The notes below the pieces were generated by a model, which did not search any database, was not told where the DNA came from, and saw only the letters and a program-made list of their open reading frames with translations. Below, one piece after another: positions 1-64,000 of a DNA stretch of 64,000 bases. Numbering within the stretch: position 1 is the stretch's first letter; the number at the start of each line of letters is the position of its first letter. Source of the DNA: a virus (lineage: Duplodnaviria; Caudoviricetes); the IMG/VR virus record IMGVR_UViG_3300037501_000111, positions 224,001-288,000 of that record; one strand, given 5' to 3'. The translations under genes were made by a program, and so were the position numbers.

Positions 1-541
1 TTGTTGCAACTAAAATTGTGCCGGATGTTGGAAAACCTGAAGTAGAAGCAACGTTGATAGTACCAGTTGGTAGAGAAACGTTGTTAGAGGCAGCCGCAAT
101 AACGGTCGTACCACTCAGAAAAATGCTAGTTCTATATGCAATACGATATGAATTTGTTCCTGTATCATACCCATCAATTAAAAAACAGCCAGAATTATAC
201 GTAGGATTAGAGGTACTTCTTAAAACTAATAATCTACCAACATCTACTTGACTAACTACTCTAGTGCCAGCGGGAATAGATACAAAAAATTCTAAACCTG
301 AAGCCAGATTAATACCAGCTTTTGTTCCACCAGCAAAAGAAGGTACCGCGGCCGTAGGAGTAGAATCTGCAGTGGCAACTAAAAGTGTGCCCACTGAATT
401 TATATTGAAATTAGTATCTCCAACATATGTATATAGTAATACTCTTCGAAGAAATATCGCCATCAGATAAGATGGAATATAATTTCTAGCTGGAAACGAT
501 ACATTTTGTATTAAATAGTCTCGTAATAAATGTCTAGCCAT
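1..541 (-). CDS. Virion fibre/appendage protein, partial (runs off window start); paralogue of 1073..2830
   Basis: Not in the ORF track. Manual translation from ATG at 541 gives MARHLLRDYLIQNVSFPARNYIPSYLMAIFLRRVLLYTYVGDTNFNINSVGTLLVATADSTP...VGRLLVLRST, collinear with the N-terminus of 1073..2830, followed by the TTVIAAASNNVSLPTGTINVASTSGFPTSG module. Confidence 0.85.
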   Translation of the reverse strand, partial: MARHLLRDYLIQNVSFPARNYIPSYLMAIFLRRVLLYTYVGDTNFNINSVGTLLVATADSTPTAAVPSFAGGTKAGINLASGLEFFVSIPAGTRVVSQVDVGRLLVLRSTSNPTYNSGCFLIDGYDTGTNSYRIAYRTSIFLSGTTVIAAASNNVSLPTGTINVASTSGFPTSGTILVAT

Positions 542-548
542 TTTTACC

Positions 549-1076
549 TTACTGTATCCATCTTCCTACTATTTTGATGTCTACTAATGGATTTCCAGAA
601 GGAGGGGTGTAGAATATACCTAAATCTACATTTGGGGGATTTCCATTTGGGTCAAATAATACTGGCGACGGATTTTGGTTTGAATCAAACAATTCTGGAC
701 GAGGTACTATTTGTTCAGAAATGATCCATGTTTCATATAAACTTGTATTTGGGTTATATCCGGACACCTTATAATATATCTTTTGATCTTTTGGATGCAA
801 CAGAATTGGATTATTATCCATTTGTTTTGACTGAGTGCTATCAACCAAAACAGTGTTGTAGTTATTGTTAACGCCAAAATAATCTTGGTCTTTAGTAATA
901 TTACTAATACCTGTACTTACATCTATAGCGAGATAATTGTTTGCGATTCCAGCATAGAAAATTTCCACCTCTCCTTGACCATTTCCCAGATCTGTACCCA
1001 TAAAATTGCTGGAACTACCAGAATAATTTTCGTTGGTTCCAAAATTAATTGCAGTAATATCTGCCGCATAACTCAT
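549..1076 (-). CDS. Hypothetical protein in structural operon (175 aa)
   Basis: Start reassigned to MSYAADITA because this ATG overlaps the TGA of 1073..2830 (ATGA coupling). Confidence 0.75.
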   Translation of the reverse strand: MSYAADITAINFGTNENYSGSSSNFMGTDLGNGQGEVEIFYAGIANNYLAIDVSTGISNITKDQDYFGVNNNYNTVLVDSTQSKQMDNNPILLHPKDQKIYYKVSGYNPNTSLYETWIISEQIVPRPELFDSNQNPSPVLFDPNGNPPNVDLGIFYTPPSGNPLVDIKIVGRWIQ

Positions 1077-2830
1077 GGTATTACCTGTGGTCCATTCCAA
1101 GTCACATACACGCCTCGCTTCATGTGCATCCATGAATGTGAACTATCAGTAGTTACTGTAAAGTTACCAAAATTAGACCTTCCTGCTCTGAGATGTGGTA
1201 TTGTTCCTAATATTCTGGGTTCAATTGGAAATACGTTCTCAATTCCTGCATTTCCATTCCAGGTAGCAAATGTTCCTGCCAATAAATCTACCGAGAATAA
1301 TTCAGTAGATCCACTCCATGGACTATCTGCCGCAGAACCATCAAAAATAGGACTTCCAAATTGAGCTACTCCAGAAACATAAGTCCACAATGATGGAACG
1401 CAGCTACAAGGAACACCTCCCTGAGTTTGTGTTACTCCCTGACACCAGTTACCACGGTTTAAATCTCCAGAACTTCCCTGATACAAAATATTAGGAGACC
1501 AGCTTATATCGTTAAGAGAGTTGCCATATCCGCCGATACCACCAGTACTAATTCCGCTTCCGATCATAAATAATCTAGCTACATTATTCACTGGCAGTGG
1601 TGTTGGTTCATTTTCAGCTAAACCACAAGCAAAGAAATAATCTTGTGGTACGCTAATAAAACTTACTGCTGGGTTAAACTGTCTGCGGCCAAAAATAACT
1701 ACACCTTGTCCTGTGTCATCTCCGACAAGCGTTAATCTCCACGAGAATGGCCAGTAACTACTTGGTGTACCATTAACAGAAGAATCATCTCCAAATCCTG
1801 GTGCAGTTCCTGCAAATTTGGTTGTGTTATTTGTATTATAGTAAAGTGGTCCATGTAAGTGTGGGCCAGCTACAGCAAAATCTCCAGCAGAATTACCGCC
1901 AAAACCAGGCACACAAGTAATAGTGGGCACATTGCCATAATTACCGTTGCTATTAAAATTTTGACTATAATCAGCAAATGTTTCATGACATAGCCTAACT
2001 TGCCAGCCCAATGCATGAGGGCTTTGCATTATAATACGTGGGGTAGTAGAGTTTCCATATCCTCCGTACGTACCGCTATTTACAGCTACCCATGTACTGT
2101 TTGGAGATCCAGATGCTGGAGCAGCAGTGTCCTTTTCATAAATGTACCAATTCATGCTACCAAATGGTTCGACCGGTGGAAATCCGGTAGCACCCATTGT
2201 TCTATAGTCGATAATGTAGCAATTAGTTGTAACAGTACCTCCGCTTGTGTAGGTACCATTTCCAGTTGTTCCATTTAAAGTAAATTGAGTACTATTTAAT
2301 ACAGTAATTGTAAAAGTCCCGTTAGCTGCGGTATTACCACCAACTCCAGAAATGACAACAGTTTGCCCTGTAGTTAAAGTATGAGGGGTAGTAGTAGTAA
2401 TTTGAATTGGTGAAACGGCATTTCCTGAAGTAGTAGACACTGTATAGTTGAGCGCTTCAAATCCAGTGATAAGATAAATTCCTGAATTATATGTAGAATT
2501 AGCTGTGCTTCTTAGAACTAACAATCTACCAACATCAGTTAAACTTACTGTTCTAACCGATGGCGGTATCCAAACATAAAACTCTCTACCGGAACCCTGA
2601 TTAATCCCAGCTTTGGTGTTGGCTGGAAAAGTTGGCGTACCAGTTGGAGTAGTGTCGGCCGTAGCAATTAATAGTGTTCCGACAGCATTGATTGGGTAAT
2701 TAGTGTCACCAACATAACTATACAATAGTATTCTTCTCAGAAAAATACCCATCAGATAGCCACATATCCATTGCTTTGCATTAGTTGTTATGTTCTGAGT
2801 GAAATAATCTCGAACTGTGTGTATAGCCAT
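1073..2830 (-). CDS. Putative virion fibre/appendage protein with one E1-FCCH-like beta module
   Basis: 585 aa, T/G/N-rich; contains SPIQITTTTPHTLTTGQTVVISGVGGNTAANGTFTITVLNSTQFTLNG...YTSGG, a module typical of phage tail proteins. Confidence 0.65.
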   Translation of the reverse strand: MAIHTVRDYFTQNITTNAKQWICGYLMGIFLRRILLYSYVGDTNYPINAVGTLLIATADTTPTGTPTFPANTKAGINQGSGREFYVWIPPSVRTVSLTDVGRLLVLRSTANSTYNSGIYLITGFEALNYTVSTTSGNAVSPIQITTTTPHTLTTGQTVVISGVGGNTAANGTFTITVLNSTQFTLNGTTGNGTYTSGGTVTTNCYIIDYRTMGATGFPPVEPFGSMNWYIYEKDTAAPASGSPNSTWVAVNSGTYGGYGNSTTPRIIMQSPHALGWQVRLCHETFADYSQNFNSNGNYGNVPTITCVPGFGGNSAGDFAVAGPHLHGPLYYNTNNTTKFAGTAPGFGDDSSVNGTPSSYWPFSWRLTLVGDDTGQGVVIFGRRQFNPAVSFISVPQDYFFACGLAENEPTPLPVNNVARLFMIGSGISTGGIGGYGNSLNDISWSPNILYQGSSGDLNRGNWCQGVTQTQGGVPCSCVPSLWTYVSGVAQFGSPIFDGSAADSPWSGSTELFSVDLLAGTFATWNGNAGIENVFPIEPRILGTIPHLRAGRSNFGNFTVTTDSSHSWMHMKRGVYVTWNGPQVIP

Positions 2831-2839
2831 TCTGATTCC

Positions 2840-5800
2840 TTATATGATGAAGAACAAGTTTGATGGTAAGATTGTGTTATCCCAAATTATGGCAATACCA
2901 TTTTGTATATTAAGGAACTGTCCGCTTGGTGTACCAAATCTGTGATAGAGTGGTAGTTGCGTGCTTGTAAATTTTAGAGTTCTTAATCTTACTCTGCCCA
3001 ATGAAAATTGTCCTGTTACACCCGGCAAGCATAGTACACCATCTGAAGCTATTATAGTTCCTCGTGTTGTGTTGAATGCTAATTTAATGTCTGTAAGGTT
3101 AGCTCCAAAAGACGGCGAGCCATCTCCTGCTAAAGATTTAGATAACATTCGATGAACTCTAATAGTTCCAGTAGTATCTTTCATCCAAAAACCATTACCA
3201 ATAGTTCCGTTACCACCGGCAGATGTACCATCACATCTAAAAACAGTTCCATTGAATACTCCACCTCTTGTATTTACTATTACAGGATTTATATCCGCAG
3301 ATTGTGGATAAAGTCTGATTGGAATTTCACAGTGGAAATATGATGATCCATCTCCACTGTTTATATCTTTGTAATGCATCCAGAAGAATGCCGGATCAGC
3401 AGCCATTGTCATAGCCATAGTGTTAGCTGGGCCAGTGTTGAAGATATTTCCACTCAGTGTATTATTGAATTGTGCAGTTGCATCTATCTGCGGATCTCCA
3501 GTGACAGGAAATGTAAGGCCATTCCAATTTCCTCCTGGAGAAATAATAGTGCCAATGGTACCGGCAGTATCATTTCCAAACATTTGTACCTGGCTATTGG
3601 CTTGGCCAGGATTAATACCAACTGCTGATGGATTGAATTGCATAACCATATAGTTTCCGTTGCCGCTACTAAATGTTTGAGCAAGTCCAGCATCCACAAT
3701 TCTATAGTTGATATTTGTTCTATTAGTAAATGATGGGTGTAGATTTGTTGGATCGGGAGTGCCCCCAGTATTCAAATTGACTCTAATAGAGTTAGGACTA
3801 TTAACAGCAGTGATTATGTAGATAGCATCTTCAGTAGTTCCAGAATTTGGCTTCCACATTATTAACAGTTTTCCAACCATATTGCTGGTTGTAACTGTTT
3901 GTGTTCCACCACTGGTCCAAGATCCGTTTGGGGCAGAATTATTTAGGTATATACTATTACGATTGGCAATAGATCCTCCGCTTGTATATGTTCCTGATGC
4001 AAAAGATCCGTTTAATGTAGCAATTCTATTGCTAATTGCTGTGGTTAAAAATGTGCTATTAGCATTTGGCAAACCACCTATTCCAGATGTTATAACAGTC
4101 TGTCCAGTTAGTAATGTATGGAAATCGGAAGTGATAACAGTAATTGGCGACAGTATAGTATTTCCAGTAGTCATTGTACCGGTACCGCCCGAACAACCAG
4201 TGAAAGTATTATGAGTGGTTCCAGTATAGCTTACTGTTTGAACTCCGGCGCTACTTGTGATATTAAAAGATCCGCTTGAGGCATAGTTAATAGTCACTGG
4301 ATTGCCGGTTGACATGGTGCCAATACCGCCCGAACAACCAGTGAAAGTTGTGCCGGTCGTTCCAGTGTAAGTAACTGGTTGATATCCAAGAGTGGTTAAA
4401 ACATAAATGTATCCACTAGTTGGGAATCCTGTGGTAGACGCAACGTTAATAGTAGATTGTGGTAAGGCTTGTCCGTTAGAAGCAACAGCAATCGAAGTAT
4501 AGTTGCTTGCTGGAGAAAATGCCGTAAATACAGCACCGTCCGAGGAGGTATTTCCTGTACCACCAGAAGCCCCAGTTAATGTAGTGGCTGTTACTCCAGT
4601 ATATGTTACTAGTTGAGATCCGTTAGTAGTAGTAATATAAAGTGAGCCAGTAGTTGGGAAATTGGTAAAGAAACCAGTATTATTTACAGTATTACCAGTA
4701 AACATAGTTCCAACACCACCTAGTGCTCCAGTAAATGTAGTTGCTGTTGTGCCAGTATATGTAACAGCTTGATTAAATGGTCCACCACCGATTGGGTTAT
4801 TAATCAGTAAAGTACCAGTACCACCTGTTACACCAGTAAATGATGTAGCGGTAATTCCAGTATAAGTAACTGAGGTAGCTGCATAAACAGTGCCACCAGT
4901 TGACATGGTACCACCTCCGCCAGAACATCCAGTAAAGGTAGTAGCAGTGGTACCAGTATATGTAACTATCTGAGAACCAGTGCTGGTTGTTACAAAAATT
5001 GTACCAGAGGCTGCAAATCCAGTCGTAGACGCTACGTTGATAGTTCCTTGTGGTAGAGCTTGTCCGTTGGATCCTGCTGCAATAGTTGTTTGAATAGCGT
5101 TATCTGCTACACTTAGTGTGCCGCTGGTTGGAAATCCACTAGTAGTAGATACGTTAATAGTTGATTGTGGGAGTGATTGCCCGCTAGATCCAAGTGCAAT
5201 ACTTGTTACAACTATTGTTGCAACATTCAAAGTACCAGAGGTTGGGAATCCGGTAGTAGAGGCTACGTTAATTGTGCCTGTCGGCAGATTAACATTGTTA
5301 GAGGCAGCAGCTACAGTTGTAGAGGCAGTTGCGGTAGCAGCTACGTTAATAGTTGCTTGTGGGAGCGTTTGAACACCAGTTGTAGTTGTAAATGGTGCAA
5401 CAGTACTTGAGTTAACAGTTGCTTGTGGCAATGTGGCACCGTTTGATGGAAACGCCGTAGTAGTATTAAAATATGTTGCATTAGAAATAGAGTTAGTTGG
5501 TGTATTAATAGTCCACGTACCATTAGCTGTGGTATTTCCAGTTACTCCGCTTACAACAACTGATGCCAAGTTAACATAAGAATTTGCCGCGGTCATATTT
5601 ACTGAAATTGGAGCATACACAGCGCCATCAATAGACATAGTTCCTGTACCACCTGAACATCCTGTAAAGGTTGTTCCCGTAATTCCTGTATATGTAACTG
5701 TTTGTATACCAGCACTAGTGGTGACATGAATTGTTCCAGAACTTGGGAATCCGATAGAAATAGATCCGCCAGTTTGCATAGATCCTCGACCTAAAGTACA

Positions 5801-6613
5801 TCCGGTAAACGTAGTTGCAGTTATACCGGTGTACAAAACTAACTGGGTGCCCTCTGTTGTCTGCACATTTAGAAATCCACCTGATGGAAATCCTGTTGTG
5901 GAGGCTACGTTAATAGTGCCAGTTGGCAGAGAAACATTGTTAGAGGCAGCAGCGATAGTTGTGCTAGCGGTAGTTGTGGAGGCAACATTGATTGTTGCTT
6001 GAGGTAAACTTTGTCCGTTAGATCCTGCTGCGATTGTAGTTCTGTAATTAGAAACATTATTAATAGTAAAGCTAGTGTTTAAATTAGTAAAAGGATTAAT
6101 ATTTGTGGCATTAAAAATAGCATTGCCATTAACGTTGGTACTTATTTGAGCTGGAGTATATCCATCATTGCCAATTGCTAAAACAGGAGTTCCTTCAGTA
6201 AAGTTAACTGGCCAAGCGAATGGTGTAGTGTTAACAGTTCCACCACCAGTATATGAACCATTTCCAGTTGATCCATTTAAACTAAATGTAGTTGTGCTTG
6301 TGACAGTAATTTGGAAGGTACCATTGGCCGCTAAATTACCGAGCACGCCAGAAATTGTAACTTGTTGTCCAGTAAATAAAGCATTAGTTGTGGTAGTGGT
6401 TATTACAATTGGAGAAACGCCAGCTCCCGTAGTGTTTGATACGGAATAGGTTGTGCTCATAGTGGTTGCAAATCCGCCTGGAGATTGAAGGCTAGAAGTA
6501 CCATTAACGCAATATCCCCAGAACTCGTAGAGTATTTTAAGGAACTCGGAAGCTCTTCCAGTTTGGTTATAGTTGTAAAGTAGTCCTCGACAGAACCTTA
6601 GTGAAGTTGGCAT
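2840..6613 (-). CDS. Long repetitive virion fibre protein (1257 aa)
   Basis: At least six full or partial copies of a ~65 aa TTIAAxSNGxxLPQxTINVASTTGFPTSG...VTYTGxTxTTFTGCSGG repeat plus FCCH-like modules. Confidence 0.7.
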   Translation of the reverse strand: MPTSLRFCRGLLYNYNQTGRASEFLKILYEFWGYCVNGTSSLQSPGGFATTMSTTYSVSNTTGAGVSPIVITTTTTNALFTGQQVTISGVLGNLAANGTFQITVTSTTTFSLNGSTGNGSYTGGGTVNTTPFAWPVNFTEGTPVLAIGNDGYTPAQISTNVNGNAIFNATNINPFTNLNTSFTINNVSNYRTTIAAGSNGQSLPQATINVASTTTASTTIAAASNNVSLPTGTINVASTTGFPSGGFLNVQTTEGTQLVLYTGITATTFTGCTLGRGSMQTGGSISIGFPSSGTIHVTTSAGIQTVTYTGITGTTFTGCSGGTGTMSIDGAVYAPISVNMTAANSYVNLASVVVSGVTGNTTANGTWTINTPTNSISNATYFNTTTAFPSNGATLPQATVNSSTVAPFTTTTGVQTLPQATINVAATATASTTVAAASNNVNLPTGTINVASTTGFPTSGTLNVATIVVTSIALGSSGQSLPQSTINVSTTSGFPTSGTLSVADNAIQTTIAAGSNGQALPQGTINVASTTGFAASGTIFVTTSTGSQIVTYTGTTATTFTGCSGGGGTMSTGGTVYAATSVTYTGITATSFTGVTGGTGTLLINNPIGGGPFNQAVTYTGTTATTFTGALGGVGTMFTGNTVNNTGFFTNFPTTGSLYITTTNGSQLVTYTGVTATTLTGASGGTGNTSSDGAVFTAFSPASNYTSIAVASNGQALPQSTINVASTTGFPTSGYIYVLTTLGYQPVTYTGTTGTTFTGCSGGIGTMSTGNPVTINYASSGSFNITSSAGVQTVSYTGTTHNTFTGCSGGTGTMTTGNTILSPITVITSDFHTLLTGQTVITSGIGGLPNANSTFLTTAISNRIATLNGSFASGTYTSGGSIANRNSIYLNNSAPNGSWTSGGTQTVTTSNMVGKLLIMWKPNSGTTEDAIYIITAVNSPNSIRVNLNTGGTPDPTNLHPSFTNRTNINYRIVDAGLAQTFSSGNGNYMVMQFNPSAVGINPGQANSQVQMFGNDTAGTIGTIISPGGNWNGLTFPVTGDPQIDATAQFNNTLSGNIFNTGPANTMAMTMAADPAFFWMHYKDINSGDGSSYFHCEIPIRLYPQSADINPVIVNTRGGVFNGTVFRCDGTSAGGNGTIGNGFWMKDTTGTIRVHRMLSKSLAGDGSPSFGANLTDIKLAFNTTRGTIIASDGVLCLPGVTGQFSLGRVRLRTLKFTSTQLPLYHRFGTPSGQFLNIQNGIAIIWDNTILPSNLFFII

Positions 6614-6652
6614 TTATTCTCCGTTTAACCAAAATGTCGTATTATTAGGTGT

Positions 6653-7612
6653 TTATGCAAACCAAGTATCTATCACTTCAGGAGTAGAATATGGGCCTGA
6701 GCACGGGAAAGCTGGTGCATTTGCTAAAGAAATTTGCGTATCAACCCAAACAACCGGAGTAGGAGTGACGCAGGATGTATCATAAGCTCTCAATTTGTAA
6801 TATTGAACGGCGCTAGTAACTGTGATTGGTAGTGCTCCAACTTTATAAATCAACTTAAAATAGTCTAATGTTCTTTCTACGTTGGCCACTCTAATATCTT
6901 GAATAAGAATATTTGGCTCTTCTTTGTTAGATGAGCCAGTTGCAGTAATAGCTCCAGTTCTCCAGAAACCAAATCCGTTAATACCATCTGTATAAGATAT
7001 TGAGGCTGCCGGAAATGTATTAAGCTGAACACCAGCCGAATATCTAATACATTGAATGCCATTTAAATAAGCTCTTACAGATGTTCCATCGTAAGACATT
7101 CCTATATGAGACCATTGTTGTAATGGAATTGGAAAATCTGTAACGTTAAATGAAGCATTTGTAGAAGAATTTAAAGCGAGTTCTGCTCCCCAATCTTGAC
7201 CACCATTAGATGTAAACGTGGATAAATTAATAGCCTGAAATGGTGCTGCCCAACTTGATGTAATTGTACTATCTCTGTATTCTTTAGCAACTATTGTTGT
7301 ATTATTAGAAGTGGTGTAAGATTTTAAATATATCCAACAAGAAAGAGAAATTGGAGGGCTTGGATTTATCGTTCTAGCTCCAGCGGCATAATTTCTAGTT
7401 GCAGAAGCTCCTGTTGGGTAATTTCCTGTGCTAGGAAATTGTGCACAAGGATCATCGAATACGCCCGTACCAGTTCTTACTATCGTATTGGTAATGTTTA
7501 AATCTGTAGTAGTATCATTAGGAGATAGAGAGCCCGAATTTCTATAAGGCCCCGAAGTTTCATTCAACCTCCATACTAAAATATCATTTACATCAGGTGG
7601 TATTCTGGCCAT
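6653..7612 (-). CDS. LamG/concanavalin A-like jelly-roll protein
   Basis: ISLSCWIYL...QWSHIGMSYDGTSVRAYLNG pattern of Laminin_G_3 domains. Confidence 0.8.
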   Translation of the reverse strand: MARIPPDVNDILVWRLNETSGPYRNSGSLSPNDTTTDLNITNTIVRTGTGVFDDPCAQFPSTGNYPTGASATRNYAAGARTINPSPPISLSCWIYLKSYTTSNNTTIVAKEYRDSTITSSWAAPFQAINLSTFTSNGGQDWGAELALNSSTNASFNVTDFPIPLQQWSHIGMSYDGTSVRAYLNGIQCIRYSAGVQLNTFPAASISYTDGINGFGFWRTGAITATGSSNKEEPNILIQDIRVANVERTLDYFKLIYKVGALPITVTSAVQYYKLRAYDTSCVTPTPVVWVDTQISLANAPAFPCSGPYSTPEVIDTWFA

Positions 7613-7615
7613 ATG

Positions 7616-8557
7616 TTAAAATCCTAGTTTTGTCCAAGAGCCTACAATTTCTATTGGCCCAAGATTGCCGCCACATGGAGCAGGAGGTGCTCCGTTATAG
7701 TTTATTCCTGTAGAAATCCAATAAACAGGATTTGAAGTAGCACAATTAGTGTCATATGCTCTTAACTTATAATACCTAGTTAAAGGGCTTGTCCCTGTAC
7801 CAGGAGATAATACTCCATTTCTATATATATTCTGGAAATATGATTGTGGTCTAACTATATTCGCAATTCTAAAATCACAAATTGAAACAACTGGCTCTTC
7901 TGGATTTCCAGACCCCGATGGAATAGCTCCAAAAAACCATGGTCCTGGCGTGGATCCATAATTAATAGGCCCAGTTGAGGTAGCGGTAGCTACAACGTTT
8001 CCGTTTATATAAGCTATTTGCGTAGTACCATCCCAAGTCACCGCAGTGTGAGTCCAAGCATGAAGAGGAACTGTACTCTCTGCTGATACTAATGGAGTTC
8101 CACCTGATGTTGGTAAAACAAATAAATCCCACTGCTGAGATTGGCCAGCATATGTTCTATTTTGTAGTTCGACAGAAGCAAATGTACTGGACCAGTTCCC
8201 AGTATTAGTTTGTTTGACCCATAAATGTTGTGTGAATCCTGTTGTATTATATGCTCGCAAATATACCCAACAAGAAAATGAAACTGGTGCTTGCGGCATA
8301 ACACTATTAGCTCCAGAAATAAAATTTCGAGGACTGCTACTGTTGGCACCAGTAAACATGATACAACTATTAGCACCAGAAGCTGCAAATAAGCTTGGTT
8401 GCTGTAATAATATTGTTCCAGATAGAGTAGATAAATCGGAAATGGCATGTGACGGGGCGGAAGGAGACGTAGATGAATTTACGAACGGAGCGCCAGCTTC
8501 GTCTAATCTCCACACAACAATATCATTATCATCTGGTGCTATTCTTGTTCCTGACAT
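7616..8557 (-). CDS. LamG/concanavalin A-like jelly-roll protein
   Basis: VSFSCWVYL...WTHTAVTWDGTTQIAYINGNVVA; N- and C-termini paralogous to 6653..7612. Confidence 0.8.
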   Translation of the reverse strand: MSGTRIAPDDNDIVVWRLDEAGAPFVNSSTSPSAPSHAISDLSTLSGTILLQQPSLFAASGANSCIMFTGANSSSPRNFISGANSVMPQAPVSFSCWVYLRAYNTTGFTQHLWVKQTNTGNWSSTFASVELQNRTYAGQSQQWDLFVLPTSGGTPLVSAESTVPLHAWTHTAVTWDGTTQIAYINGNVVATATSTGPINYGSTPGPWFFGAIPSGSGNPEEPVVSICDFRIANIVRPQSYFQNIYRNGVLSPGTGTSPLTRYYKLRAYDTNCATSNPVYWISTGINYNGAPPAPCGGNLGPIEIVGSWTKLGF

Positions 8558-8566
8558 TAGTTTTCC

Positions 8567-9289
8567 TTATGGTACCGTTCCGCCAAAATATACATCAGCA
8601 AAATAAGATTGTGGTCTAACAATATTGGCCAGCCTAACATCCTGTACCATTATATTTCCTCCGTCTAATGACGTCGTGTCTGGAATAGTTCCTATGAACC
8701 ATTTACCTGGATTTGAACTATTATCAACCGCTCCTCCCCCAGGGACTAATGTTCCCACTAAAGTACCATTTAGATAAGCTCTAAGTGTAGTACCATCCCA
8801 AGTTTCCCCAATATGAACCCATCTACCTTGTGGTATAAGATTTGGAGAATTAATAGCCAATTCTCTTAAAGTGCCGCTGGTAGTAACGTAAGCAATCCAT
8901 CTTCCATCAGAAGTATTTCTAATGTATAAACCACATGTCAAAAATGGAAAAGCCCAGGAATTAGCAATGTACTGCTTAGTAAAAACGGAACCAAAATTAC
9001 TAGCGTATCTTCTAACATAAACCCAAGCAGAGATTGAAAAATTGGTTGGAACGGTAACTCCATATGCTCCACCAGTGCCATCGTGATTAGGAGAGATGCT
9101 TTGCCCAGGTATATAAACCCCTTTGAAATCTTCATCTATCTTAATAATTCCAGGTACTTCGGTAAGCATGTTTCCATAATCTACAAGATCGCCAATCGAT
9201 CCTAATGTTCCTAAATTTGGACGATTAGGACCTTTCTCGTTAAGTGGATATACTAGGATATCATTTGCATCAGGCGCTACTCTAGCCAT
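8567..9289 (-). CDS. LamG/concanavalin A-like jelly-roll protein
   Basis: FSISAWVYV...WVHIGETWDGTTLRAYLNG; GAGGA RBS upstream. Confidence 0.8.
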   Translation of the reverse strand: MARVAPDANDILVYPLNEKGPNRPNLGTLGSIGDLVDYGNMLTEVPGIIKIDEDFKGVYIPGQSISPNHDGTGGAYGVTVPTNFSISAWVYVRRYASNFGSVFTKQYIANSWAFPFLTCGLYIRNTSDGRWIAYVTTSGTLRELAINSPNLIPQGRWVHIGETWDGTTLRAYLNGTLVGTLVPGGGAVDNSSNPGKWFIGTIPDTTSLDGGNIMVQDVRLANIVRPQSYFADVYFGGTVP

Positions 9290-9296
9290 CTATTCC

Positions 9297-10679
9297 TCAC
9301 GAGTACACTATAGTTATTCGAGCATTGTTACATATTACTCTATCTGTCACAGATCCGCTTGTTTTCCAAATTTGAACTTCATATCTGGTAGGAGCATCGC
9401 TTCTAATATTTCCTGGACTAGTACCCACAACTAAAGGTATGGAAGTGTATTCTGTGGTAACAGTGTTATTAAATTGGAATAGTGTATTTGTAACAGCTAC
9501 ATTGTGTGTAGTATCAAATAACCTACAATATCCATCTACACCAACCGAAGAAACTTCTAGACTGGCTTTAAATGTCATACTTCTAGCTCTTCCACTATTA
9601 TCTGTTAGTAGTGCCGGATACAGTGTAATATCCACTTCTCTACCACCTGTTCCTGCTGGTGTAGAAAATCCATTCATTTCTGTGCCAGACACAAAATTAA
9701 TATCAGAAGGCATAGCTAAAGCTAGAAGCGTAGTAATTAAAACAGGCGGACTATAAACAATATTAATTCTAGCATTTCTACAGATAACTTGATCATTAGC
9801 CCCGCCACCAGTAATAAAAATTTGAACTTCATACTGAGCAGTCATATCTGTTCTCATCAATCCAGGAGTTACTCCTGAATTAATATTGGCAGACAGCTCT
9901 ACTGAAGTTAAACTGCTGGTAGATAATGTACTACTTGTAATAACAACATTGTTTGTAACATCTTTGATTCTTACGAAACCCGTGGCTGCCGCATTAGTTA
10001 CTTCCAGATCAGCTTTAAAGGTCATAGTTCTAGTACGACCATCTAGAGTGGTAGATGGAAATGGTGACATATCTACAGCACGAGCGCCTACTCTGAATGG
10101 AGAAGAAGAGTTAGTATATCCGTCTCCTCCTACAAAAACAATATCAACCGGCAAAAGAATAACGGTTGGTAGAATATTTAAAGTTACACTTTGAGTAACT
10201 GGTTTCCAAATATAACCGTCCCAAGTAAGTACTTGATTGGATGTTGGGGCTTGAGTAGAAACTGGACGACCCTGTAATCCGGTAACATATGGAAGTGTGT
10301 GTGTATTTCCTAAATCTTGTGCTAATTGAACTGAATTAGTAGGTTGCCAAACAATACCATTCCATCCTATAACTTGATTAGGTAATGGTGCGGCACTGGA
10401 AAGTGGACGATCCTGTAAACCGATAACTAATGGATGAGATGGTGTGCCACCTAAATCTCCAGCTATTGTTACAACTTGCTGAGTAATTAAATTCTCAATA
10501 CGGTCCATTCTAGATCTGACAGTAGCAAATGTGCCGCTCGGTTTAGCTCCTAATTCATTTTCAATTGCAATAATGGCATCTCTTAGTCGATTGACCGTAT
10601 CTCCACCAATTGGGGATTGGTTATCCTCTACAAGAGGCAAAGTAACATTATTGTCTATCTGTGCTGGATAAGTAGTCAT
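9297..10679 (-). CDS. Putative fibre/virion protein
   Basis: N-terminal YPxxxDNNxTLP...LRDAIIAIENELGxxPSG domain shared with 10785..13733; two DLGxTxxxPxVxGLQxRP...NQVxxWxGxxWxP repeats; duplicated C-terminal domain. Confidence 0.65.
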   Translation of the reverse strand: MTTYPAQIDNNVTLPLVEDNQSPIGGDTVNRLRDAIIAIENELGAKPSGTFATVRSRMDRIENLITQQVVTIAGDLGGTPSHPLVIGLQDRPLSSAAPLPNQVIGWNGIVWQPTNSVQLAQDLGNTHTLPYVTGLQGRPVSTQAPTSNQVLTWDGYIWKPVTQSVTLNILPTVILLPVDIVFVGGDGYTNSSSPFRVGARAVDMSPFPSTTLDGRTRTMTFKADLEVTNAAATGFVRIKDVTNNVVITSSTLSTSSLTSVELSANINSGVTPGLMRTDMTAQYEVQIFITGGGANDQVICRNARINIVYSPPVLITTLLALAMPSDINFVSGTEMNGFSTPAGTGGREVDITLYPALLTDNSGRARSMTFKASLEVSSVGVDGYCRLFDTTHNVAVTNTLFQFNNTVTTEYTSIPLVVGTSPGNIRSDAPTRYEVQIWKTSGSVTDRVICNNARITIVYS

Positions 10680-10784
10680 GAAAGCCTTTGGATCTCTTAA
10701 CGTTATTTTTTACTCAGATGTATGCTAAAAATTTAGTATACTTGTGTGGTAAGGCCCTACCGCCCTAGGCTGAAACGTTAAAAC

Positions 10785-13733
10785 ATGAGTAATTATCCTT
10801 TTAGTTTCGACAATAACATAACCCTCCCTGGTGTTTCTGGAAGTTCACAGGAAGATGTAGCTATTACTGCGCTTAGAAGTGCGGTTTTTGCCATTGAAAC
10901 AGAGTTGGGCGTAACGCCTAGTGGAATTTATCCAGATGTCAGAACTAGATTAGATATTTTAGAATCTAGGCTCCAATTTGGGGTTTCTCCGCAAATTCCA
11001 AATGATGGTTATGTAAAAAGTCCTTTATATATCTGGAATGTGCCTCAAAATGTAGTTTTAAGCATTAGTGACGGCTACGGCGCTCCCACCGAAAATAGAT
11101 TAGACGGCTCTCTTTATATGAGAGGTGGGGATGGTTACGCTAATAATCAACTTTATGTTAGGTTAAATGGCCAATGGAAGCCCGTTCAAACTGAACAATT
11201 TGTTGCATCAAATGATCTAATTGGATATCCTCCTGGTTCAGACGGGCATTTAGCTCAAACAGTTGTGGGTTTGTATAACCATCCATTTGCCACAACTATG
11301 AACTCTGTTGGTGCCATTCAAGATGGTTACCATGTTACCTGGAATAACTTTACCAGTCACTGGGAAGAACAAACTGGATTTATACCAGGTCGTGATTTGA
11401 TGGCATTTTCTGGCCCTTATGGCCGCACCGGTCAGCAAGTTATTGGTCTGCAAGGATTCCCATTATCAGGGTTCCCTCCAACTGACGGATATACATTAGT
11501 CTGGCAGGCATCGGATAACCGCTGGGAACCACAAGCCCGTGCAGTTGTATTCGATGGTTATGTTGCTCGTGTTAATTTGAGGTCCAACCGCGCTCAACAA
11601 TCACCAATTTTAAACACTAAGACTGGAATTGTAAACTTTGGAACTGATACAAGTGGAGCGAGCCTCGGAGCCACCAACGACTATGCTATAATTTTAGGTG
11701 GTGACAGAAACCTTTCATCCGGAATTCATGCAATCACAGTAGGCGGTTTTGCTAATAATTCTTCGGATGGCTATGCCTTAATAATTAACGGAAATTCTAA
11801 CATAGCGTCTGCCCAAAACTCGACAGTACTTAATGGAATTACCAACACAGCTAGCGGAATACGATCATTTGTACTTAATGGTACATCAAATACTGCTTCC
11901 GGTGTCAACTCGTTCGTTGGTAATGGAACTAGTAACACAGCCGCAGCTAATCTTTCTGCAATTCTAAACGGATCTTCTAATAGTATTTCTATAGGATCCA
12001 CACACACAGGTATTGGGTTTGGAACAAATAACCAAATAACAGGCGGGGCAGCTTCTCAATTCTCTGTTATTATTGGCGGCACCACAAATGTAATTTCTAG
12101 TGCAGAAAATGTTCTGATCGGCGTTCCAGATAGTTCTGATTCGGCCGCGCCACATTCTATTCTGTTATCTGGTGTAAATAACTCTATACTTACACTGTCT
12201 GATTATTCTGCGGTCTTAACCGGCGTAAATAATACAGTAAACATTTCTTCAGAATATGGATTCATTGGAACCGGTCAAAACAACAGCGTAACCGGCCACT
12301 TCTCTACTATTTTGAATGCTGATACTTCTACGGTTAATGGTCAGCACGCTACGGTTCTAAAAGGACTTAGCAACAGCGCAACTGGTCCATACTCCACTAT
12401 TGTTAATGGTAATAATAACCTTATCAATAGTGCTGGTTGGAGTATTATCCTCGATGGATACAATAATAGTGTAACTGGTACCGGCTCATTTATTGCTGAT
12501 GGTTACAATAATAGTGTTTCTGGGTTCTTTTCATCCATTCTAAATGGTAACTTCAATACTATTGCAGGTAGAAATAGCACTGTATTAAATGGTGCCAATA
12601 ATACCATAGACTCTACTAGTGCCGAGAGCACAGTTATAGTTGGAGCTAATAACTCATTCGTTAACTCGGCCAATACTACTGCAACTGGAAGTGGAAATAC
12701 TTTCACAAACGCCGCCCAGACTTTTGTAATTGGAACTACTAATAGTATTCAATCGGCCTCTTCGTTTATTAACGGTTCAACTAACACACTTGCAGCCGGA
12801 TCTATATTTAACAGAATGTTTGGCTCCTTTAACACTATTGGCGCTAATGCATCTACTAATTTTATTATTGGTAATGCAAATATTATTGGCCCATCTAATA
12901 CTACATCCAATACTATAGTACTAGGAACTAATAACTTAGTTGATAACTCTAATACAGTACTTATCAGAGGATCTAGCAATATAGCCAACTCTAATTTTGG
13001 TAGTGTAAGTGGTCAATTTGGTAAATCTAGGATGTTTGGCCAAGAAGTTAGAGCCAACTCTAGATTTACTTCTACTACCATTGCGGCTGGTTCTAACGGA
13101 GCTAGCTTGCCACAAGCTACAATTAACGTAGCATCTACCGCAGGATTTCCAGCTAGCGGATCAATTGCAGTTATTACCTCATTAGGTATGCAATCCGTGA
13201 ACTATTCTGGTACAACTGGAACTAGTTTCACAGGATGCTCTGGTGGTACTGGTACTATGTCAACTGGTAATGCAGTTGGTAAAATTGGTGAGGCTCAGTG
13301 GTCACACTTAGTATTAACTGGCATGGCTGCTGGTGGTGCGGCTGTTCCACTACAATTACAGGATGCTATTGCAGCTAATCCAACTTTTGTTGATGGTTAT
13401 TCTTATGATTTAAGCATCAAAGTGCTTATAGTAAATACATCTCCAATTACACCAAATCCTGTTGTTCCTGCAAGATATTATATTGATGTACTTGCACATC
13501 AGGAAAGTGGTGTCTTAGTTCTTGATAATATTAACTATACTTTATCTACACCTAACACGGTAGATAGTATATCTAGAACGCCTTGGACAGTTACAGTTTC
13601 TACCAATGGCGCTAACCAAATGTTAGTTACGGTTGATACCGAATCAATTACTTCCTACGTGCAACCAAGCAATACTCCATCTGACAGAAGGGCAATTGCT
13701 ACGATTGAAATGCGAGAAATTTCGAGAATATAA
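10785..13733 (+). CDS. Tail fibre-like protein with YadA-head-like beta-roll repeats (982 aa)
   Basis: Long run of ~14-15 aa NxASGxxSxIxNGxxN repeats; one TTIAAGSNGASLPQATINVAST module; N-terminus shared with 9297..10679. Confidence 0.7.
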   Translation: MSNYPFSFDNNITLPGVSGSSQEDVAITALRSAVFAIETELGVTPSGIYPDVRTRLDILESRLQFGVSPQIPNDGYVKSPLYIWNVPQNVVLSISDGYGAPTENRLDGSLYMRGGDGYANNQLYVRLNGQWKPVQTEQFVASNDLIGYPPGSDGHLAQTVVGLYNHPFATTMNSVGAIQDGYHVTWNNFTSHWEEQTGFIPGRDLMAFSGPYGRTGQQVIGLQGFPLSGFPPTDGYTLVWQASDNRWEPQARAVVFDGYVARVNLRSNRAQQSPILNTKTGIVNFGTDTSGASLGATNDYAIILGGDRNLSSGIHAITVGGFANNSSDGYALIINGNSNIASAQNSTVLNGITNTASGIRSFVLNGTSNTASGVNSFVGNGTSNTAAANLSAILNGSSNSISIGSTHTGIGFGTNNQITGGAASQFSVIIGGTTNVISSAENVLIGVPDSSDSAAPHSILLSGVNNSILTLSDYSAVLTGVNNTVNISSEYGFIGTGQNNSVTGHFSTILNADTSTVNGQHATVLKGLSNSATGPYSTIVNGNNNLINSAGWSIILDGYNNSVTGTGSFIADGYNNSVSGFFSSILNGNFNTIAGRNSTVLNGANNTIDSTSAESTVIVGANNSFVNSANTTATGSGNTFTNAAQTFVIGTTNSIQSASSFINGSTNTLAAGSIFNRMFGSFNTIGANASTNFIIGNANIIGPSNTTSNTIVLGTNNLVDNSNTVLIRGSSNIANSNFGSVSGQFGKSRMFGQEVRANSRFTSTTIAAGSNGASLPQATINVASTAGFPASGSIAVITSLGMQSVNYSGTTGTSFTGCSGGTGTMSTGNAVGKIGEAQWSHLVLTGMAAGGAAVPLQLQDAIAANPTFVDGYSYDLSIKVLIVNTSPITPNPVVPARYYIDVLAHQESGVLVLDNINYTLSTPNTVDSISRTPWTVTVSTNGANQMLVTVDTESITSYVQPSNTPSDRRAIATIEMREISRI

Positions 13734-14161
13734 TGGCAACAACAGTTAGAACTACAAGAACATTAGCTCTGCCCGATATGTCGGACAGATATCCAAGTAA
13801 TAATCCTCCTGACGGCTACATTCTTACTTTCAGTGGTGCGGACGGTTATTACCTCGCAAAACCTTTATCTAGAATTTTAGCAATTAGTTCACCAAACTCT
13901 CCATATACTCCAACAACTGAAGATGTTGTTCTAGTTCCTAATCATGTTGGAGTTTTTACAATCAATTTGCCACTGGGTCAAACTCCAGGAAAAACTTTTT
14001 ACATTAAGGACTTTGCGGGAGTGGCTGCCGCTAATAATATTGTAGTTTCTGGCAACGGAAATAATATTGATGGCGCCCCAAGCCAAACTCTAAATGTAAA
14101 TTATAGTGGAATACAAGTTATTTGGAGCGGTGCCAGTTGGGCAATTCTCGCTAACATCTAA
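13733..14161 (+). CDS. Small fibre-associated protein
   Basis: FTINLPxxxTPGKTFYIKDFAGVAAANNIVVSGNGNNIDG domain, also found at the C-terminus of 14231..18898; TAATG coupling to the upstream gene. Confidence 0.7.
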   Translation: MATTVRTTRTLALPDMSDRYPSNNPPDGYILTFSGADGYYLAKPLSRILAISSPNSPYTPTTEDVVLVPNHVGVFTINLPLGQTPGKTFYIKDFAGVAAANNIVVSGNGNNIDGAPSQTLNVNYSGIQVIWSGASWAILANI

Positions 14162-14230
14162 TAACCATCAAAATTCTACGCATTTAGAATAGGGATAATC
14201 TAATAAAGAGACATCTCTCTAGGAGATTCT

Positions 14231-17200
14231 ATGGCAATACAGTACTATATGCGAGCCTACAATACGACTTTGTCCCAATATGTGGAATGGGTCGTAAATG
14301 ACGCGCCAGACAGTATAGGAACATTTTCTGGTTACCCAACAAACCAGTTAGTTAACATTATTGTCAACAGAATAGTACAGTCAAAAGTTGAGAATTTTCT
14401 AAAACCAAATCAATCACTTGGTGGCACTGATGGCCTTTTCTTTCACGTCAATAGCTATGACTGGAGAAATGCAGTTACCCCGATTCCTCCACCAACTGGA
14501 TTGACTGGATTTCAAATTGAACGAGGCGTAAACTTTATTGCCAGCATTACCGCGGCCTCTAACGCTTCGCCAATCAATATTACTACAGCCACTAACCATG
14601 GTTTGGTAACTGGTCAAATTGTAACTATTAATGGTGTTACTGGAAATGTAGCCGCTAATGGTAGCTGGCCAATTACTGTTCTTGGGCCAACTAATTTTAC
14701 ACTGAATGGTTCTGTAGGTAGTGGAGCCTCTTCTCCGGGCGGAAATGTTTTTACCCCAAGAGATATGTCATCTCTTATTTGGGACGAAACCAACGCTTTA
14801 TGGCGCTTCGTTTTTAACACCAATGGTGATGGTACTTCTCTTGGAGCATCGCAATCCTTAGTTGTAAATAACTTATTTGTTGATGGATTTTTAGCTCTAG
14901 GAATAGATCCTGCCGACACTGGTATTATCAGAATTCCTAATAATCAATATATTTTCTCAGAATCTAATCCAACCGGTATCGATATTCAATTAATCGGTGC
15001 TGACTTATTTAATAGGGTAAAACTTGGTAGTACAGTTACTGATATTGTTTATACTCCTGGTGTAATGGTAGTAGATGGATATGTTCAACATGATGGCACC
15101 AGCGATAACGTTGCAGCTTCAACTGGATTTATCCGTGAACTAAACAATACAAACATTGTTGCTTTCAAGAATGTTAACCAAGCATTTACTGATATCGTTG
15201 CACTAGGGTCTAATACATTCAATAATGTTATTATTGGTGATACGGTTAACACTGGAACCATTCACAATACAGCTAGTGGTACATTTAGCATTACTGCCGC
15301 TACTGCCGCAAACCCTGTTCAAATTACAGTATCTACTCCAACTACATTTGTAACTGGACAAAGCGTTACGATTAATGGTATCACTGGTACTATTGGTACT
15401 GACCCAACTAACGGATTGAATGGAAAAACATTCTCGATTGTAGTACTAAATACTACTCAGTTTACCCTAACTGGCTCTAACGGTACTGGTTTAGCCTATA
15501 CCAGTGGTGGCACAGTTACAACTAATAACGTTCACTCATTTCAAGTTGGCGGAAACACTCAAGTAGAAATTGGTGCACCATTCGTTAGATTTCCGTCATC
15601 TATAATTGCTCCGTTTATTTTACAATCTACAGCAGCAGTATCTACCAGTGGTCAAAATATGACCATTCAGTCACAGAATGCTGGATTGGGTGGCAGCAAT
15701 GGTGGTAATTTAACACTTACTACTGGTACTGGAACTACTAACGGTCTTATCAATTTGCAAACTGGTGGAGTAACTAGAGTTACCTTGAGTGATACTACTG
15801 AAACTCATATTCATCAGACAATTACTTTTGCTAACACTATTGCAAATCCAATTATTACTCAGGATACGACTTCTTCTGCCGCAGGTACTACACTAACTGT
15901 ACAAGCGCAAGCAACTTCATTAGCAGCTTCTGCTGGAGGAAATTTAGCACTAAGTTCTGGTATTGGTACATCACAATCTGGAAACGTCTTCATTCAGACT
16001 GGCGGAACAACACAGATCGTTGTATCGCCATTGACTATCGCACCAAGTGATTCTACCTTTGGTCCACCGACCACAGGCACTGTTATTATTAAAGGTAACT
16101 TAGAAGTTCAAGGGTCGATGACTACCGTAGAAAGTACGGTTGTTGATATTATTGGTAGAGTAATTCATGCTAATTGGGCTGATCCAATAAGTTCACCAAA
16201 CATATCGCCTTCTACACAGATAACTGGCTATAGTATCCATCGTGGTAATTTTGGAAGCGGTATTCCTCGTGATGGTAGCGCCTGGATTTGGACTGAGAAT
16301 CCAGATGGTTATTCGCATGCTGGCGCAGATGGATATTGGAGAGCAGTGACCATTCCTGGTGATGGTATTGGCACTGACAATTTTACAATTGCCAACTCTT
16401 TAAATATTGTTGGAGTTATGGGTAATGATTTTGCTGCTAGTTCTGATCCAAATCCTCTATCAGGATATTTGGCTGGTACCGGCAGTTTAAGAACCGCTAA
16501 TAACGTACCTGTAGCTGTTTCAAGAAACCTAACTGCAAGTACAACTGTTGCTGCCGCGTCTAATTTAACTACATTACCTCAAGCAACAATTAACGTAGTA
16601 TCTACGACCGGATTCACCAGTTCTGGTACGCTATTAATTCTATCTTCTACTGGTGTTCAAACGGTAACATACACTGGCACAACTGGAACAAGTTTTACCG
16701 GTGCAACTGGTGGTACAGGTCAAATTATTACTGGAAGTATTGTTGGACAAACTAATAGATCAACTACATTTAATGGAACTAACGGCACTACACTACCAAC
16801 AGCTACAATTACTGTAGCTTCCACTACCGGTTTCCCAGCTTCTGGAACTCTGCGTGTAGTAAGTCGTACTAGCAATAACTCTATTTCTCCACCAAGTGTA
16901 CAAGTAATTACTTACACTGGTACAACCGCTACTACATTTACTGGATGTTCTGGTGGTACGGGGTTCTTGTTTATTGGCGATTCTGTCACCAGCGTTCCAC
17001 CAGTTGGAACTCAAGATTTAGTTTTGTTAGGAACTGATTTTGGTAATCGCATCCTACACGGGTCTCCAAATAGTAATACTGGCCATATCTTCGATACACC
17101 AACTGGATTTTTCTATGACTTCCAGATTAATAGTATCTCTCAACTACAGGTTAGAGGCGATCTTGATTCGGATAGCTTTACCAGAACTTTAACAATTGCT

Positions 17201-18898
17201 CCAACTGTTAATACCCCAAAACTATATCAGGTTGTTAGACCTGATACTGGTGCAAATGCTGGATTTAATCTGGGCGTATTTGCTCAGGCGGGACAGCAAC
17301 AAACTGGCGCAAACGCCAATAACAATGGTGGAAATCTAGTTATTGGTTCTGGTACTGCTGGTACGGGTGGTAGCGGCGCAGCAGGAACTCATGGTACAGT
17401 TGATATTCAAACTGGCCCAACTCTCAAGGTCAGAATTTTCCCAACAGATGCAGCATCTCCGGGACCAAGTGCTAACGATAATAGCATTTTGTACTTCGAG
17501 AATTTGTTTAGAGTCGATACTGCTCAACTAACTCCATTATTTAGGCAAGATGATACTGGTGGTGCAACCGGCCAAACCTACACTATTCAAGCGCAAAATG
17601 CCGCTACAACTGGTGGTGCCCTAATACTAACTTCTGGTACAGGAGCTACTACAGCCGGTGATGTTCAAATTAGAACTGGTGGTGTTGATAAAGTTATTGT
17701 TCATCCATTGTTCACCGAGTTTAGAGATACTGCTGAGGCACTGCGTATCACTCCGGTATCTGCTGGTACAACTCAGATTACATACGCCTCTACTGTAACA
17801 TCTGCCCAGGTTAATCACACTCAGACTGCGTCTACACCAAGTGCGCCGATGACAATCCAGTCTCAGGTGACTACGGCAGCAAGCGGTATTGGTGGAAATC
17901 TAATCTTAATTGCAGGTAATGCAACTGGTACAACTTCTACTGGTGGAAATGCAATACTAACTTCTGGAACTGGTACCACTGTAGCTGGCAATACTCAACT
18001 ACAAACTGGCGGTGTGGACAGAGTAGTTGTACACCCAACATTTACTGAGTTTAGAGATGCTGCTGAAGCTTTACGTATTACTCCAGTATCTGCTGGCACT
18101 ACACAAGTCACATTCGCTTCTACAGTAACTGCTGCTCAGATCAACCAGACCACTACAGGCGGTGCAACTGGCACTAACATGACTGTTCAGGCTCAGAACG
18201 CAGCAACCACTGGTGGTAATCTAGTTCTAACTTCTGGTACAGCAACTACTGCTGGTAATATTCAATTACAAACTGGCGCGGTTGATAGGGTAGTTATTCA
18301 CCCAACGTTCACCGAATTCAGAGACGCTGCTGAGGCATATCGCATTACTCCGGTTTCGTCTGGTGCAACTACGTTGCAAGCCGCAAGCACTGCAACTTCT
18401 GTTACCTACAGACAAGCAGATCTTACTACCGCATCCGGTACTGGAGCAACTACAACAGTTCAGGCTCAAAATGAAACTGGCACTACCTCTACGGGTGGAG
18501 ATCTTAACCTTACCTCAGGTACAGGAACTTCTAATAATGGAAATGTTAACCTACAAGCTGGTGGCGTAACTACTGCTAGGGTAACAACAAATAAGGTTGT
18601 TTACCTAAAGGGGCAGAGAAGAAATGTAACCAGCGTAACTGGTACTTATCAAGTTTTGGTAACTGATGATTACATTGCAATCACCACTCTAGCATCGCCA
18701 TTCACGATCACCTTACCAGCATCCCCAACGACCGGCGATGCCTACACTATTAAAGATGCAGTAGGAAATGCAGCTACCAATAACGTAACAGTTTCAGGTA
18801 ACGGGGCCAATATTGATGGGGCTGCTTCAATCGTATTGAGTCAGAATTATGCGGCTGTAGAGTTAACCTACACCGGAACTCAGTGGAGCATAAGCTAA
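14231..18898 (+). CDS. Giant tail fibre-like protein (1555 aa)
   Basis: Two FCCH-like modules, two LPxATIxVxSTTGF modules, many GGNLxLTSGTGT repeats, three near-identical VHPxFTEFRDxAEAxRITPVSxG repeats, and a C-terminal ITLPASPTTGD...IKD...NIDG domain. Confidence 0.75.
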   Translation: MAIQYYMRAYNTTLSQYVEWVVNDAPDSIGTFSGYPTNQLVNIIVNRIVQSKVENFLKPNQSLGGTDGLFFHVNSYDWRNAVTPIPPPTGLTGFQIERGVNFIASITAASNASPINITTATNHGLVTGQIVTINGVTGNVAANGSWPITVLGPTNFTLNGSVGSGASSPGGNVFTPRDMSSLIWDETNALWRFVFNTNGDGTSLGASQSLVVNNLFVDGFLALGIDPADTGIIRIPNNQYIFSESNPTGIDIQLIGADLFNRVKLGSTVTDIVYTPGVMVVDGYVQHDGTSDNVAASTGFIRELNNTNIVAFKNVNQAFTDIVALGSNTFNNVIIGDTVNTGTIHNTASGTFSITAATAANPVQITVSTPTTFVTGQSVTINGITGTIGTDPTNGLNGKTFSIVVLNTTQFTLTGSNGTGLAYTSGGTVTTNNVHSFQVGGNTQVEIGAPFVRFPSSIIAPFILQSTAAVSTSGQNMTIQSQNAGLGGSNGGNLTLTTGTGTTNGLINLQTGGVTRVTLSDTTETHIHQTITFANTIANPIITQDTTSSAAGTTLTVQAQATSLAASAGGNLALSSGIGTSQSGNVFIQTGGTTQIVVSPLTIAPSDSTFGPPTTGTVIIKGNLEVQGSMTTVESTVVDIIGRVIHANWADPISSPNISPSTQITGYSIHRGNFGSGIPRDGSAWIWTENPDGYSHAGADGYWRAVTIPGDGIGTDNFTIANSLNIVGVMGNDFAASSDPNPLSGYLAGTGSLRTANNVPVAVSRNLTASTTVAAASNLTTLPQATINVVSTTGFTSSGTLLILSSTGVQTVTYTGTTGTSFTGATGGTGQIITGSIVGQTNRSTTFNGTNGTTLPTATITVASTTGFPASGTLRVVSRTSNNSISPPSVQVITYTGTTATTFTGCSGGTGFLFIGDSVTSVPPVGTQDLVLLGTDFGNRILHGSPNSNTGHIFDTPTGFFYDFQINSISQLQVRGDLDSDSFTRTLTIAPTVNTPKLYQVVRPDTGANAGFNLGVFAQAGQQQTGANANNNGGNLVIGSGTAGTGGSGAAGTHGTVDIQTGPTLKVRIFPTDAASPGPSANDNSILYFENLFRVDTAQLTPLFRQDDTGGATGQTYTIQAQNAATTGGALILTSGTGATTAGDVQIRTGGVDKVIVHPLFTEFRDTAEALRITPVSAGTTQITYASTVTSAQVNHTQTASTPSAPMTIQSQVTTAASGIGGNLILIAGNATGTTSTGGNAILTSGTGTTVAGNTQLQTGGVDRVVVHPTFTEFRDAAEALRITPVSAGTTQVTFASTVTAAQINQTTTGGATGTNMTVQAQNAATTGGNLVLTSGTATTAGNIQLQTGAVDRVVIHPTFTEFRDAAEAYRITPVSSGATTLQAASTATSVTYRQADLTTASGTGATTTVQAQNETGTTSTGGDLNLTSGTGTSNNGNVNLQAGGVTTARVTTNKVVYLKGQRRNVTSVTGTYQVLVTDDYIAITTLASPFTITLPASPTTGDAYTIKDAVGNAATNNVTVSGNGANIDGAASIVLSQNYAAVELTYTGTQWSIS

Positions 18899-19464
18899 TG
18901 AGTTATAGATATTTTGATGGTTATGTAAATCCTGGGCCAGATGGCTACATTAGAATTTCTAGTGATGGCTATAGCATCATTACATCTGATGGATATAATG
19001 TTGCCTTCTTCACTCAGAGCGGAACAGTCTTTGATTCTGCAAAGGGAATTATATATTTGCTTGATAGAACTGTGGCGCCTACATTTGGACCAGCCGGTGG
19101 TGGTTGGCTATATGCAGAAGCAGGAGATGCCTATTGGTACGCTAGTAATAGTATGGTTCAATCCATATCAGGTACACGAATAGTACGACAACTAACAGCA
19201 GATGCAAATTACACTGCAGTACAAGCAGATTATCAAGCCCGAATAATGGAATTCACAAGTTCTCTAAGCTTAACAGCTACAAGAGATATAGTCGTGCCAC
19301 TTGTTTCTGGTTATGAGTGGATTGTGTTCAATAATACAACTGGGGCCCAATCTTTACAATTCATTGGAGCAACTGGTACTGGAGTTACTGTAGCTAACGG
19401 CAAGAGAGCTATTATCTATGCTGACGGCACTAACATTGTCAGGGTAACAGCAGATAACCCGTAA
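18898..19464 (+). CDS. Fibre-associated hypothetical protein
   Basis: Start at MSYRYFDGY by TAATG coupling; four DGY motifs in the first 35 aa; C-terminal LTATRDIVVP...NNTTGAQSL...GVTVANGKRAIIYADGTNIV domain typical of phage tail proteins. Confidence 0.65.
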   Translation: MSYRYFDGYVNPGPDGYIRISSDGYSIITSDGYNVAFFTQSGTVFDSAKGIIYLLDRTVAPTFGPAGGGWLYAEAGDAYWYASNSMVQSISGTRIVRQLTADANYTAVQADYQARIMEFTSSLSLTATRDIVVPLVSGYEWIVFNNTTGAQSLQFIGATGTGVTVANGKRAIIYADGTNIVRVTADNP

Positions 19465-19468
19465 CTAT

Positions 19469-19978
19469 CTAGACTCTCTCGTATATTACAACCATAGCTT
19501 TTAAATCTTCCTTTTCGGGAGCTAGCTTCAGTATTTGCTTGATATTAAATTCTAATGGATTAATCCATGGGAAACGTGCAGATTCTTGGCCATATGTGGC
19601 ATCAATCCAATTTGGAACGACAGTTAAATGAATTTCTTCGGCAAATTCCATACCAGCTTCATAAATACGTTCACCACCCATAATCCAAACATCTTTATTA
19701 TTATCGCAAGTATCAAGTGCTTCTGGCACAGATGCAAACACTTCAATACCATCATTGTTCAAAACTCCAAGCCCATTAGCTAAGCGGCTGATGACTATGT
19801 TTCTTCGATTGGGTAAGGGCCTACTATTGATGGATTCAAAAGTTTTCCTACCCATGATAACCGTAGAGTTCTTTGTTTTATTAGCAAAGAGCCTCATGTC
19901 CTCTGGATAATGCCATGGTAATTTCCCATCTAGACCAATATATCCATTTTGTGAGACGGCTGCAATCATTTTAATCAT
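19469..19978 (-). CDS. folA: Dihydrofolate reductase
   Basis: IAAVSQNGYIG..GKLPWHYPED, VIMGRKTFESI..RPLPNRRNIVISR, VWIMGGERIY, C-terminal YER. Confidence 0.95.
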   Translation of the reverse strand: MIKMIAAVSQNGYIGLDGKLPWHYPEDMRLFANKTKNSTVIMGRKTFESINSRPLPNRRNIVISRLANGLGVLNNDGIEVFASVPEALDTCDNNKDVWIMGGERIYEAGMEFAEEIHLTVVPNWIDATYGQESARFPWINPLEFNIKQILKLAPEKEDLKAMVVIYERV

Positions 19979-19987
19979 AGCAATACC

Positions 19988-20345
19988 TTATATAAATGCC
20001 GATAGTTTTTTTAGTCTTATTATTTCTTGAGTTAGTTCTGCAAGAAATTCTTCCTGGTTAATATCTTTATCTATACGCAATCTCTCTTCAAATTTGCACA
20101 TGACGGTTGGCTCTAAAGCTATATTGAACCCTATTACAATATACCATGAACTCTTTGGCATCCTCGTAATAACTCGAAGCGCTTGCAAAGCAATGTCTTG
20201 AATAGAGACTGCTGCCCATGGTCCTCCCCAATATTCCATGCCAGTAAAAACCTATAGCATACCCCTGGTTAGTTTTAATTATCTCAGAACCACTAGAGCC
20301 AAACACACCAGGTAAAGCTCCGGTCATTCCAGAAATATTAGCCAT
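19988..20345 (-). pseudogene. Hypothetical protein ending ...IIRLKKLSAFI, split by one apparent homopolymer indel
   Basis: ATG at 20345 overlaps the thyX stop; removing one base from the A5 run at 20246-20250 joins MANISGMTG...GYAIGF to TGMEYWGGPW... (118 aa). May be an assembly error. Confidence 0.5.
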
Positions 20346-20985
20346 AAATTTTTTCCTTAGTCCAACCAAATGCATCTAACGATAGTTTAAAAGCATCAGT
20401 ATCAGAAACTTGTTTTAGCATTGCTTTAGCTAAATTTTGCACTTCGAGTTGGGCGCTTTCTTCATTACGCAATCCTTGGAAATGCATAAAAGATCGGAAA
20501 TTAAACATTACGTCAGCCGTTAGTTGGTGATTGTAAGGTAGATAGAAACGTGCGCTTTCTTTAGCACGTTTACGACTATACCCTTTTGCAACTAATCTTT
20601 CCAGAGTGACATGATATTTCTTGAAGGATTCATTATAGTGATCTAATAGTAACGCCTGCTCTTCTTCCGGCCAATCTTGTGGAATGAAACCCTTTTCTTC
20701 TTGTAGTTTCTTGTAGCGAGCTGATTCGCCATTTACTGAAACACCAATTCTGTGTTTAAGAATATGAATATGTGTTGCAATGTCCGTGGTGACTAGGAAG
20801 TGTAAAGAGGATTTTTCAAATGGAGTATGATGCCCATTCTCTGCCAGCATGATAAGTAATTTTCCCATGCGACCTTTCTTCTCTTCAGTCAAATCTCTAG
20901 AAGTTGAAGTCCAGGCGGAGAGCGCATGTGTTTCATCAGAGCCGTAGTAGCCTACTAGCTCTACTAAATTGTCATGTTCTTTCAT
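20338..20985 (-). CDS. thyX: Flavin-dependent thymidylate synthase
   Basis: GHHTPFE, HILKHRIGVSVNGESARY (RHR-x7-SxR-like signature), RESARFYLP, NFRSFMHFQGLR...AQLEVQNLA. Confidence 0.92.
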   Translation of the reverse strand: MKEHDNLVELVGYYGSDETHALSAWTSTSRDLTEEKKGRMGKLLIMLAENGHHTPFEKSSLHFLVTTDIATHIHILKHRIGVSVNGESARYKKLQEEKGFIPQDWPEEEQALLLDHYNESFKKYHVTLERLVAKGYSRKRAKESARFYLPYNHQLTADVMFNFRSFMHFQGLRNEESAQLEVQNLAKAMLKQVSDTDAFKLSLDAFGWTKEKIYG

Positions 20986-20997
20986 GTCTTATCCTAA

Positions 20998-21636
20998 TTA
21001 TTTAGCTGTTGTTATCAAATCAGAAATCATCTTGTTCAAAGCAGGATCAGAGGCGGACTCCGGGTTACCAGCTTTAATATTGGCAGCTTCTGCCGCAAAT
21101 CTTGCATCCTCGCCAAATGGCATCATCCAGTAATATGACGAGTTCTTAAAATTGTTTGCATAATATGGTCCAGAAAGTGATGGATCTATTCCGTGTAGTT
21201 CGTAACCAACTCTCATACTAACAAAATAAGCCCTTCTCTCCGAAGACGCTCTAAAGGGAGCTGGCCAGGGCGCTAAGCACAATAAAGATAAAGGTATTAC
21301 AATCTTCCAAGATAGAAGAAATAGTAACAGTAACATAGGAAGTGCTAGAATTTGAGGGAACAAATAGCCAAGCTTAAACTTTGTGCCCAATCTCTTTTCA
21401 TCGTATATGTGGGTACATTCGTGAATAAAAACACCAGTTACAGATTTGTCTTCTACATATTCTTTACTTGGAAAATAAATGGTGTCACCAATAGTAGTAA
21501 CAAATGAAGTCATAAATGCTGGATTAAAAAACATCAACATTCCAAGAAACTTCATGAAAGGATCTTGGTCTTTGTATTTGATTTTCAAATTAGGAAAGTA
21601 AATCTGAGCTTTTGCGACGAGTTCATTAAATGCCAT
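20998..21636 (-). CDS. Membrane protein with HExxH zincin-like motif
   Basis: TTIGDTIYFP...FIHECTHIYD, then a hydrophobic hairpin and a distal E (SERRAY). Confidence 0.5.
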   Translation of the reverse strand: MAFNELVAKAQIYFPNLKIKYKDQDPFMKFLGMLMFFNPAFMTSFVTTIGDTIYFPSKEYVEDKSVTGVFIHECTHIYDEKRLGTKFKLGYLFPQILALPMLLLLFLLSWKIVIPLSLLCLAPWPAPFRASSERRAYFVSMRVGYELHGIDPSLSGPYYANNFKNSSYYWMMPFGEDARFAAEAANIKAGNPESASDPALNKMISDLITTAK

Positions 21637-21638
21637 GT

Positions 21639-21925
21639 TTACCCTATTTCTTGGACTGTAATTTCTGTTGGCAGAAATCCAAAGGTGGCCCGTTTAAAAG
21701 GTATGTCTTTAAAGCCCCCAGCTTTTGGATTTATAATGAGCCGCCAGCCCAGTAGATAATTATTGCAAACATCATATCTACAGTCTTCAGTTTCAAATAT
21801 GATGCCGCTGTAATCTTTACATGAATATTTTTTTCGTATTCCAGATTGGCCGGATAAACAAAAAGATATTTATCCAATCTATATTCCTTAAGAGATGCTA
21901 CACTCTCTTTTTTTGAATCTTCCAT
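21639..21925 (-). pseudogene. Hypothetical protein split by one apparent homopolymer indel
   Basis: Adding one base to the T7 run at 21828-21834 extends MEDSKKE...LEYEK into KYSCKDY...FLPTEITVQEIG-stop, ending just before the next start. Confidence 0.45.
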
Positions 21926-22067
21926 AGACTATTCCACCTATAAACCCAGTTAAGCCAGCCGCGAAACCTAGCCAGCAACCAAATTTTACTCCTGTATATA
22001 GAGCTTGTGCCATCACTAACCCAAAGAACATCCAGGCTAATGATTTACATATTTTACACAGATTCAT
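21888..22067 (-). CDS. Small membrane protein (59 aa)
   Basis: Manual translation MNLCKICKSLAWMFFGLVMAQALYTGVKFGCWLGFAAGLTGFIGGIVYGRFKKRECSIS; ATGA coupling to the upstream gene. Confidence 0.5.
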   Translation of the reverse strand: MNLCKICKSLAWMFFGLVMAQALYTGVKFGCWLGFAAGLTGFIGGIVYGRFKKRECSIS

Positions 22068-22282
22068 TTCTTCCCAAAGAAATACTTATAGTCAACATAA
22101 GAAAAATAACCAAATGGCACCAGTAATGTGGTAAGTACTACCGGCATAATAACTGGTAGACCTGACGCAATTGACCACACGAGACCGCCAAGTAGTGCAA
22201 CATTGGTAAGTGCTGTAGCGGATGCTGTAATGACTTTGATGGTAGTTTTAAAGTCCATAATAACCTCATTTAATGATAACAT
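22064..22282 (-). CDS. Small two-TM membrane protein
   Basis: Two hydrophobic segments and a basic C-terminus; true start may be MDFKTT. Confidence 0.55.
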   Translation of the reverse strand: MLSLNEVIMDFKTTIKVITASATALTNVALLGGLVWSIASGLPVIMPVVLTTLLVPFGYFSYVDYKYFFGKK

Positions 22283-23309
22283 CGTGGGGATGAGATTCTC
22301 TCAATCCAGCGCTGGTTATCCTAATAAATGTCGGATTATCCTTAAGTTCTTCTAAATTATGAGATCCTTGATATGAGCAACCAGACTGTAATCCTTCAAT
22401 AAGTTTAGTCATTATGTTCTGGAACGTGCCCTTATAGGGAACCAAAGCGGCCACACCTTCAACGTGATTAGTCTTGTGCGTCGAGCTGCCAACATATTCT
22501 TTGTAGATAACCTTATCAATCTCTACACGGCGACCTGGTGCTTCTTCACATCCTGCAAACAGGTTGCCGATCATTACCATATCAGCAAAGCATAAAGCTT
22601 TTACAATATCACCAGCACTCTTAATGCCACCATCGGAGATGAAGCGAAATTGTCGTTTCTTTTCATTAGGATAACGCTTAGTGCGCTCTAATTCATTTAA
22701 CTGTCGTTGTACTTCTGCTACGTCTGAAAGGGCCGTAAACTGTGGAACACCATTACCAGTCTCTATTCTAGTAGTACATAAACTACCTGGACCTACACCC
22801 ACTTTTACTACATCTGCACCGGCTTCCCATAATCTGCGGGCACCTTCCCCTGTAGCTACATTACCGGAAATAACAAACATGTCTGGATACGTGTTCTTAA
22901 TCCAATTAGTCATTTCAACACACATCTTAGAGTCTCCGTGTGCTACATCAATGCAGACTATCCGAATACCAGCATTTCTAAAATGAGCAACCATTTCCTT
23001 ATCAGATAACTTTACACCAACAGATACAGCGAAGTTTTCATTACCATGATTATCCACCATATAGTTAGCTAATCGTAGTTGTTCTTTATCTTCCATGAAA
23101 CGGTGTAAAATAGCTAGGCCACCACTTTTGATAATCTTGACAGCCATTTCTTCACCGATAACCGTTTTCATGTTGGCTGGAATAATTGGATGCGCAAAAT
23201 GTAAACATCCCCATTTCACCGAAACATCTACGTCTTTTGAGCGACTCTCTACGTCGGAATGTTGGGGAACTAAAAGCACATCGTCAAATGTCAGACCTTC
23301 ACGAATCAT
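22266..23309 (-). CDS. guaB: IMP dehydrogenase / GMP reductase family protein (no CBS domains)
   Basis: GLTFDDVLLVP, ANMKTV, IDVAHGDS, GNVATGEGA, KVGVGPGSLCTTR (catalytic Cys), SDGGIKSAGDIVKAL, ESHPHDV. IMPDH versus GMPR is not resolved. Confidence 0.85.
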   Translation of the reverse strand: MIREGLTFDDVLLVPQHSDVESRSKDVDVSVKWGCLHFAHPIIPANMKTVIGEEMAVKIIKSGGLAILHRFMEDKEQLRLANYMVDNHGNENFAVSVGVKLSDKEMVAHFRNAGIRIVCIDVAHGDSKMCVEMTNWIKNTYPDMFVISGNVATGEGARRLWEAGADVVKVGVGPGSLCTTRIETGNGVPQFTALSDVAEVQRQLNELERTKRYPNEKKRQFRFISDGGIKSAGDIVKALCFADMVMIGNLFAGCEEAPGRRVEIDKVIYKEYVGSSTHKTNHVEGVAALVPYKGTFQNIMTKLIEGLQSGCSYQGSHNLEELKDNPTFIRITSAGLRESHPHDVIIK

Positions 23310-23397
23310 GGGTTACCTCCAATAAGAAGCCAGAAGCGATATAACGTTCGCCATAATAATGCATATTAGACGAGACTAATTTAACTGAAACAGGGAT

Positions 23398-23425
23398 AAG
23401 ATAATGATTTAATTATCTTTGTCAA
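23398..23425 (-). promoter_or_regulatory. Sigma70-like promoter for the guaB-thyX-folA operon
   Basis: Minus strand TTGACA-16 nt-TATCTT in a divergent intergenic region. Confidence 0.5.
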
Positions 23426-23464
23426 GTCCGCAGTAAAGAAAATCATTAGTAAGTCAGGAGTTTT

Positions 23465-24391
23465 ATGAGCCTAGATATTTTCAAATTGATTCAGGATTTG
23501 ATCAATAGCCTATTTGGCTCAAAACCAAAGGGAGATTCGTCGATGCCAGACCCAGTAGACAACTCATCAACACCAGCCGAAACACCAGCCGAGACTCAAC
23601 CCGAGATAAATCCAGATTCCGGACCAGCGCCTACTACGAGTTCAATCCCGGATCGCAACCCTTATTCAGTCACAGGTTCAGAGTTTGTCCAAGCAAATTT
23701 AAATTTAGTTGGTGCTGCTCGTGAAGCTAATATTTTAAAGGAGTTTCAAGAAGGCAATATCCCTGACTTCTTAAGAAACTTTGTAGAAATAACAGTTTCC
23801 GATGGTTCTAATACTATTGTCTATAAAGTAATGGCAGATTACCTTTGTATTGGAAGTGATGAGGATTATGTCAGAGTACCAATGAATCCTCACACAGCAC
23901 AATCTATTGCCGACCAATATGATTGTACTTTAATTACTAGAAAAATGGTCAATGATATTTGGAAACAGTCAATAAATAAATTATCACCAAAACCATGGGG
24001 CCCACCATATAACTCTGATATGGAAAAAACGCACCGAATTGGTACGCACAGCAATACTATTCAAAAACAATTAATTGCTAATGGACAAAATCCATTTGCA
24101 CTTACATCCGGTCATAAGAAAGATGTTGTTTTAACAAACAAGTTAGCGCCGAATAACCCTGCTAAAAGAGTTGCGATATATGGTTGGATACAACCTAACG
24201 GGCAACCAATTCAGGGTTTAAACCCAACTAGTCACGATGATAAATATGCTGACTATAGTCATGGTATTAGATTGGCCGACAATATTTCTGTTGTTAATGG
24301 CCAATCAATGAGAATGAGAGATGTATTCAAACATCCTGTTTATTCTAAACTAGTCAGTGATGAAGGTCCCCTTAATTTCTTGAGCTACTAA
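23465..24391 (+). CDS. Conserved hypothetical protein with a GW-x3-NG-PIQ...HxxxYADYSHGIRL motif
   Basis: AGGAG RBS; motif family recalled from Myxococcota and Bacteroidota proteins, function unknown. Confidence 0.6.
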   Translation: MSLDIFKLIQDLINSLFGSKPKGDSSMPDPVDNSSTPAETPAETQPEINPDSGPAPTTSSIPDRNPYSVTGSEFVQANLNLVGAAREANILKEFQEGNIPDFLRNFVEITVSDGSNTIVYKVMADYLCIGSDEDYVRVPMNPHTAQSIADQYDCTLITRKMVNDIWKQSINKLSPKPWGPPYNSDMEKTHRIGTHSNTIQKQLIANGQNPFALTSGHKKDVVLTNKLAPNNPAKRVAIYGWIQPNGQPIQGLNPTSHDDKYADYSHGIRLADNISVVNGQSMRMRDVFKHPVYSKLVSDEGPLNFLSY

Positions 24392-24393
24392 CA

Positions 24394-25770
24394 ATGAGCT
24401 TTGAACAAGATTTTGCTAAGACACCAGCAGGCCCACAGAGAGAAAGATTAGTATACCAAGCAGTAGTCAGCCAGGGTAAACCTACTGATCTATGGCCAGT
24501 TACTGTTAATGGACCTCAGGGCACCAAAATTACGTTCTATATTACAAGAGACTTTTTAAAAGTAGGTAATCAGTATTTACCAATGACTGGCACTACTGCC
24601 CAAATGATCGCTAACAAATTTAACATGTCTCTGCCAACTAATACTATTGCTGATCATGTCTGGTCAGCCGCGCAGGCCGCAGGTTCTGTTGTTAAGGTAG
24701 ATCCTTTGAGTGGTACTGGCTATCGTGGGGAGGGTGGCCAGTGGTATTCTGGCACTGATGTATCCAATAAACGTATTGGTACTACAGATGCCGCTGTAGA
24801 GTTTAGCAATCGAGTTAATCAACAAATAGCACAGAATCCTAATTCCCAAAAAGGTCTTGTGGATATTGGAAGTGGTGGTAAGTGGTTAACGGTTCCACCA
24901 GCTAGTGGCAGTCTTGGTTTACATGGGATTAGACAGCCTGGCGGAATGTTACAAAGTGGCTATGGAACTAAACATCCAAATTATGAAGATCATGTAGAGT
25001 ATGGAACTTATGTTCGTTTAGTTGACAACCGTGTTGATGTACAATATCCTGATGGACGAAAAGAGACGATGTCCATGGACAAGTTTATCAAAAGCCCCTA
25101 TCGCTCCGCATTGTTTATGGAAGGCCAAGATATTCGTGATGGTGGCTTGGCCCAGTACGATGTAAAAAGAGACAGGGCGGGCCTAGCTCGTTTAGATCTT
25201 AAAATACCAACCAAAGACTCGAATGTCCCAGGCTTAGAGCAAATAGATCAATTCCTGGATCAGGCGCTTACTCAGGTGGCTAGTAGAATGAAAGTCTATA
25301 CAGAAATCATGAAGCAAGCTTCTAAAATACAAATTCTACCAAGTATCGGCAAAGACCCCGCAATCAAAGACCTGAGCAAAAACAGTATCCCTGGTCGTCC
25401 TCCAGCAGGTTATAGGCCACTGAAACGTGGCGAGGGTGGTAAAGAGATTGGTCCTATTGCTATGAAAATACTAAATTCATCTGAGCTGGGAGATCAGACT
25501 CCATTCACTATTGATGGTGAATCTTATATGGGTCGTACCGAGCCACATTATCACCCGTCACCTCCTAGTGGAGCTGATCCTACTAAATATCCAAAACCCT
25601 GGGGATGGCATAAGGGTGTAACGGTTTTCAAAGAGATAGAAGGCGGATCTTCCGCGCAAACTTCTAATGTTCAAAGTAGGATGAAATTGCTGCAAAGAGT
25701 ACAAAATACTCCTGCGGAAAGCGAAAGCACTATCGAAAAATTACTCTCAGAAATTGAAAGAGATGTTTAA
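24394..25770 (+). CDS. Divergent paralogue of 23465..24391 with an extra C-terminal domain
   Basis: Collinear blocks RE, D(Y/F)Lx(I/V)G, PM..xTAQxIA, H..Y.D...YG..VRLV; C-terminal EPHYHP...PWGWHKGVTVF domain. Confidence 0.6.
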   Translation: MSFEQDFAKTPAGPQRERLVYQAVVSQGKPTDLWPVTVNGPQGTKITFYITRDFLKVGNQYLPMTGTTAQMIANKFNMSLPTNTIADHVWSAAQAAGSVVKVDPLSGTGYRGEGGQWYSGTDVSNKRIGTTDAAVEFSNRVNQQIAQNPNSQKGLVDIGSGGKWLTVPPASGSLGLHGIRQPGGMLQSGYGTKHPNYEDHVEYGTYVRLVDNRVDVQYPDGRKETMSMDKFIKSPYRSALFMEGQDIRDGGLAQYDVKRDRAGLARLDLKIPTKDSNVPGLEQIDQFLDQALTQVASRMKVYTEIMKQASKIQILPSIGKDPAIKDLSKNSIPGRPPAGYRPLKRGEGGKEIGPIAMKILNSSELGDQTPFTIDGESYMGRTEPHYHPSPPSGADPTKYPKPWGWHKGVTVFKEIEGGSSAQTSNVQSRMKLLQRVQNTPAESESTIEKLLSEIERDV

Positions 25771-25988
25771 GCGCCTTTGATACGGTATACGATACGCCCT
25801 CTACTTAGGTCATATTCAGAGACTTCAATTTTCACTCTATCTCCTAATAGGATGCGAACTGAATTTGTTCTGATCTTACCAGATAAAGTACAAAGAACCG
25901 TGTAATTATCACTTACTTGAACTTTAAACTGTCCCTTATTGGCATCAACAACTTCGCCTTCAAACTCTAATCTATCACGATCGTGCAA
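25767..25988 (-). CDS. infA: Translation initiation factor IF-1
   Basis: LEFEGEVVD...FKVQV...VLCTLSGKIRTNSVRILLGDRVKIEVSEYDLSRGRIVYR; a TTG start at 25988 after AAAGG gives 73 aa, the typical IF-1 length. Confidence 0.92.
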   Translation of the reverse strand: MHDRDRLEFEGEVVDANKGQFKVQVSDNYTVLCTLSGKIRTNSVRILLGDRVKIEVSEYDLSRGRIVYRIKGA

Positions 25989-26001
25989 TTTAGTGTACCT
26001 T

Positions 26002-26226
26002 TCATAAAAATACCTTATTGTCAAGGGCTTTACGTAAATCTTTCAAACTGTCAAAAGTGTGTCCCATTACTTTAAATTGTATGGATTCTAATTCGGGTGT
26101 TTGATTATTTCTGTTAGTATAAACAAGTTCAACAAAAATACCATACTCTAACGACATTTCTTGTGCTTTTTCTCTCCAATTTTGAAAATCTTTGGAGGAT
26201 AAGTGTATGTGTTTTGGTATATTCAT
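26002..26226 (-). CDS. Hypothetical protein ending ...RKALDNKVFL
   Basis: Start MNIPKH by ATGA coupling to 26223..26873. Confidence 0.65.
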   Translation of the reverse strand: MNIPKHIHLSSKDFQNWREKAQEMSLEYGIFVELVYTNRNNQTPELESIQFKVMGHTFDSLKDLRKALDNKVFL

Positions 26227-26873
26227 AACTTTATAATGTCCGATAGTATTTCGGATTGTTTGTTTAGTTTTGACATAAATGCTGTACTTGCGGGCAAATA
26301 AGATAGCCATGCCTCGGCCGAAATGCAAGGAATTGCGGAATTTTCTTTCTTTCCCAACTGCTGAAAATATTTCACGTCTAAATGATTTGCTATGGTTTTT
26401 AAACTATGTAAACCCATTGTAAGTGGCGAAACTTGTTGCCATTCTTCATACCAGTATAAGTATGAGCGCAGATGCTCATCGATACCAAGGAAATTCACAA
26501 GGCAACAATCTTGGTAAAGATCCTCATCCTTTCCATGAATGAGATGTACCATCTTACTCATCTTTGCAATCTTGTCAAGGGCCAACCCATAATATAAATC
26601 AGTACTAATAATTTTCTTTCTATCCAGGCGGAGATCATTGTGTATGATTTCTAGTCGTTTGTATTTGTTTATTATGAGTGAGTTGCCAAACTCATCAAAC
26701 CACCATTTGTACAACACTATCTTTTCGGTTCGCTCATCAAAAATGTAATCGTAAGGTTTTAAACGACATGACTTAATAATAAACTCCAACTCTGGAACTT
26801 CAGCAAATGAAGTTGCTAGTTTTATATGTTTATCTATTTTGGCATGTAACCATTCGATACTTGGACTTCTCAT
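26223..26873 (-). CDS. Hypothetical protein
   Basis: 216 aa ORF coupled by overlaps at both ends. Confidence 0.7.
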   Translation of the reverse strand: MRSPSIEWLHAKIDKHIKLATSFAEVPELEFIIKSCRLKPYDYIFDERTEKIVLYKWWFDEFGNSLIINKYKRLEIIHNDLRLDRKKIISTDLYYGLALDKIAKMSKMVHLIHGKDEDLYQDCCLVNFLGIDEHLRSYLYWYEEWQQVSPLTMGLHSLKTIANHLDVKYFQQLGKKENSAIPCISAEAWLSYLPASTAFMSKLNKQSEILSDIIKL

Positions 26874-27541
26874 TCTTGGTCTAGTAATAACGCTGGATCT
26901 AATCCTTCATCTGCATCTGGGGCAACGAAAGAATGTATATGTGTTTTAACGAATGGCAAATAATCAATCTTCTTTTCATCTATTAAATTACGATAAAGTA
27001 GGTATGTATTCCTACTATCTACCTTGGCATTGTGGGCCTCAGAAATCTTCTTGATACCAACCATATCACAACAGGCATGAAGTTTTGTACTAACTTTACC
27101 AGTTGCTGTTTTGACGATGTTTAGTTGTGATGTATCATTTTCATCAATAAACTTCTTGGTTAATTGGATGGTGTCCAACCATAAATGAGCTGGGAACTCT
27201 TTACCAGCAGTCTCCCACATGGCATGTAAAAACTTCCTATCAAATGGTGCATTGTGAGCAATAATGCAACGATGTGCTGGAGTCAATCCGTCTTCGGCAA
27301 AAAACTTTTCACATTCAGCCACCACCGCATCGCGATCAAAACCTCGTTCTAAATCAGCCATCGTTTTCTTAGTAATAGCCAAAGCATCAAAATTAGCACG
27401 CTCGGGATATACGCACTTAATTTGTCGCCAAAGTTGGACTCTGTCGGTAACACGGATGATACCAATTTCAGTTATCTCATGATAACCACTTTTTAAACCT
27501 GTTGTTTCTGTGTCAATTACGTAATAGTTTAATCCGGACAT
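26870..27541 (-). CDS. DEDDh 3'-5' exonuclease (DnaQ/epsilon-like)
   Basis: VIDTETTGL, EITEIG, IAHNAPFDRKFL, HNAKVD motifs. Confidence 0.9.
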   Translation of the reverse strand: MSGLNYYVIDTETTGLKSGYHEITEIGIIRVTDRVQLWRQIKCVYPERANFDALAITKKTMADLERGFDRDAVVAECEKFFAEDGLTPAHRCIIAHNAPFDRKFLHAMWETAGKEFPAHLWLDTIQLTKKFIDENDTSQLNIVKTATGKVSTKLHACCDMVGIKKISEAHNAKVDSRNTYLLYRNLIDEKKIDYLPFVKTHIHSFVAPDADEGLDPALLLDQE

Positions 27542-27551
27542 TCTTCCTCAC

Positions 27552-27866
27552 TTACCAAAAAGCTTTATTTCTCATGTAACATTCAAACTCTTGTTGAGTT
27601 TCTACAAATAATTTTGTACCATCAATCCACCACTCCATAGTCCCATCATGTTTTATAACTGCAGGGCCATCTTTATTATGGATTTGCCACCTGTCAAATA
27701 AGCGTGTGGCAGTTCGGTTCTCTTCCTTTATATATACAGTAACATAGTCTTCCCAATCAGGGCCTAATAAAACGGGCATCAAGCCCCTAAGAACACTACC
27801 TAGCCTTAAATCTAGACTTTTATCGTATATATCAATTTCCCCGGCGTGAATATGAACCCTATTCAT
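27552..27866 (-). CDS. HxxDGPA-repeat hypothetical protein ending ...MRNKAFW
   Basis: IHNKDGPAVIKHDGTMEWWIDG resembles the LHRxDGPA repeat of large viruses. Confidence 0.6.
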   Translation of the reverse strand: MNRVHIHAGEIDIYDKSLDLRLGSVLRGLMPVLLGPDWEDYVTVYIKEENRTATRLFDRWQIHNKDGPAVIKHDGTMEWWIDGTKLFVETQQEFECYMRNKAFW

Positions 27867-28360
27867 CTTTTGTGAATTAAAGTAGGTTGCAATATATATA
27901 ATGGAAACATGTTTTTCTTCTTATATTCTTCTTGCAGTGATGCATCAAGATATTGATATCCACTGATCAGCTTCCTGCATTTAAAAGAACCACATTTACA
28001 CTCCATTTTCCATGAATCATGAGTATCAGTAGATGTAGTAGAATAATCAAAAGTAAGTTCTGCGCCGACTGGTATTACATACAACGAGTACAGGAAAGCT
28101 CTATTACCTACAACATGCATTCTGCAATTGGGATCACAAGAATGATTCAAATATTCTGGGACACGATTGCCGGATGGACCGATAAAAGTATTGGGGCCCA
28201 CTTGTAAATAAACATCAAAATCTGCGGTTGACGGAACTTCTCTATCTAATACAATTGGCCCAGTTACTTCTACAACTAATGAGTTTGCAGGAATGGTAAC
28301 TTTAGAAAAAGTACCTTTACCTATTCTAGATTCGCGAACTTCTAAATATTGTGAATACAT
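27863..28360 (-). CDS. SET-domain methyltransferase with post-SET Cys cluster
   Basis: SRIGKGTF, YLNHSCDPNC, ELTFDY, CKCGSFKCR. Confidence 0.9.
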   Translation of the reverse strand: MYSQYLEVRESRIGKGTFSKVTIPANSLVVEVTGPIVLDREVPSTADFDVYLQVGPNTFIGPSGNRVPEYLNHSCDPNCRMHVVGNRAFLYSLYVIPVGAELTFDYSTTSTDTHDSWKMECKCGSFKCRKLISGYQYLDASLQEEYKKKNMFPLYILQPTLIHKR

Positions 28361-28708
28361 TCATCTACCTAACAGGTGTTTCATCCATCTTAGCATAGTA
28401 GTTCCAGCATCATAAACACTGAGTTTTGAGTCTTTTCTTCCGACTAACCTATGTTGTACAGATCTTGGAGAAGCACCTTTGATTAGCTCGGCAGCTTCCT
28501 CTGGAGTCTCTGCTAATACACGGAAAGTTAGGGTGGCTGGTATCATACACTCTACCTTAACATCGTAGTAATGTTTCTCTTTAATAGGAGGACTTTTAGT
28601 ATGAGCTAAAGGCTTCTTAGCCTGTTTAACTACCGGATTAGTTTCAGGTACAATTTGTTTAATGATTTCGTCCACTAATTGTGGATCTTTTTTGTTATTA
28701 TCAGTCAT
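28361..28708 (-). CDS. Hypothetical protein
   Basis: 115 aa ORF directly upstream of the SET gene in the operon. Confidence 0.65.
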   Translation of the reverse strand: MTDNNKKDPQLVDEIIKQIVPETNPVVKQAKKPLAHTKSPPIKEKHYYDVKVECMIPATLTFRVLAETPEEAAELIKGASPRSVQHRLVGRKDSKLSVYDAGTTMLRWMKHLLGR

Positions 28709-28721
28709 ACTATTATCTATA

Positions 28722-29495
28722 TCAAAGAACGTCCCTGTTCCTTAAATAATGTTCATAATTAGAAGGATCAACCCCAATCAGCTCATAAAAGCGCTGCATA
28801 AACATATCCTTAGCTTTTTGTTGATCCCAAGCTTCGATAACAAATGGCAGTGGTGCAACTCTTTGTAGCCAATCTTTATGCAAAGGTGCCATTAAATCTC
28901 TTGCTTCCGTAGCTAGAAGTTTAGCATCTGCTTTCTTGACCGAAGGTGGCTCGTCATACGGTAAACCAAAACGTTTACAAATAGCAGTCTGCATTAGAGA
29001 CTCCAACCTAAGATATTCTTCAAAGAAGCCAGATCGTTTCAGAGGGCGAGGGACATCAGTTAAATATGCCTCTGAGGCATCATGCAATAACCCCCACAAA
29101 GCATCTTCTTCATTACAAATATAGCTAACATAAACGCTGTGTTGCGCAACTGAATAGAATTTCTTGATATGCCCAGTGAACCTGCACTGCATAGATAGTG
29201 AATGCGCAATATCTTGAATAACAATGGCATTTGGATTAGGATTAGTTGGACAAAAACGCCTTCCAGAGTATGTTTGAATCCAAGCTGAATCCGGATCATA
29301 TCCAGCAGTTACCCCAGTTCCATTATGAAATATATTAACACTAGGAACTATTACCTCATCATGAAATTTATTAGCAGCAGTAATTGTCTCCTCAACAGTA
29401 GCAGGGCCAACTCTATCTACAAGCTGTTCATAAAATGAATTGGCAGCCCCTATCTGGTCTTCTGTTGCAAGAGGCGGGAATTTAGCATTCTGCAT
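28722..29495 (-). CDS. HD-domain 5'-deoxynucleotidase (YfbR-like phage family)
   Basis: WIQTYSG, DIAHSLSMQCRFTGH, YSVAQHSV, LLHDASEAY, DAKLLATEARDL. Start moved to MQNAKF because the longer ORF overlaps the dUTPase C-terminus. Confidence 0.85.
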   Translation of the reverse strand: MQNAKFPPLATEDQIGAANSFYEQLVDRVGPATVEETITAANKFHDEVIVPSVNIFHNGTGVTAGYDPDSAWIQTYSGRRFCPTNPNPNAIVIQDIAHSLSMQCRFTGHIKKFYSVAQHSVYVSYICNEEDALWGLLHDASEAYLTDVPRPLKRSGFFEEYLRLESLMQTAICKRFGLPYDEPPSVKKADAKLLATEARDLMAPLHKDWLQRVAPLPFVIEAWDQQKAKDMFMQRFYELIGVDPSNYEHYLRNRDVL

Positions 29496-29571
29496 CGAGG
29501 AGGGATCAATAACGTAATTGGGTATACCACTACCCAATAATGTGGTATCAAAGGGATCTATCCTTGGACTA

Positions 29572-30120
29572 TTACTTACTGGTGGAACCGAAGCCGCCGG
29601 CACCTCTGCTGGCACTTCTTTCTTTACAGAGCTTTTCGTATTCTTCATTGCTTACTCTTTCTACTATCATCTCTTGTCTTTTAATAGGTATGATTTGCCC
29701 AATAGCCTCGCCCTCTTGAATTATAAGGTCTTCGGCAACATACTTAGTAATTACACCGTTAATCTTGTAACCAGATCCATAGGGCTCATCTAATTCTGCT
29801 TCAATTCTCAGAGGAGGAATATATTGACATGCAAAGATACATTGACCTTCGTAGTCTTCGTCTATAACACCATGCAGTGCATGCAGGTTCTTTTTTGCAA
29901 AGGATGATGAGCGAGGTCTTAATTCCATCCACCAGCCTAGCGGACAAAACAATCGAAATCCTAATGGTATTTTAGCGTACTCTCCCGCTCTGATGATTAA
30001 TCTATCTGCAGATCTAACATCCCAGCCAGTAGATTTCTCAGTACCTCTAGTTGGCAAGTATATGTCAGAGAGTCCTTCTTTTATTGCGAATTTGAATTTC
30101 GGAACATTATTTTCTTCCAT
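29572..30120 (-). CDS. dut: Trimeric dUTPase
   Basis: STGWDVRS, RPRSS, GVIDEDYEG, IGQIIP, RGAGGFGST; carries an insertion of about 20 aa. Confidence 0.93.
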   Translation of the reverse strand: MEENNVPKFKFAIKEGLSDIYLPTRGTEKSTGWDVRSADRLIIRAGEYAKIPLGFRLFCPLGWWMELRPRSSSFAKKNLHALHGVIDEDYEGQCIFACQYIPPLRIEAELDEPYGSGYKINGVITKYVAEDLIIQEGEAIGQIIPIKRQEMIVERVSNEEYEKLCKERSASRGAGGFGSTSK

Positions 30121-30142
30121 TTTTCCTCACATACTTTCCTTC

Positions 30143-30170
30143 ATTCTAAGAATCAATCAATTTTCGTCAA
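30143..30170 (-). promoter_or_regulatory. Sigma70-like promoter for the dut operon
   Basis: Minus strand TTGACG-16 nt-TAGAAT upstream of the GAGGA RBS. Confidence 0.55.
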
Positions 30171-30192
30171 GTGAATAAAATCCTATATAATT

Positions 30193-30846
30193 ATGTCGGC
30201 CCTACCTCCAGCAATCTTTTTCATTAATGGCGATATCAACTATCCACCAACTCCTCCATATTTTCCTGGGACAGATCCGAATGCCCCAACAAATACTTAT
30301 ACTATTCTGAAGACCCAATTATTTATAAACGACACGATGACTAAGGAAGAATTTGATGCGAGAGTTGAAGCAGATCCAAATTATCCAACCATCGTTCATT
30401 TGCAGGGTTATCGCATTCTAGTAATTGTTCCAAAGTATAATGATGGCCATAACTACATGAACTTACCAAATCTTCAATATGCTGACGTGGTAATGTTTAT
30501 TCATCAGGGGTTGGCTGATATTGAGAAAAACAATTTCGGGCCGCCTTTCCAAGACTTTGAGATTCAAAGAATTAATATGTATCAACTTTTGAGGGCTAAC
30601 AATTCTCCGAACGTGGTTATCCTGCCTTTTTATACTATGCCGCGCTGCAATACTTGTAAATATCCTTTTTATTGTGACCGATGCCATACTTTTTCTGGAA
30701 TTAGAGCCTGCGGAGGATGTGGCTGTGGCTGCCAATGTGGTTGTACCTGTGGGCTAATCGATAATCAGGGTATTAAACAAAGTATAATCTCCGCCCCAAA
30801 TTGTGACAACGAATATTATAATACAGATTTTATCAATAGAAAGTGA
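30193..30846 (+). CDS. Hypothetical protein with a Cys-rich C-terminal cluster
   Basis: CNTC...CDRC...CGGCGCGCQCGCTCG. Confidence 0.65.
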   Translation: MSALPPAIFFINGDINYPPTPPYFPGTDPNAPTNTYTILKTQLFINDTMTKEEFDARVEADPNYPTIVHLQGYRILVIVPKYNDGHNYMNLPNLQYADVVMFIHQGLADIEKNNFGPPFQDFEIQRINMYQLLRANNSPNVVILPFYTMPRCNTCKYPFYCDRCHTFSGIRACGGCGCGCQCGCTCGLIDNQGIKQSIISAPNCDNEYYNTDFINRK

Positions 30847-30902
30847 TTTTCACGGGGCATAATGGTGTATAATAAGTAGTATTTGCGGAAAAGGAACCCA
30901 GA

Positions 30903-31754
30903 ATGTCTAAAGCTGATAAATTACTAAAGAGAGTTGAATTCTACGAGAAAATGGCCTCATCTCAGAAGCCTGAGACTGATGAATTGCTCAATAAAGTTTC
31001 TCTTTTTGAAAGACTAGCATTGTATTCTGATCGTAAATCTTTTCTATCCGCTATTGCACAGGATGGCCCAAGTCAAATTATGCAAACTGAAAACTACATT
31101 CGTGGTGCAGTTAGTGCATTGAGCAGCGCAATCCAAGAATGGATTGGTAGTAGTGCTGAAAGACAGGGAGATATCCCAGGCCGTTTACCAGGTTTACCTA
31201 TTGGTATGAGAGGACCAGTTCAAGTAATTAACAAAGCTGCAAGAGATAATAATTATGACGCAGCTACACTACCATCAATTCGTGAAGCGGCCCGTAGTCT
31301 TGCCGCAGTTGCTAATTTAGGTGATATGAGTGATGATGCTAAAAATGCTTGGATGCAATTAGTCTTTCCAAAAGCTGCACAGCTAATTGACTTAACGGGC
31401 AAGCAAATGAAAAATCTTCAAGACTGGGCCAACCAGTTTGGCCCACAAGATACGCCTCCAGCCGAAATTGGTAGTGGTATACTAACTATTCCAGAAGTTA
31501 CCGTACAGGGAACTCCGCCTCCAAAAGGTTATCCATCAATTAGCAAAGCTGATCAACAAGCTTTACTTAGATTTGTAACAGAAGAAGGATTGGGATTTGT
31601 AAGCCCAGATAAAATGAATGATGGAGTATTAGGACCAGAAACTAGAAAAGCTCTAGAACTCGTCAAAGATTATTTCAAGAAAACATATCCTCAAAATCCA
31701 AGAATGACTGATCCACAAGCTATTACAGCGGCTAAAGTCCCACGTAGAACTTAA
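30903..31754 (+). CDS. Hypothetical protein with a possible C-terminal peptidoglycan-binding motif
   Basis: QQALL...NDGVLGPETRKAL resembles PG_binding_1. Confidence 0.5.
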   Translation: MSKADKLLKRVEFYEKMASSQKPETDELLNKVSLFERLALYSDRKSFLSAIAQDGPSQIMQTENYIRGAVSALSSAIQEWIGSSAERQGDIPGRLPGLPIGMRGPVQVINKAARDNNYDAATLPSIREAARSLAAVANLGDMSDDAKNAWMQLVFPKAAQLIDLTGKQMKNLQDWANQFGPQDTPPAEIGSGILTIPEVTVQGTPPPKGYPSISKADQQALLRFVTEEGLGFVSPDKMNDGVLGPETRKALELVKDYFKKTYPQNPRMTDPQAITAAKVPRRT

Positions 31755-31825
31755 TTTAGTATTGGGCAGTCACGCAAGCGTCCCTGCCAGGTTGATAAAG
31801 TTCGGCAGATATACACCTTAGACTT

Positions 31826-31863
31826 AAATGACGATGACTAAAAATCATCGTCATTTTTATTTT
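31826..31863 (+). terminator. Rho-independent terminator
   Basis: Perfect 12 bp stem AAATGACGATGA / TCATCGTCATTT followed by TTATTTT. Confidence 0.75.
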
Positions 31864-31956
31864 GATCAAAACAGAAGTTGATCTCGACAATTGAAAGGGG
31901 GATCTATAGGGGGATCAGGATCTTTTTAGATCAAACCCTCAACCTAAAAATCGATC
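31864..31956. other. GATC-dense non-coding element containing GATCTCGACAA-N5-AGGGGGATCTA-TAGGGGG
   Basis: Seven GATC sites (31864, 31880, 31901, 31913, 31919, 31929, 31953); second copy of the core at 51013-51047. Confidence 0.7.
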
Positions 31957-32022
31957 AATTAGTTGTTGCGGCTTTTTGTACCATGATTATACTCTATTCA
32001 AGATGGTTTGTAGGGGTGTGTC

Positions 32023-32901
32023 ATGAAAATTTTCAAGATAGTTGTAATTTCTTGTGTTTTATTTTTGACAATTGTGGGGATAGCGAGTGATGAATCGGCA
32101 ATCTCTAAAAATAAGGAGAGCGCCGAAATTACACGCAAATACGAAATACCACAGATTTCGAAAGTAGAGGATCGCGCGTCACCCTCGTGTCCCAGTGATA
32201 TGGTAGAGATTGAAGGTGATTATTGTCCTAATTTACAGACGGAGTGTTTATATAATATAGATTTAGATGGTACTAGACATTATCCTGGAGATATTAATAA
32301 AGCTTGTGGAGAGTATAAAAATCCGAGTAAATGTTTATCTGATAGTTTAGTACACATGCATTTTTGTATTGATCGTTATGAATGGCCAAATAAACAAGGT
32401 GTAGTGCCTCAAGACTGGATGACATATTATGATGCAGAAAAAGCTGTAGCCTCTGTGGGCAAACGACTTTGTACTCATAAAGAATGGACATTAGCAGCAG
32501 AAGGCCCCAACTTACATCCACTACCGTACGGCGATGGATTCCATCGTCAAAGGCTTTGTAATTTTGATAATCATAATTCAGGTATTGATGTTTTTAAATC
32601 TACTAGGCCGAATGACGAAACTTCAGCTAAGTTACGTGCTCTATTAGTGCCGTCTGGCTCTATGTCTGGTTGTGTATCAGATTTTGGTGTGCACGATATG
32701 TCTGGAAATATTGATGAGTGGGTTGTCAATGATGCTAGTCAAGACATGTGTGTTACTAAAACTACTGGTAATTGTAGAACTGGATTAATGGGAGGTCATA
32801 TCTGGCATGTGCGTAATGCAAGTCGTCCGATGACCACGGCTCATGGTGCAGGATTTGGATGGTATGAAACTGGAGCAAGAGCTTGCAAGGATGTCCAATG
32901 A
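32023..32901 (+). CDS. SUMF1/FGE-sulfatase (C-type lectin fold) domain protein with signal peptide
   Basis: CPSDMVEIEGDYCP, FCIDRYEWPN, GKRLCTHKEW, FGVHDMSGNIDEWV, GARACKD; resembles the Polyangia-type subfamily. Confidence 0.85.
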   Translation: MKIFKIVVISCVLFLTIVGIASDESAISKNKESAEITRKYEIPQISKVEDRASPSCPSDMVEIEGDYCPNLQTECLYNIDLDGTRHYPGDINKACGEYKNPSKCLSDSLVHMHFCIDRYEWPNKQGVVPQDWMTYYDAEKAVASVGKRLCTHKEWTLAAEGPNLHPLPYGDGFHRQRLCNFDNHNSGIDVFKSTRPNDETSAKLRALLVPSGSMSGCVSDFGVHDMSGNIDEWVVNDASQDMCVTKTTGNCRTGLMGGHIWHVRNASRPMTTAHGAGFGWYETGARACKDVQ

Positions 32902-33569
32902 ATTTACAAGAATTTATTGATGGGCGCACTCATTGTCCAATATGTAATACTGTGCTGGTTACTCAATTCATTTCTGGGCGCAAACAAAAGACCAGGATAG
33001 AGAATGATAGGTTTGTTGTCATATTTGTTATGAAACCGATGCAAGTAAATCAGCCTGACTATGAAGTTGGATACTCATTCAATCCTAAAGATAATAGTTT
33101 TCATATTGAATTTTATACTGAATGGGATCATAAAACCCACGTTCCGATGCATTTAATTGAGAAGTTTAGGGAGTTTCATACTAATCTTCTTAGGTCTACC
33201 AATGGATCATGCCGATTCATTAGAAAATGTACTTTTTGTAATAGGTACAGTAGGTCATCTACTCATTTCAATTTAGAATTGAAGGCCGGGAAAATAGATA
33301 CATTGTTTTGGGATGGTTTACAAATTGCTTACGAATCATTTGGCCTCTGTATTCCAATAGGTGAAGAATATAAAATTATGCATCTAAGCAATTTTCATGT
33401 TCCTGAACCACAATCTAGGATAGTTTGGTTTCGTTCATTTACACATGACTATGCTAGATTGGACGTTTCTCTTCCACTAAAATATTCAGAGAAGATATTG
33501 CCTATAATTCCATTTATGTCAACAGAAGAAACTACTAGGCGAGTTAGTAATCTATTAACTTTTGCTTAA
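32898..33569 (+). CDS. Zn-ribbon array member 1 (long type), ends ...RRVSNLLTFA
   Basis: CPIC and CTFC knuckles; ATGA coupling to the FGE gene. Confidence 0.8.
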   Translation: MNLQEFIDGRTHCPICNTVLVTQFISGRKQKTRIENDRFVVIFVMKPMQVNQPDYEVGYSFNPKDNSFHIEFYTEWDHKTHVPMHLIEKFREFHTNLLRSTNGSCRFIRKCTFCNRYSRSSTHFNLELKAGKIDTLFWDGLQIAYESFGLCIPIGEEYKIMHLSNFHVPEPQSRIVWFRSFTHDYARLDVSLPLKYSEKILPIIPFMSTEETTRRVSNLLTFA

Positions 33570-33705
33570 AGAAATGCAGACAGTTTTATTTAAGAATTTC
33601 TTCTTTTAGTTTGGAGGATTTGACGTTGGTTAGGTCAATCATTCCATGATTATTTAGTTTTGGAATCTTCGCTTTAATCTCAGCTTCTGCCGGAATCCAT
33701 TCCAT
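33566..33705 (-). pseudogene. Small protein ending ...ILKIKLSAFL, split by one apparent indel
   Basis: MEWIPAEAEIKAKIPKLNNHGMIDLTNVKSSKLKEEILK; adding one base to the T3 run at 33589-33591 joins IKLSAFL-stop. Confidence 0.45.
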
Positions 33706-33855
33706 ACTTACTTATCGATATCGTAATCCTCGATAGCATCATCGTACTGGCTATCCACCAGTTTTTGAATTAAATCAAGATATTCTTGGTCAGTAAGTGA
33801 TTTAAAGCTCATATTCTTTAATATATCATAATGTTAATATTATTGTATTTATCAC

Positions 33856-34512
33856 ATGAACCCAAATAAGCTTTTAAGGTTTGCTAATATGTTCTATTCT
33901 TTAGCTGTGGGAGAGGATTTGCCCTCAGATTCTGAGGATTTAAAGACTATCCTAGCTAATCTAGAAAGATTGGAAACTTACAATGCTCGCAAAAAGTATG
34001 CGGAGCGCAATCTTAAACATTTATCCTCGGGTTCCTCGCGCATCGTTTACTTGACACCATCAAAAACAATCATTAAACTAGCTAAGAATGACAAGGGAAT
34101 TGCTCAAAATAAAGCAGAAGCTAACCCCAAGATGAAGTCCAAATACTTAAACCAAATCCTCAGTTGCGCCAAAAATTTTGCTTGGCTAGAAACACATTAT
34201 CTAGAAAAGATTACTGAAAAGGAGTTCGAGCAGATGACAGGTCTGAAATTCGAACAATTTGGTGATTCTTTAAGGTTTAGTTTGAAAGAGATTTCCGGCA
34301 ATAAAGATGCTAAGAAGCCAGAAGATTTTGACAAAGTATCTGAGTCAGACATATACAAAGAGTTGAAAGATATTGGTCAACGATTCAAGCTTCTTCCAGG
34401 CGATTTGGCCCGCATTTCTTCATGGGGCACTAAAGATGGTCGCCCTGTTTTGATTGATGCCGGATTGACACGAGATATCTTTGATGAATATTACGAAGAT
34501 TCTTCCTCATGA
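33856..34512 (+). CDS. Protein kinase-like fold protein
   Basis: LSSGSSRIVY, IIKLAKNDKGIAQNKAE, GDL...SSWG, PVLIDAG. Confidence 0.7.
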   Translation: MNPNKLLRFANMFYSLAVGEDLPSDSEDLKTILANLERLETYNARKKYAERNLKHLSSGSSRIVYLTPSKTIIKLAKNDKGIAQNKAEANPKMKSKYLNQILSCAKNFAWLETHYLEKITEKEFEQMTGLKFEQFGDSLRFSLKEISGNKDAKKPEDFDKVSESDIYKELKDIGQRFKLLPGDLARISSWGTKDGRPVLIDAGLTRDIFDEYYEDSSS

Positions 34513-35090
34513 AACAATTTTCCTGTCTCGATGAAGCCTTTCGCCATCAGAACACTTGTCCTTTTTGTCAGTTCATAATTACAAGAGGATATACCAGTAT
34601 TACTATGAATGGTGGAGAGACTCTAGTTGAATTTAGTATTGGCAAATCATCTTTAATATTGGACTATAATACTGGCGAACTAAAAGAATTAAAATCAGCT
34701 TCTTTTGAAGAAATACATACTCGTAGCTATCCAGTTTATTCATCTAACGGTTCTGCTTATTCAGCACAAAAATATGGAAAACAGATATTTGGAGTTTATT
34801 GTTCATGTGGAAAATGTGGACAGTACGGATACACTTTACAGGTTCATTTAGATTTGGATCTTGGAAAAATTATATGTATTTTTCTTAACTCAGAGACTTT
34901 ATCTTTCGAAAAAGGTTCGCTACTCCATGAAATTAGAAATATATACTCTACAGGAAAAACTGACTACCGAGTATTTGATAATGATAATGTTACAGAAACA
35001 AAAACTCTTACTTTGCCATTGATTCCAATGGATTTATCTGATCCAGATAAAACATTAGAACGTATAAAGACTCTTGCTCTATTTTCATAG
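34509..35090 (+). CDS. Zn-ribbon array member 2, ends ...ERIKTLALFS
   Basis: CPFC and CGKC knuckles; conserved C-terminus. Confidence 0.8.
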   Translation: MKQFSCLDEAFRHQNTCPFCQFIITRGYTSITMNGGETLVEFSIGKSSLILDYNTGELKELKSASFEEIHTRSYPVYSSNGSAYSAQKYGKQIFGVYCSCGKCGQYGYTLQVHLDLDLGKIICIFLNSETLSFEKGSLLHEIRNIYSTGKTDYRVFDNDNVTETKTLTLPLIPMDLSDPDKTLERIKTLALFS

Positions 35091-35101
35091 AAAGCATTAT
35101 A

Positions 35102-35719
35102 GTGAATAAGTTTGATACTATCGCTGGTTTTACAAAATGTCGTGAGACATGTGTATTTTGTAATACCACATTGCGCATTATATTAACTAATTATGTTGGA
35201 GTTAGTGGACAAGGCATTCCTATTATTAATGCTCCTCTTAAAAATGATAGGTTTGAATTCAAAATCAAACATACAACTCCATCATTTGAGGTTAAGTCAG
35301 ACGTATTCATCTCCACTACAAATAACGCTTTAATATTTGAGAATTTCACCAACGGTGAAATGCCGGCCATTGATGATAATTTAGCCAAACAAGTATTTGA
35401 AGATTATGGGCCACATTTTGAATTGTACTGCCCCAGTAAAAAATGTGGATTAGGGTATTACATAGCTAGCTGGCCAATCAAATTAAAGAAAGTTCATCCT
35501 GTCGTAGGAATGTGGTACATTGAGCCATTTGCCGTGTTTACTGAAAATGTTAAAGTTGGCAATTATGTAGTTGCTAACAATTGGGAATCTAAACTAAGCA
35601 ATATCTATTCTAGAAAGAATATCGACGCTAAGCCTATTGTGGTTCCAATGGTAGATTTTTCTACTATGAATAAAGAGAAACTAATAACTCGAATAAAAAC
35701 TTTGGTGACATTCTCATGA
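35102..35719 (+). CDS. Zn-ribbon array member 3, ends ...[10 protein letters not shown]
   Basis: CVFC and CPSKKC; GTG start. Confidence 0.8.
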
Positions 35720-36810
35720 ATACTATACACATACAGGTATTGCAATCCTGTCAGGTAAGTCTAAAATCTTTAGAAAAGATGACTTCCTTACCTCAAATGC
35801 GTTTAAGATTAGCTGAGATAGATGAGAAATCTAGTGATCCGTCTTTTTGGAATAATCCAAGATCCGCTGCTATCTTAATGAAAGAACGTAAAAAATTGGA
35901 TGACTTCATTACATTTTTCACACGATCAAAAGACGATTTAGAAATATATAATGAATTCGTCAAGGCTGGAGAGCTAAGTGATGCAGATTTTGCACAGCTT
36001 TTCACTCTAAATTCTAAACTACAGTCTACCGTGTTTGAGCAGATGATGAAAGATCCGGTAGATGATACTCCAGCTATCATTTCTATTAATGCTGGTGCGG
36101 GTGGACTGGAGGCAGCTAATTGGGTTACTATGTTACTTCGTATGTATACTCGATATGCAGATAGCCAAGGCTTCAAGGTCGAGATCCTAGATGAAAAGCC
36201 TTCTGAAGAGCATAGTGCTATTTGTACTGATTCTGTTTCTATTAGAGTAGATGGCCCATATGCATTTGGTTTCTTTAAATCAGAATCTGGAGTTCATCGT
36301 CTCATCCGCAACTCACCATTCAATGCCGCTGATGCTAGACAAACTTCATTTGCTGGTGTTCAGGTCACACCTGATATTGAAGATACTATTGATATTAAAA
36401 TAGAGGAAAAAGATATAGAGATTACTACTATGCGTAATTCTGGTCCAGGTGGACAAAATGTTAACAAAGTAGAATCTGCTGTCCGTCTCAAACATCTTCC
36501 AACTGGTATAGTTATTAATTCTCGTTCAGAGCGTAGTCAATTAGATAATCGTAGATTTGCCATGAAGATGTTGAAAGCAAAACTTTACGAATTAGAAATG
36601 AAAAAGAAGCAAGCCGAACAAGATAAACGTGTGGATGCTACGGCTGATGTATCCTTCGGTAATCAAATCAGAACTTATACTTTAATGCCCTATAAATTAG
36701 TTAAGGATGAACGTACCGGATTTCAAGTTAGAGACGCCGATGCCGTTCTTGATGGTGACATTCAAGGATTTATGATTGCTTATCTTCAGGAATATGATAA
36801 AATCGCATAA
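35716..36810 (+). CDS. prfB: Peptide chain release factor 2
   Basis: [20 protein letters not shown] (SPF tripeptide = RF2), GPGGQNVNK (GGQ), [15 protein letters not shown]; single open frame. Confidence 0.95.
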
Positions 36811-36815
36811 TAAGT

Positions 36816-37397
36816 ATGAGGAAGTTTACCGTTAAGGACTTCATAGCATACAATAATCCATGTTTTAGCTGTGGTAATCCAATCAATTTTCGTATTGGTT
36901 ACACTCTGATTGGATCGGGTGAGGCAGGGTATTTGCGCCCGGCAATAATGCCTAACCATACTGAAGTTGATTTAATCATTAAATATTCTGATATGGAAGC
37001 GCTAAGACTATGTATTTATCATAAAACAAATAAAATACTAACCAATAGTATTCAAGGCTTGACAAACTACCTTAGCAGCCGTAAGTTGTATTTGACCTCT
37101 ACCTGCGATAAATGCTATACTAAAATAGAAAGCCAATTTCTAGAGTTCAATCTAGAACGCAGATATATCAATGCGGTAGGGCTTAGTAGTGAAAGGTTGA
37201 TGGTTCGTGATAGTGAGAATTTGTATCAGATTACATCTTCTTTTATAGATGAGACCTCATTACTAGTAGTTGATAAGATAGATAAAGTAAAGCCATTATC
37301 TCCATTTCAATTAAAATTACCTCTTTTACCTAAGTATCGATTAAAAGATAAAGACAATTTTATTCGTAAGATTAAAACCTATATGACATTTTCATGA
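36816..37397 (+). CDS. Zn-ribbon array member 4, ends ...RKIKTYMTFS
   Basis: CFSC and CDKC knuckles. Confidence 0.8.
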   Translation: MRKFTVKDFIAYNNPCFSCGNPINFRIGYTLIGSGEAGYLRPAIMPNHTEVDLIIKYSDMEALRLCIYHKTNKILTNSIQGLTNYLSSRKLYLTSTCDKCYTKIESQFLEFNLERRYINAVGLSSERLMVRDSENLYQITSSFIDETSLLVVDKIDKVKPLSPFQLKLPLLPKYRLKDKDNFIRKIKTYMTFS

Positions 37398-37960
37398 ATT
37401 TACAAGATATTTTGAATTATAGAAGTGCTTGCATTCACTGTGGGCGCCCCTTAACTATGCGTGTAGCTCGTTATCCCAAATTGTTAATTGAACATAATAA
37501 TAGTGGATTGGTAATCAAATCACCAAATCAGGGTGGAGTCTTTTTGAACTTCAATTTTGATGGTGCTTATGAACGTAGTAAAAGAAACTACGAAATACAT
37601 AAAAATCCAGTGTATATCAAGAAGTATTGCAAGTATCATCCTTTGTTCAATAAATACAAAGGGGTTACGTTAGATGGCATTAAAGATACTACTTGTCACT
37701 ACGCTTTTAGTGTGCTAGGCAACAAGCTAAAATCATATGTAGCAAATATGGAATACGAAGGTATTGCTTGGTGTAATGATGATGAATTTTGGCATATGAA
37801 TTCATTCTATTCTAAGAATGAAAGTCATATTTATCATGGCCTTTATTCTCAAACGATAGGTCAAGTACTACACTTAAAACTTCCTATTATTAATCTTAGT
37901 GGGACAAAAACTGAAGAACAATATCTGAATAAGATGAAACTGTATGCCCTCTTCTCATAA
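37394..37960 (+). CDS. Zn-ribbon array member 5, ends ...NKMKLYALFS
   Basis: CIHC knuckle; N-terminus MNLQD resembles member 1. Confidence 0.8.
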   Translation: MNLQDILNYRSACIHCGRPLTMRVARYPKLLIEHNNSGLVIKSPNQGGVFLNFNFDGAYERSKRNYEIHKNPVYIKKYCKYHPLFNKYKGVTLDGIKDTTCHYAFSVLGNKLKSYVANMEYEGIAWCNDDEFWHMNSFYSKNESHIYHGLYSQTIGQVLHLKLPIINLSGTKTEEQYLNKMKLYALFS

Positions 37961-38374
37961 GAATGCTTTGAGTTTATCTAGCCTTTTACAATGTAAGATA
38001 ATATCTACTATGTGTTGAATTTTAAGATTACCGAATGAGTTGAATTGAATCCAATCTTGGTTTCTAAACCTTGGATCTCTTTTAAGATCAATGCGCTTAG
38101 CCTTAGGATCAGTACTATCAAAAATAGTTATTTCAAAATCTTTGAAATCTTTAAGCCTACGTGAACCTTCCAAGTCATACGGTAGTTGAATTTTAATAGT
38201 GTACATACCAACTTTAATACTGTTTATATAAAGAATAACTTCATTCTCTTCGGTAGCTTCTAAACTGGCCAAATGGCAATTATCTAACGATTTTTTGATT
38301 TTGTTTCTAGAACTCTTACCATAACTAAAATCAAGTACGGTGCGTGGCTCTTCATGTGAACGAATGGCTGTCAT
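37955..38374 (-). CDS. Hypothetical protein ending ...RLDKLKAFL
   Basis: 139 aa; stop overlaps the convergent stop of member 5. Confidence 0.7.
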   Translation of the reverse strand: MTAIRSHEEPRTVLDFSYGKSSRNKIKKSLDNCHLASLEATEENEVILYINSIKVGMYTIKIQLPYDLEGSRRLKDFKDFEITIFDSTDPKAKRIDLKRDPRFRNQDWIQFNSFGNLKIQHIVDIILHCKRLDKLKAFL

Positions 38375-38421
38375 ATCTTCCTAATAGTATGCCACATAAC
38401 TACCATATTTATTGAGTCGAC

Positions 38422-38751
38422 ATGGAAAAATACAACTGCTTAGTATGCAATAAAGAGATGGAGATTCATAACAAGATAGCCTTTGTAGACTATATATGTA
38501 ACCGTAGTGATGACCATCATTTCTCTTGGCGTATTAAAAATCAATCTTTGATAAAGCTGCGCATTCGGTTTCAGGATGACAAACATCGGTTATGTCTCAA
38601 AGTTCACTATGATGAGCAATATTCTCAAGTTTGGTCTAAAGCAAAAACTCCTGATATAGATAGAATTCGTATCAATCAGATTATTGTCCCCAATTTTGAA
38701 GACATTGAAAAGCTAAAGAACAAGATTAGAACTCTGTTGGTGTTTGGATGA
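38422..38751 (+). CDS. Zn-ribbon array member 6 (short type), ends ...NKIRTLLVFG
   Basis: CLVC, then C...H. Confidence 0.8.
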   Translation: MEKYNCLVCNKEMEIHNKIAFVDYICNRSDDHHFSWRIKNQSLIKLRIRFQDDKHRLCLKVHYDEQYSQVWSKAKTPDIDRIRINQIIVPNFEDIEKLKNKIRTLLVFG

Positions 38752-39092
38752 AAGCACCAATTAATTGCCCTGTATGTGGTGACCCAATGCTTAATACTTT
38801 TCCCGCTGCTGAGGATATGCATGATAGTGGAAAAGTAACCAAAACATGTGCACTAAGGCTCAGCCATAAGATTACTATCATTGCAGAGGGCGAAGAAGTA
38901 TCTCAAATGAGCATTGATCTTGGTAATGGTTTAGAGGCTATATTTTTGTTCCTCCTGAATAAGGTTTGGGTTCAACCAACAAGGGCCAATAAAAATAAGA
39001 TAGATTATACTATTCTTCCATTTTTTGAACCAGATTTATCTGATTACAAAAAGCTAGTCAATAAAGTAAAAACCTATTTGGTATTCTCATGA
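38748..39092 (+). CDS. Zn-ribbon array member 7, ends ...NKVKTYLVFS
   Basis: CPVC, then C...H; ATGA coupling. Confidence 0.8.
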   Translation: MKAPINCPVCGDPMLNTFPAAEDMHDSGKVTKTCALRLSHKITIIAEGEEVSQMSIDLGNGLEAIFLFLLNKVWVQPTRANKNKIDYTILPFFEPDLSDYKKLVNKVKTYLVFS

Positions 39093-39440
39093 CACACCAA
39101 TGTGGTTTTTTGCAATAAAGAAATGGAAGTAATTAATCATACAAATAGAGAATTATTTGATGTCTATGTGTGCGAAAAATGTACCGACTCATATATCTAT
39201 ACTCGGTACAGACACGTCTGTTACAATGGTAGTCATACAGTTTTAGCTACAACAATTCGTATTGATGAATATTATGTGATTCTTAATTATTGTTTTCATT
39301 TATCGTCTCAAAGAGATAACTACACTCAAATTCATATAGGTATTACTCAGATATTCGATCTTAATTATATTCTACGGTTGCCGCTGCACGACCCAGCTCA
39401 AGCTAAACGAAAGTTACAGATTTACACAACTTTCTCATAA
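39089..39440 (+). pseudogene. Zn-ribbon array member 8, ends ...RKLQIYTTFS; one extra base near the start
   Basis: Coupled ATG at 39089 gives MTHQCGF; removing one T from the T6 run at 39106-39111 restores CGFC and the frame of ORF 39102..39440. Confidence 0.65.
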
Positions 39441-39449
39441 AGGAGCAAT

Positions 39450-39836
39450 ATGGGTATAGTTATATACTTTGATATGGACGACGTTCTTAATTGCCCCATT
39501 TGTGGCACCCGCATGCGTACCGTGCATCACACGAATAAACTATTGCATCCAATCGACCAAACAGCCGATTATGCTGAGCGTATTTGTTCAGGCCATAATC
39601 ACGTTATAGCTATCTGGACCAATAAAGCCACTAAAAAAGTTGACTTTATGAAATTATCACTCAACTCTAAGTATTCTCGCTTTTTGGAAATAGACTGGAT
39701 TAATCAAAAATGTAAGATTACTTGTGCTAGTGGCGGCGAGTACGAACATATAGACATACCAAAAATGATTGAGCCAGATTTCCCTGACCTAGTTAAATTG
39801 AAAGAAAGAGTAAATCTCTACATTGTGTTTTCATGA
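39450..39836 (+). CDS. Zn-ribbon array member 9, ends ...ERVNLYIVFS
   Basis: CPIC, then C..H; AGGAG RBS. Confidence 0.8.
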   Translation: MGIVIYFDMDDVLNCPICGTRMRTVHHTNKLLHPIDQTADYAERICSGHNHVIAIWTNKATKKVDFMKLSLNSKYSRFLEIDWINQKCKITCASGGEYEHIDIPKMIEPDFPDLVKLKERVNLYIVFS

Positions 39837-40174
39837 AATGTTTATTTTGTAACCAAAAGATGTGGCAAGAAGAAGACGGACCGGATAGCTTATTCTTTGA
39901 ATACAAATGTTTTTCCATTAAGTGTATGGTCAATAACGATTTTCCAAGATATATTTGTGGCACCGATAAAGAAGGCGGTCTTTGTTGGCAAGAGTATGCT
40001 TCGGAAGGTTTTTACGTTAAGGTATCAAGTGAAGGCACTCGCATCTACCGGCTTATCTCCTGTATGTTGAATCAAGATGTGAAACTTCCCGAATCATTAT
40101 GGCTCAATCCTACAAATTTCAAAGAAACTCTTGACAAGGTGCGGGGGCTGCATTACATTTTGTGGAATGGATAA
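39833..40174 (+). CDS. Zn-ribbon array member 10 (C-terminal tag diverged or frameshifted)
   Basis: CLFC and CFSIKC; LNPTNFKETLDKVR is retained but the protein ends GLHYILWNG. Confidence 0.7.
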   Translation: MKCLFCNQKMWQEEDGPDSLFFEYKCFSIKCMVNNDFPRYICGTDKEGGLCWQEYASEGFYVKVSSEGTRIYRLISCMLNQDVKLPESLWLNPTNFKETLDKVRGLHYILWNG

Positions 40175-40180
40175 CTCACT

Positions 40181-40582
40181 ATGGTGCGAGAACCGCCTAC
40201 CTGCCCTGTTTGTGGACTGATTTTAAGAGCGTCGGGCGTTAACCCAGACATGTACTATTGTATGAAGCGCAAGGTATGGGAACCAGACCTTGGTATCTAT
40301 CTTGACATTGTAGACTCGACTATTTATGTTGACCCAGAGGGGAAACAGATATTGCGAGTAATAGAAATACCACCATTTAGCTTTACTATTGTGGATGATG
40401 ATCAAAAGCAAGAGACTGTTATTCGTAAAGTGATAGCTCCTGAACGATCATTAAGAGATAGAAATAAAGCACGCACACTTGAGATAAAGATTATTTTTAA
40501 CTATTCCTGCTGTGGTCAAAATGCTCTGGAATGATAAAAAGCCGTTGCCGAGCGAGTAAAACTTTACCTACTATTTTCATAA
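40181..40582 (+). pseudogene. Zn-ribbon array member 11, ends ...ERVKLYLLFS; two compensating indels
   Basis: An extra T in 40494-40498 and a missing A in 40536-40540. Correcting both gives ...IILTIPAVVKMLWNDKKAVAERVKLYLLFS-stop. Confidence 0.7.
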
Positions 40583-40598
40583 AGGTGACCCGAACAAA

Positions 40599-40919
40599 AT
40601 GCGATTCCAAAATCATGAGTGCCCACTGTGCCATAAGGTTATGCGTTTTAAATCCGTTGCTGGTGTTTCAACGTTCTACTGCCCCGATACAGAGGGTGGC
40701 AATAATACTTCTCACTACGAGGTGGAGTCAGATGGTAAACAAACCATCCAACACATCTATGCTTTCCCTTATGCTATAGATAATTTTTCTAATGCAACTC
40801 GTTCTAGAGTTTATCATTGGAAAGGTAATCGCTGGCATTTTATAGCGGAAATGCCATATATCAATCCACAATCCCTCGATATACTACGACAATATCTACA
40901 CCTAGTTGCCTCTCAATGA
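40599..40919 (+). CDS. Zn-ribbon array member 12 (tag diverged, ends YLHLVASQ)
   Basis: CPLC, then CP...H. Confidence 0.75.
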   Translation: MRFQNHECPLCHKVMRFKSVAGVSTFYCPDTEGGNNTSHYEVESDGKQTIQHIYAFPYAIDNFSNATRSRVYHWKGNRWHFIAEMPYINPQSLDILRQYLHLVASQ

Positions 40920-41275
40920 CTTTAATCTGTAAATTCTGTCAGAAAGAAACAACCTACGTACCTTTAAGGGTGGCGGATAGGCGCACTTTCGAGGTGCACT
41001 ATTGTTTTAGTTGTAATGCAGAATATGTAGATTATGGCTCTGATGATGGAAAAGCTACCCATTTATATACTGAGATTGATAAGAAGATGTATAGATGGTC
41101 TGTCACAGAACATAAAGCAAAACTTTCGGGGTATGTATGGTATGTTGGCGAACCAGGGGTACCAGGCGTTGTGCCTAATAAAAGACTACGCCTACTCAAA
41201 TCGTTTGAAACTCCACCGACCATAGTCCCAAATAATGTAGAACAAAAGATACGATTTATATTATTATTCCTGTGA
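40916..41275 (+). CDS. Zn-ribbon array member 13, ends ...QKIRFILLFL
   Basis: CKFC and CFSC. Confidence 0.8.
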   Translation: MTLICKFCQKETTYVPLRVADRRTFEVHYCFSCNAEYVDYGSDDGKATHLYTEIDKKMYRWSVTEHKAKLSGYVWYVGEPGVPGVVPNKRLRLLKSFETPPTIVPNNVEQKIRFILLFL

Positions 41276-41796
41276 GACAGATCAATGTACTTGAGTATAG
41301 CTGCCCGTACTGTAATGCGGATTTGGTTGTTCACAGAGTTGATTTTTCTTATGAATCGGTAAATGGCGAATCCATCAAAACTACTTTTCAATGTGTAGGT
41401 TGCTTAGAATTTTACTACACATTAGAGAATACCCACGTTGCTAATCCAGATAATACGCCAGAGTATAAGTGCCCATACTGCCAAAACCAATGCTCTTATT
41501 TATCATTACAAGATGATTGGTCTGATTATTGGAAATGCGTACCATGTAAAACATCGTTTACGCAAACTTATAATCCAAATCATAGTGTAATTGAAATTGT
41601 CAATATGTATACTGTTATTAATAATAAAATATACGTTTTAAGACAGTTTCTTTACGAAAATCGTTCTCGTGTTGATTTGTTACCGGCCGATGAAGAAGAT
41701 ACTATTGTTATTGCACATGAATTTAACTTCTTATTTCCAAATGTGACGCCCACCAATATCCAGCAAAAACTACTTACCTATCTTGTATTCTCATGA
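41272..41796 (+). CDS. Zn-ribbon array member 14 (double ribbon), ends ...QKLLTYLVFS
   Basis: CPYC/CVGC plus CPYC/CVPC. Confidence 0.8.
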   Translation: MRQINVLEYSCPYCNADLVVHRVDFSYESVNGESIKTTFQCVGCLEFYYTLENTHVANPDNTPEYKCPYCQNQCSYLSLQDDWSDYWKCVPCKTSFTQTYNPNHSVIEIVNMYTVINNKIYVLRQFLYENRSRVDLLPADEEDTIVIAHEFNFLFPNVTPTNIQQKLLTYLVFS

Positions 41797-42119
41797 GATG
41801 CCCATATTGCAAATATCCACTAAAATTCTCTCATCATGAAAATGACAAGGAAGTTGAAGTATATGATTGCCTTAACTGCCCTATGTTAATCTTTTTATCT
41901 TTCCTAGACAAAGATGCTGAACCTATTAAGACTACATTTATGGTTGAGCGCAATGGAAGAACTTACTTGTGGACTAATGATAAGATTAAAGGATATTCTT
42001 ATATTTCAGAATTGACATTAAATCCTGGCAACCATTTGTTGCTTAAGTTGCCTAAATTGGTGGAAGTAACACCGGAAACTGTAGCGCAAAAGCTGTCATT
42101 CTACATGGTTTTTATATGA
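41793..42119 (+). CDS. Zn-ribbon array member 15, ends ...QKLSFYMVFI
   Basis: CPYC and CLNC. Confidence 0.8.
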   Translation: MRCPYCKYPLKFSHHENDKEVEVYDCLNCPMLIFLSFLDKDAEPIKTTFMVERNGRTYLWTNDKIKGYSYISELTLNPGNHLLLKLPKLVEVTPETVAQKLSFYMVFI

Positions 42120-42290
42120 GGCCATTACACAACTAACCATACTGCGGATGTACTCTTAAATACAGTCAGTTCTACGTGGACTCGTTTGATAATCCAGAGT
42201 TACAGTACATTAACTTTAGTACGGCCGATTTTAATGTATACGTTTACTTTGAAAACGGTTACTATAAGGATGTATTTACTATCCTCATGA
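42116..42290 (+). pseudogene. Degenerate Zn-ribbon array member 16
   Basis: Coupled ATG gives MRPLHN-stop-PYCGC, with TAA at the first knuckle Cys position; truncated; out-of-frame tail MYLLSS-TGA overlaps the next ATG. Confidence 0.6.
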
Positions 42291-42627
42291 AGTGCCCCAT
42301 CTGCCAAGAACATAAACTAGTTACACAATCCCTAGAAGATTGTTTTGGTCGGAAACCAGATATCTTTTGTCCTAAAGTTATTAGACTACCAGAAGGAAAG
42401 TTAGTCAATCATTATCGAGAATATTCGGTAGTAGGTGATAAAGTTAGAATTTTCGTCTGGCCCTATCGAATCATTACTTGGAAAGGCGAATCACAGGTAT
42501 CGGTGGATACCAAACGCTTAAAAAGTAATAAGCATTTCTTTAAGACCATCATGAAAGCCCCGCTCTCCATGTAGATACAGAAGATAAGTTAAGGTATAGA
42601 ATTAAGCTACTATTATTACTGTCATGA
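42287..42627 (+). pseudogene. Zn-ribbon array member 17, ends ...YRIKLLLLLS; one missing base
   Basis: MKCPIC start; adding one C to the run at 42558-42561 gives KAPALHVDTEDKLRYRIKLLLLLS-TGA coupled to the next ATG. Confidence 0.65.
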
Positions 42628-42998
42628 ATTGTAGATTTTGCCAGGCCCCAATGTTACCTATCCAGGATATCCCGCCGGATAGCGATGCCCGTGTCGATTA
42701 TGGGGTTTTATGGGAATGCCATAATTGCCCAGCTACCGTAAAACAATATGATAGAGATGAAGACTGGTTCTCCATCTTGACCCTGTATAATGGACATTGG
42801 TATGAAATCATGCAAATGTATACAGCCGCTGATTCTAAAGATCCTCCACTATTATCTATTTACAAAATTACTCTTTATGAGGACGAGTACGAGCAGCCCA
42901 ATATCAAATCTGTCCTAGCGTTGGAATTAAATATTAATGGTCAAATCACTCCACAAAATATTAATTCTAAATTATCTACTATACTAACTTTTTCATGA
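42624..42998 (+). CDS. Zn-ribbon array member 18, ends ...SKLSTILTFS
   Basis: CRFC and CHNC. Confidence 0.8.
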   Translation: MNCRFCQAPMLPIQDIPPDSDARVDYGVLWECHNCPATVKQYDRDEDWFSILTLYNGHWYEIMQMYTAADSKDPPLLSIYKITLYEDEYEQPNIKSVLALELNINGQITPQNINSKLSTILTFS

Positions 42999-43161
42999 AC
43001 TGCGAAATAAAAAACTAAAAGGTATCTGCATCGGTGGTTGTATTGATCCCGACGATTCATTTGGCCATGAACATGCAACTCATGCTCATGTTAGTGCCAA
43101 ATATAAAGGCTGGATATGTTTTAAGTACAAATATTACCTTACGTCCTCGTTTTTGACATAG
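42995..43161 (+). pseudogene. Short Cys/His-rich ORF remnant
   Basis: Coupled ATG, then an out-of-frame GICIGGCID...HATHAH...GWICF segment. Confidence 0.35.
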
Positions 43162-43208
43162 AACATAATAACTTCACTATCAGAAATGAGTCTAAATACG
43201 ATAATATC

Positions 43209-43883
43209 TTAATGACTTGCAATATTTCCACCATCCACATGAGCTGGCAAATCATCGGTGCAATAGTTTAATCCTTCCAACGGTATGTCAAAGAACTTGG
43301 CCACCTTAACCTGCGTGGCATAATCAATGCACTGGAATCTAGCCCTGGTATAATGCGGATACATCAATCGCTGTCCAACGTGTGGACTGCCCATCAAATG
43401 ACCAATCTCATGCATGGTAATTCCAAACACATCATCGTTACCAATGCGGTCGCGGACTAAATACATGTGATGTCCACCAAGCTGCTCGGTAAACCCAATG
43501 GTCCAATAACCTTTCTCATCCTGAGGCGGTATCATCTTGTTGGTGCTATCCACCTTCATAAATAACCATCCGCCTTTGTTGACCTGTTCCACTATCTTTG
43601 AAACTTCCATATCAAAGTGAGTATCCACTACCTTCAAGATAACATACCCATTCATAGCGAAGTTCCAAGCATCGATTGCTTTGTCAATCTCTACCTTGTC
43701 AGCTTCTCCAAAGTTCTTGTCAATCCAAATCGGTATCTCTCGAACTGGTGTTCCTGTATACCTAGCTTTATGACTGTAAGAATAGACTCCAAGCTTTGGC
43801 TCAGTTATTATCTTCCAACTGGATGCGCAACCAATTGCCAGCGCAGCTAAAGCTGCTAGCAATACTATAATCAACACCTTCAT
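43209..43883 (-). CDS. Matrixin/M10-like zinc metalloprotease, predicted lipoprotein
   Basis: Lipobox LAIGC; AIDAWN; MHEIGHLMGSPH; Met-turn LMYP. Confidence 0.85.
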   Translation of the reverse strand: MKVLIIVLLAALAALAIGCASSWKIITEPKLGVYSYSHKARYTGTPVREIPIWIDKNFGEADKVEIDKAIDAWNFAMNGYVILKVVDTHFDMEVSKIVEQVNKGGWLFMKVDSTNKMIPPQDEKGYWTIGFTEQLGGHHMYLVRDRIGNDDVFGITMHEIGHLMGSPHVGQRLMYPHYTRARFQCIDYATQVKVAKFFDIPLEGLNYCTDDLPAHVDGGNIASH

Positions 43884-43909
43884 AATGAACCCCGCCGGCA
43901 AGTATTCGT

Positions 43910-44836
43910 TTACTTGAAATGCTCTTCCGAGTTGTGCTTGTCCAAAAAACTTCTAATGGTGTCTAAATGAACGTGAATGCCAACCTCTGGTGCCCTAGCT
44001 AAACGAATGGTAATTCCTACTAGCTCTCCATAATCATTGAAACATCCACCACCAGAATTGCCATAGAAAATTGGTATCTGTACCTGCATGTATGGCCCCT
44101 TTGCATCATCACGACCAGCACTTAAACGCTTGTAATGATCTGCATCACGATAAGCAGCAACTTGTCCAGACATGTAAGTCCAGTACAAACCAGTCTGATG
44201 CCCAACTACATTAACATGCTCGCCTAATTCAGGCGTTTCCTTAGCTAGTCTAGCAATAGTATGAGGCGGCTGTAGTTGCCCCTGTACCTCAAGCAATGCT
44301 AAGTCATGAGGCTCATCCCAAGCTACTACCTTGCTCAAATGCCATCCACTTGGCTCAGCAGCTACTCCCATAACTTCTTTCTCAACAATATAATGAATCT
44401 TCAATCCCTTCTTCTCTACCTTGTCGGCTTCTTGTAATCCACCACCCCCAAATAATCTCTGTAACAATTCCTGTAGAGTCTTTGGCTTTTCCTTATCGCC
44501 TTCCTTGCGCTTGTCCAGTCTGTCTTGTTGCCATTCAAGCTCTCCATCAACACAATGATTAGCGGTCAAGATATGCTTGTCATCAACCCAAACTCCCGTG
44601 CAGTACGGACGGTATCCAGTCGTCACTGTGGTCTCTTTATCATCACGATATCCCATCAATGCTACCGTTGAACCACCTTCCATTGCAATCAGTTCAGAAT
44701 TACTTAGTTTGATGCGTAATTCCTGCTTTACTATGGGCGGAACTACCCCAAAACTCTTCGATAAGCATCCAGCACATCCTGCGCCAAGTAATGTTCCCAA
44801 AACAACCAATAGAAGAAGATTCAAATAACGTTTCAT
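43910..44836 (-). CDS. Trypsin-like serine protease, predicted lipoprotein
   Basis: Signal ...LLGAGC; LTANHC, HDLALL, GNSGGG catalytic triad. Confidence 0.9.
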   Translation of the reverse strand: MKRYLNLLLLVVLGTLLGAGCAGCLSKSFGVVPPIVKQELRIKLSNSELIAMEGGSTVALMGYRDDKETTVTTGYRPYCTGVWVDDKHILTANHCVDGELEWQQDRLDKRKEGDKEKPKTLQELLQRLFGGGGLQEADKVEKKGLKIHYIVEKEVMGVAAEPSGWHLSKVVAWDEPHDLALLEVQGQLQPPHTIARLAKETPELGEHVNVVGHQTGLYWTYMSGQVAAYRDADHYKRLSAGRDDAKGPYMQVQIPIFYGNSGGGCFNDYGELVGITIRLARAPEVGIHVHLDTIRSFLDKHNSEEHFK

Positions 44837-45039
44837 GCAGAAACCCCCGCAATTTAACTTGATTACTGACATAAGCTCCGACTCTTTCGGCCCTAGTGAA
44901 ACCAAGATTTAAGGATACGAAAATATACACCAATTCTACATAGGAATTTATCAATTGTATTAACGAATTGCGTCATATAGTAAATGGTATACTCAAATCA
45001 ATCCGCTTGTTTACCCCTTAATAGGATAGCTGTATGGTA

Positions 45040-45483
45040 CTACTTGGTCAATCCATTATCTGACCAGTCATGCCAGTGTGCTTCAAATTTGCTCCTAGAA
45101 AGACGTCCGTACCGCCCTGCTATGCTGCGGTCCATCAAGATGATATCGTCATTTATAATATTGACCAGCACCGCATAATGCCCATCTTCCCAAATACCCT
45201 CAAAGTCAGTATGCTCGTCATATTGCCCCCAGGCTTGTATATTTAGGATAGCCGTGTATCCTAACTGTAAATATTCCTTTAGGTCATTAATAGTTGGTTT
45301 ATTACGATATACTACCTCTAGACCAAATGATTGTGCCACATTGATAATATCTCAACCACTAGTGCCATCTTCATCGGTATTGAGTAAAGGATATAATTCT
45401 GGCTCTCGACGACAACTAGCTAGAGCAGCAGCTCCACAACTGTATTCGTAAGCTTGTCGTACAAGAGATACTAGTGTTGGCAT
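45040..45483 (-). pseudogene. C39-like cysteine peptidase with an in-frame TGA
   Basis: MPTLVSLVRQAYEYSCGAAALASC...GTSG-TGA(45352-45354)-DIINVAQ...DGHYAVL...LMD; Q/C/H/D catalytic residues are present. Confidence 0.7.
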
Positions 45484-45783
45484 GGCACAACAGATGCCTT
45501 ATTAGCCCATGAATATTAGTAGTCTCAAATTATATAGTTTATAATGCGATAAGATGCTTTAAGTATTGGGTGAATTATATTAATTTGAATATGGGGTGCC
45601 TATATCCTGTATTGGGGCTAATGGGACGAGAATAGTTATGCAGATCATATCGTGGTCACTATAAATACACCGTCTGAGTGAAGTTTAGACCTTAAGATAA
45701 CGTATAGCCCCCCTTGGGGAGGCGACCTACCACCTCATGCGCACTCCGCCCACACTTTTCCAGCCAGCCTGAAATGAGGGTTT

Positions 45784-45894
45784 TGGCCTGGTTCTTGCAA
45801 TTCAGTTTTGGCATTCTGTTTGCATTTTGCTAATAGCTATACCAACTATATGTAGTATTATTGAATACTAATCATACATGGCATACGTTTTGCA
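45784..45894 (+). promoter_or_regulatory. Three tandem sigma54 (-24/-12) consensus motifs
   Basis: TGGCCTGGTTCTTGCA (45784), TGGCATTCTGTTTGCA (45809), TGGCATACGTTTTGCA (45879); each is GG-N10-GC. Confidence 0.6.
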
Positions 45895-45983
45895 AAAATC
45901 AATGAATATGCCAAGGGCGCAGCGCACTTACCCTGTTGGCTCCCATTCACGGGCTGCACTTACCCAGGATTGGAGGTTGAACG

Positions 45984-46448
45984 ATGAACAAGAGCCAGGT
46001 TTCCGCCATCCTTGCCCGAGATCCGTACGCCGTGACCAAGGCGATCGTGCTTCTCTTCTCCTACCAGACGGTGGGGGAGCGTCGCACATCGACCACGGTG
46101 GAGGACAACGGGGTCGGTTTCAACGCAGTGCACGCCAAGAACGCCTCTTACTGGGCGAGGTGGGTGCTCGGGGTCGGACTGAACACCCCAGCCCACATCG
46201 TGGACGACAAGGTGCGACACTACCTGACCGGCGACAACTGCCGACAGTACCGCACTCTCACCGGCTCCTACCTGGTGGAGGCACGTCGGGTGGCCGCCCA
46301 CTACTGGCGACAACTCGCCGCAGCGGCCAAGGCTAAGGCTAAGGCAAAGCTCGTGCCAATCGTCGAGCACCGCGGCACCGACATGTCGCACATGCTGCGA
46401 CAGTTCGACCGCTTCCAGGTCCACCCCGGCATCACGCAGCATGTCTGA
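45984..46448 (+). CDS. Conserved phage hypothetical protein
   Basis: GGAGG RBS; strong G/C third-position bias; AIxxLxxxQTxxE...T...NGVGF motif. Confidence 0.75.
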   Translation: MNKSQVSAILARDPYAVTKAIVLLFSYQTVGERRTSTTVEDNGVGFNAVHAKNASYWARWVLGVGLNTPAHIVDDKVRHYLTGDNCRQYRTLTGSYLVEARRVAAHYWRQLAAAAKAKAKAKLVPIVEHRGTDMSHMLRQFDRFQVHPGITQHV

Positions 46449-46460
46449 CATGTAGGTTGA

Positions 46461-46495
46461 AAGGGGAGGGTGGCGCTAGCCACCCTCCCCTTCTT
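46461..46495 (+). terminator. Terminator-like hairpin
   Basis: Perfect 14 bp stem AAGGGGAGGGTGGC-GCTA-GCCACCCTCCCCTT. Confidence 0.7.
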
Positions 46496-46505
46496 ACGTT
46501 GTGGG

Positions 46506-46521
46506 CGGCATAGCCATTGCA
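46506..46521 (+). promoter_or_regulatory. Sigma54-like promoter motif
   Basis: CGGCATAGCCATTGCA followed by GGGTGCA. Confidence 0.6.
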
Positions 46522-46633
46522 GGGTGCAAAGCATGTGCCAGGCAAGTTTGCCCCACGTAAACCGCCGCCTCCCATTCACTGCCAGTCCAGACCGAGAAGC
46601 GTCCACACCAACCCGAACGCAGGAGCCACCGCC

Positions 46634-47260
46634 ATGGGTCTCGCTGACATCATCGCGCTCGTTTCGTCTGCTCACGTCGACCCCACCATCGCGCCCGAGA
46701 TTGACGACTCGCCCGAGATCGTCGAGACGGTTATCGGCCGCAATCTCCCCAAGCCTGTGCGAGGCAAGAAGCAGGTCGCTTCCATTCACGACGGCCCCAA
46801 GGTGTTCGGCGTGACCCTGCCCGAACGCAACACGCTGGACGCCAAGAGCTTCCTTCTCGCTGTTCGCAACGCGGGCAAGCGGCCCAACGCCAAGGGAGCC
46901 ATGGTCTTCGACAAGGCCCACGAGCGCAACGATCTCATCTGTGCTATCCACGCTTACGTTGGGTACGATACCCGACGTGATTTCGGCCCGCAGGACACCG
47001 AGGCGCGGGCCAAGGCCCAGCGCGAGCTGAGGGACGGTGTCACCCCTGGTCCCACCAGGGAGGAGAAGCGGAGTGCAGAGCGTAGCCTGTCGGGCTACGT
47101 GGCTGGCATGCCGCGCCCGGCTCAGAAGCTCCTCGCCAATCTCAGGGCTAGGGAGCAAGCGGCAGCCGAGGCGATGATCGACGCCAAGACCCCGGAGGAG
47201 AAGGTAACATACAAGCACCTCCTCGACACCATTCGTAAGGCCATCGACGAGTTGGTCTGA
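46634..47260 (+). CDS. Hypothetical early protein (208 aa)
   Basis: AGGAG RBS before MGLADII; GC3-rich. Confidence 0.75.
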   Translation: MGLADIIALVSSAHVDPTIAPEIDDSPEIVETVIGRNLPKPVRGKKQVASIHDGPKVFGVTLPERNTLDAKSFLLAVRNAGKRPNAKGAMVFDKAHERNDLICAIHAYVGYDTRRDFGPQDTEARAKAQRELRDGVTPGPTREEKRSAERSLSGYVAGMPRPAQKLLANLRAREQAAAEAMIDAKTPEEKVTYKHLLDTIRKAIDELV

Positions 47261-47280
47261 CCCACATAAGGCTCACATCC

Positions 47281-47329
47281 CGAAGGGCTCACACCTGGCG
47301 GGGTGTGGGCCTTTCGCTTTTTCTTTTTT
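47281..47329 (+). terminator. Rho-independent terminator
   Basis: CGAAGGGCTCACACC...GGTGTGGGCCTTTCG followed by a T tract. Confidence 0.8.
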
Positions 47330-47350
47330 CGCGATGTAGGGAAAAGTGGT

Positions 47351-47366
47351 TGGCATAGCCATTGCA
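47351..47366 (+). promoter_or_regulatory. Sigma54-like promoter motif
   Basis: TGGCATAGCCATTGCA followed by GGGTGCA. Confidence 0.65.
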
Positions 47367-47582
47367 GGGTGCATATGCGCGAGAAGAGGCGCCTTCCATT
47401 CACTGGCAATCGGAGTCGAAAGGTGCAGCAACGGACGGCAGCAAGGCAAGCAAGCCAGCGCACTAGGCGCAAGTCGTTCGCTACTGTATGCGACCACACA
47501 CGGCAGCAAGGTTCATACCAGGGGCTTGACCCCAAGTCGTGAATAGGCGCCTCCCATTCACCGCCAGACAGCGAGGTTGAGC

Positions 47583-47753
47583 ATGACAGCGAACGAAGCG
47601 TACGAACGAGGGAAAGCGGACGCCAGGCGTGAGAAGGCGCCCCTCTTCCGCTGCACTCGCCATGGGTACGAGCCCACGGTCGATGATGACATGGCGGATA
47701 ACTGGACGCAAGAAGATCGTTTCCACTACGTCCAGGGTTACGACCACGGCTAG
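47583..47753 (+). CDS. Small protein (56 aa)
   Basis: Manual translation MTANEAYERGKADARREKAP...FHYVQGYDHG; GAGG RBS; follows the motif at 47551. Confidence 0.6.
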   Translation: MTANEAYERGKADARREKAPLFRCTRHGYEPTVDDDMADNWTQEDRFHYVQGYDHG

Positions 47754-47934
47754 CGCCGGTCCTACGAACAACGGTTGAGCCAAGCGGCTCCCATTCACGA
47801 CGAAATCGAGTGCGGAAGTTGCAATCGCCCCTCACGGCAGCAGGCACCAACGGTGCGGCACCATCGAGTGCAAGTCGAGAGGGGCGGTTGCCTCCCATTC
47901 ACAACGAACGTCACCACAACGAAGGAGCATCATC

Positions 47935-48120
47935 ATGAAAAACGTCGATCTCTCGGTCTCTGGCGACACCCTCGTCATCAAGGTCAGCCTCAAGGCGCCC
48001 CGCACGGCCAGCGCCTCTGGCAAGTCGGATGTCATCGCCTCCACGGAGGGGAACGTCAGCATCCCCGGCTTCCCCAACATCAAGCTCGGTCTCAATTGCT
48101 ACACCCCTAAGGGCAAGTAA
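47935..48120 (+). CDS. Small conserved protein, paralogue of 52837..53013
   Basis: AAGGAG RBS; SxSGKSxxIASTEGN...IKLGLN. Confidence 0.8.
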   Translation: MKNVDLSVSGDTLVIKVSLKAPRTASASGKSDVIASTEGNVSIPGFPNIKLGLNCYTPKGK

Positions 48121-48357
48121 CGCCCTTCGGCCAGCTAGTCGCCCCGTGCAATCCCGAGTCTTCTGTCAGGCTCAAAAGGGACACGGGGCGACTAGCCTAG
48201 TTTCTGTTTCTCCAGCGTCACCAAAAGCGCACGGGGCTACGTGCGGCCTTCCAAGGTTTGAGTGACATAAGGGTTCGACTCCCTATGAATCTGTAGCATC
48301 CCGGCCCGTAGCCTTCCATTCACGGAGGCACGGGCTTGAGGTGTTGGAGGTACAACG

Positions 48358-48618
48358 ATGCGCAAGCCTTTCGACATGGCCAACAAGTACGAGTACGGCT
48401 CATACCATGACGACGAACCCACCATCAAAACGCAGGTGCCTGCGTTTCTCCCCAAGGTCATCGTGGATGATGATGCGGAAGACGACGAGCCCACGCTGCC
48501 TAGCTTGCGCAATCCCTTCCACGAAGAGAAGCGCTATCCTGGGATCGGTCTGCTGATCGTCCTGTTCAGCGGAGCACTCTTTTGGGGTGCGGTCTTGTGG
48601 TTCTTCGTCTGGCACTGA
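48358..48618 (+). CDS. Small protein with a C-terminal TM helix
   Basis: GGAGG RBS; duplicated DDEPT(I/L) motif. Confidence 0.65.
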   Translation: MRKPFDMANKYEYGSYHDDEPTIKTQVPAFLPKVIVDDDAEDDEPTLPSLRNPFHEEKRYPGIGLLIVLFSGALFWGAVLWFFVWH

Positions 48619-48807
48619 TGTGCCAAGGCGAGGTGTAGGTAAGAAGGCCACTGGTCAAGAGACCCTTGGCAAGATGCTCGTGTCCCGACATGGTGACATG
48701 TGCAAGCGCAGCGCTAATGCGCTGGAAAAGGTGAGTGCCGTCAAGAGCGCGACTCACAGGCTCCCATTCACTGATCATCGATAGCGAAAGACAACGGAGG
48801 TACGAAC

Positions 48808-49107
48808 ATGGCATATGGCATCTGGGACGTGAGCGGGAAGGTTCTGATTCCCGGCGCTCGTAAAAGCGCGAGCTTCGGTCCTGTCCGCATCGTGGACAAG
48901 GATCGGGCGACTGCCAGCCGGCATCTGGCCGCGCTGCTGAACGAGAAGTTCCGGCGGGACCTGAAAGGGGACCACCGCTTCTCGGCGGGGTACGCCCTGA
49001 TGAACCTGAAGTGGGAAGAGGTGTGCAAGAAGTCCGCCGCTCCCACGACCGCAACGGCGGTCCAGGTGTCGGAGCAGGTGCGTGCTCAGGAAGCAGCGGC
49101 CGAGTGA
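48808..49107 (+). CDS. Hypothetical early protein
   Basis: GGAGG RBS; follows the motif at 48761. Confidence 0.75.
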   Translation: MAYGIWDVSGKVLIPGARKSASFGPVRIVDKDRATASRHLAALLNEKFRRDLKGDHRFSAGYALMNLKWEEVCKKSAAPTTATAVQVSEQVRAQEAAAE

Positions 49108-49150
49108 AGCTCCCTGTTTTCCCATTCATCGCAACACGGAGGACAATGGC

Positions 49151-49369
49151 ATGAGCAACGTAACCGCCGAGCAAGTGACCGCTGGGATTCGCATGGCCGC
49201 AGCAGTGGGGGAAGCCATCCGTGATCTGGGTTCCGTTCCCAGCGGGCATCTGTATGCCAGACTGATGGGACATATGAGCCCGGAGACCTACAACAAGGTC
49301 ATCTCCCTACTGGTCAAGGTGGGTGCGGTCAAAGAGGAGAACCATCTCCTGACATGGGTGGGGAAGTAA
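49151..49369 (+). CDS. Small winged-helix-like hypothetical protein
   Basis: GGAGG RBS; AVGEAIRDLGSVPSGHLYARLMG. Confidence 0.65.
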   Translation: MSNVTAEQVTAGIRMAAAVGEAIRDLGSVPSGHLYARLMGHMSPETYNKVISLLVKVGAVKEENHLLTWVGK

Positions 49370-49464
49370 CAGTCCCATGTTTCGCACGTACGATGATTGG
49401 AAACTTGCTACTCCCCCAGAATACGAGTTTCTTGAGCCGGAGCCTGGGGAGGAAGAAGAAACAC

Positions 49465-49698
49465 ATGAAAACACTGATCCTACTGATGGGTATCCTAACC
49501 CTGATGTGGATGTGCAACTACACGACCCAAAGCCATCCTGACGACTGCTCGGGGACTCAGTGTACCTGGGATTACGGTACCAGGGAGGGGAGTGTGTGCT
49601 GCCCCGAGTCGGCTCCATACTGCGGTAGGGAAGGTACCTCTTGCCCAAAAGGACAATGTTGTGCTAGTCCTGGGGTCAATCTGGACCCGTTGAGGTGA
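49465..49698 (+). CDS. Cys-rich secreted peptide
   Basis: Hydrophobic signal followed by CSGTQC...CCPESAPYCG...CPKGQCC. Confidence 0.6.
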   Translation: MKTLILLMGILTLMWMCNYTTQSHPDDCSGTQCTWDYGTREGSVCCPESAPYCGREGTSCPKGQCCASPGVNLDPLR

Positions 49699-50031
49699 AA
49701 CAAGGTGGCCCTTCGGGGCCATCTCTGTTGAGCAAGGTGGCATCGCTATTACAGGGTACAATGGGCGTGCCAGCGAGTTCAAATGGTCGAAAACTCACCG
49801 TCGCCACGTGCCCAAGTCGGAACCTCGGAAACGGGGAAGGCGTCAACGCGAGCACAGTGCTCGCTCCCATTCACGGGGCCGAGGAATTCAACCCCGATCT
49901 AATTGGTCTCCTATCTGGTGGAGCCCATGAATCCGGCTCATTTTTTACCCCGACCGCACTTACCGCAGCGCCAAAACACCGCAGCAGTAGGGCGTTTGCA
50001 TACATGTAGCATATATGTAGGGAAAGGTAGT

Positions 50032-50047
50032 TGGCATGGTTATGGCA
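50032..50047 (+). promoter_or_regulatory. Sigma54-like promoter motif
   Basis: TGGCATGGTTATGGCA followed by GGGTGCA; upstream ATGTAGGGAAA is shared with the 47351 copy. Confidence 0.5.
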
Positions 50048-50278
50048 GGGTGCAAACGGCGAGCCAACGATACGAACGCAAAAACCGGGCCAAGCGGCCT
50101 CCCATTCACGGCGCATCGCCAGCGAAGGTCGCCGCACCGCAAACGACGCAACGCAAGGTGCAGACATACAGACACGGACCATGTGAGTGGGTATGAGCAA
50201 GAGGGACGGGCTCCCATTCACGGCAAACCGGGCGCCGAAAGCGCCGCAACCCACACACTGACAAGAGGGAAGAAAACA

Positions 50279-50476
50279 ATGGGCAAGATTCTGGTCATCA
50301 TTCTGGCAACGTGTGCGTGTCTCTGGCTGGCCTTCATGCTGGTCGGAACGCGACTGACTAACACGGCCTTCAACGTGCCTGGTACCGAACACACACCCGC
50401 CTTCGGTGTCACCTGGACCATCATCCTGGGCGCGGGGGTGGGGTACGTCATCTATCGCATCGTCAAGGGCAAGTAA
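50279..50476 (+). CDS. Small two-TM membrane protein
   Basis: MGKILVIILATCACLWLAFMLVG...TIILGAGVGYVIYRIVKGK. Confidence 0.7.
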   Translation: MGKILVIILATCACLWLAFMLVGTRLTNTAFNVPGTEHTPAFGVTWTIILGAGVGYVIYRIVKGK

Positions 50477-50489
50477 GAACTAACAAGTT

Positions 50490-50950
50490 TGGGAGCCGAA
50501 AGGTGGACCGTCCACTCTACCAGCTAACGAGAGGCGCAATGCTGATGGGCCATGAGGTATTGGCTTACTGCTGGCGGCTCCCATTCATTGCTACAAATTC
50601 CCAAGGTGGGGCGGTTGAGGAAAGCTGACTCCCCGCCCCAAACAATCCTATAAATTATACTGGGAAGTTCTCGTCAGCATACCTGTCAAAAGCCGAAGGT
50701 GTACTGCTAGCCAGGTGACATGACTCACCTGCGATCTTTTCGACCAAAGGGTAGGAACAATACAGGCTAGGTAGCTACTTCGGTAGTCCAACTGTATGCC
50801 CCAAGGTATAGGCTGATCTCTACCGATTGAGCGGGGTAGGAGACAGGGCAGGTATGCTGACGAGAGCTGGCTAGTCCAGCATAGCTGGAATCCTTTCAGG
50901 CTAGTCCAGCATAGCTGGAATCCTTTCAGGCTAGTCCAGCTGTACCACCA
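50490..50950 (+). ncRNA. Candidate structured non-coding RNA(s)
   Basis: No credible ORF; multiple helices, including an 18 bp long-range pair 50670-50687 / 50847-50864 and a UUCG hairpin. Strand is inferred from the neighbouring genes. Confidence 0.5.
50869..50940 (+). repeat. 30 nt tandem repeat, 2.4 copies
   Basis: GGCTAGTCCAGCATAGCTGGAATCCTTTCA x2 plus GGCTAGTCCAGC; no spacers. Confidence 0.95.
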
Positions 50951-51012
50951 TCCTAGAGATACCTGCGAGGCCTCTATGGAATCCAGACCGAATTACTTAC
51001 AATTCCGAACTG

Positions 51013-51047
51013 GATCTCGACAACACGTAGGGGGATCTAATAGGGGG
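51013..51047. repeat. Second copy of the GATCTCGACAA-N5-AGGGGGATCTA-(A)TAGGGGG element
   Basis: Matches 31880-31913. Confidence 0.85.
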
Positions 51048-51069
51048 TATAGCAGATATACTCCGGAAG

Positions 51070-51276
51070 TTGGGGGATGTGGTAAGCCTGGGCTGGGATG
51101 ACGGCTATCACACGGTCACGGTCTCTCAGGTTCACAAGGACGGGACGGTGGATGTCTTCCGTCCCTACACGGCCACGGCTGACTTTTCATGTGCAGGGCG
51201 AGAGGAGGGATCTTCCTCAGTCATCTGCTACGTGGGAATCGAAGAGGTCAAGGGAACACCGGGTCATGAAGTGTAA
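51070..51276 (+). CDS. Short hypothetical ORF or gene fragment
   Basis: TTG start; VFRPYTATADFS...VICYVGIE; may be N-terminally truncated. Confidence 0.4.
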   Translation: MGDVVSLGWDDGYHTVTVSQVHKDGTVDVFRPYTATADFSCAGREEGSSSVICYVGIEEVKGTPGHEV

Positions 51277-51446
51277 GCAGAGGCTCCCATTCACGGCAAC
51301 CCGAACGCAACGAACGACCAACATAGAACTCGGATTCTGGTTTGGTTTCATTACACTTCGTACAAGTAATCATGCGCAAGATGCAATAGTATGCCCATCT
51401 TGCGCAGAGAAAAACTCCCATTCACGGCATACGGGAAGCGAAAACC

Positions 51447-52079
51447 ATGAGCGATTCCAAAAAGCCGCGAGCCATGACTCCAAAGGGCTTCCTTGCCAAA
51501 GCGACCAGCACCTCGGCTTCCAGCTCTGCCATGGGTTTCTTGAGGCAGTACCGTGAGTATCTCACCACGGGAGAGGTGGCTGAGAAGACCAGCCCCATCA
51601 TCGCCAAGTACGAAGCTGGCGAGCTTCCTGCTTCTCCGGCTCTCAAAGAGATCCAGTATGCCGTGATGACTCACATCATCAAGGCAGAAGAGGACAAGCT
51701 GAATGCTCCCGCTGCCACTGGTGGCGGAGGCGGGACTCGTAAGCCCTGGCGTTGCACGGTCTACGATGCGGCTGGCAATGTCATGAGCCGAACCAACGCC
51801 AAGGGTGAGGTGGAGGATCTCGTCAAGGGGTTCGATCTCTCTCAGAGGGCCAGCGAGTGGGGCGACCGACGACTCTTCGAGGGGACTCACGGCTGGTATG
51901 CCATCGTGGAGCACACCACCATTCCCAACATCTCCAGCCGAATTGAGCGAGGGGATGCGGTGGCACGCATTCTGAAGCAGCCCAAGGGTCCGGTGGTCCA
52001 GGTCAAGAGCAAGAGCACCAAGGCGATCGGCTTTGGAGTCAAAGTCAAGGAAAGCCGGTCCAGTTTCTCCCGAGGCTAA
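51447..52079 (+). CDS. Hypothetical early protein (210 aa)
   Basis: GC3-rich ORF following the motif at 51415. Confidence 0.75.
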   Translation: MSDSKKPRAMTPKGFLAKATSTSASSSAMGFLRQYREYLTTGEVAEKTSPIIAKYEAGELPASPALKEIQYAVMTHIIKAEEDKLNAPAATGGGGGTRKPWRCTVYDAAGNVMSRTNAKGEVEDLVKGFDLSQRASEWGDRRLFEGTHGWYAIVEHTTIPNISSRIERGDAVARILKQPKGPVVQVKSKSTKAIGFGVKVKESRSSFSRG

Positions 52080-52239
52080 CAAGTCAAGCCCAACCACACA
52101 TAGCAGGAGTGGATTGCAGCCTTAGCTGGTCTAACTATCTGAGACTTTAGTGTCGAGTGGTGGGCGAAAGTCTTGGGGCGAGACTATAAAGCGCCCCAAT
52201 TTCTTCGCTCCCATTCACGACTAGCTCGGCGGTAAAGCC

Positions 52240-52701
52240 ATGACGAAGCGAGCATACGACAAGGTTCCTGTCTATAGCCTGCAAGTTGTCAAGGAGCGTA
52301 CTCTCAAGTACCCTGCTGACAAGGTGCCTCACCACATGGCAGCCGCAGCGGTCTTTCAAGCCTACCTGGAAGACAAGGCTTGTGAGCACTTGGCAATCCT
52401 TCTGTTGGATGGGCAATCCAAGATGATTGGAATTGCCACCATCACCATCGGTGGGCTGGATCGCCTGTCTTGCTCAGTCCGAAGTGTCTTTGAGCACGTC
52501 ATTGGTGGGCGGGCTCATGGCTTCATCCTGGGACATAACCATCCCAGCGGTAATGTCCAACCTTCTCCTGAGGATCTGGTTTTCACTCAGAGGGTGATGG
52601 AGGCTAGCGAAATCATTGGGGTTCCCATGCTGGACCACATCATCATCTCGTCTAGCACCAATCGGGACTCTTTGTCTTTCTTGGACAAGGGTTTGTTGTA
52701 A
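52240..52701 (+). CDS. RadC-like JAB domain protein
   Basis: EHLAILLLD, SVRSVF, HNHPSGNVQPSPED, MLDHIII. Confidence 0.9.
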   Translation: MTKRAYDKVPVYSLQVVKERTLKYPADKVPHHMAAAAVFQAYLEDKACEHLAILLLDGQSKMIGIATITIGGLDRLSCSVRSVFEHVIGGRAHGFILGHNHPSGNVQPSPEDLVFTQRVMEASEIIGVPMLDHIIISSSTNRDSLSFLDKGLL

Positions 52702-52836
52702 GGCGGGACGCCTTCGGTAGTTCCCATTCACGGCACATCGCAAACGAAGCTCGGCCCGCTCCCGTCGTCAGATGGGGCGGGCTTGAGGCATTGAAAGAAA
52801 GGGAGCTGTTGCTCCCCATAACACAGGAGCAAAACA

Positions 52837-53013
52837 ATGGAAAACGTCAAGATGTTGGTCAACGGAACGAAGCTCACCATCGAGGTTGATCTCGCCCATC
52901 GTGGTGCGAAGTCTTCCACGGGCAAGACGATTCGAGTGGCGAGCACGGAGGGCAACGTGGAGTGTCCCGAGCACCCGGCCATCAAGGTCGGTCTGAATGT
53001 GTTTACGAAGTAA
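52837..53013 (+). CDS. Small conserved protein, paralogue of 47935..48120
   Basis: Manual translation MENVKMLVNGTKLTIEVDL...SSTGKTIRVASTEGNV...IKVGLNVFTK; AGGAG RBS. Confidence 0.8.
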   Translation: MENVKMLVNGTKLTIEVDLAHRGAKSSTGKTIRVASTEGNVECPEHPAIKVGLNVFTK

Positions 53014-53089
53014 TTCGTAGAACACGCTATCAAGGTTAGTGGCCCCGTAACCTTGATAACAGATGATATATAGTTTCTTAGGAGACTAT

Positions 53090-53430
53090 ATGTCAGAGGA
53101 TTCAAACCGGGGCCAAAAGTTAGAAGCCCATAGAAAAGCAGCTAGAGAATGGGCAAAGCGAGACTACGAGAAAAACAGGAGATGCTAGAGTTGTCATGCG
53201 AAAGAAATGGCGACATGAGCACCCTGAATATGTCTTGCTAAGAAACGCCAAGAGGCGTGCAAAAGAAAAAGGGTTAGAGTTTACCCTAACGGCAGAAGAT
53301 ATCCACATACCTGAAGTTTGTCCTTTACTCGGCATTTTTATTCACCGTAATCTGAATGGCGATAAAGCAACGCCTAACAGTCCGACGTTGGATAGGATTG
53401 ATTCAAGTAAAGGTTATACGAAGGATGGAG
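53090..53430 (+). pseudogene. Truncated, frameshifted HNH-like endonuclease
   Basis: AKRRAKEKGLEFTLT...CPLLG...SPTLDRIDSSKGYTKD; the usual NV...N C-terminus is missing and the frame runs into the next gene. Confidence 0.65.
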
Positions 53431-53438
53431 AGAGAACG

Positions 53439-53699
53439 ATGATCGCAATGCAGTCCGGTATGAAAGGTACGCTGACCGTCCAAGGAATCCCTTGGATGTA
53501 CCTCAGCTACAACTCCAAGGTGGGCTTTGGTTTTGGCCGACATGCCATCATCTTTGACCTTCTGGCCAATTGCTACGTCATCAAAGAAAACGGAGAGACC
53601 GTTTTCGGATCAGGTTCCGTCTCAGAATGTTTGGAGCAAGCGGCTCCGATCGTCTGGGACTACTACGCCAACCAATTCACACCGTCCTGGGAAAAATGA
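53439..53699 (+). CDS. Hypothetical protein
   Basis: GGAG RBS before MIAMQSG. Confidence 0.6.
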   Translation: MIAMQSGMKGTLTVQGIPWMYLSYNSKVGFGFGRHAIIFDLLANCYVIKENGETVFGSGSVSECLEQAAPIVWDYYANQFTPSWEK

Positions 53700-54040
53700 A
53701 ACAGAACATGATTTGCTACAACTGCAATATTGTGCTTGGTGAATGCAATGTTCGTTCCGAGAACTACACACGAGTTGGACTCCAAGTGGAGCGTTTCATT
53801 CGTGAGTATTCTCAATGCGAGATTCGCAGCGGCCAGAATGGTGGCCTCTTCAAGCGCTCGGCTGCGGGCGAAACGGAGACTCCCGAGGAAAAGAAAAAGC
53901 GGGAGTACAACGAGAACCCAAAGAACTTCGAGGCTATCAGGCCAGTATACTGTGAAGCCTGTGGGTGCACGTACAAGAATGGATGTAGCACACACCCATC
54001 CAATGTACAGATTCCACTGGTGAAACCGGCCAAGAAGTAA
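53696..54040 (+). CDS. Cys-rich hypothetical protein
   Basis: ATGA-coupled start MKQNMICYNC; CEAC...C..H. Confidence 0.6.
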   Translation: MKQNMICYNCNIVLGECNVRSENYTRVGLQVERFIREYSQCEIRSGQNGGLFKRSAAGETETPEEKKKREYNENPKNFEAIRPVYCEACGCTYKNGCSTHPSNVQIPLVKPAKK

Positions 54041-54129
54041 CGAACGAACGGCGCTCCCATTCACGGGGCGGCGGTGACGAAAACCGGGCAATCGCCCCAA
54101 CAAGAAACAAAGCAACAGGAGAATCGAAC

Positions 54130-54576
54130 ATGGCATGGGACAAGACGCCCGCTCAAAAGGATGCGGTCAAGGCGTTTCTGGTGACGGTGGATGGCAAGGT
54201 GGACCTGGAGGCCAGCGTGGAGAAGTACCGCGCGGTGTGTCGCCAGTATCTCGCCGGGCAGACGGCAGAGCAGGATCTGATCGCTCTCTGCATGGCGGAG
54301 CTGTTCGACCAGGCTCGTGGTGGCACCCGCAACATCGACTACATCAAGAGCCAGACGGTTCAGCTCATGGCCAAGCGCCACCCGGAGCTGGCTGATCCGA
54401 CTCTCTTCGCCATGCTGAGCGGTCGAGTGGAGGACTACCTCCACGCCAACTGCGACCAGCCGGCGGTGGCGGCCAAGGGCAACAAGCCTGCTCGTGAGGC
54501 CATCACGGGTCGGACGTACGCCAAGAAGATGGGCCAGGGCGGTGGCTTCTATCGGAAGTCCGACTACAAGGGCTGA
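54130..54576 (+). CDS. Hypothetical early protein, paralogue of 62559..62978
   Basis: AGGAG RBS; highly GC3-rich. Confidence 0.8.
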   Translation: MAWDKTPAQKDAVKAFLVTVDGKVDLEASVEKYRAVCRQYLAGQTAEQDLIALCMAELFDQARGGTRNIDYIKSQTVQLMAKRHPELADPTLFAMLSGRVEDYLHANCDQPAVAAKGNKPAREAITGRTYAKKMGQGGGFYRKSDYKG

Positions 54577-54862
54577 GGATAAGTGACCCCAAGGTGGAGC
54601 TGATCCACTTTCTCAAGAAATGGCTCCATCACAAGGCAGCCGATATTCTGCCAGCCCATCGATGATCTGGTGGAACGCCTGAAGGCTTGCTGGACTCGTC
54701 AGTGGTGTAAGGAAAACACGCCCAAGCATTGAGGCGTGGAACGGAATCGGGTTTGGTGTAAGAGGCTGGCCAGTTGACAACGGATCAACGCAGCTAATCC
54801 CAAGTCAAAAACACCCTTTGTTTCCTGATTGGAATAGCGCCACTCTCCCTGACAAAGACAGA

Positions 54863-54955
54863 GGAACGGTTAGCCAAATGGTCATGGTGAGTACGTTCGG
54901 GAGCATCTAGTGGAACTGACCAACCACTAAGACTATGGGTTCGACTCCCATTCAC
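54863..54955 (+). ncRNA. Degenerate tRNA-like element (long variable arm type)
   Basis: D-arm-like TAGCCAAATGGTCATGG, 6 bp variable stem, perfect T arm ATGGG-TTCGACT-CCCAT; acceptor and anticodon stems do not pair. Confidence 0.4.
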
Positions 54956-55011
54956 GGACAAGCGTTCGTGATGCTAGATGAGAGTGACGCTATTCTGCTC
55001 AGGAGATAGTC

Positions 55012-55371
55012 ATGTGCCCGCACAACACTGACAGCCATATCGAGTTATCCAAACTTCCCGCCCTCATCAAAGAGAAGGGATGGTCATGCTCAGAGATTCG
55101 TGGTTACTACGCCCACACTGAGCCTGGATGTTGGTTGCAGGGAGATTCTGGTTACGAGCGTAACGGTACTGCATTCCAAGTCATCGCACGAGAAGATGAC
55201 TTGAAAGTCAGAGTTGGATGGCCAGGACAATTTACCACCACCTATACTTGCTTCTCTGCAATGCAGGTGATGTGGTGGTTGGAGAGGATTCTGGCTTGTC
55301 GCACCTACAATGGTGAGCAGCGTAATGAATGCAAGCGCTGTGACCAAGAACCAGCTAATCAAGTGAGCTGA
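55012..55371 (+). CDS. Hypothetical protein
   Basis: AGGAG RBS; follows the motif at 54945. Confidence 0.65.
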   Translation: MCPHNTDSHIELSKLPALIKEKGWSCSEIRGYYAHTEPGCWLQGDSGYERNGTAFQVIAREDDLKVRVGWPGQFTTTYTCFSAMQVMWWLERILACRTYNGEQRNECKRCDQEPANQVS

Positions 55372-55372
55372 G

Positions 55373-55624
55373 ATGAAAGAGCTATCTTCTATATTCTTTC
55401 TTTTAGTTGGGTGTTCAGCTAGCTCTGAGCCAATCGTTCACGATGGTCAGGATAGTGGATGTGATGATGCTTTCACAATGGAGGATGCTGAAACGTCCTC
55501 TTCTCGCGCGAACGAGTCAACTACCTCAGATGCATCATCAGGTGGTGGCAACAACACCAACCCTCCAACTCAAGGTTGTTGCAAGTGGTACAACAAAACT
55601 TGCGTACAACCATGTGTTAGATAA
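55373..55624 (+). CDS. Putative lipoprotein (may extend to 55730 via a frameshift)
   Basis: Lipobox LLVGC; D/S/A-rich linker; Cys-rich end. Confidence 0.5.
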   Translation: MKELSSIFFLLVGCSASSEPIVHDGQDSGCDDAFTMEDAETSSSRANESTTSDASSGGGNNTNPPTQGCCKWYNKTCVQPCVR

Positions 55625-55774
55625 AGCACAACTGGTGGACCAGATCACTGGGGAGAACATGTGTTGTGCAGTGGAACAATGGGCTACCAGAGAGTCTGGC
55701 CTGATGAAGTTCCACATAAAGACAAGTTGACTCTTGCAGTGGTTACAAGACGCATTACAGAAGTAAAGGCCGTC

Positions 55775-56038
55775 ATGAAGGAATCGTTTTACTTGGCTCT
55801 CGGTCTTTGGCTGCTGGTAGTTGGTTGCCTGAAACCACTTCCTTCTGAGACCACTCCAGTAATGATAGTTGAGATCAAACCTCTTCCTCCAACTAAGGTC
55901 TATGGTGAGATTGTTTCAGTAGAGATAATCGAATCGCCTATCAAGACCTGGCTATCTAAAGAAGAGATAGAAGAGAAACGCCTTCAACAAAAAAATCCTT
56001 GTGCGAAAGGCGACCCACTCTGCGATGTCATTCCCTAA
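55775..56038 (+). CDS. Putative lipoprotein
   Basis: MKESFYLALGLWLLVVGC signal; C-terminal CAKGDPLC. Confidence 0.55.
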   Translation: MKESFYLALGLWLLVVGCLKPLPSETTPVMIVEIKPLPPTKVYGEIVSVEIIESPIKTWLSKEEIEEKRLQQKNPCAKGDPLCDVIP

Positions 56039-56201
56039 CCTCACACACGTAGCCATCAGACAGGGTGGAGTTGTATAATCCTTACCTTCTCCTAATAGAC
56101 ACCTCACTGGTACGAACACAACGGAGATATTTGCTCCTATTGTGAGGAACACAATTACCAGTGAGGGGCTCCCATTCACCGCACGAACGAGGAACGAAAC
56201 C

Positions 56202-56594
56202 ATGAGTGATATCATCGAATTGACGTACAAGAATGATGAGGCTGAGGAAATTACCCTGAAGGTTCCGTCCAAGATGGAAGTCTGCTATGACTGTGAAGGT
56301 CATGGCACGGTTCTCAACGAATCGATGCGGTATCATGCTTATACCTCGGAAGACGAGGAGATGCATGATCCGGAATTCCTTGAGGAATACTTCAAGCGGG
56401 GCGGAATCTATGATGTCCAGTGTCCGACTTGCAAGGGCAAGAATGTCCTTGCGGTTCCTGACGAAGAGGCCATCAACAAGAACGAAGCACTCAAGGCCGA
56501 ATACGAGAAGTACACGGAGTGGAAGGAAGATTCGGACCGTGCTGATGCAGAGTATGAGGCTCTGTGTCGGATGGAACGGATGATGGGCTGCTAA
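56202..56594 (+). CDS. DnaJ-type CxxCxGxG zinc-finger protein
   Basis: VCYDCEGHG, QCPTCKGK; GAGG RBS. Confidence 0.7.
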   Translation: MSDIIELTYKNDEAEEITLKVPSKMEVCYDCEGHGTVLNESMRYHAYTSEDEEMHDPEFLEEYFKRGGIYDVQCPTCKGKNVLAVPDEEAINKNEALKAEYEKYTEWKEDSDRADAEYEALCRMERMMGC

Positions 56595-56885
56595 ATGGAC
56601 ATCCATGAGCTGTCGCTAACGATGGGTCGTCCCGTGGCGGTAATGGGTTTGGATGGCGACAACGATAAGCACATTATGGTTGTTGTTTGTTTGAATCCGC
56701 CCGAAGCCTACGTCAACAAAGACAACAAGCATATTGGTCACATCATCGCAGCCAAAGTAGTCCCGGTCAAGGATGCTGCAATCCTTTCGGAACGAGAACA
56801 TACGGCAGTTATCAGGGCACACTTTGCCTTGAAGGTTGCTTTAGAGGGCGCATATGCTGTACCACCTCCTGATCAATACTGCTAA
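56595..56885 (+). CDS. Hypothetical protein
   Basis: Starts immediately after the upstream stop. Confidence 0.6.
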   Translation: MDIHELSLTMGRPVAVMGLDGDNDKHIMVVVCLNPPEAYVNKDNKHIGHIIAAKVVPVKDAAILSEREHTAVIRAHFALKVALEGAYAVPPPDQYC

Positions 56886-57063
56886 TCTCATCTACCTCGC
56901 ATCCTATACTGCCAAAGACATCAAGTTTTTGCGATGGTTGACGATTGCTGGCATCATCCTTCTGATTCCCTACTACCTGTATACTATGGTCTTTAGGAAG
57001 CAACCGCCTCCAAAGAGTCACATACAGATGGTATCTTTTGGCAAGATCCATCTGGTCATCTAG
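56854..57063 (+). CDS. Small membrane protein resembling the Popeye-domain N-terminal TM segment
   Basis: ANLIYLASYTAKDIKFLRWLTIAGIILLIPYY. Confidence 0.5.
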   Translation: MLYHLLINTANLIYLASYTAKDIKFLRWLTIAGIILLIPYYLYTMVFRKQPPPKSHIQMVSFGKIHLVI

Positions 57064-57141
57064 TCCATATTTCTGGATGGTACAACCGAGTCCAAATCAG
57101 CAATCGCTATGACACTCTCTGGTCTTACGCTCAAAATTGAG

Positions 57142-57282
57142 ATGTCCAAGAAGAAGAAGAAGAAACACGAGCCGCCTAAAAAGCATCGTAAGTACATTCT
57201 CATTGAGGGGTATGTACTCAATGAAAAAACTGGTGAGTTGGAACCATACTATAAAAAAGTATATCCTAAACACAAGGTATAG
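57142..57282 (+). CDS. Small Lys-rich protein (46 aa)
   Basis: Manual translation MSKKKKKKHEPPKKHRKYILIEGYVLNEKTGELEPYYKKVYPKHKV. Confidence 0.45.
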   Translation: MSKKKKKKHEPPKKHRKYILIEGYVLNEKTGELEPYYKKVYPKHKV

Positions 57283-57317
57283 CGGCTCCCATTCACCGCA
57301 CGTCGGGAGCAACCGTC

Positions 57318-57599
57318 ATGAGCGAACTACGAAGGAGCACTATCAGACGTCTCCGAGAAGAACGAAATGAGCTTCAAAAGAGAGTCTACGCTCTCAATGA
57401 CTCTATCAAAGAGTTGCAACTACTAGAAGACAAGGAACAACATCCTTGTACATGTGTAAAGCTCAATGGTGACATTGAGATTTATAACATGCAAGAACAA
57501 GAGCGACGTGGAAGGGTTCCTTTGGACTTAGGATTGGTCTCAGAGTGCCTAAGTGCTCGTAAAGACTGCCCTATCTGTAAGGGAACTGGCAAGCCATGA
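57318..57599 (+). CDS. Coiled-coil plus zinc-finger hypothetical protein
   Basis: GGGAG RBS; CTC...CPICKGTG. Confidence 0.65.
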   Translation: MSELRRSTIRRLREERNELQKRVYALNDSIKELQLLEDKEQHPCTCVKLNGDIEIYNMQEQERRGRVPLDLGLVSECLSARKDCPICKGTGKP

Positions 57600-58183
57600 A
57601 TCATTGGTTTATCAGCGATACCCACTTTGGGCATGCGAACATCATCAAATATTCCAATCGTCCTTTCAAGGATGTGGATGAGATGAATGAGTTGATGATC
57701 CAAGAGTGGAACAAGTTGGTCAAGCCAAATGATGCGGTCTACCATAACGGTGACTTTGCATTCATGACTTTCGACAAGTTTCGCCTGATGCATCGGCGCC
57801 TCAATGGAGATATCTATCTCCAGCTTGGTAATCATGACAAGATGATTATCCAGCATAAGACGGATCTTCTCAAGCAAGGGAAGATTGTCAGCATCGAAAA
57901 CTACCGCGAGTTGAAGATAGGTGGTCACATGATCGTCCTCTTTCACTACGGTCAAAGAGTGTGGAACAAGTCGCATCACGGAAGTATCCATCTCTATGGA
58001 CATTCCCACGGTTCATTGCCACCATTTGGCAAGTCAGTAGATGCCGGTGTAGACTGCAAAGAGATCACTCACGAGTATCGGCCGATTCACTTGGACGAAG
58101 TACTCAAGTACATGTCTAAGCGAGAACAATCAGTAGTCGATCATCACGGTACTCGTGACGAAATGGGCAGCAAGGAAGACTGA
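57596..58183 (+). CDS. Calcineurin-like metallophosphoesterase
   Basis: SDTHFGH, GDF, GNHD, LFHY, GHSH. Confidence 0.9.
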   Translation: MNHWFISDTHFGHANIIKYSNRPFKDVDEMNELMIQEWNKLVKPNDAVYHNGDFAFMTFDKFRLMHRRLNGDIYLQLGNHDKMIIQHKTDLLKQGKIVSIENYRELKIGGHMIVLFHYGQRVWNKSHHGSIHLYGHSHGSLPPFGKSVDAGVDCKEITHEYRPIHLDEVLKYMSKREQSVVDHHGTRDEMGSKED

Positions 58184-58184
58184 G

Positions 58185-58391
58185 ATGACTCATTCCGACT
58201 TCAAGATTGGCGAAACATTCTTCACATCCAATGGATGGCAATGGTTGTGTACCGACAAGGGAACACGAGTGATTGTTGCCGTCCATATAGAAGAAGGACG
58301 TGACCCATCTTGGTTGAGCGGGCCTCCTTACGCAGTAGCTGAGGTGGTATTCGATGAGCACGACTTCTCTTCCTGCACCCAAACGCCATAA
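58185..58391 (+). CDS. Conserved hypothetical protein
   Basis: MTHSDFKIG...WLCTDKGTR...WLSGPPYAVAEVVFDEHD. Confidence 0.7.
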   Translation: MTHSDFKIGETFFTSNGWQWLCTDKGTRVIVAVHIEEGRDPSWLSGPPYAVAEVVFDEHDFSSCTQTP

Positions 58392-58426
58392 AAACAAACC
58401 TAATCTCAACCTGTGCCGGTCATTCC

Positions 58427-58674
58427 ATGAGTAACGTTCTCAAAATCGAAAACCATAAGTCAATTCTGAGTGCTTCTCGAATCGTTTGGTCAGAAGGCTG
58501 CGCCCCATGCGTGTGGTTCTTCGTGATAACGGTGGAGAATTCGTTACTCATCTGGAAGTTTTGGACTTGGAGGATGGTACTTTCAAGCACAGCGATTTTC
58601 TACATGGTCACTACTTCGGCAAAGATGGTAATAAGGCTATGGCCGATTACCAAGAGCGCCGGGCGAAGCTGTAG
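58427..58674 (+). pseudogene. Hypothetical protein split by one apparent indel
   Basis: Adding one T at 58485-58487 joins MSNVLK...SRIV to LVRRLRPMRVVLRDNGGEFVTH...AKL. Confidence 0.5.
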
Positions 58675-58707
58675 GCTCCCATTCACGGTTCGCGGTTGGA
58701 GGGCGGC

Positions 58708-59535
58708 ATGAGCAAGTTTCTTCTGACTGACTGGGAAATCAATGGGTACGATGACTCTGACTTCATGGCATCGTACTATGATGATAAGACCAATACCATC
58801 GGATTCACCTGCTACGGCAGTACCCGATATCCATCTGCTACTGTTATCGGTCATAACACCGATGGTTCTACTTCGGTAGTGGTGGATGGTGAGAATCTTC
58901 TCATGCCCAACTCTGATACGGTTGAGAAGGCTCGTTTGGTTCTGGAAGAAAACATCTTTCAACGTCTCACTAAGACTGACAAGCGCTTGGTGGATGAACC
59001 TGATGTGGAGGATCTCTCTAAGGGCCTTCGTGTTCGGCTGACTGCCAATGCTCGTATGCAGGTTCGCGCTCTGGAGCCTTGCAATAAGTGCAATGGTTCT
59101 GGTAAATGGGTCAATCCTCGACGAGAGACTGACATTCGTGACTGTTTCTCTTGTGGTGGTTCTGGTCAGCACAAGGGCGCCAAGGTCAAAGGCGAGGATG
59201 GTAAGCAGGCTTACGAGACTCTGCCTGCCGGACTTACAGGTACCGTGGTGGATTGGAACAGCTTCGGCCAGTTCTACGCTTCGGGCTATAACAAGCCCAA
59301 TCGACACAACACTACAGTTCAGTTCCGTACAGACCATGGCAAGGTAGTCCGGGCTAGTCTGTCCAAGTTGCGGCTGGATCGCGACTATCAACCTGCTGAG
59401 TCCCTTCGTGAGAGAGCTAAGAAGCTCTCTTTCGATTATCAGTTCAGCGCTCTGTATCCTCGTTTTGCGTGGGATACTCGGAACTATGCGATGCAGGTAG
59501 CAAAAAAACATGAGAACCAGATTCATTCTGCCTAA
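58708..59535 (+). CDS. Hypothetical protein with a DnaJ-type zinc finger
   Basis: CNKCNGSG...CFSCGGSG; GGAGG RBS. Confidence 0.75.
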   Translation: MSKFLLTDWEINGYDDSDFMASYYDDKTNTIGFTCYGSTRYPSATVIGHNTDGSTSVVVDGENLLMPNSDTVEKARLVLEENIFQRLTKTDKRLVDEPDVEDLSKGLRVRLTANARMQVRALEPCNKCNGSGKWVNPRRETDIRDCFSCGGSGQHKGAKVKGEDGKQAYETLPAGLTGTVVDWNSFGQFYASGYNKPNRHNTTVQFRTDHGKVVRASLSKLRLDRDYQPAESLRERAKKLSFDYQFSALYPRFAWDTRNYAMQVAKKHENQIHSA

Positions 59536-59737
59536 TGGTAAGACAACAATTTCATCCAAAACGTATCTTACGGCTTGGAGAAAGTTGTATCGTCCTATCG
59601 AAAAGGCGACCGATTCCAAGTGCTTTGGGTTTGACCCTGGATTATCTTTCGTAACGGAAGATGGCAAGTACGTTTGGGGTCTAGGGAAATATGAAGCAAT
59701 TCGCCTTAGTGAAGCTCTTCAGCTAAGACGCGGCTAA
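59510..59737 (+). CDS. Hypothetical protein
   Basis: 75 aa ORF overlapping the upstream gene. Confidence 0.55.
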   Translation: MRTRFILPNGKTTISSKTYLTAWRKLYRPIEKATDSKCFGFDPGLSFVTEDGKYVWGLGKYEAIRLSEALQLRRG

Positions 59738-59752
59738 ATCTGTAGGGTTGTC

Positions 59753-60469
59753 ATGAAGTTCGATCTTTCCAAGACGTTCGATGTTACCAAGATTACTCAC
59801 AAAAGCCGTATCCTGGTGGGTGCGGTTCAGGTCAACAAGCCCTTCATCTACCACGATGCCAGTTACGAATGTGCGGCGTGGTGGGAAGATCGTGAAGCTC
59901 AGACTGGAGTGTATCCGGTCTATCTTTCTCGAAGATATCACCACCCCAAGCATCTGACCATCACGGCTCACATCAAGGCTAAAGTGGTGGACGATTACTT
60001 TCCTGGCCTCTGGGGAGGTATACCCTACAAGCCCAAGCACATTGGGGAGGAGCGAATCATTCGCCAGGGTATCGAGGTGGTGGATGCCATCGAACGGACT
60101 GGCAACTCTCCGGGTAGTGACCTGGATTGGTTCATCCACCCTTCGTGGTGGAAGGTGTTCACGGATGAGGCTGAGGCCGAGCTTCGTGAGAACTACCGCA
60201 GACTGTCGGAATTCTGGAACGAGTGGAATAATCTCGACCCCCAGACCTTCAAGGCAAAGATGGATGGTCGCTGGGAATTTGATGATGAGTTTCGTTCCAA
60301 GATTGGAATGATTGCTCACTTCGGAGGTCACTTGGAAAAGTGGGCACGTCGAATCGAGAAGATTAACTGGTGCTCTCAGTATCACAAAGTGGGTGGAAAG
60401 TACGATACGGAGTATCAGCGCAACAACTTCGCTCAGAATACTGAGTGGACTAAGGCACTCGAAATCTAA
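59753..60469 (+). CDS. Hypothetical protein (238 aa)
   Basis: Long ORF with consistent codon bias. Confidence 0.7.
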   Translation: MKFDLSKTFDVTKITHKSRILVGAVQVNKPFIYHDASYECAAWWEDREAQTGVYPVYLSRRYHHPKHLTITAHIKAKVVDDYFPGLWGGIPYKPKHIGEERIIRQGIEVVDAIERTGNSPGSDLDWFIHPSWWKVFTDEAEAELRENYRRLSEFWNEWNNLDPQTFKAKMDGRWEFDDEFRSKIGMIAHFGGHLEKWARRIEKINWCSQYHKVGGKYDTEYQRNNFAQNTEWTKALEI

Positions 60470-60477
60470 GCATACAC

Positions 60478-60720
60478 ATGAAAGCATACATTTTCCTGAA
60501 GGATGGTCAGAAAGAGGAACAACTTCTCGCCAAAGTGGAGAATTTGGAAGTTGTTCCTTGTGGTATCTATGTTATTGATGGTGTAGAGTACCAGTACACC
60601 GGGCAACCCACCTTCATCATCGAGAAGACCCCTTATCTATATGGTGGTAAACATCAATTGACTAGGGTGGAATTCTCTGTGGAGAAGGTTGGAGAGGTCA
60701 AGCGACAAGGCGACATGTAA
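60478..60720 (+). CDS. Hypothetical protein
   Basis: 80 aa co-oriented ORF. Confidence 0.55.
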   Translation: MKAYIFLKDGQKEEQLLAKVENLEVVPCGIYVIDGVEYQYTGQPTFIIEKTPYLYGGKHQLTRVEFSVEKVGEVKRQGDM

Positions 60721-60878
60721 GGTGCGTGAATTCTTCATTGTATTCAGTGTATTGATGGCATTATTTACATGGTGGTGTGGCTGGACAGGCCAACCTCGTA
60801 AAACATGCGGCCTCAACATGCTGAATACTTTGCTCAGCTTGGAACTTATTAGAGTGTACGGAGAGAAAGAAAAAGACA

Positions 60879-61070
60879 ATGGGTGATAAAGTCAAGGGCT
60901 GGCATAGTCGTAAACCTAAGAAGCACGGACAGTATTCCGAAAAGAAGAATCGTCCATTGCGCCCTGATCAAGACAAACGTAATCCCTCAAAGGATTCACG
61001 TGGAGATTACAGAAATGGCCGTTATGTTCAGTGGGATTCGGACGAGCGCGAGTACGATTTCGGAGACTAG
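60879..61070 (+). CDS. Small basic hypothetical protein
   Basis: 63 aa; GGAG upstream. Confidence 0.5.
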   Translation: MGDKVKGWHSRKPKKHGQYSEKKNRPLRPDQDKRNPSKDSRGDYRNGRYVQWDSDEREYDFGD

Positions 61071-61305
61071 CCATAATGAAAGACGCAATTTGGGTCTTCA
61101 AGTCTTTCGGTTTTAGGTCCGGAATACTCTTTGTCCTTGGTTCCATCGGTACGAAAATCAGGCGCCTTTTCGTCTGATGAAGAGGCTCGGCAAGTCGCCG
61201 CCCAGTTTGGCATTTTTCCTGGACAAACCAGGCATATACTGAACTATCAATTCAACGAAGAAAACGAAAACAGAACGTTACACTAGTCTCAACAAAGGAA
61301 ATAAC

Positions 61306-61614
61306 ATGCGATTCACAACGATCAGCGGTTCGATTTACGAGGTGGATCGAAAGAACAAGAAGATTCGACGCCTCAATGGCAATGCCGATCCTACCCCTCG
61401 TCAGGGCAAAGATGGTGAGTGGCGTGGTTATCTCAACGAGCTTCACATTGAAGTTGGTCAGCCTGTCGTTATTGCATGGGCCGATGCTCATCAACTAACA
61501 GAGGAAACCATGTCTCTTCTTGGAATCTCCGAGAAGGAAGCACCTCCTCCTATGCCTGGTAGAACTACTTTCACTTCCCGAGTGGTAGAGATCGACGACA
61601 AAGTTTACCACTAA
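61306..61614 (+). CDS. Conserved phage hypothetical protein
   Basis: AAGGA RBS; FTTxSGSIYEVD...IRR...TPR...TSxV motif. Confidence 0.7.
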   Translation: MRFTTISGSIYEVDRKNKKIRRLNGNADPTPRQGKDGEWRGYLNELHIEVGQPVVIAWADAHQLTEETMSLLGISEKEAPPPMPGRTTFTSRVVEIDDKVYH

Positions 61615-61870
61615 TCAGTATTGGGATATAATCCCATAAGGTTAGGAAAGTGTTTCGTGTATATGGTGCGCCAACAAGGAAAAATAATAGTCTCATTCAC
61701 TATGTTTGTGGATGCATGGCTCTATGTGTTCTTGGAACTAGAATCGTATGCACGGATTGTTGGGCCAGAGGGTATCTGGATAATCAATCCTGGTAAACAC
61801 TCGGTAAACTAAAAGACTTAGCCGCTACATAATCTGCGGGTATTCGAAAATTCCGCTGACACTGTAACGG

Positions 61871-62065
61871 CTCCCATTCACGGCAACCGCTAGCCGATTG
61901 CCGTGAATCGCTTACGAAAACGGGGCACACGAGCCCCATTGAATGACGGAGCTAAATCTCCTCAGAGAGATGACGTAACGGCAGACGATGCCGGCTCCTA
62001 ACTACCTCGTCTCATGACGAGGCAATCTTTTCTTACAATGCGACGAGTAACGTAGATGTGATGAA
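61871..62065 (+). ncRNA. Candidate structured non-coding RNA
   Basis: Chain of hairpins including a perfect 11 bp ATTCACGGCAA/TTGCCGTGAAT; no ORF. Confidence 0.45.
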
Positions 62066-62069
62066 ATCC

Positions 62070-62450
62070 TTACCAATAATGGAGATCGTCTTCATACTCT
62101 AATACATCATTATATCTTTGTCCTTTGGGTTGGTTCACAACCCTTAGTTCAAGATTGATAAGTCTGTTATCAGACTTATCACCATTGATATGATGTATGT
62201 TTTCGGAGGGTAGAAGTTTTCTCCCTAAATGTTGCTCCATTACATAACGGTGTTCATAATACTGTTGTCCGTTTACATAAATACGTCTATATCCACTAGA
62301 CATTTTGTAGCCGGATCCTTTGGGGCCAATAGTTTTGGTTTCAATATTTATGACAGTTGTACCATCATCTAGCATTCTGTCATAATGTGATTGGCAATAA
62401 CCTTTAGCGTGGTGAGGTCTTTCACAATTTTCTACTTTACAAAGGCGCAT
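62070..62450 (-). CDS. HNH endonuclease with an N-terminal zinc finger
   Basis: CKVENCERPHHAKGYCQSHY; YEHRYVMEQHLGR...IHHINGDKSDNRLINLEL; AGGAG RBS. Confidence 0.9.
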   Translation of the reverse strand: MRLCKVENCERPHHAKGYCQSHYDRMLDDGTTVINIETKTIGPKGSGYKMSSGYRRIYVNGQQYYEHRYVMEQHLGRKLLPSENIHHINGDKSDNRLINLELRVVNQPKGQRYNDVLEYEDDLHYW

Positions 62451-62558
62451 TATCTTCTCCTGTTAGTAATATAACAGGGCCAATCGTTAGCTAGCGGGCA
62501 GAAGTTTCTTCTTCCGGGATAGTGTACGATATGTCTCGTCAAAAAAGGAATACACAAC

Positions 62559-62978
62559 ATGAGCACTTCTCTCGATATCACGGTCACGCTCGTCCAGACG
62601 GACGGCCGAATCGACCTTGACCAGTCCACGGCGGCCTTCCGTTCGGCGGCTCTCAAGCGCCAGGCGGAGCTGGAGACCGAGAAGACCGAGATCGCTGCGG
62701 CGGTTTCGGCCATCTTCGACCAGCACTACGGCAAGTCCATCCCGATGCCGACCCTCGGCTCGATGGTGGCGCAGGCCCTCAACGCTCAGCCGGAGAACTT
62801 CGCTGTTCTCAGCGAGCGTGCCCTCAACTACGTTCGTGAGAACAGCCAGGGCGAGGTTAAGGATGGTGTCGAGGAGCGTCCCAATTCGCTCTTCGTCATC
62901 AGCAAGGGTAAGGGCGGCGGCTGCGGTCGTCGTGCGGACCTTCCGGTCAAGCCGGCCAAGGGCAGCAAGACGGTCTGA
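62559..62978 (+). CDS. Hypothetical early protein, paralogue of 54130..54576
   Basis: AAGGA RBS; highly GC3-rich; DGxxDL, IFDQ, KGKGGG motifs. Confidence 0.8.
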   Translation: MSTSLDITVTLVQTDGRIDLDQSTAAFRSAALKRQAELETEKTEIAAAVSAIFDQHYGKSIPMPTLGSMVAQALNAQPENFAVLSERALNYVRENSQGEVKDGVEERPNSLFVISKGKGGGCGRRADLPVKPAKGSKTV

Positions 62979-62997
62979 GCGTCTCGGAACATGAGCG

Positions 62998-63024
62998 AGG
63001 GGCTAGCAATCCTAGCCCCTTTCT
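62998..63024 (+). terminator. Terminator-like hairpin
   Basis: AGGGGCTAG-CAATC-CTAGCCCCT-TTCT. Confidence 0.6.
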
Positions 63025-63112
63025 CGTAAGCTGTTAGTGCGATAGCTATTCAATCTAACCGCTTCAAAGGTCGTCAAATTCTGAACGAAACAATCAAGAC
63101 CAAAGAGACAAC

Positions 63113-63454
63113 ATGAGCCAGCACAACAAGAAGCAGTTTCACAAGCAGGAGCGCAAGGTGACTCAGGAGTTCAAGAGAGAGCAGATCGAGCAGATCGAGC
63201 TGGGCGAGGAGGACAAGTGGCACCCGACTCCCGAGAAATTCGCTGCTTATCAGCTTCGTGATGTTGCTCAGTGTGAGAGTAACCTTCGGCTCATTCTGGC
63301 CGGCCGTTCTGGCCTGACACTCAAGGAGCTGAAGGATTCAACGCTCCACACGGCCCAGACGGTCGAGTCTCAGGTGAGTACTTGGCTGAAGTCTGGCTAC
63401 CTGGTGGAGAGCAAGGGGCGTCTCAGCTTCAACCCATCTTACCAGGGTCGCTGA
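63113..63454 (+). CDS. Hypothetical protein with a possible C-terminal winged helix
   Basis: GLTLKELK...VESQVSTWLKSGYLVESKGRL. Confidence 0.65.
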   Translation: MSQHNKKQFHKQERKVTQEFKREQIEQIELGEEDKWHPTPEKFAAYQLRDVAQCESNLRLILAGRSGLTLKELKDSTLHTAQTVESQVSTWLKSGYLVESKGRLSFNPSYQGR

Positions 63455-63727
63455 ATGTTTCCTTCTCCGAAGGAACTGGATGTCCAGTCCAAAATTCAAT
63501 TGGATGGCTGGGTTGATCTGGATTCGGAGAGATGGCGTGAGACTGATAATGATCCATCCTTGACCAAGAAGTGGTTGAGAATGCTGATGCAGGAGCCCGC
63601 CTATCTCTTTACGGATGCAGATGGCCGAGTATGGGGCAAGGGGGAAGACGGACATTACTATCCTTACCATTATGAATATGGTAAGAAGAAGTACGGAATT
63701 CGTCTTCCAAAGAAAGCGGCGAACTAA
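63455..63727 (+). CDS. Hypothetical protein
   Basis: Starts directly after the upstream stop. Confidence 0.6.
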   Translation: MFPSPKELDVQSKIQLDGWVDLDSERWRETDNDPSLTKKWLRMLMQEPAYLFTDADGRVWGKGEDGHYYPYHYEYGKKKYGIRLPKKAAN

Positions 63728-63760
63728 CCGGCTTTCATTCACGGGACAACGAGAAACGCA

Positions 63761-64000
63761 ACCGACTTCGAGAATCTAGTACTGACAGAGCTAAGCCGCG
63801 CTTGGCATTCTAATGTCGTCAAGTTCTCTTGGAAAGGCAGCGGTATCATTGCTCCTAACTTCCGTATTACGGATGCTGAGGGGTATTACGGACAGTGGAC
63901 AACTGCTACCCGTGAGATGAGCTTCTCTCGTTGTCTCGTGAAGGACCATCCTTGGAATGAAGTGCTGTAAGTTCTCAAGCATGAGATGGCTCACCAGTAC
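63761..64000 (+). pseudogene. SprT-like (HExxH) metalloprotease fragment with an in-frame TAA; runs off window end
   Basis: YYGQW...REMSFSR.LVKDHPWNEVL-TAA(63968)-VLKHEMAHQY; no in-frame start codon found. Confidence 0.6.

Follow-up and report, generated by a model that had tools for sequence, protein, structure and literature searches.

An apparently ancient zinc-ribbon gene array of freshwater megaphages, with a shared C-terminal motif that most likely forms the last helix of a common fold

In the genome of a roughly half-megabase freshwater phage, 17 plus-strand genes of one family and one remnant of a further member lie between positions 32898 and 42998 of the window (the whole 64-kb stretch of DNA analysed here). 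Sequence comparisons suggest that the array represents a multigene family of freshwater megaphages of approximately 0.5 Mb, specific to this clade and expanded long ago. The C-terminal "tag" shared by its members is, as structural models suggest, most likely the closing helix of a common fold and not a detachable address label. As a whole explanation, we lean somewhat towards a set of binders in which a zinc ribbon and this helix would form the scaffold, while the sheet varies from paralogue to paralogue. The array, correctly recognised in an earlier note on this DNA as about 18 co-oriented genes with a common tail, is composed as follows.

32898..33569, plus strand: member 1, long form, 223 aa, tail ...NLLTFA; orthologues 60-65% identical
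33856..34512, plus strand: embedded non-family gene, 218 aa, phrog_4301 (function unknown), ATGA-coupled to member 2
34509..35090, plus strand: member 2, long form, 193 aa, tail ...IKTLALFS
35102..35719, plus strand: member 3, long form, 205 aa, tail ...IKTLVTFS
35716..36810, plus strand: RF2 (peptide chain release factor 2) homologue, 364 aa (Pfam PCRF 4e-43, RF-1 7e-38), ATGA-coupled to member 3
36816..37397, plus strand: member 4, long form, 193 aa, tail ...IKTYMTFS; 142 orthologues
37394..37960, plus strand: member 5, long form, 188 aa, tail ...MKLYALFS
37955..38374, minus strand: unrelated 139-aa gene, conserved within the array
38422..38751, plus strand: member 6, 109 aa, tail ...IRTLLVFG
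38748..39092, plus strand: member 7, 114 aa, tail ...VKTYLVFS, reference for the short-form model; 35 orthologues
39089..39440, plus strand: member 8, tail ...LQIYTTFS, frameshifted start
39450..39836, plus strand: member 9, 128 aa, tail ...VNLYIVFS
39833..40174, plus strand: member 10, 113 aa, diverged, extended tail ...LHYILWNG
40181..40582, plus strand: member 11, tail ...VKLYLLFS readable at 40538-40579, two compensating frameshifts
40599..40919, plus strand: member 12, 106 aa, diverged tail ...LHLVASQ
40916..41275, plus strand: member 13, 119 aa, tail ...IRFILLFL, GTGA overlap with the following gene
41272..41796, plus strand: member 14, 174 aa, tail ...LLTYLVFS, extra N-terminal zinc ribbon
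41793..42119, plus strand: member 15, 108 aa, tail ...LSFYMVFI
42137..42286, plus strand: remnant of a further member, N-terminal part only, about 150 nt, matching 13057-13464 of the relative L001
42287..42627, plus strand: member 16, tail ...IKLLLLLS, one frameshift near the 3' end
42624..42998, plus strand: member 17, 124 aa, tail ...LSTILTFS, final gene of the array

Twelve members are intact and carry the canonical tail (those beginning at 32898, 34509, 35102, 36816, 37394, 38422, 38748, 39450, 40916, 41272, 41793 and 42624). The 13th canonical tail belongs to 39102-39440, where a 1-nt insertion in a T run after the ATGA start removes the first Cys and the frame reopens at GTG 39102. Diverged tails are found on two intact members, 39833 and 40599, the latter having no orthologue in the relatives L001, L003 and G001. 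Two members are broken: 40181-40582, with an intact orthologue of 133 aa in L001 (85% identical), and 42287-42627, whose tail, ending at 42627, is read in the adjacent frame (intact 113-aa orthologue at L001 13790-14131). Because the tails can be read in these two frameshifted genes, all three positions at which the tag had been reported out of frame (40582, 42290 and 42627) proved right. Three non-family genes split the array; 33856-34512 and the RF2 gene are kept at the same place in all relatives, and the minus-strand gene gave an hhalign probability of 0.3% against the family profile and no match in Pfam or PHROG. The 17 copies here, three of them damaged and accompanied by the remnant, compare with 22-29 per genome at the relatives' loci, where the RF2 gene is likewise embedded. 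At the upstream edge, the start of member 1 forms an ATGA overlap with an upstream FGE-sulfatase-like gene.

Pfam, PHROG and NCBIfam hold no model for the family, in agreement with the earlier view that it belongs to no named one. A profile search returned 1405 family clusters (50% identity), and every context examined was one syntenic locus in freshwater megaphages of approximately 480-510 kb. The bodies had been described as hypervariable and unalignable. They are not hypervariable, and they fail to align between paralogues only, as orthologues align at 46-93% identity. Orthologue bodies are 60-73% identical at saturated synonymous sites (pS 0.76-0.82, pN 0.17-0.25), which points to old paralogues, with each orthologue group under purifying selection; for member 7, mean column identity is 65% across its 35 orthologues.

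The tail has the consensus [ED]-K-[ILV]-K-[TL]-[LY]-h-h-F-S-stop and stands at the end of the C-terminal helix. When a strict form of this pattern was scored on stop-to-stop frames of at least 40 aa in the window, it occurred in 13 of 631 frames, every one of them in the array and on the plus strand, a distribution that is not due to chance. In the complete 480,838-bp genome of a relative, 28 of 4775 frames matched and 26 of the 28 were members of the CxxC family, these being all of the genuine tail-bearing ORFs (26/26; 22 in the array and four dispersed), and no non-family protein in that genome carried the tail. Information content was 0.71 bits per column in the body and 2.18 in the helix, where F(-2) reached 4.4 and K(-9) 3.2. 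Among 305 unique members, F occupies position -2 in 293 (96%) and K or R position -9 in 296 (97%). The chain ends exactly one residue past the F in 96% of members, with Ser as the last residue in 74%, whereas the length of the N-terminus varies by 2-54 residues.

Such a conserved 3' end might be maintained for the sake of the DNA, with the tail sequence serving re-initiation of the next gene or acting as a homology tract for unequal recombination. ATGA overlaps are present at 96 of 126 family genes across loci, and TCA encodes the terminal Ser in 74 of 93 genes, compared with 17% TCA at the other Ser codons of the same genes. Within the window, ATGA or GTGA start-stop overlaps occur at about half of the junctions. 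The last codon is NNA, mostly TCA, because the ATGA overlap fixes it; the bias is confined to this codon, the other tail codons vary synonymously, and the synonymous sites of the tail are saturated too (pS 0.62-0.78). Furthermore, Ser(-1) persists with non-TCA codons in members without an ATGA overlap, and the tail is retained in a dispersed copy that is not coupled to any gene downstream of it. A nucleotide-level constraint therefore has hardly any likelihood left and is already largely refuted, selection acting on the protein and not on the DNA.

Structure prediction, which had been proposed as a way to find a common fold, did reveal one. The AF2 model of the short form (member 7; pLDDT 86.7, pTM 0.79, with values of 92 and 82 in the final blocks) has a helix at residues 97-113, and that of the long form (member 4; pLDDT 93.2, pTM 0.87) has its C-terminal helix at 179-192; in both, the tail closes a continuous helix within a compact domain, as its last 14-17 residues. 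The predicted sheet has 6-7 antiparallel strands and the helix starts T-P-x-N. An N-terminal CxxC knuckle had been noted and is indeed present, but the zinc site is a full Cys4 ribbon of two knuckles, spaced by 15-25 residues in short forms and by about 75-80 in long forms; in member 4 the ligands C16, C19, C97 and C100 are invariant columns and an insert of approximately 75 aa separates the knuckles. In member 14, which has an extra N-terminal zinc ribbon, the family profile matches residues 9-44 and again 65-174. The models matched no solved or AFDB structure, and about 20 paralogues of one uncultured phage in BFVD have the same fold (TM up to 0.85). The earlier idea of a variable body with a constant terminus describes a real architecture; its constant part, as predicted with confidence, closes a helix within the compact domain and is not the short exposed, degron-like or F-box-like peptide that had been envisaged.

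Covariation was examined by mean-field DCA of 300 sequences, in which the zinc ligand pairs C5-C28 and C8-C28 gave the top couplings and served as a positive control. Eighteen of the 45 top couplings join the knuckle region and the helix, among them F7 with N100, P98 and K104, C31 with P98 and K104, and F111 with C5, C8 and C28. The pair I69-L105 connects the sheet with the helix's hydrophobic side. Where columns are near-invariant, a coupling may arise from joint loss in decaying copies and need not indicate contact. The tail thus covaries with the knuckles and a sheet position and, in the complete relative, occurs on the family fold only, which speaks against the exposed tag proposed earlier. 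Burial of the tail, one of the outcomes that the earlier note had considered, probably applies in part because the helix lies in the domain, is non-portable and covaries; the fold itself is not among the known ones.

The helix might in addition serve all members as a common docking surface, since all of its faces and the exact C-terminal register are conserved. Here, the helix would belong to the fold, but its exposed face and free ...h-h-F-S end would be read by one partner, so that about 25 bodies could be plugged into a single machine (a protease or unfoldase of phage or host, a polymerase accessory or another hub); we regard this as conceivable but unlikely. Among orthologues the helix is conserved on every face, including the polar E/D(-10), K(-7) and K(-9), with one position varying freely, which appears to exceed the need of one-sided packing. 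In natural two-domain fusions the hydrophobic end is kept by the C-terminal copy only, and an internal helix of the long-form model, 79-88, lacks the motif. Together with the fixed C-terminal end, these observations would fit an added function of the free C-terminus. The relative also encodes two tandem ClpP homologues (1e-45 each), and therefore a phage-side proteolytic machine exists, but a search of the same genome found no beta clamp and no Clp-type unfoldase above the cut-off. Non-portability, unlike the behaviour of F-box/PRANC or ssrA tags, argues against docking. So do the high model confidence, which extends to the final residues, and the covariation of the tail with the ribbon, both of which indicate packing. 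Moreover, the member 10 group has exchanged its terminus for ...HYILWNG, which is conserved in relatives all the same, while the orthologue in G001 has the canonical tail.

The same non-polar C-terminus and ClpP genes could be taken to mean that the tail is a degron through which a tail-specific or AAA+ protease would time the removal of the proteins, the more so as trypsin-like and metallo-peptidase genes adjoin the array. These peptidases, however, are encoded on the opposite strand and have signal- or lipoprotein-like N-termini, the F-S end is unlike the ssrA-type ...LAA, and the models predict a packed, helical tail, with conservation reaching 16 residues upstream and including the helix N-cap. 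We consider a degron very improbable.

Under the preferred reading of a constant scaffold with a variable sheet, the members would be small cytoplasmic one-domain proteins consisting of a Cys4 ribbon, an antiparallel sheet and a C-terminal amphipathic helix. One helix face (-12, -8, -5, -4, -1) would pack on the sheet and a second (N-13, K-9, T-6, F-2) along the zinc ribbon; as ribbon and helix would jointly form the constant scaffold, paralogues would align only at the two ends of the protein. The sheet surface and loops would be free to differ between paralogues yet held within each orthologue group, suggesting that each copy specifically binds a different macromolecule of the host or the phage. 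The genes would be made as a single operon, translationally coupled through their start-stop overlaps, and copy number would shift by gain and loss. The non-portable tail, the high AF2 confidence and the DCA couplings of the helix to knuckles and sheet support this reading, as does phage G gp166, which has the same order of ribbon, strands and helix without the motif.

Paralogue pI spans 4.4-9.3 and net charge -9 to +9, and such strong surface differences are compatible with many binding specificities. On function, though not on the nature of the tail, the members could instead be zinc-ribbon transcription factors or structural nucleic-acid binders. Nucleic acid and RNA polymerase are common targets of zinc ribbons, and such a role was proposed for the phage G proteins (PMC7824862). 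Six members have a pI of at least 8.9 or a net charge of about +5 to +9, and weak profile matches were obtained to phage G gp166 and, in the PDB, to the zinc ribbons of RPA12, eL43 and DpnI. Yet five members are clearly acidic or neutral, the family has no helix-turn-helix or other DNA-reading element, and the matches are limited to the generic zinc ribbon, making such a role rather improbable. The N-terminal PD-(D/E)XK domain of DpnI (PDB 4esj), which contains a zinc ribbon, weakly matches the family from the first knuckle to the pre-helix 'LP..TP', but the match (E 0.02) is not significant, the catalytic D...ExK positions are not conserved, and DpnI was absent from both structure searches.

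C-terminal signals such as the ssrA/ClpX tag (LAA), the beta-clamp motif QL[SD]LF and PDZ ligands share with the tail a short hydrophobic motif in fixed register to a free C-terminus. They are extended free peptides, however, while a packed helix is predicted for the tail, which lacks LAA or Q-L-x-L-F and mostly ends in Ser and not in a hydrophobic residue. The poxvirus ankyrin-repeat/F-box (PRANC) proteins are likewise multigene, with a variable target-binding part, a constant C-terminal element and copy numbers that shift among relatives. PRANC is an independent domain that occurs as a module and has Skp1/cullin as its partner, whereas the constant element of the array would be a helix inside a small single domain, never placed on another fold in the complete relative. 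The closest precedent is the lineage-specific expansion of zinc-ribbon proteins in Bacillus phage G, with about 35 copies proposed to be transcription factors or nucleic-acid binders (Iyer et al. 2021, PMC7824862). Both cases combine a genome of approximately 0.5 Mb with tens of paralogues of about 100 aa that carry an N-terminal Cys4 zinc ribbon. Homology is marginal (gp166, E 3.8e-5 in one genome, profile columns 4-93; Foldseek TM 0.34) and the phage G proteins have no conserved C-terminal motif, whereas the copies described here lie together in a single array, coupled in translation and enclosing an RF2 gene, in a freshwater setting.

The array contains 17 plus-strand genes of 106-223 aa between positions 32898 and 42998, as determined from an ORF listing of the 31.5-44.5 kb region and a multiple alignment (members are numbered 1 to 17 in order). 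These genes have in common an N-terminal CxxC with a second Cys pair after it, a middle rich in beta structure and a C-terminal motif, [ED]-K-[ILV]-K-[TL]-[LY]-h-h-F-S-stop, whose positions are counted here back from the last residue (-1). The strict tail pattern was found in 13 of the 631 open frames of the 64 kb window, and all 13 lie in the array on the plus strand. Three unrelated genes interrupt the array, and three of the 17 members carry frameshifts, one of them in a T homopolymer, while a further member is present as a remnant only (39089-39110, 40181-40582 and 42137-42627 together).

33856-34512: interrupting gene for a 218-aa protein (phrog_4301, function unknown)
35716-36810: interrupting gene for a release factor 2 (RF2) homologue (PCRF 4e-43, RF-1 7e-38)
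37955-38374, minus strand: interrupting gene for a 139-aa protein
39102-39440, plus strand: damaged member; first Cys lost through a 1-nt T-run insertion just after the original ATGA start
40181-40582, plus strand: broken member; two frameshifts that compensate each other, seen against an intact orthologue of 133 aa; tail readable at 40538-40579
42287-42627, plus strand: broken member; one frameshift; a remnant of about 150 nt of another member directly before it

The broken copies reported in the earlier note are real. The frameshifted members look like true gene decay in this phage rather than a general assembly error. The 139-aa minus-strand protein ends in a tail-like ...DKLKAFL and was considered as a family member, but hhalign against the family profile gave a probability of 0.3%, and it is unrelated. 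The neighboring 217-aa and 218-aa proteins are not paralogues, and no PDB relative was found for the 218-aa protein. A sigma-70 promoter and terminator scan of the 29.5-45.5 kb region gave 72 matches versus 58 +/- 7 in shuffled sequences, which is barely above the shuffles and uninformative.

The window is part of a very large phage. One of its own proteins was found on a 340 kb contig, and orthologues are present on contigs of 477-511 kb. The sequencing runs containing the stretch are freshwater metagenome DNA runs, and the sequencing-run search listed no RNA run as containing it. Flanking genes in the window encode 1257-aa and 1555-aa proteins that bear E1_FCCH and laminin-G-like domains, a GMP reductase/IMPDH-family protein, a SET-domain protein and RF2. 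The locus is syntenic in every relative examined, with the order: an FGE-sulfatase-like gene, long forms, RF2, long forms, the minus-strand gene, short members, and then trypsin-like and C39 peptidases on the opposite strand. The relatives carry 22 to 29 family copies compared with 17 in the window, so the array studied here is a reduced and partly decayed version. Genome-wide statements rest on G001, a complete relative of 480,838 bp (IMG/VR 3300028558_000791; CheckV completeness 100%) that was fetched in full and has 26 copies.

Several other features of the locus were observed. The RF2 homologue (35716-36810) is full length and in a single frame, with PCRF and RF-1 domains and with SPF and GGQ motifs readable in its translation. 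Every relative has the gene at the same place inside the array; it is ATGA-coupled to member 3. TGA is a stop codon read by RF2, and 108 of the 126 family genes end in TGA. Ahead of the array (32023-32901) is an FGE-sulfatase-like protein whose N-terminus is signal-like. On its other side (43209-44905, minus strand) are two peptidases with N-terminal hydrophobic segments, a matrixin-type metallopeptidase of 230 aa that is lipoprotein-like and a trypsin-like one of 331 aa, and relatives have an additional C39 peptidase beside the array. The region from 1073 to 18898 encodes laminin-G-like proteins and, beside them, very large proteins of 585, 1257 and 1555 aa that each have an E1_FCCH-like domain; these are probably products of tail-fibre or structural genes. 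The very long ORFs in the rest of the window are intact, unlike the frameshifted array members. At about 46 kb, GC rises from 0.35-0.42 to 0.47-0.62 and long ORFs vanish under code 11; over this region (about 45900-64000) a strand-polarised CTCCCATTCAC motif has been described as punctuating small genes.

The family has no Pfam, PHROG or NCBIfam model. Searches gave sub-threshold generic zinc-finger matches in Pfam-A, weak zinc-ribbon matches in PHROGs v4 (best E 1.3e-4, for the member with an extra ribbon) and nothing meaningful in NCBIfam 20. A tblastn search with member 7 found no match in 50,697 GenBank phage records, and no description of this family was found in the literature. A profile built from 35 short members and searched against 1.84 billion representative proteins matched 1405 clusters at a cut-off of E <= 1e-3 and 88 at one of E <= 1e-10. 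Among the best 150 of the 1405 clusters, F is at -2 in 146, S or L at -1 in 138 and K or R at -9 in 149, and most have T-P-x-N before the helix. Among 305 unique members, the penultimate residue is F in 293, and K or R is at -9 in 296. The CxxC...CxxC columns hold 4-6 bits each and their Cys are invariant in the orthologue alignments. The first CxxC is preceded by 2 to 54 residues.

If the tail were a portable modular tag of the F-box/PRANC or ssrA kind, it should occur on other proteins. In G001 the tail pattern was found in 28 of 4775 frames; 26 of these belong to CxxC family members (22 array copies and four dispersed ones at 51.9, 76.8, 118 and 127 kb), and the remaining two, both short, lack the F-x ending. 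All 26 genuine tail ORFs therefore belong to the CxxC family, the motif is never found on another kind of protein in this genome, and the portable tag was rejected. One dispersed member, within G001 126024-128811 (equal to 25-2811 of the fetched locus L012), lies between a tyrosyl-tRNA-synthetase-like gene and a gene for a 376-aa P-loop/AAA-like protein without a Pfam hit; another, of the long form, comes after an R2K-clade ATP-grasp gene (locus L014).

The earlier note regarded the protein bodies as hypervariable. This is not the case among orthologues: the 35 orthologues of member 7 have a mean column identity of 65%, and the 142 of member 4 are 45-100% identical. When the window was compared with three relatives, synonymous sites were saturated (pS 0.62-0.82), with pN of 0.10-0.19 for the tail and 0.17-0.25 for the body. 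Tail and body are both under purifying selection, and the divergence is found only between paralogues, in which identity is 11% for the body versus 40% for the last 16 residues, and the information content per column is 0.71 bits for the body versus 2.18 for the helix. The array genes are paralogues of long standing, each maintained for a function of its own, and not a rapidly diversifying cassette.

Because neighboring genes overlap, conservation of the tail might be ascribed to constraint on the nucleotide sequence. Codon bias is indeed present, but only at the last codon, where Ser is encoded by TCA in 74 of 93 genes versus 17% TCA for Ser elsewhere in the same genes. An ATGA overlap exists at 96 of the 126 family genes, and the bias arises because TC-ATG-A supplies the start of the next gene. 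The remaining tail codons vary synonymously, Ser is kept with other codons at genes without the overlap, and a dispersed copy that is separated from the next gene by 113 nt has the full motif. These results indicate that the constraint acts on the protein and that the overlap only picks the codon; nucleotide-level constraint as the explanation for tail conservation is hardly credible.

Structures were predicted using AlphaFold2 with orthologue alignments. The short-form model (member 7, 38748-39092, 114 aa; pLDDT 86.7, pTM 0.79) has zinc-ribbon strands, six more strands and one helix at residues 97-113, with pLDDT of 92 and 82 in the last two blocks. The long-form model (member 4, 36816-37397, 193 aa; pLDDT 93.2, pTM 0.87) likewise ends in a helix, at residues 179-192. 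The four invariant Cys of the long form are C16, C19, C97 and C100, and the short-form profile aligns to residues 89-193, so the long forms are the same domain with a beta/alpha insert of about 75 residues between the zinc knuckles. An additional ribbon is present at the N-terminus of member 14. In BFVD, about 20 proteins of one 'uncultured Caudovirales phage' have the same fold, with TM up to 0.85, and these matches among diverged paralogues confirm a common fold.

No significant match was found for the short model in Foldseek PDB and AFDB clusters, VIA-align (48,161 PDB representatives) or ESM Atlas by shape, or for the long model in Foldseek PDB, VIA-align or AFDB. The best values for both models (E 0.02-0.15, Z 5.5) reflect weak resemblance to polo-box, p32, BRICHOS and the phi92 spike only, and an ESM Atlas search by features with member 15 gave a best score of 0.80, which is the chance level. 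A PDB sequence-profile search gave only generic zinc-ribbon matches and a marginal match to DpnI (E 0.02). A DpnI-like PD-(D/E)XK nuclease was rejected, as the catalytic D and E-x-K are not conserved and columns 32-35 after knuckle 2 carry 0.5-1.4 bits. A homodimer prediction for member 7 scored 0.03, without a verdict, and is evidence for neither side.

The predicted secondary structure and the pLDDT of 82-93 in the last blocks suggest that the tail is a packed helix. On a helical wheel of the consensus, a hydrophobic stripe is formed by -12, -8, -5, -4 and -1; a second and most conserved stripe, about 100 degrees away, by N-13, K-9, T/L-6 and F-2; and the opposite face by E/D-10, K-7 and h-3. 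Mean-field DCA on 300 aligned members (Meff 276) recovered the zinc ligand pairs C5-C28 and C8-C28 as top couplings, which served as the positive control. The knuckles are coupled to the second stripe (F7 with N100, P98 and K104; C31 with P98, K104 and N100; F111 with C5, C8 and C28), and the sheet is coupled to the hydrophobic stripe through I69-L105. In total, 18 of the 45 top couplings join columns 1-31 to columns 97-112, although couplings among near-invariant columns may reflect joint decay rather than contact. Together with the high model confidence, the couplings support a helix predicted to be wedged between the sheet and the zinc ribbon, and such packing would account for only the two termini being alignable between paralogues. 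The exposed tag on hypervariable adaptors proposed earlier is thus not upheld: the helix is predicted to be packed, the motif is never on other folds in G001 and the bodies are not hypervariable. Use of the tail as a degron is very improbable.

These observations bear on what the constant part is for. We lean slightly towards the zinc ribbon and helix being a constant scaffold that shows variable sheet surfaces. The array would then supply binders, each specific to its target, that serve host takeover or regulation. The members range in pI from 4.4 to 9.3 and in net charge from -9 to +9, which argues against a single uniform nucleic-acid-binding role and for different targets; the translationally coupled operon implies that the products are made together. 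That the proteins are transcription factors, a reading that concerns function and is compatible with the scaffold, seems unlikely. It is somewhat doubtful that the helix is also a shared interaction surface needing a free C-terminus. In its favor, only one helix position varies freely among orthologues, in 96% of members the protein ends exactly one residue past F, the hydrophobic end of two-domain fusions is present in the C-terminal copy only, and the motif is missing from the internal helix of long forms. However, one orthologue group ends in ...HYILWNG in place of the motif and is yet conserved, and no candidate partner was found, G001 having neither a Clp-type unfoldase (AAA_2) above the cut-off nor a beta clamp (no PF00712 match).

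More specifically, and more doubtfully, the helix with its invariant free ...h-h-F-S end might be a universal plug that docks about 25 target-binding bodies per genome onto one phage or host machine. Candidate partners for such a plug would be: the phage ClpP1/ClpP2 pair with a host unfoldase; or the route by which injected early proteins are packaged into the capsid. Two tandem ClpP homologues (1e-45 each) are present in G001 at 182337-183532 (2337-3532 of the fetched locus L024). After them come a DUF192 protein gene and one for an FtsK/SpoIIIE-family ATPase. A beta-clamp-binding motif was rejected, as the consensus K-[IL]-K-T-[LY]-L-[LTV]-F-S has no Q, as opposed to Q-L-[SD]-L-F, and G001 has no PF00712 match; the gp45 clamp model was silent everywhere, so that search carries no information.

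Huge phages carry hundreds of genes without a family assignment, and the family described here makes up about 25 genes in each genome and 1405 clusters in public metagenomes, with a confidently predicted fold that has no solved match. An annotation model is thereby gained: a zinc ribbon, a sheet and a T-P-x-N...K-x-K-x-x-h-h-F-S helix. The family is a marker for this megaphage clade and a tractable system for studying how large phages diversify small binders. A constant scaffold that carries a variable face is reminiscent of natural binder scaffolds and could serve engineering. If the helix is also a shared docking surface, this would be the first phage adaptor library of its type; if it is a universal plug, the array would be a library of adaptors built by the phage for multiplexed host takeover or anti-defence, for which no bacteriophage counterpart has been described.

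The nearest described case is Bacillus phage G, in which a zinc-ribbon expansion of about 35 copies was proposed to encode transcription factors or DNA-binding proteins (PMC7824862). As in that expansion, an N-terminal Cys4 zinc ribbon is found here in a protein of about 100 aa, with tens of paralogues in one jumbo-phage genome. When the family profile was searched against the phage G genome (JN638751), the best match was gp166 (E 3.8e-5 within that genome, columns 4-93; BFVD TM 0.34), other matches having E > 1e-3. The gp166 protein has the same order of elements but lacks the tail motif, and with so weak a profile match, homology to the phage G proteins is unproven. The family is new, large and clade-restricted, while its kind, the expansion of small zinc-ribbon paralogues in jumbo phages, is already known; it is distinguished by the invariant C-terminal helix motif in a fixed C-terminal register, the tightly coupled single array and the embedded RF2 gene.

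Follow-up and report, generated by a model that had tools for sequence, protein, structure and literature searches.

Mirror-paired sigma54-type sites head putative early gene units in unrelated uncultivated phages

Analysis of a 64,000-nucleotide stretch of phage DNA (the window) demonstrated that the sigma54-like motifs heading its early genes are genuine and conserved, and that most of them are the left-hand arm of a 35-bp dyad, TGGCAY-N5-TTGCA-N3-TGCAA-N5-RTGCCA, that had gone unnoticed in the first-pass annotation of the same DNA. The same boxes recurred in unrelated phages of 40–480 kb and 33–59% GC, showing that the element is a phage-wide module and not peculiar to one phage. Carrier phages probably exploit the sigma54 RNA polymerase of the host in a manner not yet described, since they share the dyad and encode neither a sigma54 nor an activator. 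To our knowledge, the sigma54 polymerase is the sole bacterial holoenzyme that is unable to start transcription alone. Our literature search retrieved no relevant report of natural sigma54 promoters or bacterial enhancer-binding proteins (bEBPs) in phages, no described phage using sigma54 for its first transcripts and no symmetric sigma54 promoter. Sigma54-type promoters have perhaps been predicted in some Pseudomonas phages.

All six GG-N10-GC motifs of the first-pass annotation (45784, 45809, 45879, 46506, 47351 and 50032) were recovered, and an overlooked site at 49738 (TGGCATCGCTATTACA, then GGGTACA) brought the plus-strand sigma54-type sites in the window to seven. GG and GC lay exactly 10 nt apart in all of them save 49738, where G is replaced by A at -13. 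Three sites stand in tandem before the first early gene. A solo arm (TGGCCTGGTTCTTGCA, 45784–45799, plus strand), conserved in alignment at L008 5802 and L009 5790, marks the boundary from 40% to 60% GC; it is followed by a dyad at 45809–45843 (15 of 20 box positions; ortholog at L008 5827, 18 of 20), in which the gene-facing arm TGGCATTCTGTTTGCA is perfect and the mirror arm degenerate, and by a dyad at 45879–45913 (18/20; plus arm TGGCATACGTTTTGCA, 18.7 bits; minus arm, 14.2 bits) that is the last site upstream of the gene (ATG 45984).

The first unit ends in a terminator-like hairpin with a 12-bp stem (46463–46490, plus strand), the pairing of which is kept by compensatory changes in aligned relatives. 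The dyad that follows (46506–46540; 19/20) comprises plus arm CGGCATAGCCATTGCA and minus arm TGGCACATGCTTTGCA, the latter scoring 19.3 of 20.2 bits, and alignment of three phages showed its four boxes to be invariant and its spacers to vary. The region's strongest intrinsic terminator (16 pairs and then a T run; 47281–47316, plus strand) precedes the gene-facing arm TGGCATAGCCATTGCA with GGGTGCA (47351–47373, plus strand; 18.7 bits), which has lost its outer mirror box. An asymmetric 5' extension ATGTAGGGAAAAGTGGT (47334–47350, plus strand) abuts the -24 box of this arm and recurs at L008 7482, L008 12369 and L009 10295; with its second copy ATGTAGGGAAAGGTAGT (50015–50031, plus strand) it accounts for the upstream prefix ATGTAGGGAAA reported earlier to be shared at 47334 and 50015. 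A short GC hairpin, TGGCCC-TTCG-GGGCCA (49706–49721), lies 17 nt upstream of the overlooked dyad (49738–49772; 18/20; minus arm TGGCACGCCCATTGTA, 17.2 bits), and the last dyad, TGGCATGGTTATGGCA ggg TGCAAACGGCGAGCCA, spans 50032–50066 (18/20). The position directly after a terminator, noted earlier for 46506 and 47351, applied likewise to 49738 and 50032, and between 45.9 and 50.1 kb every terminator-like hairpin, four in all, had a site 17–85 nt downstream. A CCCAT box also followed the sites as described, 29–113 nt from C-12: one copy (CTCCCATTCAC, 45940–45950, plus strand) lies downstream of the 45879 site, and the first boxes after the other dyads are at 46569, 47393, 49864 and 50099. ATGTAG was enriched as well, at a level too weak for a claim alone.

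The number of sites far exceeded that expected by chance. TGGCAYN5TTGCW with at most one mismatch matched 18 times in the window versus 4.8 in shuffled sequences, and the 35-bp four-box template matched 6 times versus 0.16 expected. Scoring with an RpoN matrix, which had been proposed as a check, employed 29 ChIP-validated Salmonella sites (PMC3844500 Table 3) and gave 12 window matches of at least 13 bits versus 1.5 expected. The best window arms reached 18.7–19.3 bits, within the range of validated promoters (glnA 14.7, pspA 17.2 and hypA 18.6), and four of the seven plus-strand arms fell below 13 bits under the strict matrix. Across phages the median arm score was 19.3 of 20.2 bits.

The unit is the dyad because the GGGTGCA tail, correctly reported as common to 46506, 47351 and 50032, is the dyad centre plus the start of a minus-strand mirror site. 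Such second sites lie on the minus strand at 46525, 49757 and 50051, with a weaker one at 45898. Among 77 pairs with a 2–4 nt centre, 62 had a centre of 3 nt, and the reverse arrangement showed no favoured gap, so that matching elements on the two strands keep a preferred offset, as in symmetric promoters. The idea of simple one-way promoters was not borne out, as most sites were mirror-paired rather than single directional sites upstream of a gene, and the arm facing away often equalled the gene-facing arm. In 23 sites from three related phages the gene-facing arm always matched at least 9 of 10 positions and the mirror arm was degenerate or shifted in about five. Perfect arms also occurred without a partner (38 solo arms versus 1.1 expected), and 18 solo arms adjoining dyads carried Y at -21 in 17 cases and R at -20 in 17; solo arms are kept alone, and a single arm is therefore a functional unit. 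Whether solo arms point the same way as the following ORF (20 co-oriented, 18 anti-oriented) was dropped as a measure owing to unreliable ORF calls, as crude calling picks spurious reverse-strand frames in GC-rich DNA and mislabelled even the 45879 site of the window.

Symmetry of this kind could also reflect a folded nucleic acid (an N4-early-promoter-like DNA cruciform or an RNA hairpin) or a chance pattern, explanations that we regard as scarcely credible. The inner TTGCA-NNN-TGCAA could pair into a 5-bp stem around a 3-nt loop, and the outer boxes complement each other, but the spacers were no more complementary than those of shuffled partners (0.293 versus 0.322 ± 0.023), box variants were uncompensated, fold z-scores of +0.4 to -1.35 were not significant and no Rfam match was obtained. 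Hairpin or cruciform function was excluded on the spacer and z-score results, and chance on the motif, template and matrix enrichments together with the distribution of the dyad.

Positions outside every search pattern pointed to sigma54 specificity. In 132 arms from 66 non-identical dyads, -21 was Y in 97% and -20 was R in 93%; in the 29 ChIP-validated Salmonella sites, -21 is C17/T11/G1 and -20 is G19/A10, corresponding to Y in 97% and R in 100% (PMC3844500 Table 3). GG was retained in 99–100% and GC in 98–99% of the arms, and C-23 relaxed to T as in real promoters, so that the extended consensus TGGCAYR-N4-TTGCW held beyond the positions used for searching. Flanking constraints differed between the -24 and -12 boxes, indicating two different reading surfaces. 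G or C occurred at -10 in 39% of arms, and none of the 29 Salmonella sites has G there. Different phyla use the same sigma54 consensus (PMC12316311).

The perfect dyad was found in 33 viral contigs of 4.8–480 kb and 33–59% GC and was not found in 596 Gb of genomes from bacteria and archaea. Every carrier had one cluster, which in megaphages headed the GC-rich early block and in small genomes lay mostly at the sole divergence point of gene direction. In the 480.8-kb genome G001, 11 of the 13 sites of at least 15 bits fell within 4.6 kb. Two related megaphages keep their sites at matching positions, and in orthologous intergenic regions the boxes were invariant and the spacers variable. Tandem arrays occupied divergent non-coding control regions, together with other iteron-like repeats; in small phages the repeat regions were origin-like, and at some loci the next gene lay several hundred bases away from the dyads.

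This distribution is also what might be expected if the dyad were an operator or activator site for a dimeric or tetrameric phage or virion protein that controls putative CCCAT-box promoters about 50 nt downstream, the likeness to sigma54 sites being coincidental. The symmetry and tight centre of the dyad, its tandem arrays beside iteron-like repeats in divergent control regions and its absence from cellular genomes are compatible with such a site, as are the fairly regular distance to the CCCAT box (40–59 nt in 12 of 16 cases) and the conservation of the mirror arm, at internal sites, as well as the forward arm. We nevertheless consider an operator unlikely. Unrelated phages normally have operators of different specificity, but here the 20 box positions, Y-21 and R-20 are identical; solo arms are retained alone, and small phages carry dyads without CCCAT boxes. 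A cognate regulator did not emerge either, as no HTH or repressor gene flanked the arrays and no protein family was common to all carriers (BLAST 1e-4; phmmer 1e-3). The single shared small family (61 aa; window 47935–48120) was rejected as the dyad reader, being present in just 5–6 of 36 records and having no Pfam match.

A search for phage-encoded rpoN or a bEBP, also proposed earlier, found none in the large ORFs of the window, a complete 480.8-kb relative or 35 other carrier records. No PF00158 (bEBP) protein occurred in 36 phage records, which gave only two weak generic AAA+ matches, and no enhancer site was recognised near the dyads. RpoN domains and Rpb1/Rpb2 were likewise not found in carrier phages, and megaphages encoded only a sigma70-family factor, so they depend on the host core enzyme. 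A PF00940 search for a T7-type RNA polymerase gave no match, nor did its control. Scans for Rfam families and tRNAs were negative.

Nothing pointed to the myxobacterial host suggested earlier, and outside the early block the phage is about 40% GC. Atlas neighbours were viral, cultured phages closest to carrier proteins shared less than 40% identity, and blastn of the window against GenBank phages gave no match. In the host search a structural protein of the window had no match and the first early protein one marginal match, and GMP reductase, considered as a host clue, had no relative among genome contigs.

The earlier sigma54 reading stood with respect to sequence specificity, position at the head of units in the putative early block and conservation, and was not supported with respect to simple one-way promoters. 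In its revised form, which we regard as an even prospect on sequence evidence, the dyads are symmetric promoters of the host sigma54 type, probably firing in both directions, from which transcription resumes after each terminator. Host sigma54 holoenzyme would dock on either arm of the mirror pair; the gene-facing arm would start each immediate-early unit, with three tandem sites before the first gene and one dyad after each terminator for the next unit, and the mirror arm would fire the opposite way, which could be useful between divergent gene blocks. Transcripts are predicted to begin about 12 nt beyond each GC, with the two opposite-strand starts 18 bp apart. The ATPase activator needed for firing from the presumed sigma54 binding sites would most simply be a host bEBP.

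Several observations speak against such promoters. The AAA+ activator on which sigma54 promoters depend is not encoded by the phages, mirror pairing at a fixed 2–4 nt centre is foreign to known sigma54 promoters, and both arms cannot hold two holoenzymes simultaneously. In the co-oriented block the reverse arm faces the upstream terminator yet is kept like the forward arm (46525, 49757), and a CCCAT box follows every dyad, which could instead be an upstream control site. The frequent G or C at -10 and the four plus-strand window arms below 13 bits weigh on the same side.

Sigma54 holoenzyme might alternatively bind without initiating, the dyad serving as a roadblock or insulator with the terminators, as a sigma54 sink or as part of a replication origin. 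Such roles are conceivable because the sigma54 closed complex is stable and silent, and they draw on the same sequence evidence as sigma54 binding. The lack of a phage activator, a symmetry suggesting indifference to orientation, the terminator directly before every internal dyad, and the origin-like repeats and gene-distant loci described above are all consistent with them. However, the few sites per genome would make a weak sink, loss at times affects mirror arms but never gene-facing ones, solo arms such as that at G007 20731 have an RBS and start codon about 75 nt downstream, and the first early gene has three tandem sites ahead of it, in the manner of strong early phage promoters. Silent binding is in our judgement distinctly improbable. 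We are more doubtful still of the proposal that the mirror pair is a phage invention that captures the host sigma54 polymerase and fires without a conventional enhancer-binding ATPase, by means of a new phage or virion activator or of a symmetric -12 region that is easier to open.

In unrelated uncultivated phages of 40 to 480 kb, the master control region is marked by one and the same 35-bp module. Were host sigma54 to read the dyad, early phage expression would depend on an activator and so perhaps on host physiology, and the dyad would be a sequence flag for early regions and rpoN-bearing hosts in metagenomic phages. Capture without an ATPase, if true, would make a supposedly tightly locked host polymerase the immediate-early entry point in many unrelated phages. 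Any other reader would have a specificity that copies that of sigma54.

The bacterial sigma54 consensus is TGGCACG-N4-TTGCW (Barrios et al. 1999, as cited in PMC3844500). In comparison to bacterial -24/-12 promoters (Samuels et al. 2013, PMC3844500), the phage arms share T-26, GG, C-23, A-22, Y-21, R-20, TT before GC and A-11, and are alike intergenic, upstream of co-oriented genes and equal in score. They differ in forming head-to-head 35-bp dyads, arrayed 3–5 times and confined to phage DNA, in often having G/C at -10 to -8, and in that an enhancer or activator is not in evidence. In symmetric sigma70 promoters, core elements coincide on opposite strands, polymerase binds in two mutually exclusive orientations, 18 bp is the commonest divergent-start spacing, and horizontally acquired DNA is enriched in such promoters (Warman et al., bioRxiv 10.1101/2020.01.31.928960; PMC12825309). 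The divergent starts predicted for the phage dyad would also be 18 bp apart. Symmetry in the sigma70-read promoters resides inside one overlapping -10 hexamer, whereas the phage dyad juxtaposes two complete, non-overlapping sigma54-type sites that may fire in both directions. Phage T7 has tandem strong early promoters, A1, A2 and A3, which are of sigma70 type, activator-free and not symmetric; the three close sites before the first early gene resemble them, as would the use of host polymerase for first transcripts. The lambda operators OR1-3 and OL1-3 are 17-bp, immunity-group-specific sites beside repressor genes. Like them, the phage dyads are symmetric sites placed several in tandem in a divergent control region; unlike them, the dyads have no adjacent regulator, keep the same sequence in unrelated phages and have half-sites that also occur alone.

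The six GG-N10-GC sites that the first-pass annotation had placed at window positions 45784, 45809, 45879, 46506, 47351 and 50032 were found exactly there, together with a seventh sigma54-type site at 49738 that had been overlooked. Other details of that annotation also held up, namely a GGGTGCA tail, an ATGTAGGGAAA prefix, placement behind terminators, and a CCCAT box (a separate repeated motif ahead of early-block ORFs) downstream of the site. The tail proved to be a 3-nt centre followed by the beginning of a second site, a minus-strand mirror image of the first (at 46525, 49757 and 50051, and more weakly at 45898), which makes the unit a 35-bp dyad of the pattern TGGCAY-N5-TTGCA-NNN-TGCAA-N5-RTGCCA, with a centre of 3 nt in 62 of 77 pairs. 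By three counts the window sites are far beyond chance. TGGCAYN5TTGCW with at most one mismatch had 18 window matches in comparison to 4.8 in shuffles, and six window sites agreed with the dyad at 15 or more of its 20 box positions, where 0.16 were expected. Scoring with an RpoN (sigma54) matrix, as had been proposed, gave 12 sites of at least 13 bits against 1.5 expected by chance, the matrix being derived from the 29 ChIP-validated intergenic sites listed for Salmonella in Table 3 of Samuels et al. 2013 (PMC3844500). The top arms (single sites of a dyad) reached 18.7–19.3 bits of a maximum of 20.2, equal to hypA and pspA.

Window GC was about 40% up to about 45.9 kb and 55–62% beyond. Small plus-strand ORFs succeed one another in the GC-rich part, and most of them follow a copy of the CCCAT box, CTCCCATTCAC. 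Exact plus-strand copies of TCCCATTCA numbered 22 within 45941–61880 and one elsewhere in the window. The step from about 40% to about 60% falls exactly at the first sigma54-type cluster (45900) and is followed by a slow decay over 60 kb; in G001, a complete related megaphage, GC likewise steps from 41% to 58% near 420000, exactly at the first such cluster. This step may be the reason for the 'provirus' label of these contigs in IMG/VR. Additionally, a small RNA may be encoded at 49738–49946, where a unit of about 180 nt lacks a convincing ORF and consists of a dyad, a CCCAT box (49864) and then a hairpin carrying a T6 run (about 49911–49937). Leaders of about 200 nt (47377–47583 and 50058–50279), headed by the two ATGTAGGGAAA-extended dyads, precede the first ORF and carry two CCCAT boxes each (47394/47552 and 50100/50212), a layout also present in the related megaphage L008 (7567/7731).

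The first early protein identified two related megaphages, a 209.8-kb contig (73% identity) and the complete 480.8-kb contig G001 (58%). Both had the same sites at matching positions; among them were three in tandem ahead of the first gene, a dyad behind the first terminator, and (A)TGTAGGGAAARGTRGT-extended copies. Of the intergenic alignments, the more divergent one (68% identity) showed four invariant boxes with variable spacers, and compensatory changes that preserved terminator stem pairing. Across the three related phages, the gene-facing arm of every one of the 23 sites matched at least 9 of 10 positions, while the mirror arm was degenerate or shifted in about 5 of them. In G001, 11 of 13 sites of at least 15 bits lay within 4.6 kb, exactly at the GC rise, and four other large phages had one tight cluster apiece; a reversed control pattern had 0 matches. 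The dyad is a real, conserved element. Upstream of the first early gene, CCCACACTTTTCCAG and TGTAGTATTATTGAATAC (45749–45763 and 45850–45868), before and between the three tandem sites, showed little or no variation among the three aligned megaphages. A hairpin function of the dyad was excluded, with spacer complementarity of 0.293 versus 0.322 in shuffled partners, uncompensated box variants and unremarkable fold z-scores; a folded nucleic acid, or chance, is a highly improbable explanation.

The perfect four-box pattern was present in 33 viral contigs (4.8–480 kb, 33–59% GC) and absent from bacterial and archaeal genomes totalling 596 Gb, and the dyad is a phage-wide, phage-only module. Tandem arrays of 3–5 dyads were common. 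Six complete genomes of 40–47 kb, four from one family and two unrelated to it or to each other, had a single array apiece inside a 0.9–1.5 kb non-coding region with other repeats, which in five of the six lay at the sole point of outward, two-way gene divergence. Small-phage arrays in genomes G007 (19930–20820; L052/L053) and G026 (17470–19000; L055) occupy long non-coding regions beside repeats such as CGTTGGTTAAAGCTGACCA (three copies) and the palindrome ACCACAAGCCGTTGTGGT (three copies), and these regions may be replication origins. In about ten contigs (L006, L022, L027, L035, L037, L041, L050, L001 and L007) an array lay within 250 bp of the contig end, which may mark a real end of the genome or a place where assembly broke at the repeats.

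Among 132 arms from 66 non-identical dyads, 97% had a pyrimidine at -21 and 93% a purine at -20, positions absent from every search pattern used; the corresponding counts in the validated Salmonella sites are C17/T11/G1 and G19/A10 (PMC3844500). Conservation in the phage arms was graded as in sigma54 sites, with GG and GC near 100% and C-23 replaced by T in 12%. A pyrimidine and then a purine follow the -24 box and no preference follows the -12 box, and these different flanks therefore mean that two different reading surfaces take part, as in sigma54, and not one domain used four times. That the dyad is an operator of another regulator is a doubtful but credible alternative. A CCCAT box lay 40–59 nt after the dyad in 12 of 16 cases, and this regularity means that the dyad could be an upstream control site for it; small phages, however, have dyads without CCCAT boxes. 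Perfect arms without a partner, even at a lenient threshold, numbered 38 versus 1.1 expected, and solo arms beside dyads (n = 18) had the pyrimidine at -21 and the purine at -20 in 17 of 18 each. Isolated half-sites would not be maintained by an obligate dimer.

Sequence comparison indicates that the common reader cannot be a phage protein. Neither BLAST at 1e-4 nor phmmer at 1e-3 revealed a protein family common to unrelated carrier groups, no HTH gene flanked the arrays, and the sole small family common to megaphages and small phages occurred in only 5–6 of 36 records. This family is a 61-residue protein (47935–48120, plus strand; M.NV...G..L.I.V......S.SGK...IAST.GN......GLN.Y), with no Pfam match, found in the megaphage early block and in an unrelated 41–45 kb phage family, 2–3 kb from the dyad arrays of the latter. 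Operator specificities usually differ among unrelated phages. The sigma54 consensus is in use across phyla (PMC12316311). The carrier phages encode no RpoN domains or enhancer-binding ATPase (bEBP). Since no multisubunit RNA polymerase was encoded by the phages (search controls were positive), and five megaphages had only one sigma70-family factor each, far from the early block, the megaphages rely on the host core enzyme. The sigma70-family protein of about 214 aa (G001:343480–343587; homologs in G002, G008, G017 and G025; region 2 match, E 1e-6 to 1e-9) is a candidate reader of the CCCAT box or of late promoters. Several independent lines point to sigma54 as the reader of the dyads; nothing in our analysis favoured a myxobacterial host.

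Whether the dyads would form a host sigma54 promoter module is, in our judgement, an evenly balanced proposition. Between 45.9 and 50.1 kb there are four terminator-like hairpins, each with a site 17–85 nt downstream, and three tandem sites stood ahead of the first early gene; deeper in the early block of the window, sites and convincing terminators were both absent. The sites may be promoters starting immediate-early units, with CCCAT-box-dependent expression next in the cascade. Sigma54 requires an ATPase activator, and against the promoter reading no activator was found, both arms cannot hold holoenzymes simultaneously, and in internal dyads the arm that points into the upstream terminator equalled the forward arm in quality. 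We consider it unlikely that sigma54 binds without promoter function, as a roadblock, sink or origin. Neither natural sigma54 early promoters in phages nor symmetric sigma54 promoters were described in the literature searched. As a sigma54 promoter module, the dyad would let holoenzyme dock on either arm, and the 3-nt centre would place divergent starts 18 bp apart, which would suit a module between divergent gene blocks. This predicted spacing is the same as in symmetric sigma70 promoters, where 18 bp is the commonest start spacing (Warman et al., bioRxiv 10.1101/2020.01.31.928960).

Follow-up and report, generated by a model that had tools for sequence, protein, structure and literature searches.

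The promoters of the T7/T3/SP6 group, read by single-subunit RNA polymerases, span about 23 bp from −17 to +6, and the Syn5 promoter is short. Late promoters of T4 (TATAAATA) are read by gp55 together with gp33 and the gp45 clamp. At the RNA level, the T4 sites of RegB (GGAG cleavage) and RegA (translational operator) overlap the Shine-Dalgarno (SD) sequence or the AUG and are 4–12 nt long and degenerate. In the phiKZ-like jumbo phage AR9, the early promoter AAATATATATTAT-N6-G(+1) is present in 41 copies and is used by an injected multisubunit virion RNA polymerase (PMC5312081). Promoter-early/stem-loop (PeSL) cassettes are found in hyperplastic regions of T4-type phages (PMC2839356, PMC4122927).

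In an uncultured freshwater megaphage from IMG/VR and in its relatives, the 11-base word CTCCCATTCAC precedes most genes of one GC-rich block. It was the top over-represented 11-mer in the window, that is, the whole 64-kb stretch of DNA analysed, and in two related genomes. Exact copies (n = 18) occurred on the plus strand only, from 45940 to 61871, against 0.02 expected from shuffled sequences. By allowing one mismatch, the number rose by 5 to 23, again on the plus strand only, and two credible two-mismatch copies were present at 49119 (TTCCCATTCAT) and 63732 (CTTTCATTCAC). The resulting 25 plus-strand copies span 45940–63742 and agree with the 18 exact and 7 near-exact copies given in the preliminary description. 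Both strands were scanned, and the strict polarity and the lack of any full copy in the first 45.9 kb, both claimed earlier, held: every credible copy was on the plus strand, and positions 1–45939 contained none at 0 or 1 mismatch on either strand. A two-mismatch match at 61690 was left out of the count as chance-like because of its AT-rich surroundings. On our reading of the ORF map, 24 of the 25 copies lie between genes, in keeping with their description as nearly all intergenic; the exception, at 46779, lies within a 208-aa gene. All 14 ATG positions listed previously were present, each heading an ORF. The block, the motif copies and a 35-bp palindrome are given below.

45784–64000, plus strand: GC-rich co-oriented gene block, holding all motif copies and extending past the window end
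45879–45913, unstranded: palindrome, left arm once read as a sigma54 site; starts 61 nt before copy 1
45940–45950, plus strand: motif copy 1, exact; ATG 45984 of a 154-aa gene; both flanks conserved in G001 and G002
46506–46540, unstranded: palindrome, 1 mismatch of 20; starts 63 nt before motif 46569
46569–46579, plus strand: exact copy; ATG 46634
46779–46789, plus strand: CTTCC variant within the 208-aa gene; in-frame GTG 46811 follows at 21 nt
47351–47385, unstranded: palindrome, right outer arm degenerate; starts 42 nt before motif 47393
47393–47403, plus strand: CTTCC variant heading a non-coding block of about 150 nt, conserved in three genomes
47551–47561, plus strand: exact copy; ATG 47583 at 21 nt; imperfect complement GTGAATAGG 12 nt upstream
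47788–47798, plus strand: exact copy heading a hairpin-rich non-coding segment of 93 nt
47892–47902, plus strand: exact copy; ATG 47935
48313–48323, plus strand: CTTCC variant; ATG 48358
48761–48771, plus strand: exact copy; ATG 48808; G001 homology begins 2 nt before the motif
49119–49129, plus strand: degenerate copy TTCCCATTCAT; ATG 49151 exactly 21 nt after
49738–49772, unstranded: palindrome, TTACA/TACAA variant
49864–49874, plus strand: exact copy followed by non-coding sequence
50032–50066, unstranded: palindrome; starts 67 nt before motif 50099
50099–50109, plus strand: exact copy heading a non-coding segment of 101 nt
50211–50221, plus strand: exact copy; ATG 50279; complement GTGAGTGGG 28 nt upstream
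50578–50588, plus strand: copy CTCCCATTCAT, marking the 5′ edge of a non-coding block of about 290 nt, 88% identical to G001
51284–51294, plus strand: exact copy followed by non-coding sequence
51415–51425, plus strand: exact copy; ATG 51447 at 21 nt
52208–52218, plus strand: exact copy right after a terminator-like hairpin; ATG 52240 (RadC-like gene) at 21 nt
52721–52731, plus strand: copy TTCCCATTCAC; G001 homology begins at the motif
54054–54064, plus strand: exact copy; ATG 54130
54945–54955, plus strand: exact copy; ATG 55012; the CCCAT of the motif forms the closing strand of a tRNA T-arm-like hairpin, ATGGG-TTCGACT-CCCAT
56169–56179, plus strand: exact copy; ATG 56202
57286–57296, plus strand: exact copy; ATG 57318 at 21 nt
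58676–58686, plus strand: exact copy; ATG 58708 at 21 nt
61871–61881, plus strand: exact copy; the 3′ half, together with GGCAA, pairs with TTGCCGTGAAT at 61898
63732–63742, plus strand: degenerate two-mismatch copy CTTTCATTCAC

The comparison set consisted of two related IMG/VR megaphage contigs, G001 and G002, and a more distant relative, G003; G002 is the sole relative rated complete by CheckV, the other two being partial. A jump in GC content from about 0.39 to 0.6 marks the start of the array in the window, G001 and G002 alike. Within the window the GC content of the block falls from 0.62 at its start to about 0.47, and both the jump and the decay recur in G001 (145 kb) and G002 (420 kb). 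Exact copies numbered 47 forward and 0 reverse in G001 and 48 and 0 in G002, all within one block along which the density decays (14, 13, 7, 7, 3... copies per 5 kb). At the site equivalent to 46779 both relatives carry an exact motif copy; the window has the CTTCC variant. G003 carries a different word, CCCATCGCCmAACGGynwGAA, in 21 co-oriented copies. The two words have in common a CCCAT core and a 21-nt mode to the start codon, with a +15 spacing seen once, and conservation in G003 extends 12 nt beyond the 9-mer, reaching within 9 nt of the ATG. A shared core and spacing with divergent letters is the pattern expected if the motif co-evolves with a phage-encoded reader, and judged from these genomes the motif is a lineage signal.

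The logo of 140 copies reads ggCTCCCATTCAC-n-R-c, with nothing conserved upstream of −2 and a purine at the second base past the motif in 135 copies. An ATG follows at exactly 21 nt in 35 of the 140; shorter distances are rare and longer ones form a long tail, which is a minimal-leader pattern. The base at −1 of the ATG is C in 33 of 35 copies. An unstructured leader, as claimed before, was confirmed by the 58 nt 3′ of the motif, whose folding is less stable than that of control windows (p = 7e-5). The stop or hairpin said to come before the motif is occasional rather than a general rule: terminator-like hairpins lie directly 5′ of some copies (for example 52178–52207 and 47281–47316) and a clear case was also found at 46453, but the overall excess of upstream folding is weak (p = 0.02).

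From these features we infer, with moderate confidence, that the motif is a phage-specific promoter made of a single block and followed by a short standard leader. The GC-rich co-oriented block from 45.9 kb onwards would be expressed by a phage-specific programme using CTCCCATTCAC as its promoter, presumably early, given its position and gene content. A phage-supplied reader would recognise the single block with no −35-type partner element. Transcription would probably start at or just past the near-invariant purine two bases beyond the motif, giving a minimal mRNA leader of about 20 nt in which an SD sequence and a C precede the ATG. The signal may also drive a tRNA gene and several non-coding RNAs: in G002 a motif at 9040 precedes a tRNA-Leu gene at 9194, and non-coding blocks conserved across genomes are also preceded by the motif, one of them (50576–50867) at 88% identity. 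These placements count against a purely translational element.

Of the models put forward in the preliminary description, a promoter was thus the best supported, but the phage or virion RNA polymerase proposed to read it was undetected in G002 and the two partial relatives. Six-frame searches of G001–G003 gave no match to Pfam RNA_pol (PF00940) or Rpb2_6, the relatives' ORFs lacked the DxDGD motif and T7 motif B, and phmmer queries with T7 RNAP, N4 RNAPII and N4 vRNAP returned zero matches, as did T4 gp55. These reader searches were insensitive, as phmmer failed to link N4 RNAP2 to T7 RNAP. The only sigma factor found is encoded far from the block and, having both region 2 and region 4, would be expected to require a bipartite promoter. 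Candidate readers are a factor that confers specificity on the host RNA polymerase and a polymerase that has diverged beyond recognition. Other promoters must exist, since three motif-less plus-strand genes follow minus-strand genes (window 62559; G002 19946 and 34206). Sigma70-like matches numbered 24 against 15.3 ± 5 expected, an enrichment that was not significant.

The four copies reported to lie downstream of sigma54 starts called for another explanation. The supposed sites are single arms of a 35-bp element, TGGCA-N6-TTGCA-N3-TGCAA-N6-TGCCA, which is two-fold symmetric, matches on either strand and has been kept in four genomes; this suits an operator better than an asymmetric −24/−12 promoter. 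Neither a sigma54 nor an enhancer-binding protein is encoded by the phage. In 11 of some 24 cases the palindrome starts 61–72 nt before the motif, and in G003 the distances are 55 and 59 nt; the 61 nt to copy 1 is identical in G001 and G002. The palindrome looks more like an operator than a sigma54 promoter, and it may be a regulator site 26–37 bp upstream of the few promoters that open the block.

It is possible, if rather doubtful, that the motif acts in RNA instead, as a conserved 5′-leader element of long co-directional transcripts. A phage RNA-binding protein or sequence-specific endonuclease might bind or cut it, yielding standard-leader units from a polycistron, or it might serve as a translational operator for a global regulator with a logic like that of T4 RegA or RegB. 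The 21-nt and 15-nt spacings, kept in two lineages despite different letters, could reflect RNA–ribosome geometry rather than a promoter, and the C at −1 also counts for an RNA role. Conservation in G003 likewise enters what would be transcribed sequence, and the copy inside the 208-aa gene has an SD sequence and an in-frame GTG at +21. The undetected polymerase also favours an RNA role. G001 has an equivalent of the pairing at 61871, and so does G002 in other letters, the inner hairpin having changed; a helix on the 3′ half of the motif kept in three genomes suggests that the motif is transcribed there. Near-complements at about 47538–47540 and at 50183 lie inside non-coding segments and are conserved in G001. 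The local complements noted earlier (47540, 50183, 61898) are present, but at three loci only, two of which are not kept in G002, and the motif itself has no structure. About one in three window copies lacks an ORF within 100 nt, and these, with the copy before the tRNA, exclude a purely translational role and leave a processing role. A block of 60–100 kb would moreover need other promoters, and once the motif had been masked the block showed no enrichment of any other polar non-coding k-mer. One protein recognising 11–21 nt of single-stranded RNA is uncommon. The RNA model was further weakened on two of its premises, the sigma54 starts and the pairing of CUCC with the GGAG of the SD sequence: CUCC is missing from the G003 motif and lies outside the conserved core of the sister lineage, which begins at CCCAT.

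A recombination core that mainly shuffles gene cassettes, with secondary effects on expression, is quite improbable. PeSLs offer a precedent for repeated promoters as exchange points (PMC2839356, PMC4122927). Gene turnover is high: 18 kb between syntenic anchors in the window correspond to 38 kb in G001, most gaps holding extra motif-headed ORFs. Among 23 window copies, at least 6 show homology to G001 in the downstream flank and null-level scores in the upstream flank. Since coding sequence lies downstream and intergenic sequence upstream, however, asymmetric conservation is expected regardless. In the one example followed base by base, 48313 against G001 148005/148214, homology stops 17–28 nt before the motif and restarts at the ATG. 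Neither the pre-motif spacer nor the leader is related between the two, and no crossover in the motif is visible. Homology often begins at the motif, but junctions near rather than in it make a motif-linked process not demonstrable from these alignments, being indistinguishable from ordinary intergenic divergence. An identity of 11–15 bp is short for homologous exchange, and the +21 spacing, the purine at +2 and the sister-lineage motif of the same geometry would be left unexplained. A polar DNA signal with no expression role, such as Chi-like nuclease attenuation that guards the DNA end entering first, or a packaging or ejection signal, would fit the strict single-strand polarity and the density peak at one boundary followed by decay, but is scarcely to be expected, as such signals ignore reading frames and start codons, and here 24 of 25 copies are intergenic although the block is densely coding, and 35 of 140 stand at exactly 21 nt from an ATG.

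The relation of the motif to known systems may be depicted as follows. With PeSLs it shares a repeated promoter-like signal, sometimes preceded by a hairpin, among small variable ORFs with high gene turnover; PeSL promoters are sigma70-type, however, and here hairpins are occasional and junctions inside the motif were not seen. T4 RegA and RegB sites are likewise short RNA signals, found repeatedly at the initiation regions of numerous early genes, but the motif, at −32 to −22, shows almost no variation and stands before RNA genes as well. Promoters of the T7/T3/SP6 group resemble it in very high copy identity, divergence between related phages around a common core, initiation at a purine beside the block and a single orientation of all copies. 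They differ in that no T7-like polymerase was detected and in that the conserved block is 13–15 bp here and 21 bp in G003. T4 late promoters also need one short block and no −35 element, a small phage factor redirecting the host polymerase, and this type of redirection would be the most plausible model if a phage polymerase is absent; the differences are an undetected gp55 homologue and the usual 6–7 nt gap from −10 to the start, which would cut into the SD sequence with leaders of 15–21 nt. The AR9 early promoters are AT-rich, whereas the motif is C-rich in a block that is itself GC-rich within an AT-rich genome, and split beta/beta′ genes and the DxDGD motif were undetected here. Both the phiKZ-like and the present arrays consist of dozens of near-identical, co-oriented single-block motifs directly 5′ of genes that are early, or here presumably early, with no −35 partner, a conserved purine close downstream and some copies inside genes. 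A compact block abutting a purine is what likens the motif to phage-polymerase promoters such as the AR9 early promoter.

The 11-mer CTCCCATTCAC was the top over-represented 11-mer in the window, in which 18 exact copies were found at 45940-61881, exclusively on the plus strand, against 0.02 expected from dinucleotide-preserving shuffles of the 64-kb sequence. By allowing a single mismatch, another 5 copies were detected on the plus strand of the same stretch, and two credible two-mismatch copies were present at 49119 (TTCCCATTCAT, with an ATG 21 nt past its end) and 63732. The 18 exact and 7 near-exact plus-strand copies of the preliminary description were thereby reproduced, as was their absence from the first 45.9 kb, where a scan of both strands at 0-1 mismatch gave no hit. 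The start codons that it had named are genuine ORF starts on the ORF map.

A protein-seeded scan of IMG/VR identified three related megaphage contigs: G001 (a 209,766-bp fragment, 84% protein identity), G002 (480,838 bp, 100% complete by CheckV, 75% protein identity) and G003 (a 178,722-bp fragment, 60% protein identity), the last belonging to a more distant sister lineage. Near-identity DNA searches with both window halves found no match among GenBank phages. Exact copies of the motif numbered 47 forward and 0 reverse in G001 and 48 forward and 0 reverse in G002. Viral contigs searched for exact matches to GCTCCCATTCACGG gave mainly single chance matches, and among the matches listed only G001 and G002 held multiple copies. 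A literature search with the 11-mer returned nothing but unrelated eukaryotic primer matches. The runs matching 45900-55800 were freshwater DNA metagenomes, with no RNA run among those listed for this segment or for 47300-49200. The motif array in the window is real, highly significant and conserved within a freshwater megaphage lineage.

The array is contained in a GC-rich block of co-oriented genes, for which a GC jump and subsequent decay were noted over these regions:

Window, 45500-64000: GC-rich block
G001, 145-205 kb: GC-rich block
G002, 420-480 kb and 1-40 kb: GC-rich block
G003, ~10-33 kb: GC-rich block

At 45.9 kb the GC content of the window rose from ~0.39 to 0.62 and then decayed to ~0.47; a sharp step (0.39 to ~0.6) followed by a smooth fall over tens of kb was common to all relatives. 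The onset of the array coincided with the abrupt GC rise in G001 (145 kb) and G002 (420 kb). In G002 the array extended up to the contig end and restarted at 9, 17 and 38 kb, with a declining density per 5 kb (14, 13, 7, 7, 3, 2...). Since the GC jump, the decay and the array onset recur in G001 and G002, the composition switch is a conserved lineage feature. An assembly chimera or host flank was rejected as its cause because junction and gradient recur in contigs of other metagenomes and low-GC phage DNA flanks both sides in G002. GC-skew and terminal-repeat analyses of G002 were uninformative. Large tRNA arrays come after the block in G002 (41-80 kb), and one speculative idea is that early genes may fit the codon pool of a GC-rich host until the phage tRNAs appear.

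The window is phage-like in its gene content (release factor, GMP reductase, RadC-like protein, endonuclease VII/HNH and phosphoesterase), and the relatives' giant structural proteins, Baseplate-J among them, also mark it as such. The FCCH beta-barrel of ubiquitin-E1 (Pfam PF16190) was matched by structural-region proteins of 585, 1257 and 1555 aa (window 1073-6613 and 14231-18898). A class-I release factor with PCRF and RF-1 domains is encoded at 35716-36810, and among the 58 genes that ARAGORN listed for G002 there were a tmRNA (tag ANDNAFAMAA) and more than 50 tRNAs, at least two of them of suppressor type with anticodons TTA and CTA. Suppressor-type tRNAs together with a release factor hint at stop-codon manipulation, yet the long ORFs stay open in the normal way under code 11. 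G002 also encodes a lysyl-tRNA synthetase by Pfam (9632-11242) and a candidate DnaE-type Pol III alpha (207878-211534), the PDIDTDF motif of this protein being typical of that family. The GC-rich block is broken in the window by an AT-rich minus-strand insertion at 62000-62517 (ORFs 62070-62450 and 62450-62713), which is missing from the syntenic G001 site, where the gap is 89 nt, and is probably a mobile endonuclease-type element.

A logo built from 140 copies with 0-1 mismatch in three genomes read g-g-CTCCCATTCAC-n-R-c, a compact block devoid of dyad symmetry, with a purine at the second base past the motif in 135 copies and no information content at positions -30 to -3. Spacing to the start codon showed a sharp mode, the ATG lying exactly 21 nt past the motif end in 35 copies where ~2 were expected; few spacings were shorter (a handful at 15 nt) and a tail reached 70 nt and more. 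Leaders of the 21-nt class consisted of N-R-C, a purine-rich SD at +10 to +15 and C-ATG, the C at -1 being present in 33 of the 35. The folds of the leaders, previously described as unstructured, were indeed less stable than those of control windows (p = 7e-5). The stop and hairpin said to precede the motif were found before some copies, where the hairpins are terminator-like, but their enrichment was weak (p = 0.02). About one third of the window copies had no following ORF and instead headed non-coding segments, with conservation seen in several, and in G002 one copy was located 154 nt upstream of a tRNA-Leu. Another copy lies within a 208-aa gene at an equivalent location in all three genomes; in the window it is followed by an SD and an in-frame GTG at 21 nt.

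CTCCCATTCAC was absent from G003, whose GC-rich block harboured a variant:

G003, loci L054-L062, ~9.8-33.1 kb, minus strand: variant array of 21 copies of CCCATCGCC-m-AACGG-y-n-w-GAA

The copies were co-oriented, with 0 on the opposite strand of the block. The CCCAT core is the sole part common to the G003 and window motifs; upstream of it there was no conservation in G003, and downstream the conserved block left no more than 9 nt before the ATG. Measured from the end of the 9-mer starting with CCCAT, the spacing to the ATG again had its mode at 21 nt, and 15 nt occurred once. To judge from these sequences, a change of letters with core and geometry retained is the pattern expected for a phage-encoded co-evolving reader, that is, a polymerase or factor recognising the motif, and not for a host-defined sequence.

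Four copies of the motif had been placed downstream of sigma54 starts. The letters (GG-N10-GC) and spacing of sigma54 do fit, and such a promoter is conceivable, but each TGGCA-N6-TTGCA match near the block start forms one arm of a 35-bp sequence with two-fold symmetry, TGGCA-N6-TTGCA-N3-TGCAA-N6-TGCCA, in which both strands match, a symmetry unexpected for a sigma54 promoter. Neither Sigma54_activat nor Sigma54_DBD was found to be phage-encoded; the phage has no sigma54 or enhancer-binding ATPase of its own. The copies in the window are:

45809-45843: palindrome, weak copy
45879-45913: palindrome
46506-46540: palindrome
47351-47385: palindrome
49738-49772: palindrome
50032-50066: palindrome

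All four genomes, G003 included, carry 5-10 copies where the GC-rich block begins. The palindrome starts 61-72 nt upstream of a motif copy in 11 of ~24 cases, and its distance to the first motif copy is exactly 61 nt in three genomes; two copies in G003 are at 55 and 59 nt. It is not a hairpin, since the N6 segments are non-complementary, and looks like a DNA site bound by a protein dimer or tetramer, positioned ahead of the motif at a set distance.

A phage-specific promoter is the reading that we prefer, with moderate confidence. It is favoured because a compact invariant block adjoins a purine, has no partner element and stands before genes for proteins and RNAs and before a tRNA; because an operator-like site stands at a set upstream distance and terminator-like hairpins abut some copies; and because, with the motif masked, no other enriched polar signal was left in the block and the enrichment of sigma70-like matches was not significant, phage AR9 giving a strong precedent for such an array (PMC5312081). 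The preliminary description had named a phage or virion RNA polymerase as the reader, and this part of its promoter model found no counterpart, as no recognisable reader was detected in the searches of G001-G003. Six-frame searches with Pfam RNA_pol (PF00940), for which the positive control was unable to register, and with Rpb2_6 (PF00562), for which the control was positive in 14/14 genomes, gave no match in G001-G003. The motif B regex of T7 RNAP had 0 matches in ORFs of at least 250 aa, and a DxDGD-type metal site (D[FYW..]DGD) was absent from ORFs of at least 150 aa. Using phmmer, T7 RNAP, both N4 RNAPII subunits and N4 vRNAP retrieved nothing at E<=10, and T4 gp55 nothing at E<=1, a test of little power where evolution is fast; other T4 replication and transcription proteins retrieved nothing detectable. 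Such searches are insensitive for fast-evolving proteins, and phmmer failed to link even N4 RNAP2 to T7 RNAP. The one sigma70-family protein encoded has 209 aa, contains regions 2 and 4 and is far from the block; its architecture predicts a bipartite promoter, unlike the motif. Other candidates yielded no lead: a 715-aa motif-headed ORF of G002 is TerD-like by language-model neighbours, with no PDB sequence match; three giant proteins (1755, 1687 and 1507 aa) matched no Pfam, PHROG or PDB sequence; and the Atlas neighbours of the first two block genes were uninformative.

Rather doubtful, in our view, is that the motif acts at the RNA level as a leader or processing element. Three motif-headed conserved non-coding blocks are candidate small or structured RNAs:

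47393-47551 (non-coding block 47404-47550): conserved in three genomes, contains repeated ACGGCAGCAAGG
50576-50867 (non-coding block 50589-50870): 88% identity to G001, against 75-80% typical for coding blocks
61871 onward (non-coding block 61882-62030): conserved in relatives

At 61871 a helix containing the 3' half of the motif was kept in three genomes while the enclosed hairpin changed, and near-complements of the motif occur in two non-coding segments. Both observations point to RNA, as do the exact 21-nt spacing kept across two lineages and the closeness of the conserved G003 block to the ATG (9 nt or less). The helix and near-complements would, however, also fit a promoter if read-through from upstream copies matters, and the near-complements, described before as sequestering some copies, do exist but are confined to these two loci and not retained in G002. 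Rfam gave no gathering-level match across the window, its sole match at E<=1 in 45500-64000 being at chance level. Non-coding 50868-50950 holds ~2.5 tandem repeats of a ~30-bp unit, gctagtccagcatagctggaatcctttcag. The proposed pairing of CUCC with the GGAG ribosome-binding site is unsupported, and an anti-SD mimic as core function was rejected, since the G003 motif lacks CUCC; a purely translational role is excluded by the copies preceding RNA genes.

It is unlikely that these 200-480 kb freshwater megaphages express the GC-rich block by undescribed machinery, either a new factor or polymerase reading a 13-21 nt block or an RNA-level system. Under the former, a virion-delivered or very early reader would lack detectable T7-, N4-, multisubunit or gp55-type similarity; under the latter, the word would tag every leader and be the target of a phage protein or of anti-motif small RNAs encoded between tandem copies.

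Cassette shuffling at a PeSL-like recombination core was also considered as a model, PeSL-type cassettes serving for comparison (PMC2839356, PMC4122927), in genomes ~75-80% identical. The block is highly plastic, 18 kb of window corresponding to 38 kb of G001 with most gaps carrying extra motif-headed ORFs, and at least 6 window copies have a downstream flank homologous in G001 and an upstream flank that is not. This asymmetry is, however, expected because the downstream flanks are coding, and in the clearest presence/absence case homology stops 17-28 nt before the motif and returns at the ATG. Indel junctions fall near the motif, but not inside it in the single case followed base by base, a pattern that ordinary intergenic divergence could equally produce.

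T-arm-like hairpins were noticed at 48268-48290 (AGGG-TTCGACT-CCCT, upstream of the 48313 copy and conserved in G001) and at 54929-54949 (ATGGG-TTCGACT-CCCAT, its 3' strand being the CCCAT of motif copy 54945), both without a detectable full tRNA. Punctuation by tRNAs, with the motif as T-stem 3' strand plus acceptor, was rejected as a general explanation, as the window gave no tRNA with ARAGORN and a conserved partner strand is lacking upstream.

For uncultured megaphages, the motif would map ~50 transcription units per genome, and it sets off an expression module with sharp borders and a composition of its own. With the sister-lineage variant, the reader could be sought by co-variation. A reader of a new type, whether factor or polymerase, would represent a novel phage takeover of transcription and a compact orthogonal promoter/reader pair; an ordinary sigma-like factor would make the motif a useful annotation and no surprise.

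Among known systems, an integron attC array differs in that the motif has no dyad symmetry and the flanking genes at the array start are peptidases, with no recombinase-sized ORF there on the ORF map. A bipartite sigma70 promoter would have a -35/-10 pair ~17 bp apart, which is lacking, and a hypothetical -10 element downstream of the motif would collide with the SD or ATG in the 21-nt class. From the single-block late promoters of T4 the array differs by the lack of a detected gp55-like factor, and from the early promoters of the phiKZ/AR9 virion RNAP by the lack of detected split beta/beta' subunits or a DFDGD motif. No T7-family polymerase was detected either, in searches of limited sensitivity, but the array resembles T7-like RNAP promoters in its contiguous, uniform, co-oriented block next to a purine, a candidate start site by sequence. 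We would class the array with the phage-specific promoter arrays, a known kind of which the AR9 early promoters form a set of 41 (PMC5312081); its putative reader escaped detection, and it has unusual accompaniments: a GC-rich block with a gradient of GC and motif density, a 21-nt leader, a putative palindromic operator upstream and a sister variant.

Follow-up and report, generated by a model that had tools for sequence, protein, structure and literature searches.

A conserved structured RNA with a likely pseudoknot in the GC-rich early block of uncultivated phages

The stretch of phage DNA analysed here (64,000 nt, positions 224,001 to 288,000 of IMG/VR record IMGVR_UViG_3300037501_000111; hereafter the window) carries on its + strand what is very probably a genuine conserved structured RNA. 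Six further distinct versions were found in related uncultivated phage contigs, which gives seven distinct sequences: four large forms of 201–229 nt (the window, L005, L156 and L159) and three mini forms of 145–149 nt in which one branch is missing (L147, L148 and L154). The core fold, 145–229 nt in length, consists of a clamp helix of about 20 bp (P1) formed from both ends, a multi-helix junction (P2, P3, P5 and P6) and a likely pseudoknot. The fuller reading, in which this maintained non-coding + strand RNA of the GC-rich early block is also a discrete early transcript that acts in trans by binding a protein, stands in our estimation at somewhat less than an even chance.

Fold of the RNA and its covariation

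The initial annotation had drawn a large non-coding RNA domain closed by an 18-bp helix with one G-U pair (50670–50687 with 50847–50864). This helix is real and grows by three pairs to 21 bp, and every complementary segment named alongside it is present where it was placed. In the extended helix P1 (5' strand 50667–50687, 3' strand 50847–50867, + strand) 13 of the 21 pairs have changed on both sides among the seven sequences, with 95.9% of the cells paired, and in L148 a 2-bp insertion is compensated. P1 encloses a multi-helix domain of about 200 nt on the + strand, and it was the sole long inverted repeat returned by a repeat finder in the surrounding 1.5 kb. The 271-nt stretch folded as the + strand gave −114.7 kcal/mol against −85.2 ± 5.5 kcal/mol for dinucleotide shuffles (z = −5.4, with none of 200 shuffles as good), whereas the fold of the − strand was weaker (z = −3.9). 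The region had been described as free of open reading frames, and this holds for the whole family, all three + strand frames being interrupted in every member (1–6 stops per frame).

Within the clamp, the conserved purine-rich junction J1/2 (50688–50703, +), made up of AAAAGCCGAAGG and four variable nucleotides, has 10 of its 16 positions invariant in all seven sequences. Helix P2 (50709–50712 with 50811–50814, +) encloses P3 and P5; 100% of its cells are paired, and its support is weak because the one change observed is one-sided. The GGCU at 50811–50814 has two possible AGCC partners, the one in J1/2 being an alternative with one compensatory change (in L148). Both P3 and P6 had been drawn as hairpins in the initial annotation, and both were borne out by compensatory changes in the relatives. 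In P3 (50713–50730, +) three of the six pairs are compensatory, and the 6-nt loop CAUGAC (50719–50724) is invariant in all seven sequences together with its two closing pairs; in L156 and L159 the stem is enlarged by an additional hairpin of 27 nt. P3 and the U-rich tract that follows it (window 50712–50741) are scored as an intrinsic terminator that lies within the RNA; the tract is kept in the three mini forms and lost in L005, L156 and L159. In P6 (50817–50843, +), which has a bulged A and a conserved 10-nt loop (50825–50834), 100% of the cells are paired and two pairs are compensatory, one of them with four pair types.

The P5 branch (50743–50807, +) is composed, in the large forms, of a base, a second step, a 6-bp helix and a UUCG hairpin. 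At the base (50743–50745 with 50805–50807, +) an A-U pair of the large forms is replaced by C-G in the mini forms, and the second step (50749–50751 with 50799–50801, +) has two compensatory pairs. The 6-bp helix (TACAG/CTGTA, 50760–50765 with 50792–50797, +) is present and invariant in the four large forms; since it never varies, covariation neither supports nor refutes it. The UUCG hairpin (50774–50787, +), also drawn initially, has one compensatory pair and is irregular in L156, with 90% of its cells paired. In the mini forms only a 4-bp hairpin is found at P5, where it replaces 54–57 nt. A 5' leader of about 70 nt (50598–50666, +), which was aligned with L005 and L159, is present in three of the four large forms (the window and these two). 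It comprises helix P0 (50598–50603 with 50661–50666, +), four pairs of which are kept in L159 through two double changes, and a hairpin (50607–50614 with 50633–50640, +). The stem of this hairpin, which the initial annotation had placed upstream of the domain, is kept in the two relatives with a compensatory change of G-C to A-U; the GAGGAAAG that had been pointed out in its loop is not conserved.

Unpaired positions that are invariant in all members number 32 and lie in J1/2, the P3 loop CAUGAC, the 5' half of the P6 loop, J6/1 and a few other places; with seven sequences from one phage clade, these positions may partly reflect shared recent ancestry. Variable helix tips together with invariant loops and junctions are the pattern of a core that would be functional and of tips that would be free to change.

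A search of the alignment for further conserved complementarity gave a 5-bp pseudoknot, in which 50704–50708 (CUGCY, +), just 5' of P2, pairs with 50830–50834 (RGCGG), the 3' half of the P6 loop, and connects the 5' junction with the loop of the last hairpin. Its single variable pair matches in all seven sequences, as U-A in the window, L156 and L148 and as C-G in L005, L159, L147 and L154. The closest pairs of the alignment differ in this state (window and L005 at 89% identity, window and L156 at 86%), and the mini forms differ too, which means that at least three independent double switches are needed. Because one variable pair out of a scan of many column pairs carries this result, we regard the pseudoknot as likely, not proven.

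The helices were assessed on alignment A3 (MAFFT, unfitted), which holds the seven distinct sequences at 69–89% identity over shared columns; the structure was written from the window sequence alone and then counted on this alignment. Standard pairs occupied 97.1–97.4% of the cells, and 22–23 of 56–61 pairs had changed on both sides. None of 500 shuffles reached any of the five measures. In slid controls, in which the 3' partners were moved by 1–3 columns, pairing was 32–40% with 0–4 double-changed pairs; a structure taken from one member favours real pairing over these controls for the cells paired, not for the double-change counts. The initial annotation had proposed a novel structured RNA of the kind found in large phages, to be judged by covariation and by comparison with Rfam. 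With seven homologues, this number of double-changed pairs, 97% pairing, no shuffle that equals them and no Rfam match even at permissive E-values, the proposal is supported on both counts.

Among the paired cells, 25 were G-U and 5 were A-C. This indicates that the + strand is the folded strand, and that the element acts as a single-stranded nucleic acid and not as a duplex site. From the strand-specific G-U pairs and the start motif upstream (see below) we infer that the RNA is transcribed.

Some further pairings were rejected. RNAalifold, run on two sequences, paired J1/2 with a strand of the UUCG hairpin; the mini forms do not have this strand, and a mismatch would arise in L159. A small hairpin within J1/2 showed 89% pairing and no double change, and it clashes with the pseudoknot. 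For 50707–50712 with 50766–50771, covariation is seen between the window and L005, but the pairing breaks down in L156 and is impossible in the mini forms.

Family members and genomic setting

L005, a 209,766-bp IMG/VR contig, was found by scanning IMG/VR with one helix arm, and BLAST gave 88% identity with the window over 50575–50866, from the start motif to the last base of the closing helix. The small protein gene that lies downstream of the RNA has homologues on further contigs, and these led to L147 and L148 (short) and L159 (long). L154 (short) and L156 (long) were obtained, together with four chance matches, from a scan of metagenome contigs with a 19-nt stretch spanning P6 (its loop and both strands, with one R position), which is conserved in the first four sequences. 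Two identical copies were also found, L160 being the same as L159, and L167, from the metagenome JGI 3300037465, the same as the window. Samples with these phages also include JGI 3300010938 and 3300051407 and the runs SRR33230162, SRR31980949 and SRR31712301. The covariance model R1, built from the three mini forms, scored the seven distinct members at 96–167 bits, the window reaching 141.4 bits (E 9e-29), and chance pattern matches at 6–18 bits only. We propose to define the family by P1, P2, P3 with the loop CAUGAC, P5, P6, the pseudoknot between J1/2 and the P6 loop, and an R1 score of at least about 95 bits. The window RNA has all of these and is thereby a member of the family, the early pseudoknotted RNA of CCCAT-motif phages.

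With R1, no copy of the RNA was detected in a complete 480,838-bp relative that has the same start motif, in two other related IMG/VR contigs or in about 20 related loci. Most of the loci reached by way of homologues of the two flanking proteins were without the RNA (L149–L151, L158, L161, L162, L164–L166 and L170–L177). This indicates that the RNA is clade-restricted and accessory. Exact-pattern scans of IMG/VR with five conserved stretches gave one true relative (L005), the rest being chance matches; a pattern scan of 185,579 prokaryote genomes (one per species) gave only a chance match on a Verrucomicrobiae scaffold, and a BLAST search of GenBank phages gave no match either for the stretch or for the 7.9 kb around it. 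Relatives are on contigs of 210–286 kb, and the phages concerned are probably giant.

The window is divided into two compositional parts. Positions 1–45.7 kb have 35–43% G+C and encode long fibre-like proteins and a release factor, whereas from 45.9 kb onwards the G+C content is 47–62% and short ORFs are densely packed on the + strand. The jump is sharp (about 45700–45900), the first CCCAT-type motif follows at 45940, and the same two-part composition was seen in the loci of the 210-kb and 480-kb relatives. The release-factor gene (35716–36810, +) encodes a class-I peptide chain release factor (PCRF, E 4e-43; RF-1, E 7e-38).

The CCCAT-type motif (13–14 nt, core CTCCCATTCA) occurs 22 times in the window against 0.26 copies expected, always on the + strand and after 45.9 kb, and each copy precedes a start codon by 20–80 nt. 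It is probably a promoter for some polymerase. The copy directly upstream of the RNA (50576–50591, +) is a variant, the only one in the window with T for C after the core, and the same variant (T for C, then GCWAY) stands just before the RNA in L005, L159 and L154, so that four of the seven members have a variant motif of their own directly upstream. In L147 and L148 the RNA lies directly behind a stop codon without its own start motif, where, unless processed, it would form an element of the 3' UTR. The next start motif follows the RNA within 0–25 nt in five of the seven members. On the − strand of L156, a T-arm-like GGGTTCGACTCCC and then a degenerate look-alike of the start motif were observed at about 1735–1765, just upstream of the RNA copy.

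In the window, L005 and L159 a conserved gene for a protein of 68–86 aa is located 130–650 nt downstream of the RNA. No candidate for a partner emerged when the neighbouring ORFs were scanned with Pfam and PHROGs; these are small ORFs without family that differ between the loci. Genes for a RadC-like JAB domain protein (52240–52701, +) and an HNH/endonuclease VII-like protein (53196–53699, +) are found 1.4–2.8 kb downstream of the RNA, and no link between them and the RNA was seen in other loci. Directly after the RNA there are 2.4 perfect copies of a 30-nt tandem repeat (50869–50940, +), each unit with a 5-bp hairpin. This repeat is specific to the window phage; its absence from L005 and all other members indicates a recent local expansion that lies outside the family.

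Two other conserved non-coding elements were observed. The first is a bipartite block of about 35 bp, formed by GATCTCGACA, 5–6 variable nucleotides and two G-runs, with GATC at the first. It was found at 51013–51047 and 31880–31913 in the window, at about 1500 in L018, L020, L021 and L022, and at 9920–9960 in L159. Copies are dispersed on either strand ahead of unrelated genes, both in the two compositional halves and in two related contigs, the AT-rich parts of related contigs being among these places. In the window (beyond the 30-nt repeats), L005 and L159 a copy comes after the RNA. The block resembles a second class of promoter or operator. The other element occupies gene-free gaps of related early blocks and consists of a terminator hairpin followed by a conserved stretch of about 30 nt (L148, 2850–2980; L149, 3030–3185; L159, 8930–9035; L151, 171–230; L158, 6055–6110). 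In the window only a 30-nt piece matches it (50011–50040). This element indicates that the early blocks contain further conserved non-coding elements.

Proposed function and rival explanations

We propose that early transcription would yield the RNA as a discrete molecule, in most of the phages from a start motif of its own, and that it would act in trans during host take-over as a specific binding partner (a scaffold or a decoy) of a phage or host protein. P1 would only fix and protect the ends of the RNA, and the helix tips (the P3 insert, the P5 extension and the 5' leader) would be dispensable decoration. This reading is favoured because most members have their own start signal, because the ends are clamped and the conserved parts are loops and junctions, and because the RNA is accessory, like the surrounding host take-over genes. 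As regards discreteness, the identity with L005 begins at the start motif and stops at the last base of P1. It is from such features that we infer production as a discrete early RNA, action in trans and a protein partner.

A different and doubtful explanation is that the RNA is a cis-acting element of the transcript end, which would stop or insulate transcription, block 3' exonucleases or offer P1 as a double-strand nuclease site and would have no function as a free RNA. Its position agrees with this, since units always end with it and the next start motif follows directly in five of the seven members, and other block junctions carry plain hairpin terminators in the same position (e.g. 46452–46495). 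P1 is also about two helical turns long, the size that RNase III-type enzymes cut in T7 early RNA. Yet a plain hairpin would suffice for such a task, whereas about 50 conserved nucleotides, the pseudoknot and three further helices are kept here, and a dedicated start motif before a terminator makes little sense. A simple intrinsic terminator was rejected, given that a U-run follows P1 in L159 only and that the look-alike formed by P3 and its U-tract loses the tract in L005, L156 and L159; both observations also speak against the end element.

The most interesting rival, which we consider unlikely, is a new self-processing ribozyme that would cut early transcripts between units and have its active site in the pseudoknotted core. 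A compact core of this kind with 32 invariant unpaired positions, mostly in junctions, is typical of catalytic RNAs; the helix tips vary freely and the core does not, and in L147 and L148 the RNA lies within a longer transcript, after an ORF and before the next unit. On the other hand, no Rfam ribozyme matched (at E up to 10 for the window stretch and up to 5 for three relative loci), no candidate cleavage site could be named, and a clamp helix of about 20 bp is foreign to the known small self-cleaving classes. Moreover, four of the seven copies have their own start motif, which would be superfluous for a mere processing signal. More broadly, we hold it only as a tentative idea that the RNA represents a catalytic or a ligand- or protein-sensing class of giant phages that works in the first minutes of infection, for example by self-cleavage or by self-association through the CAUG of the P3 loop. 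The CAUG is invariant and the loop is partly palindromic; self-association has recently been seen for other orphan phage-linked RNAs.

That the RNA is a 5' leader controlling the downstream gene, either riboswitch-like or protein-responsive, is very unlikely, because a separate start signal stands in between and the gene that comes next varies between loci. In complexity the fold is within the range of aptamers, and in the window, L005 and L159 the conserved 68–86-aa gene described above would be at hand for such control. However, a separate start motif stands between the RNA and the next gene in five of the seven loci, the dispersed promoter-like block intervenes in the window, L005 and L159, the next gene is a different one in L147, L148 and L154, and no conserved expression platform was found. 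The riboswitch or cis-regulatory leader was rejected for the start motif and the differing genes. A role at the DNA level (a replication origin, a recombination site or a single-strand origin folding as DNA) is most improbable in view of the pseudoknot and the G-U asymmetry: the long inverted repeat does adjoin the tandem 30-bp repeats and the GATC-rich bipartite block in the window, and the position of the element differs among relatives, but no other member has the tandem repeats, the GATC block is dispersed before unrelated genes, and nested helices with a pseudoknot and 25 G-U against 5 A-C would be unexpected for double-stranded protein-binding sites.

Giant phages are known mostly through their proteins, and a well-supported RNA of complex fold, with a phage-specific start signal of its own in the early block, would add an RNA player to the stage of host take-over. 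By its size, pseudoknot and invariant junction nucleotides it is among the few orphan RNAs complex enough for a ribozyme or an RNA-protein machine, and at 145 nt the mini form lends itself to direct biochemical and structural study. The distinct conserved motif variant at the RNA gene also provides a handle for finding what reads the CCCAT-type motif.

Comparison with known RNAs

At gathering score, Rfam 15 (4227 models) matched nothing anywhere in the window, and at E up to 10 it gave no match for window 50400–51150. In the loci L147, L154 and L156 no match to the RNA was obtained at E up to 5, the lone hit being an unrelated sub-threshold miRNA model elsewhere in L154. The models included RNase P, tmRNA, 6S, Y RNA/YrlA, pRNA, GOLLD, ROOL, HEARO, raiA and OLE, and they covered all self-cleaving ribozyme and riboswitch classes. 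Neither tRNA nor tmRNA was detected by ARAGORN in the window or in six related loci, and literature searches returned no description of such an RNA.

Retron msr-msd RNAs resemble it in being about 150–200 nt long within long terminal inverted repeats; they are not known to have a counterpart to the conserved loops and pseudoknot found here. A retron was rejected, since the Pfam and PHROGs scans of the ORFs within about 3 kb showed no reverse transcriptase, only the RadC-like JAB protein, the HNH endonuclease and proteins without family.

The closest in outline is the phi29-type pRNA (RF00044). That RNA measures 120–174 nt, is made from an early promoter, ends in a long helix and has a three-way junction and two functional hairpin loops, to which P1, the junction and the conserved P3 and P6 loops may be compared. 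It was nevertheless rejected: the pRNA loops are mutually complementary over 4 nt, for ring formation, whereas by eye no complementarity exists between the P3 loop (CAUGAC) and the P6 loop, the latter pairing within the molecule with J1/2, and there was no Rfam match. In addition, the phages that carry pRNA are small podoviruses and those studied here appear giant, and the RNA is absent from the complete relative, as an essential packaging part like pRNA would not be.

GOLLD and ROOL are about 600–800 nt long, so that the present RNA, which gave no Rfam hit, is much smaller than either. Together with HEARO and the more than 10,000 candidate viral structured RNAs of Fremin et al. 2023 (PMC10690425), they are likewise phage-borne, covariation-supported and complex in fold, with their function open. 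Since only one member (L005) was found in IMG/VR, a collection of the type on which that study drew, the family was probably out of reach of that comparative screen. Phage RNA mimics, such as RNA anti-CRISPRs and pseudo-ToxI, are analogous, although here there is neither repeat mimicry nor a relation in sequence or family.

In concept, the viral decoy RNAs come closest. Adenovirus VA RNA I is a small, abundant decoy that titrates a host protein, and its ends form a stem of about 20 bp under a pseudoknotted core. The terminal stem and folded core of the RNA described here are alike, the analogy being a functional one only. On its sequences and predicted fold, the RNA is classed as a putative new family within a known kind, the orphan structured phage RNAs.
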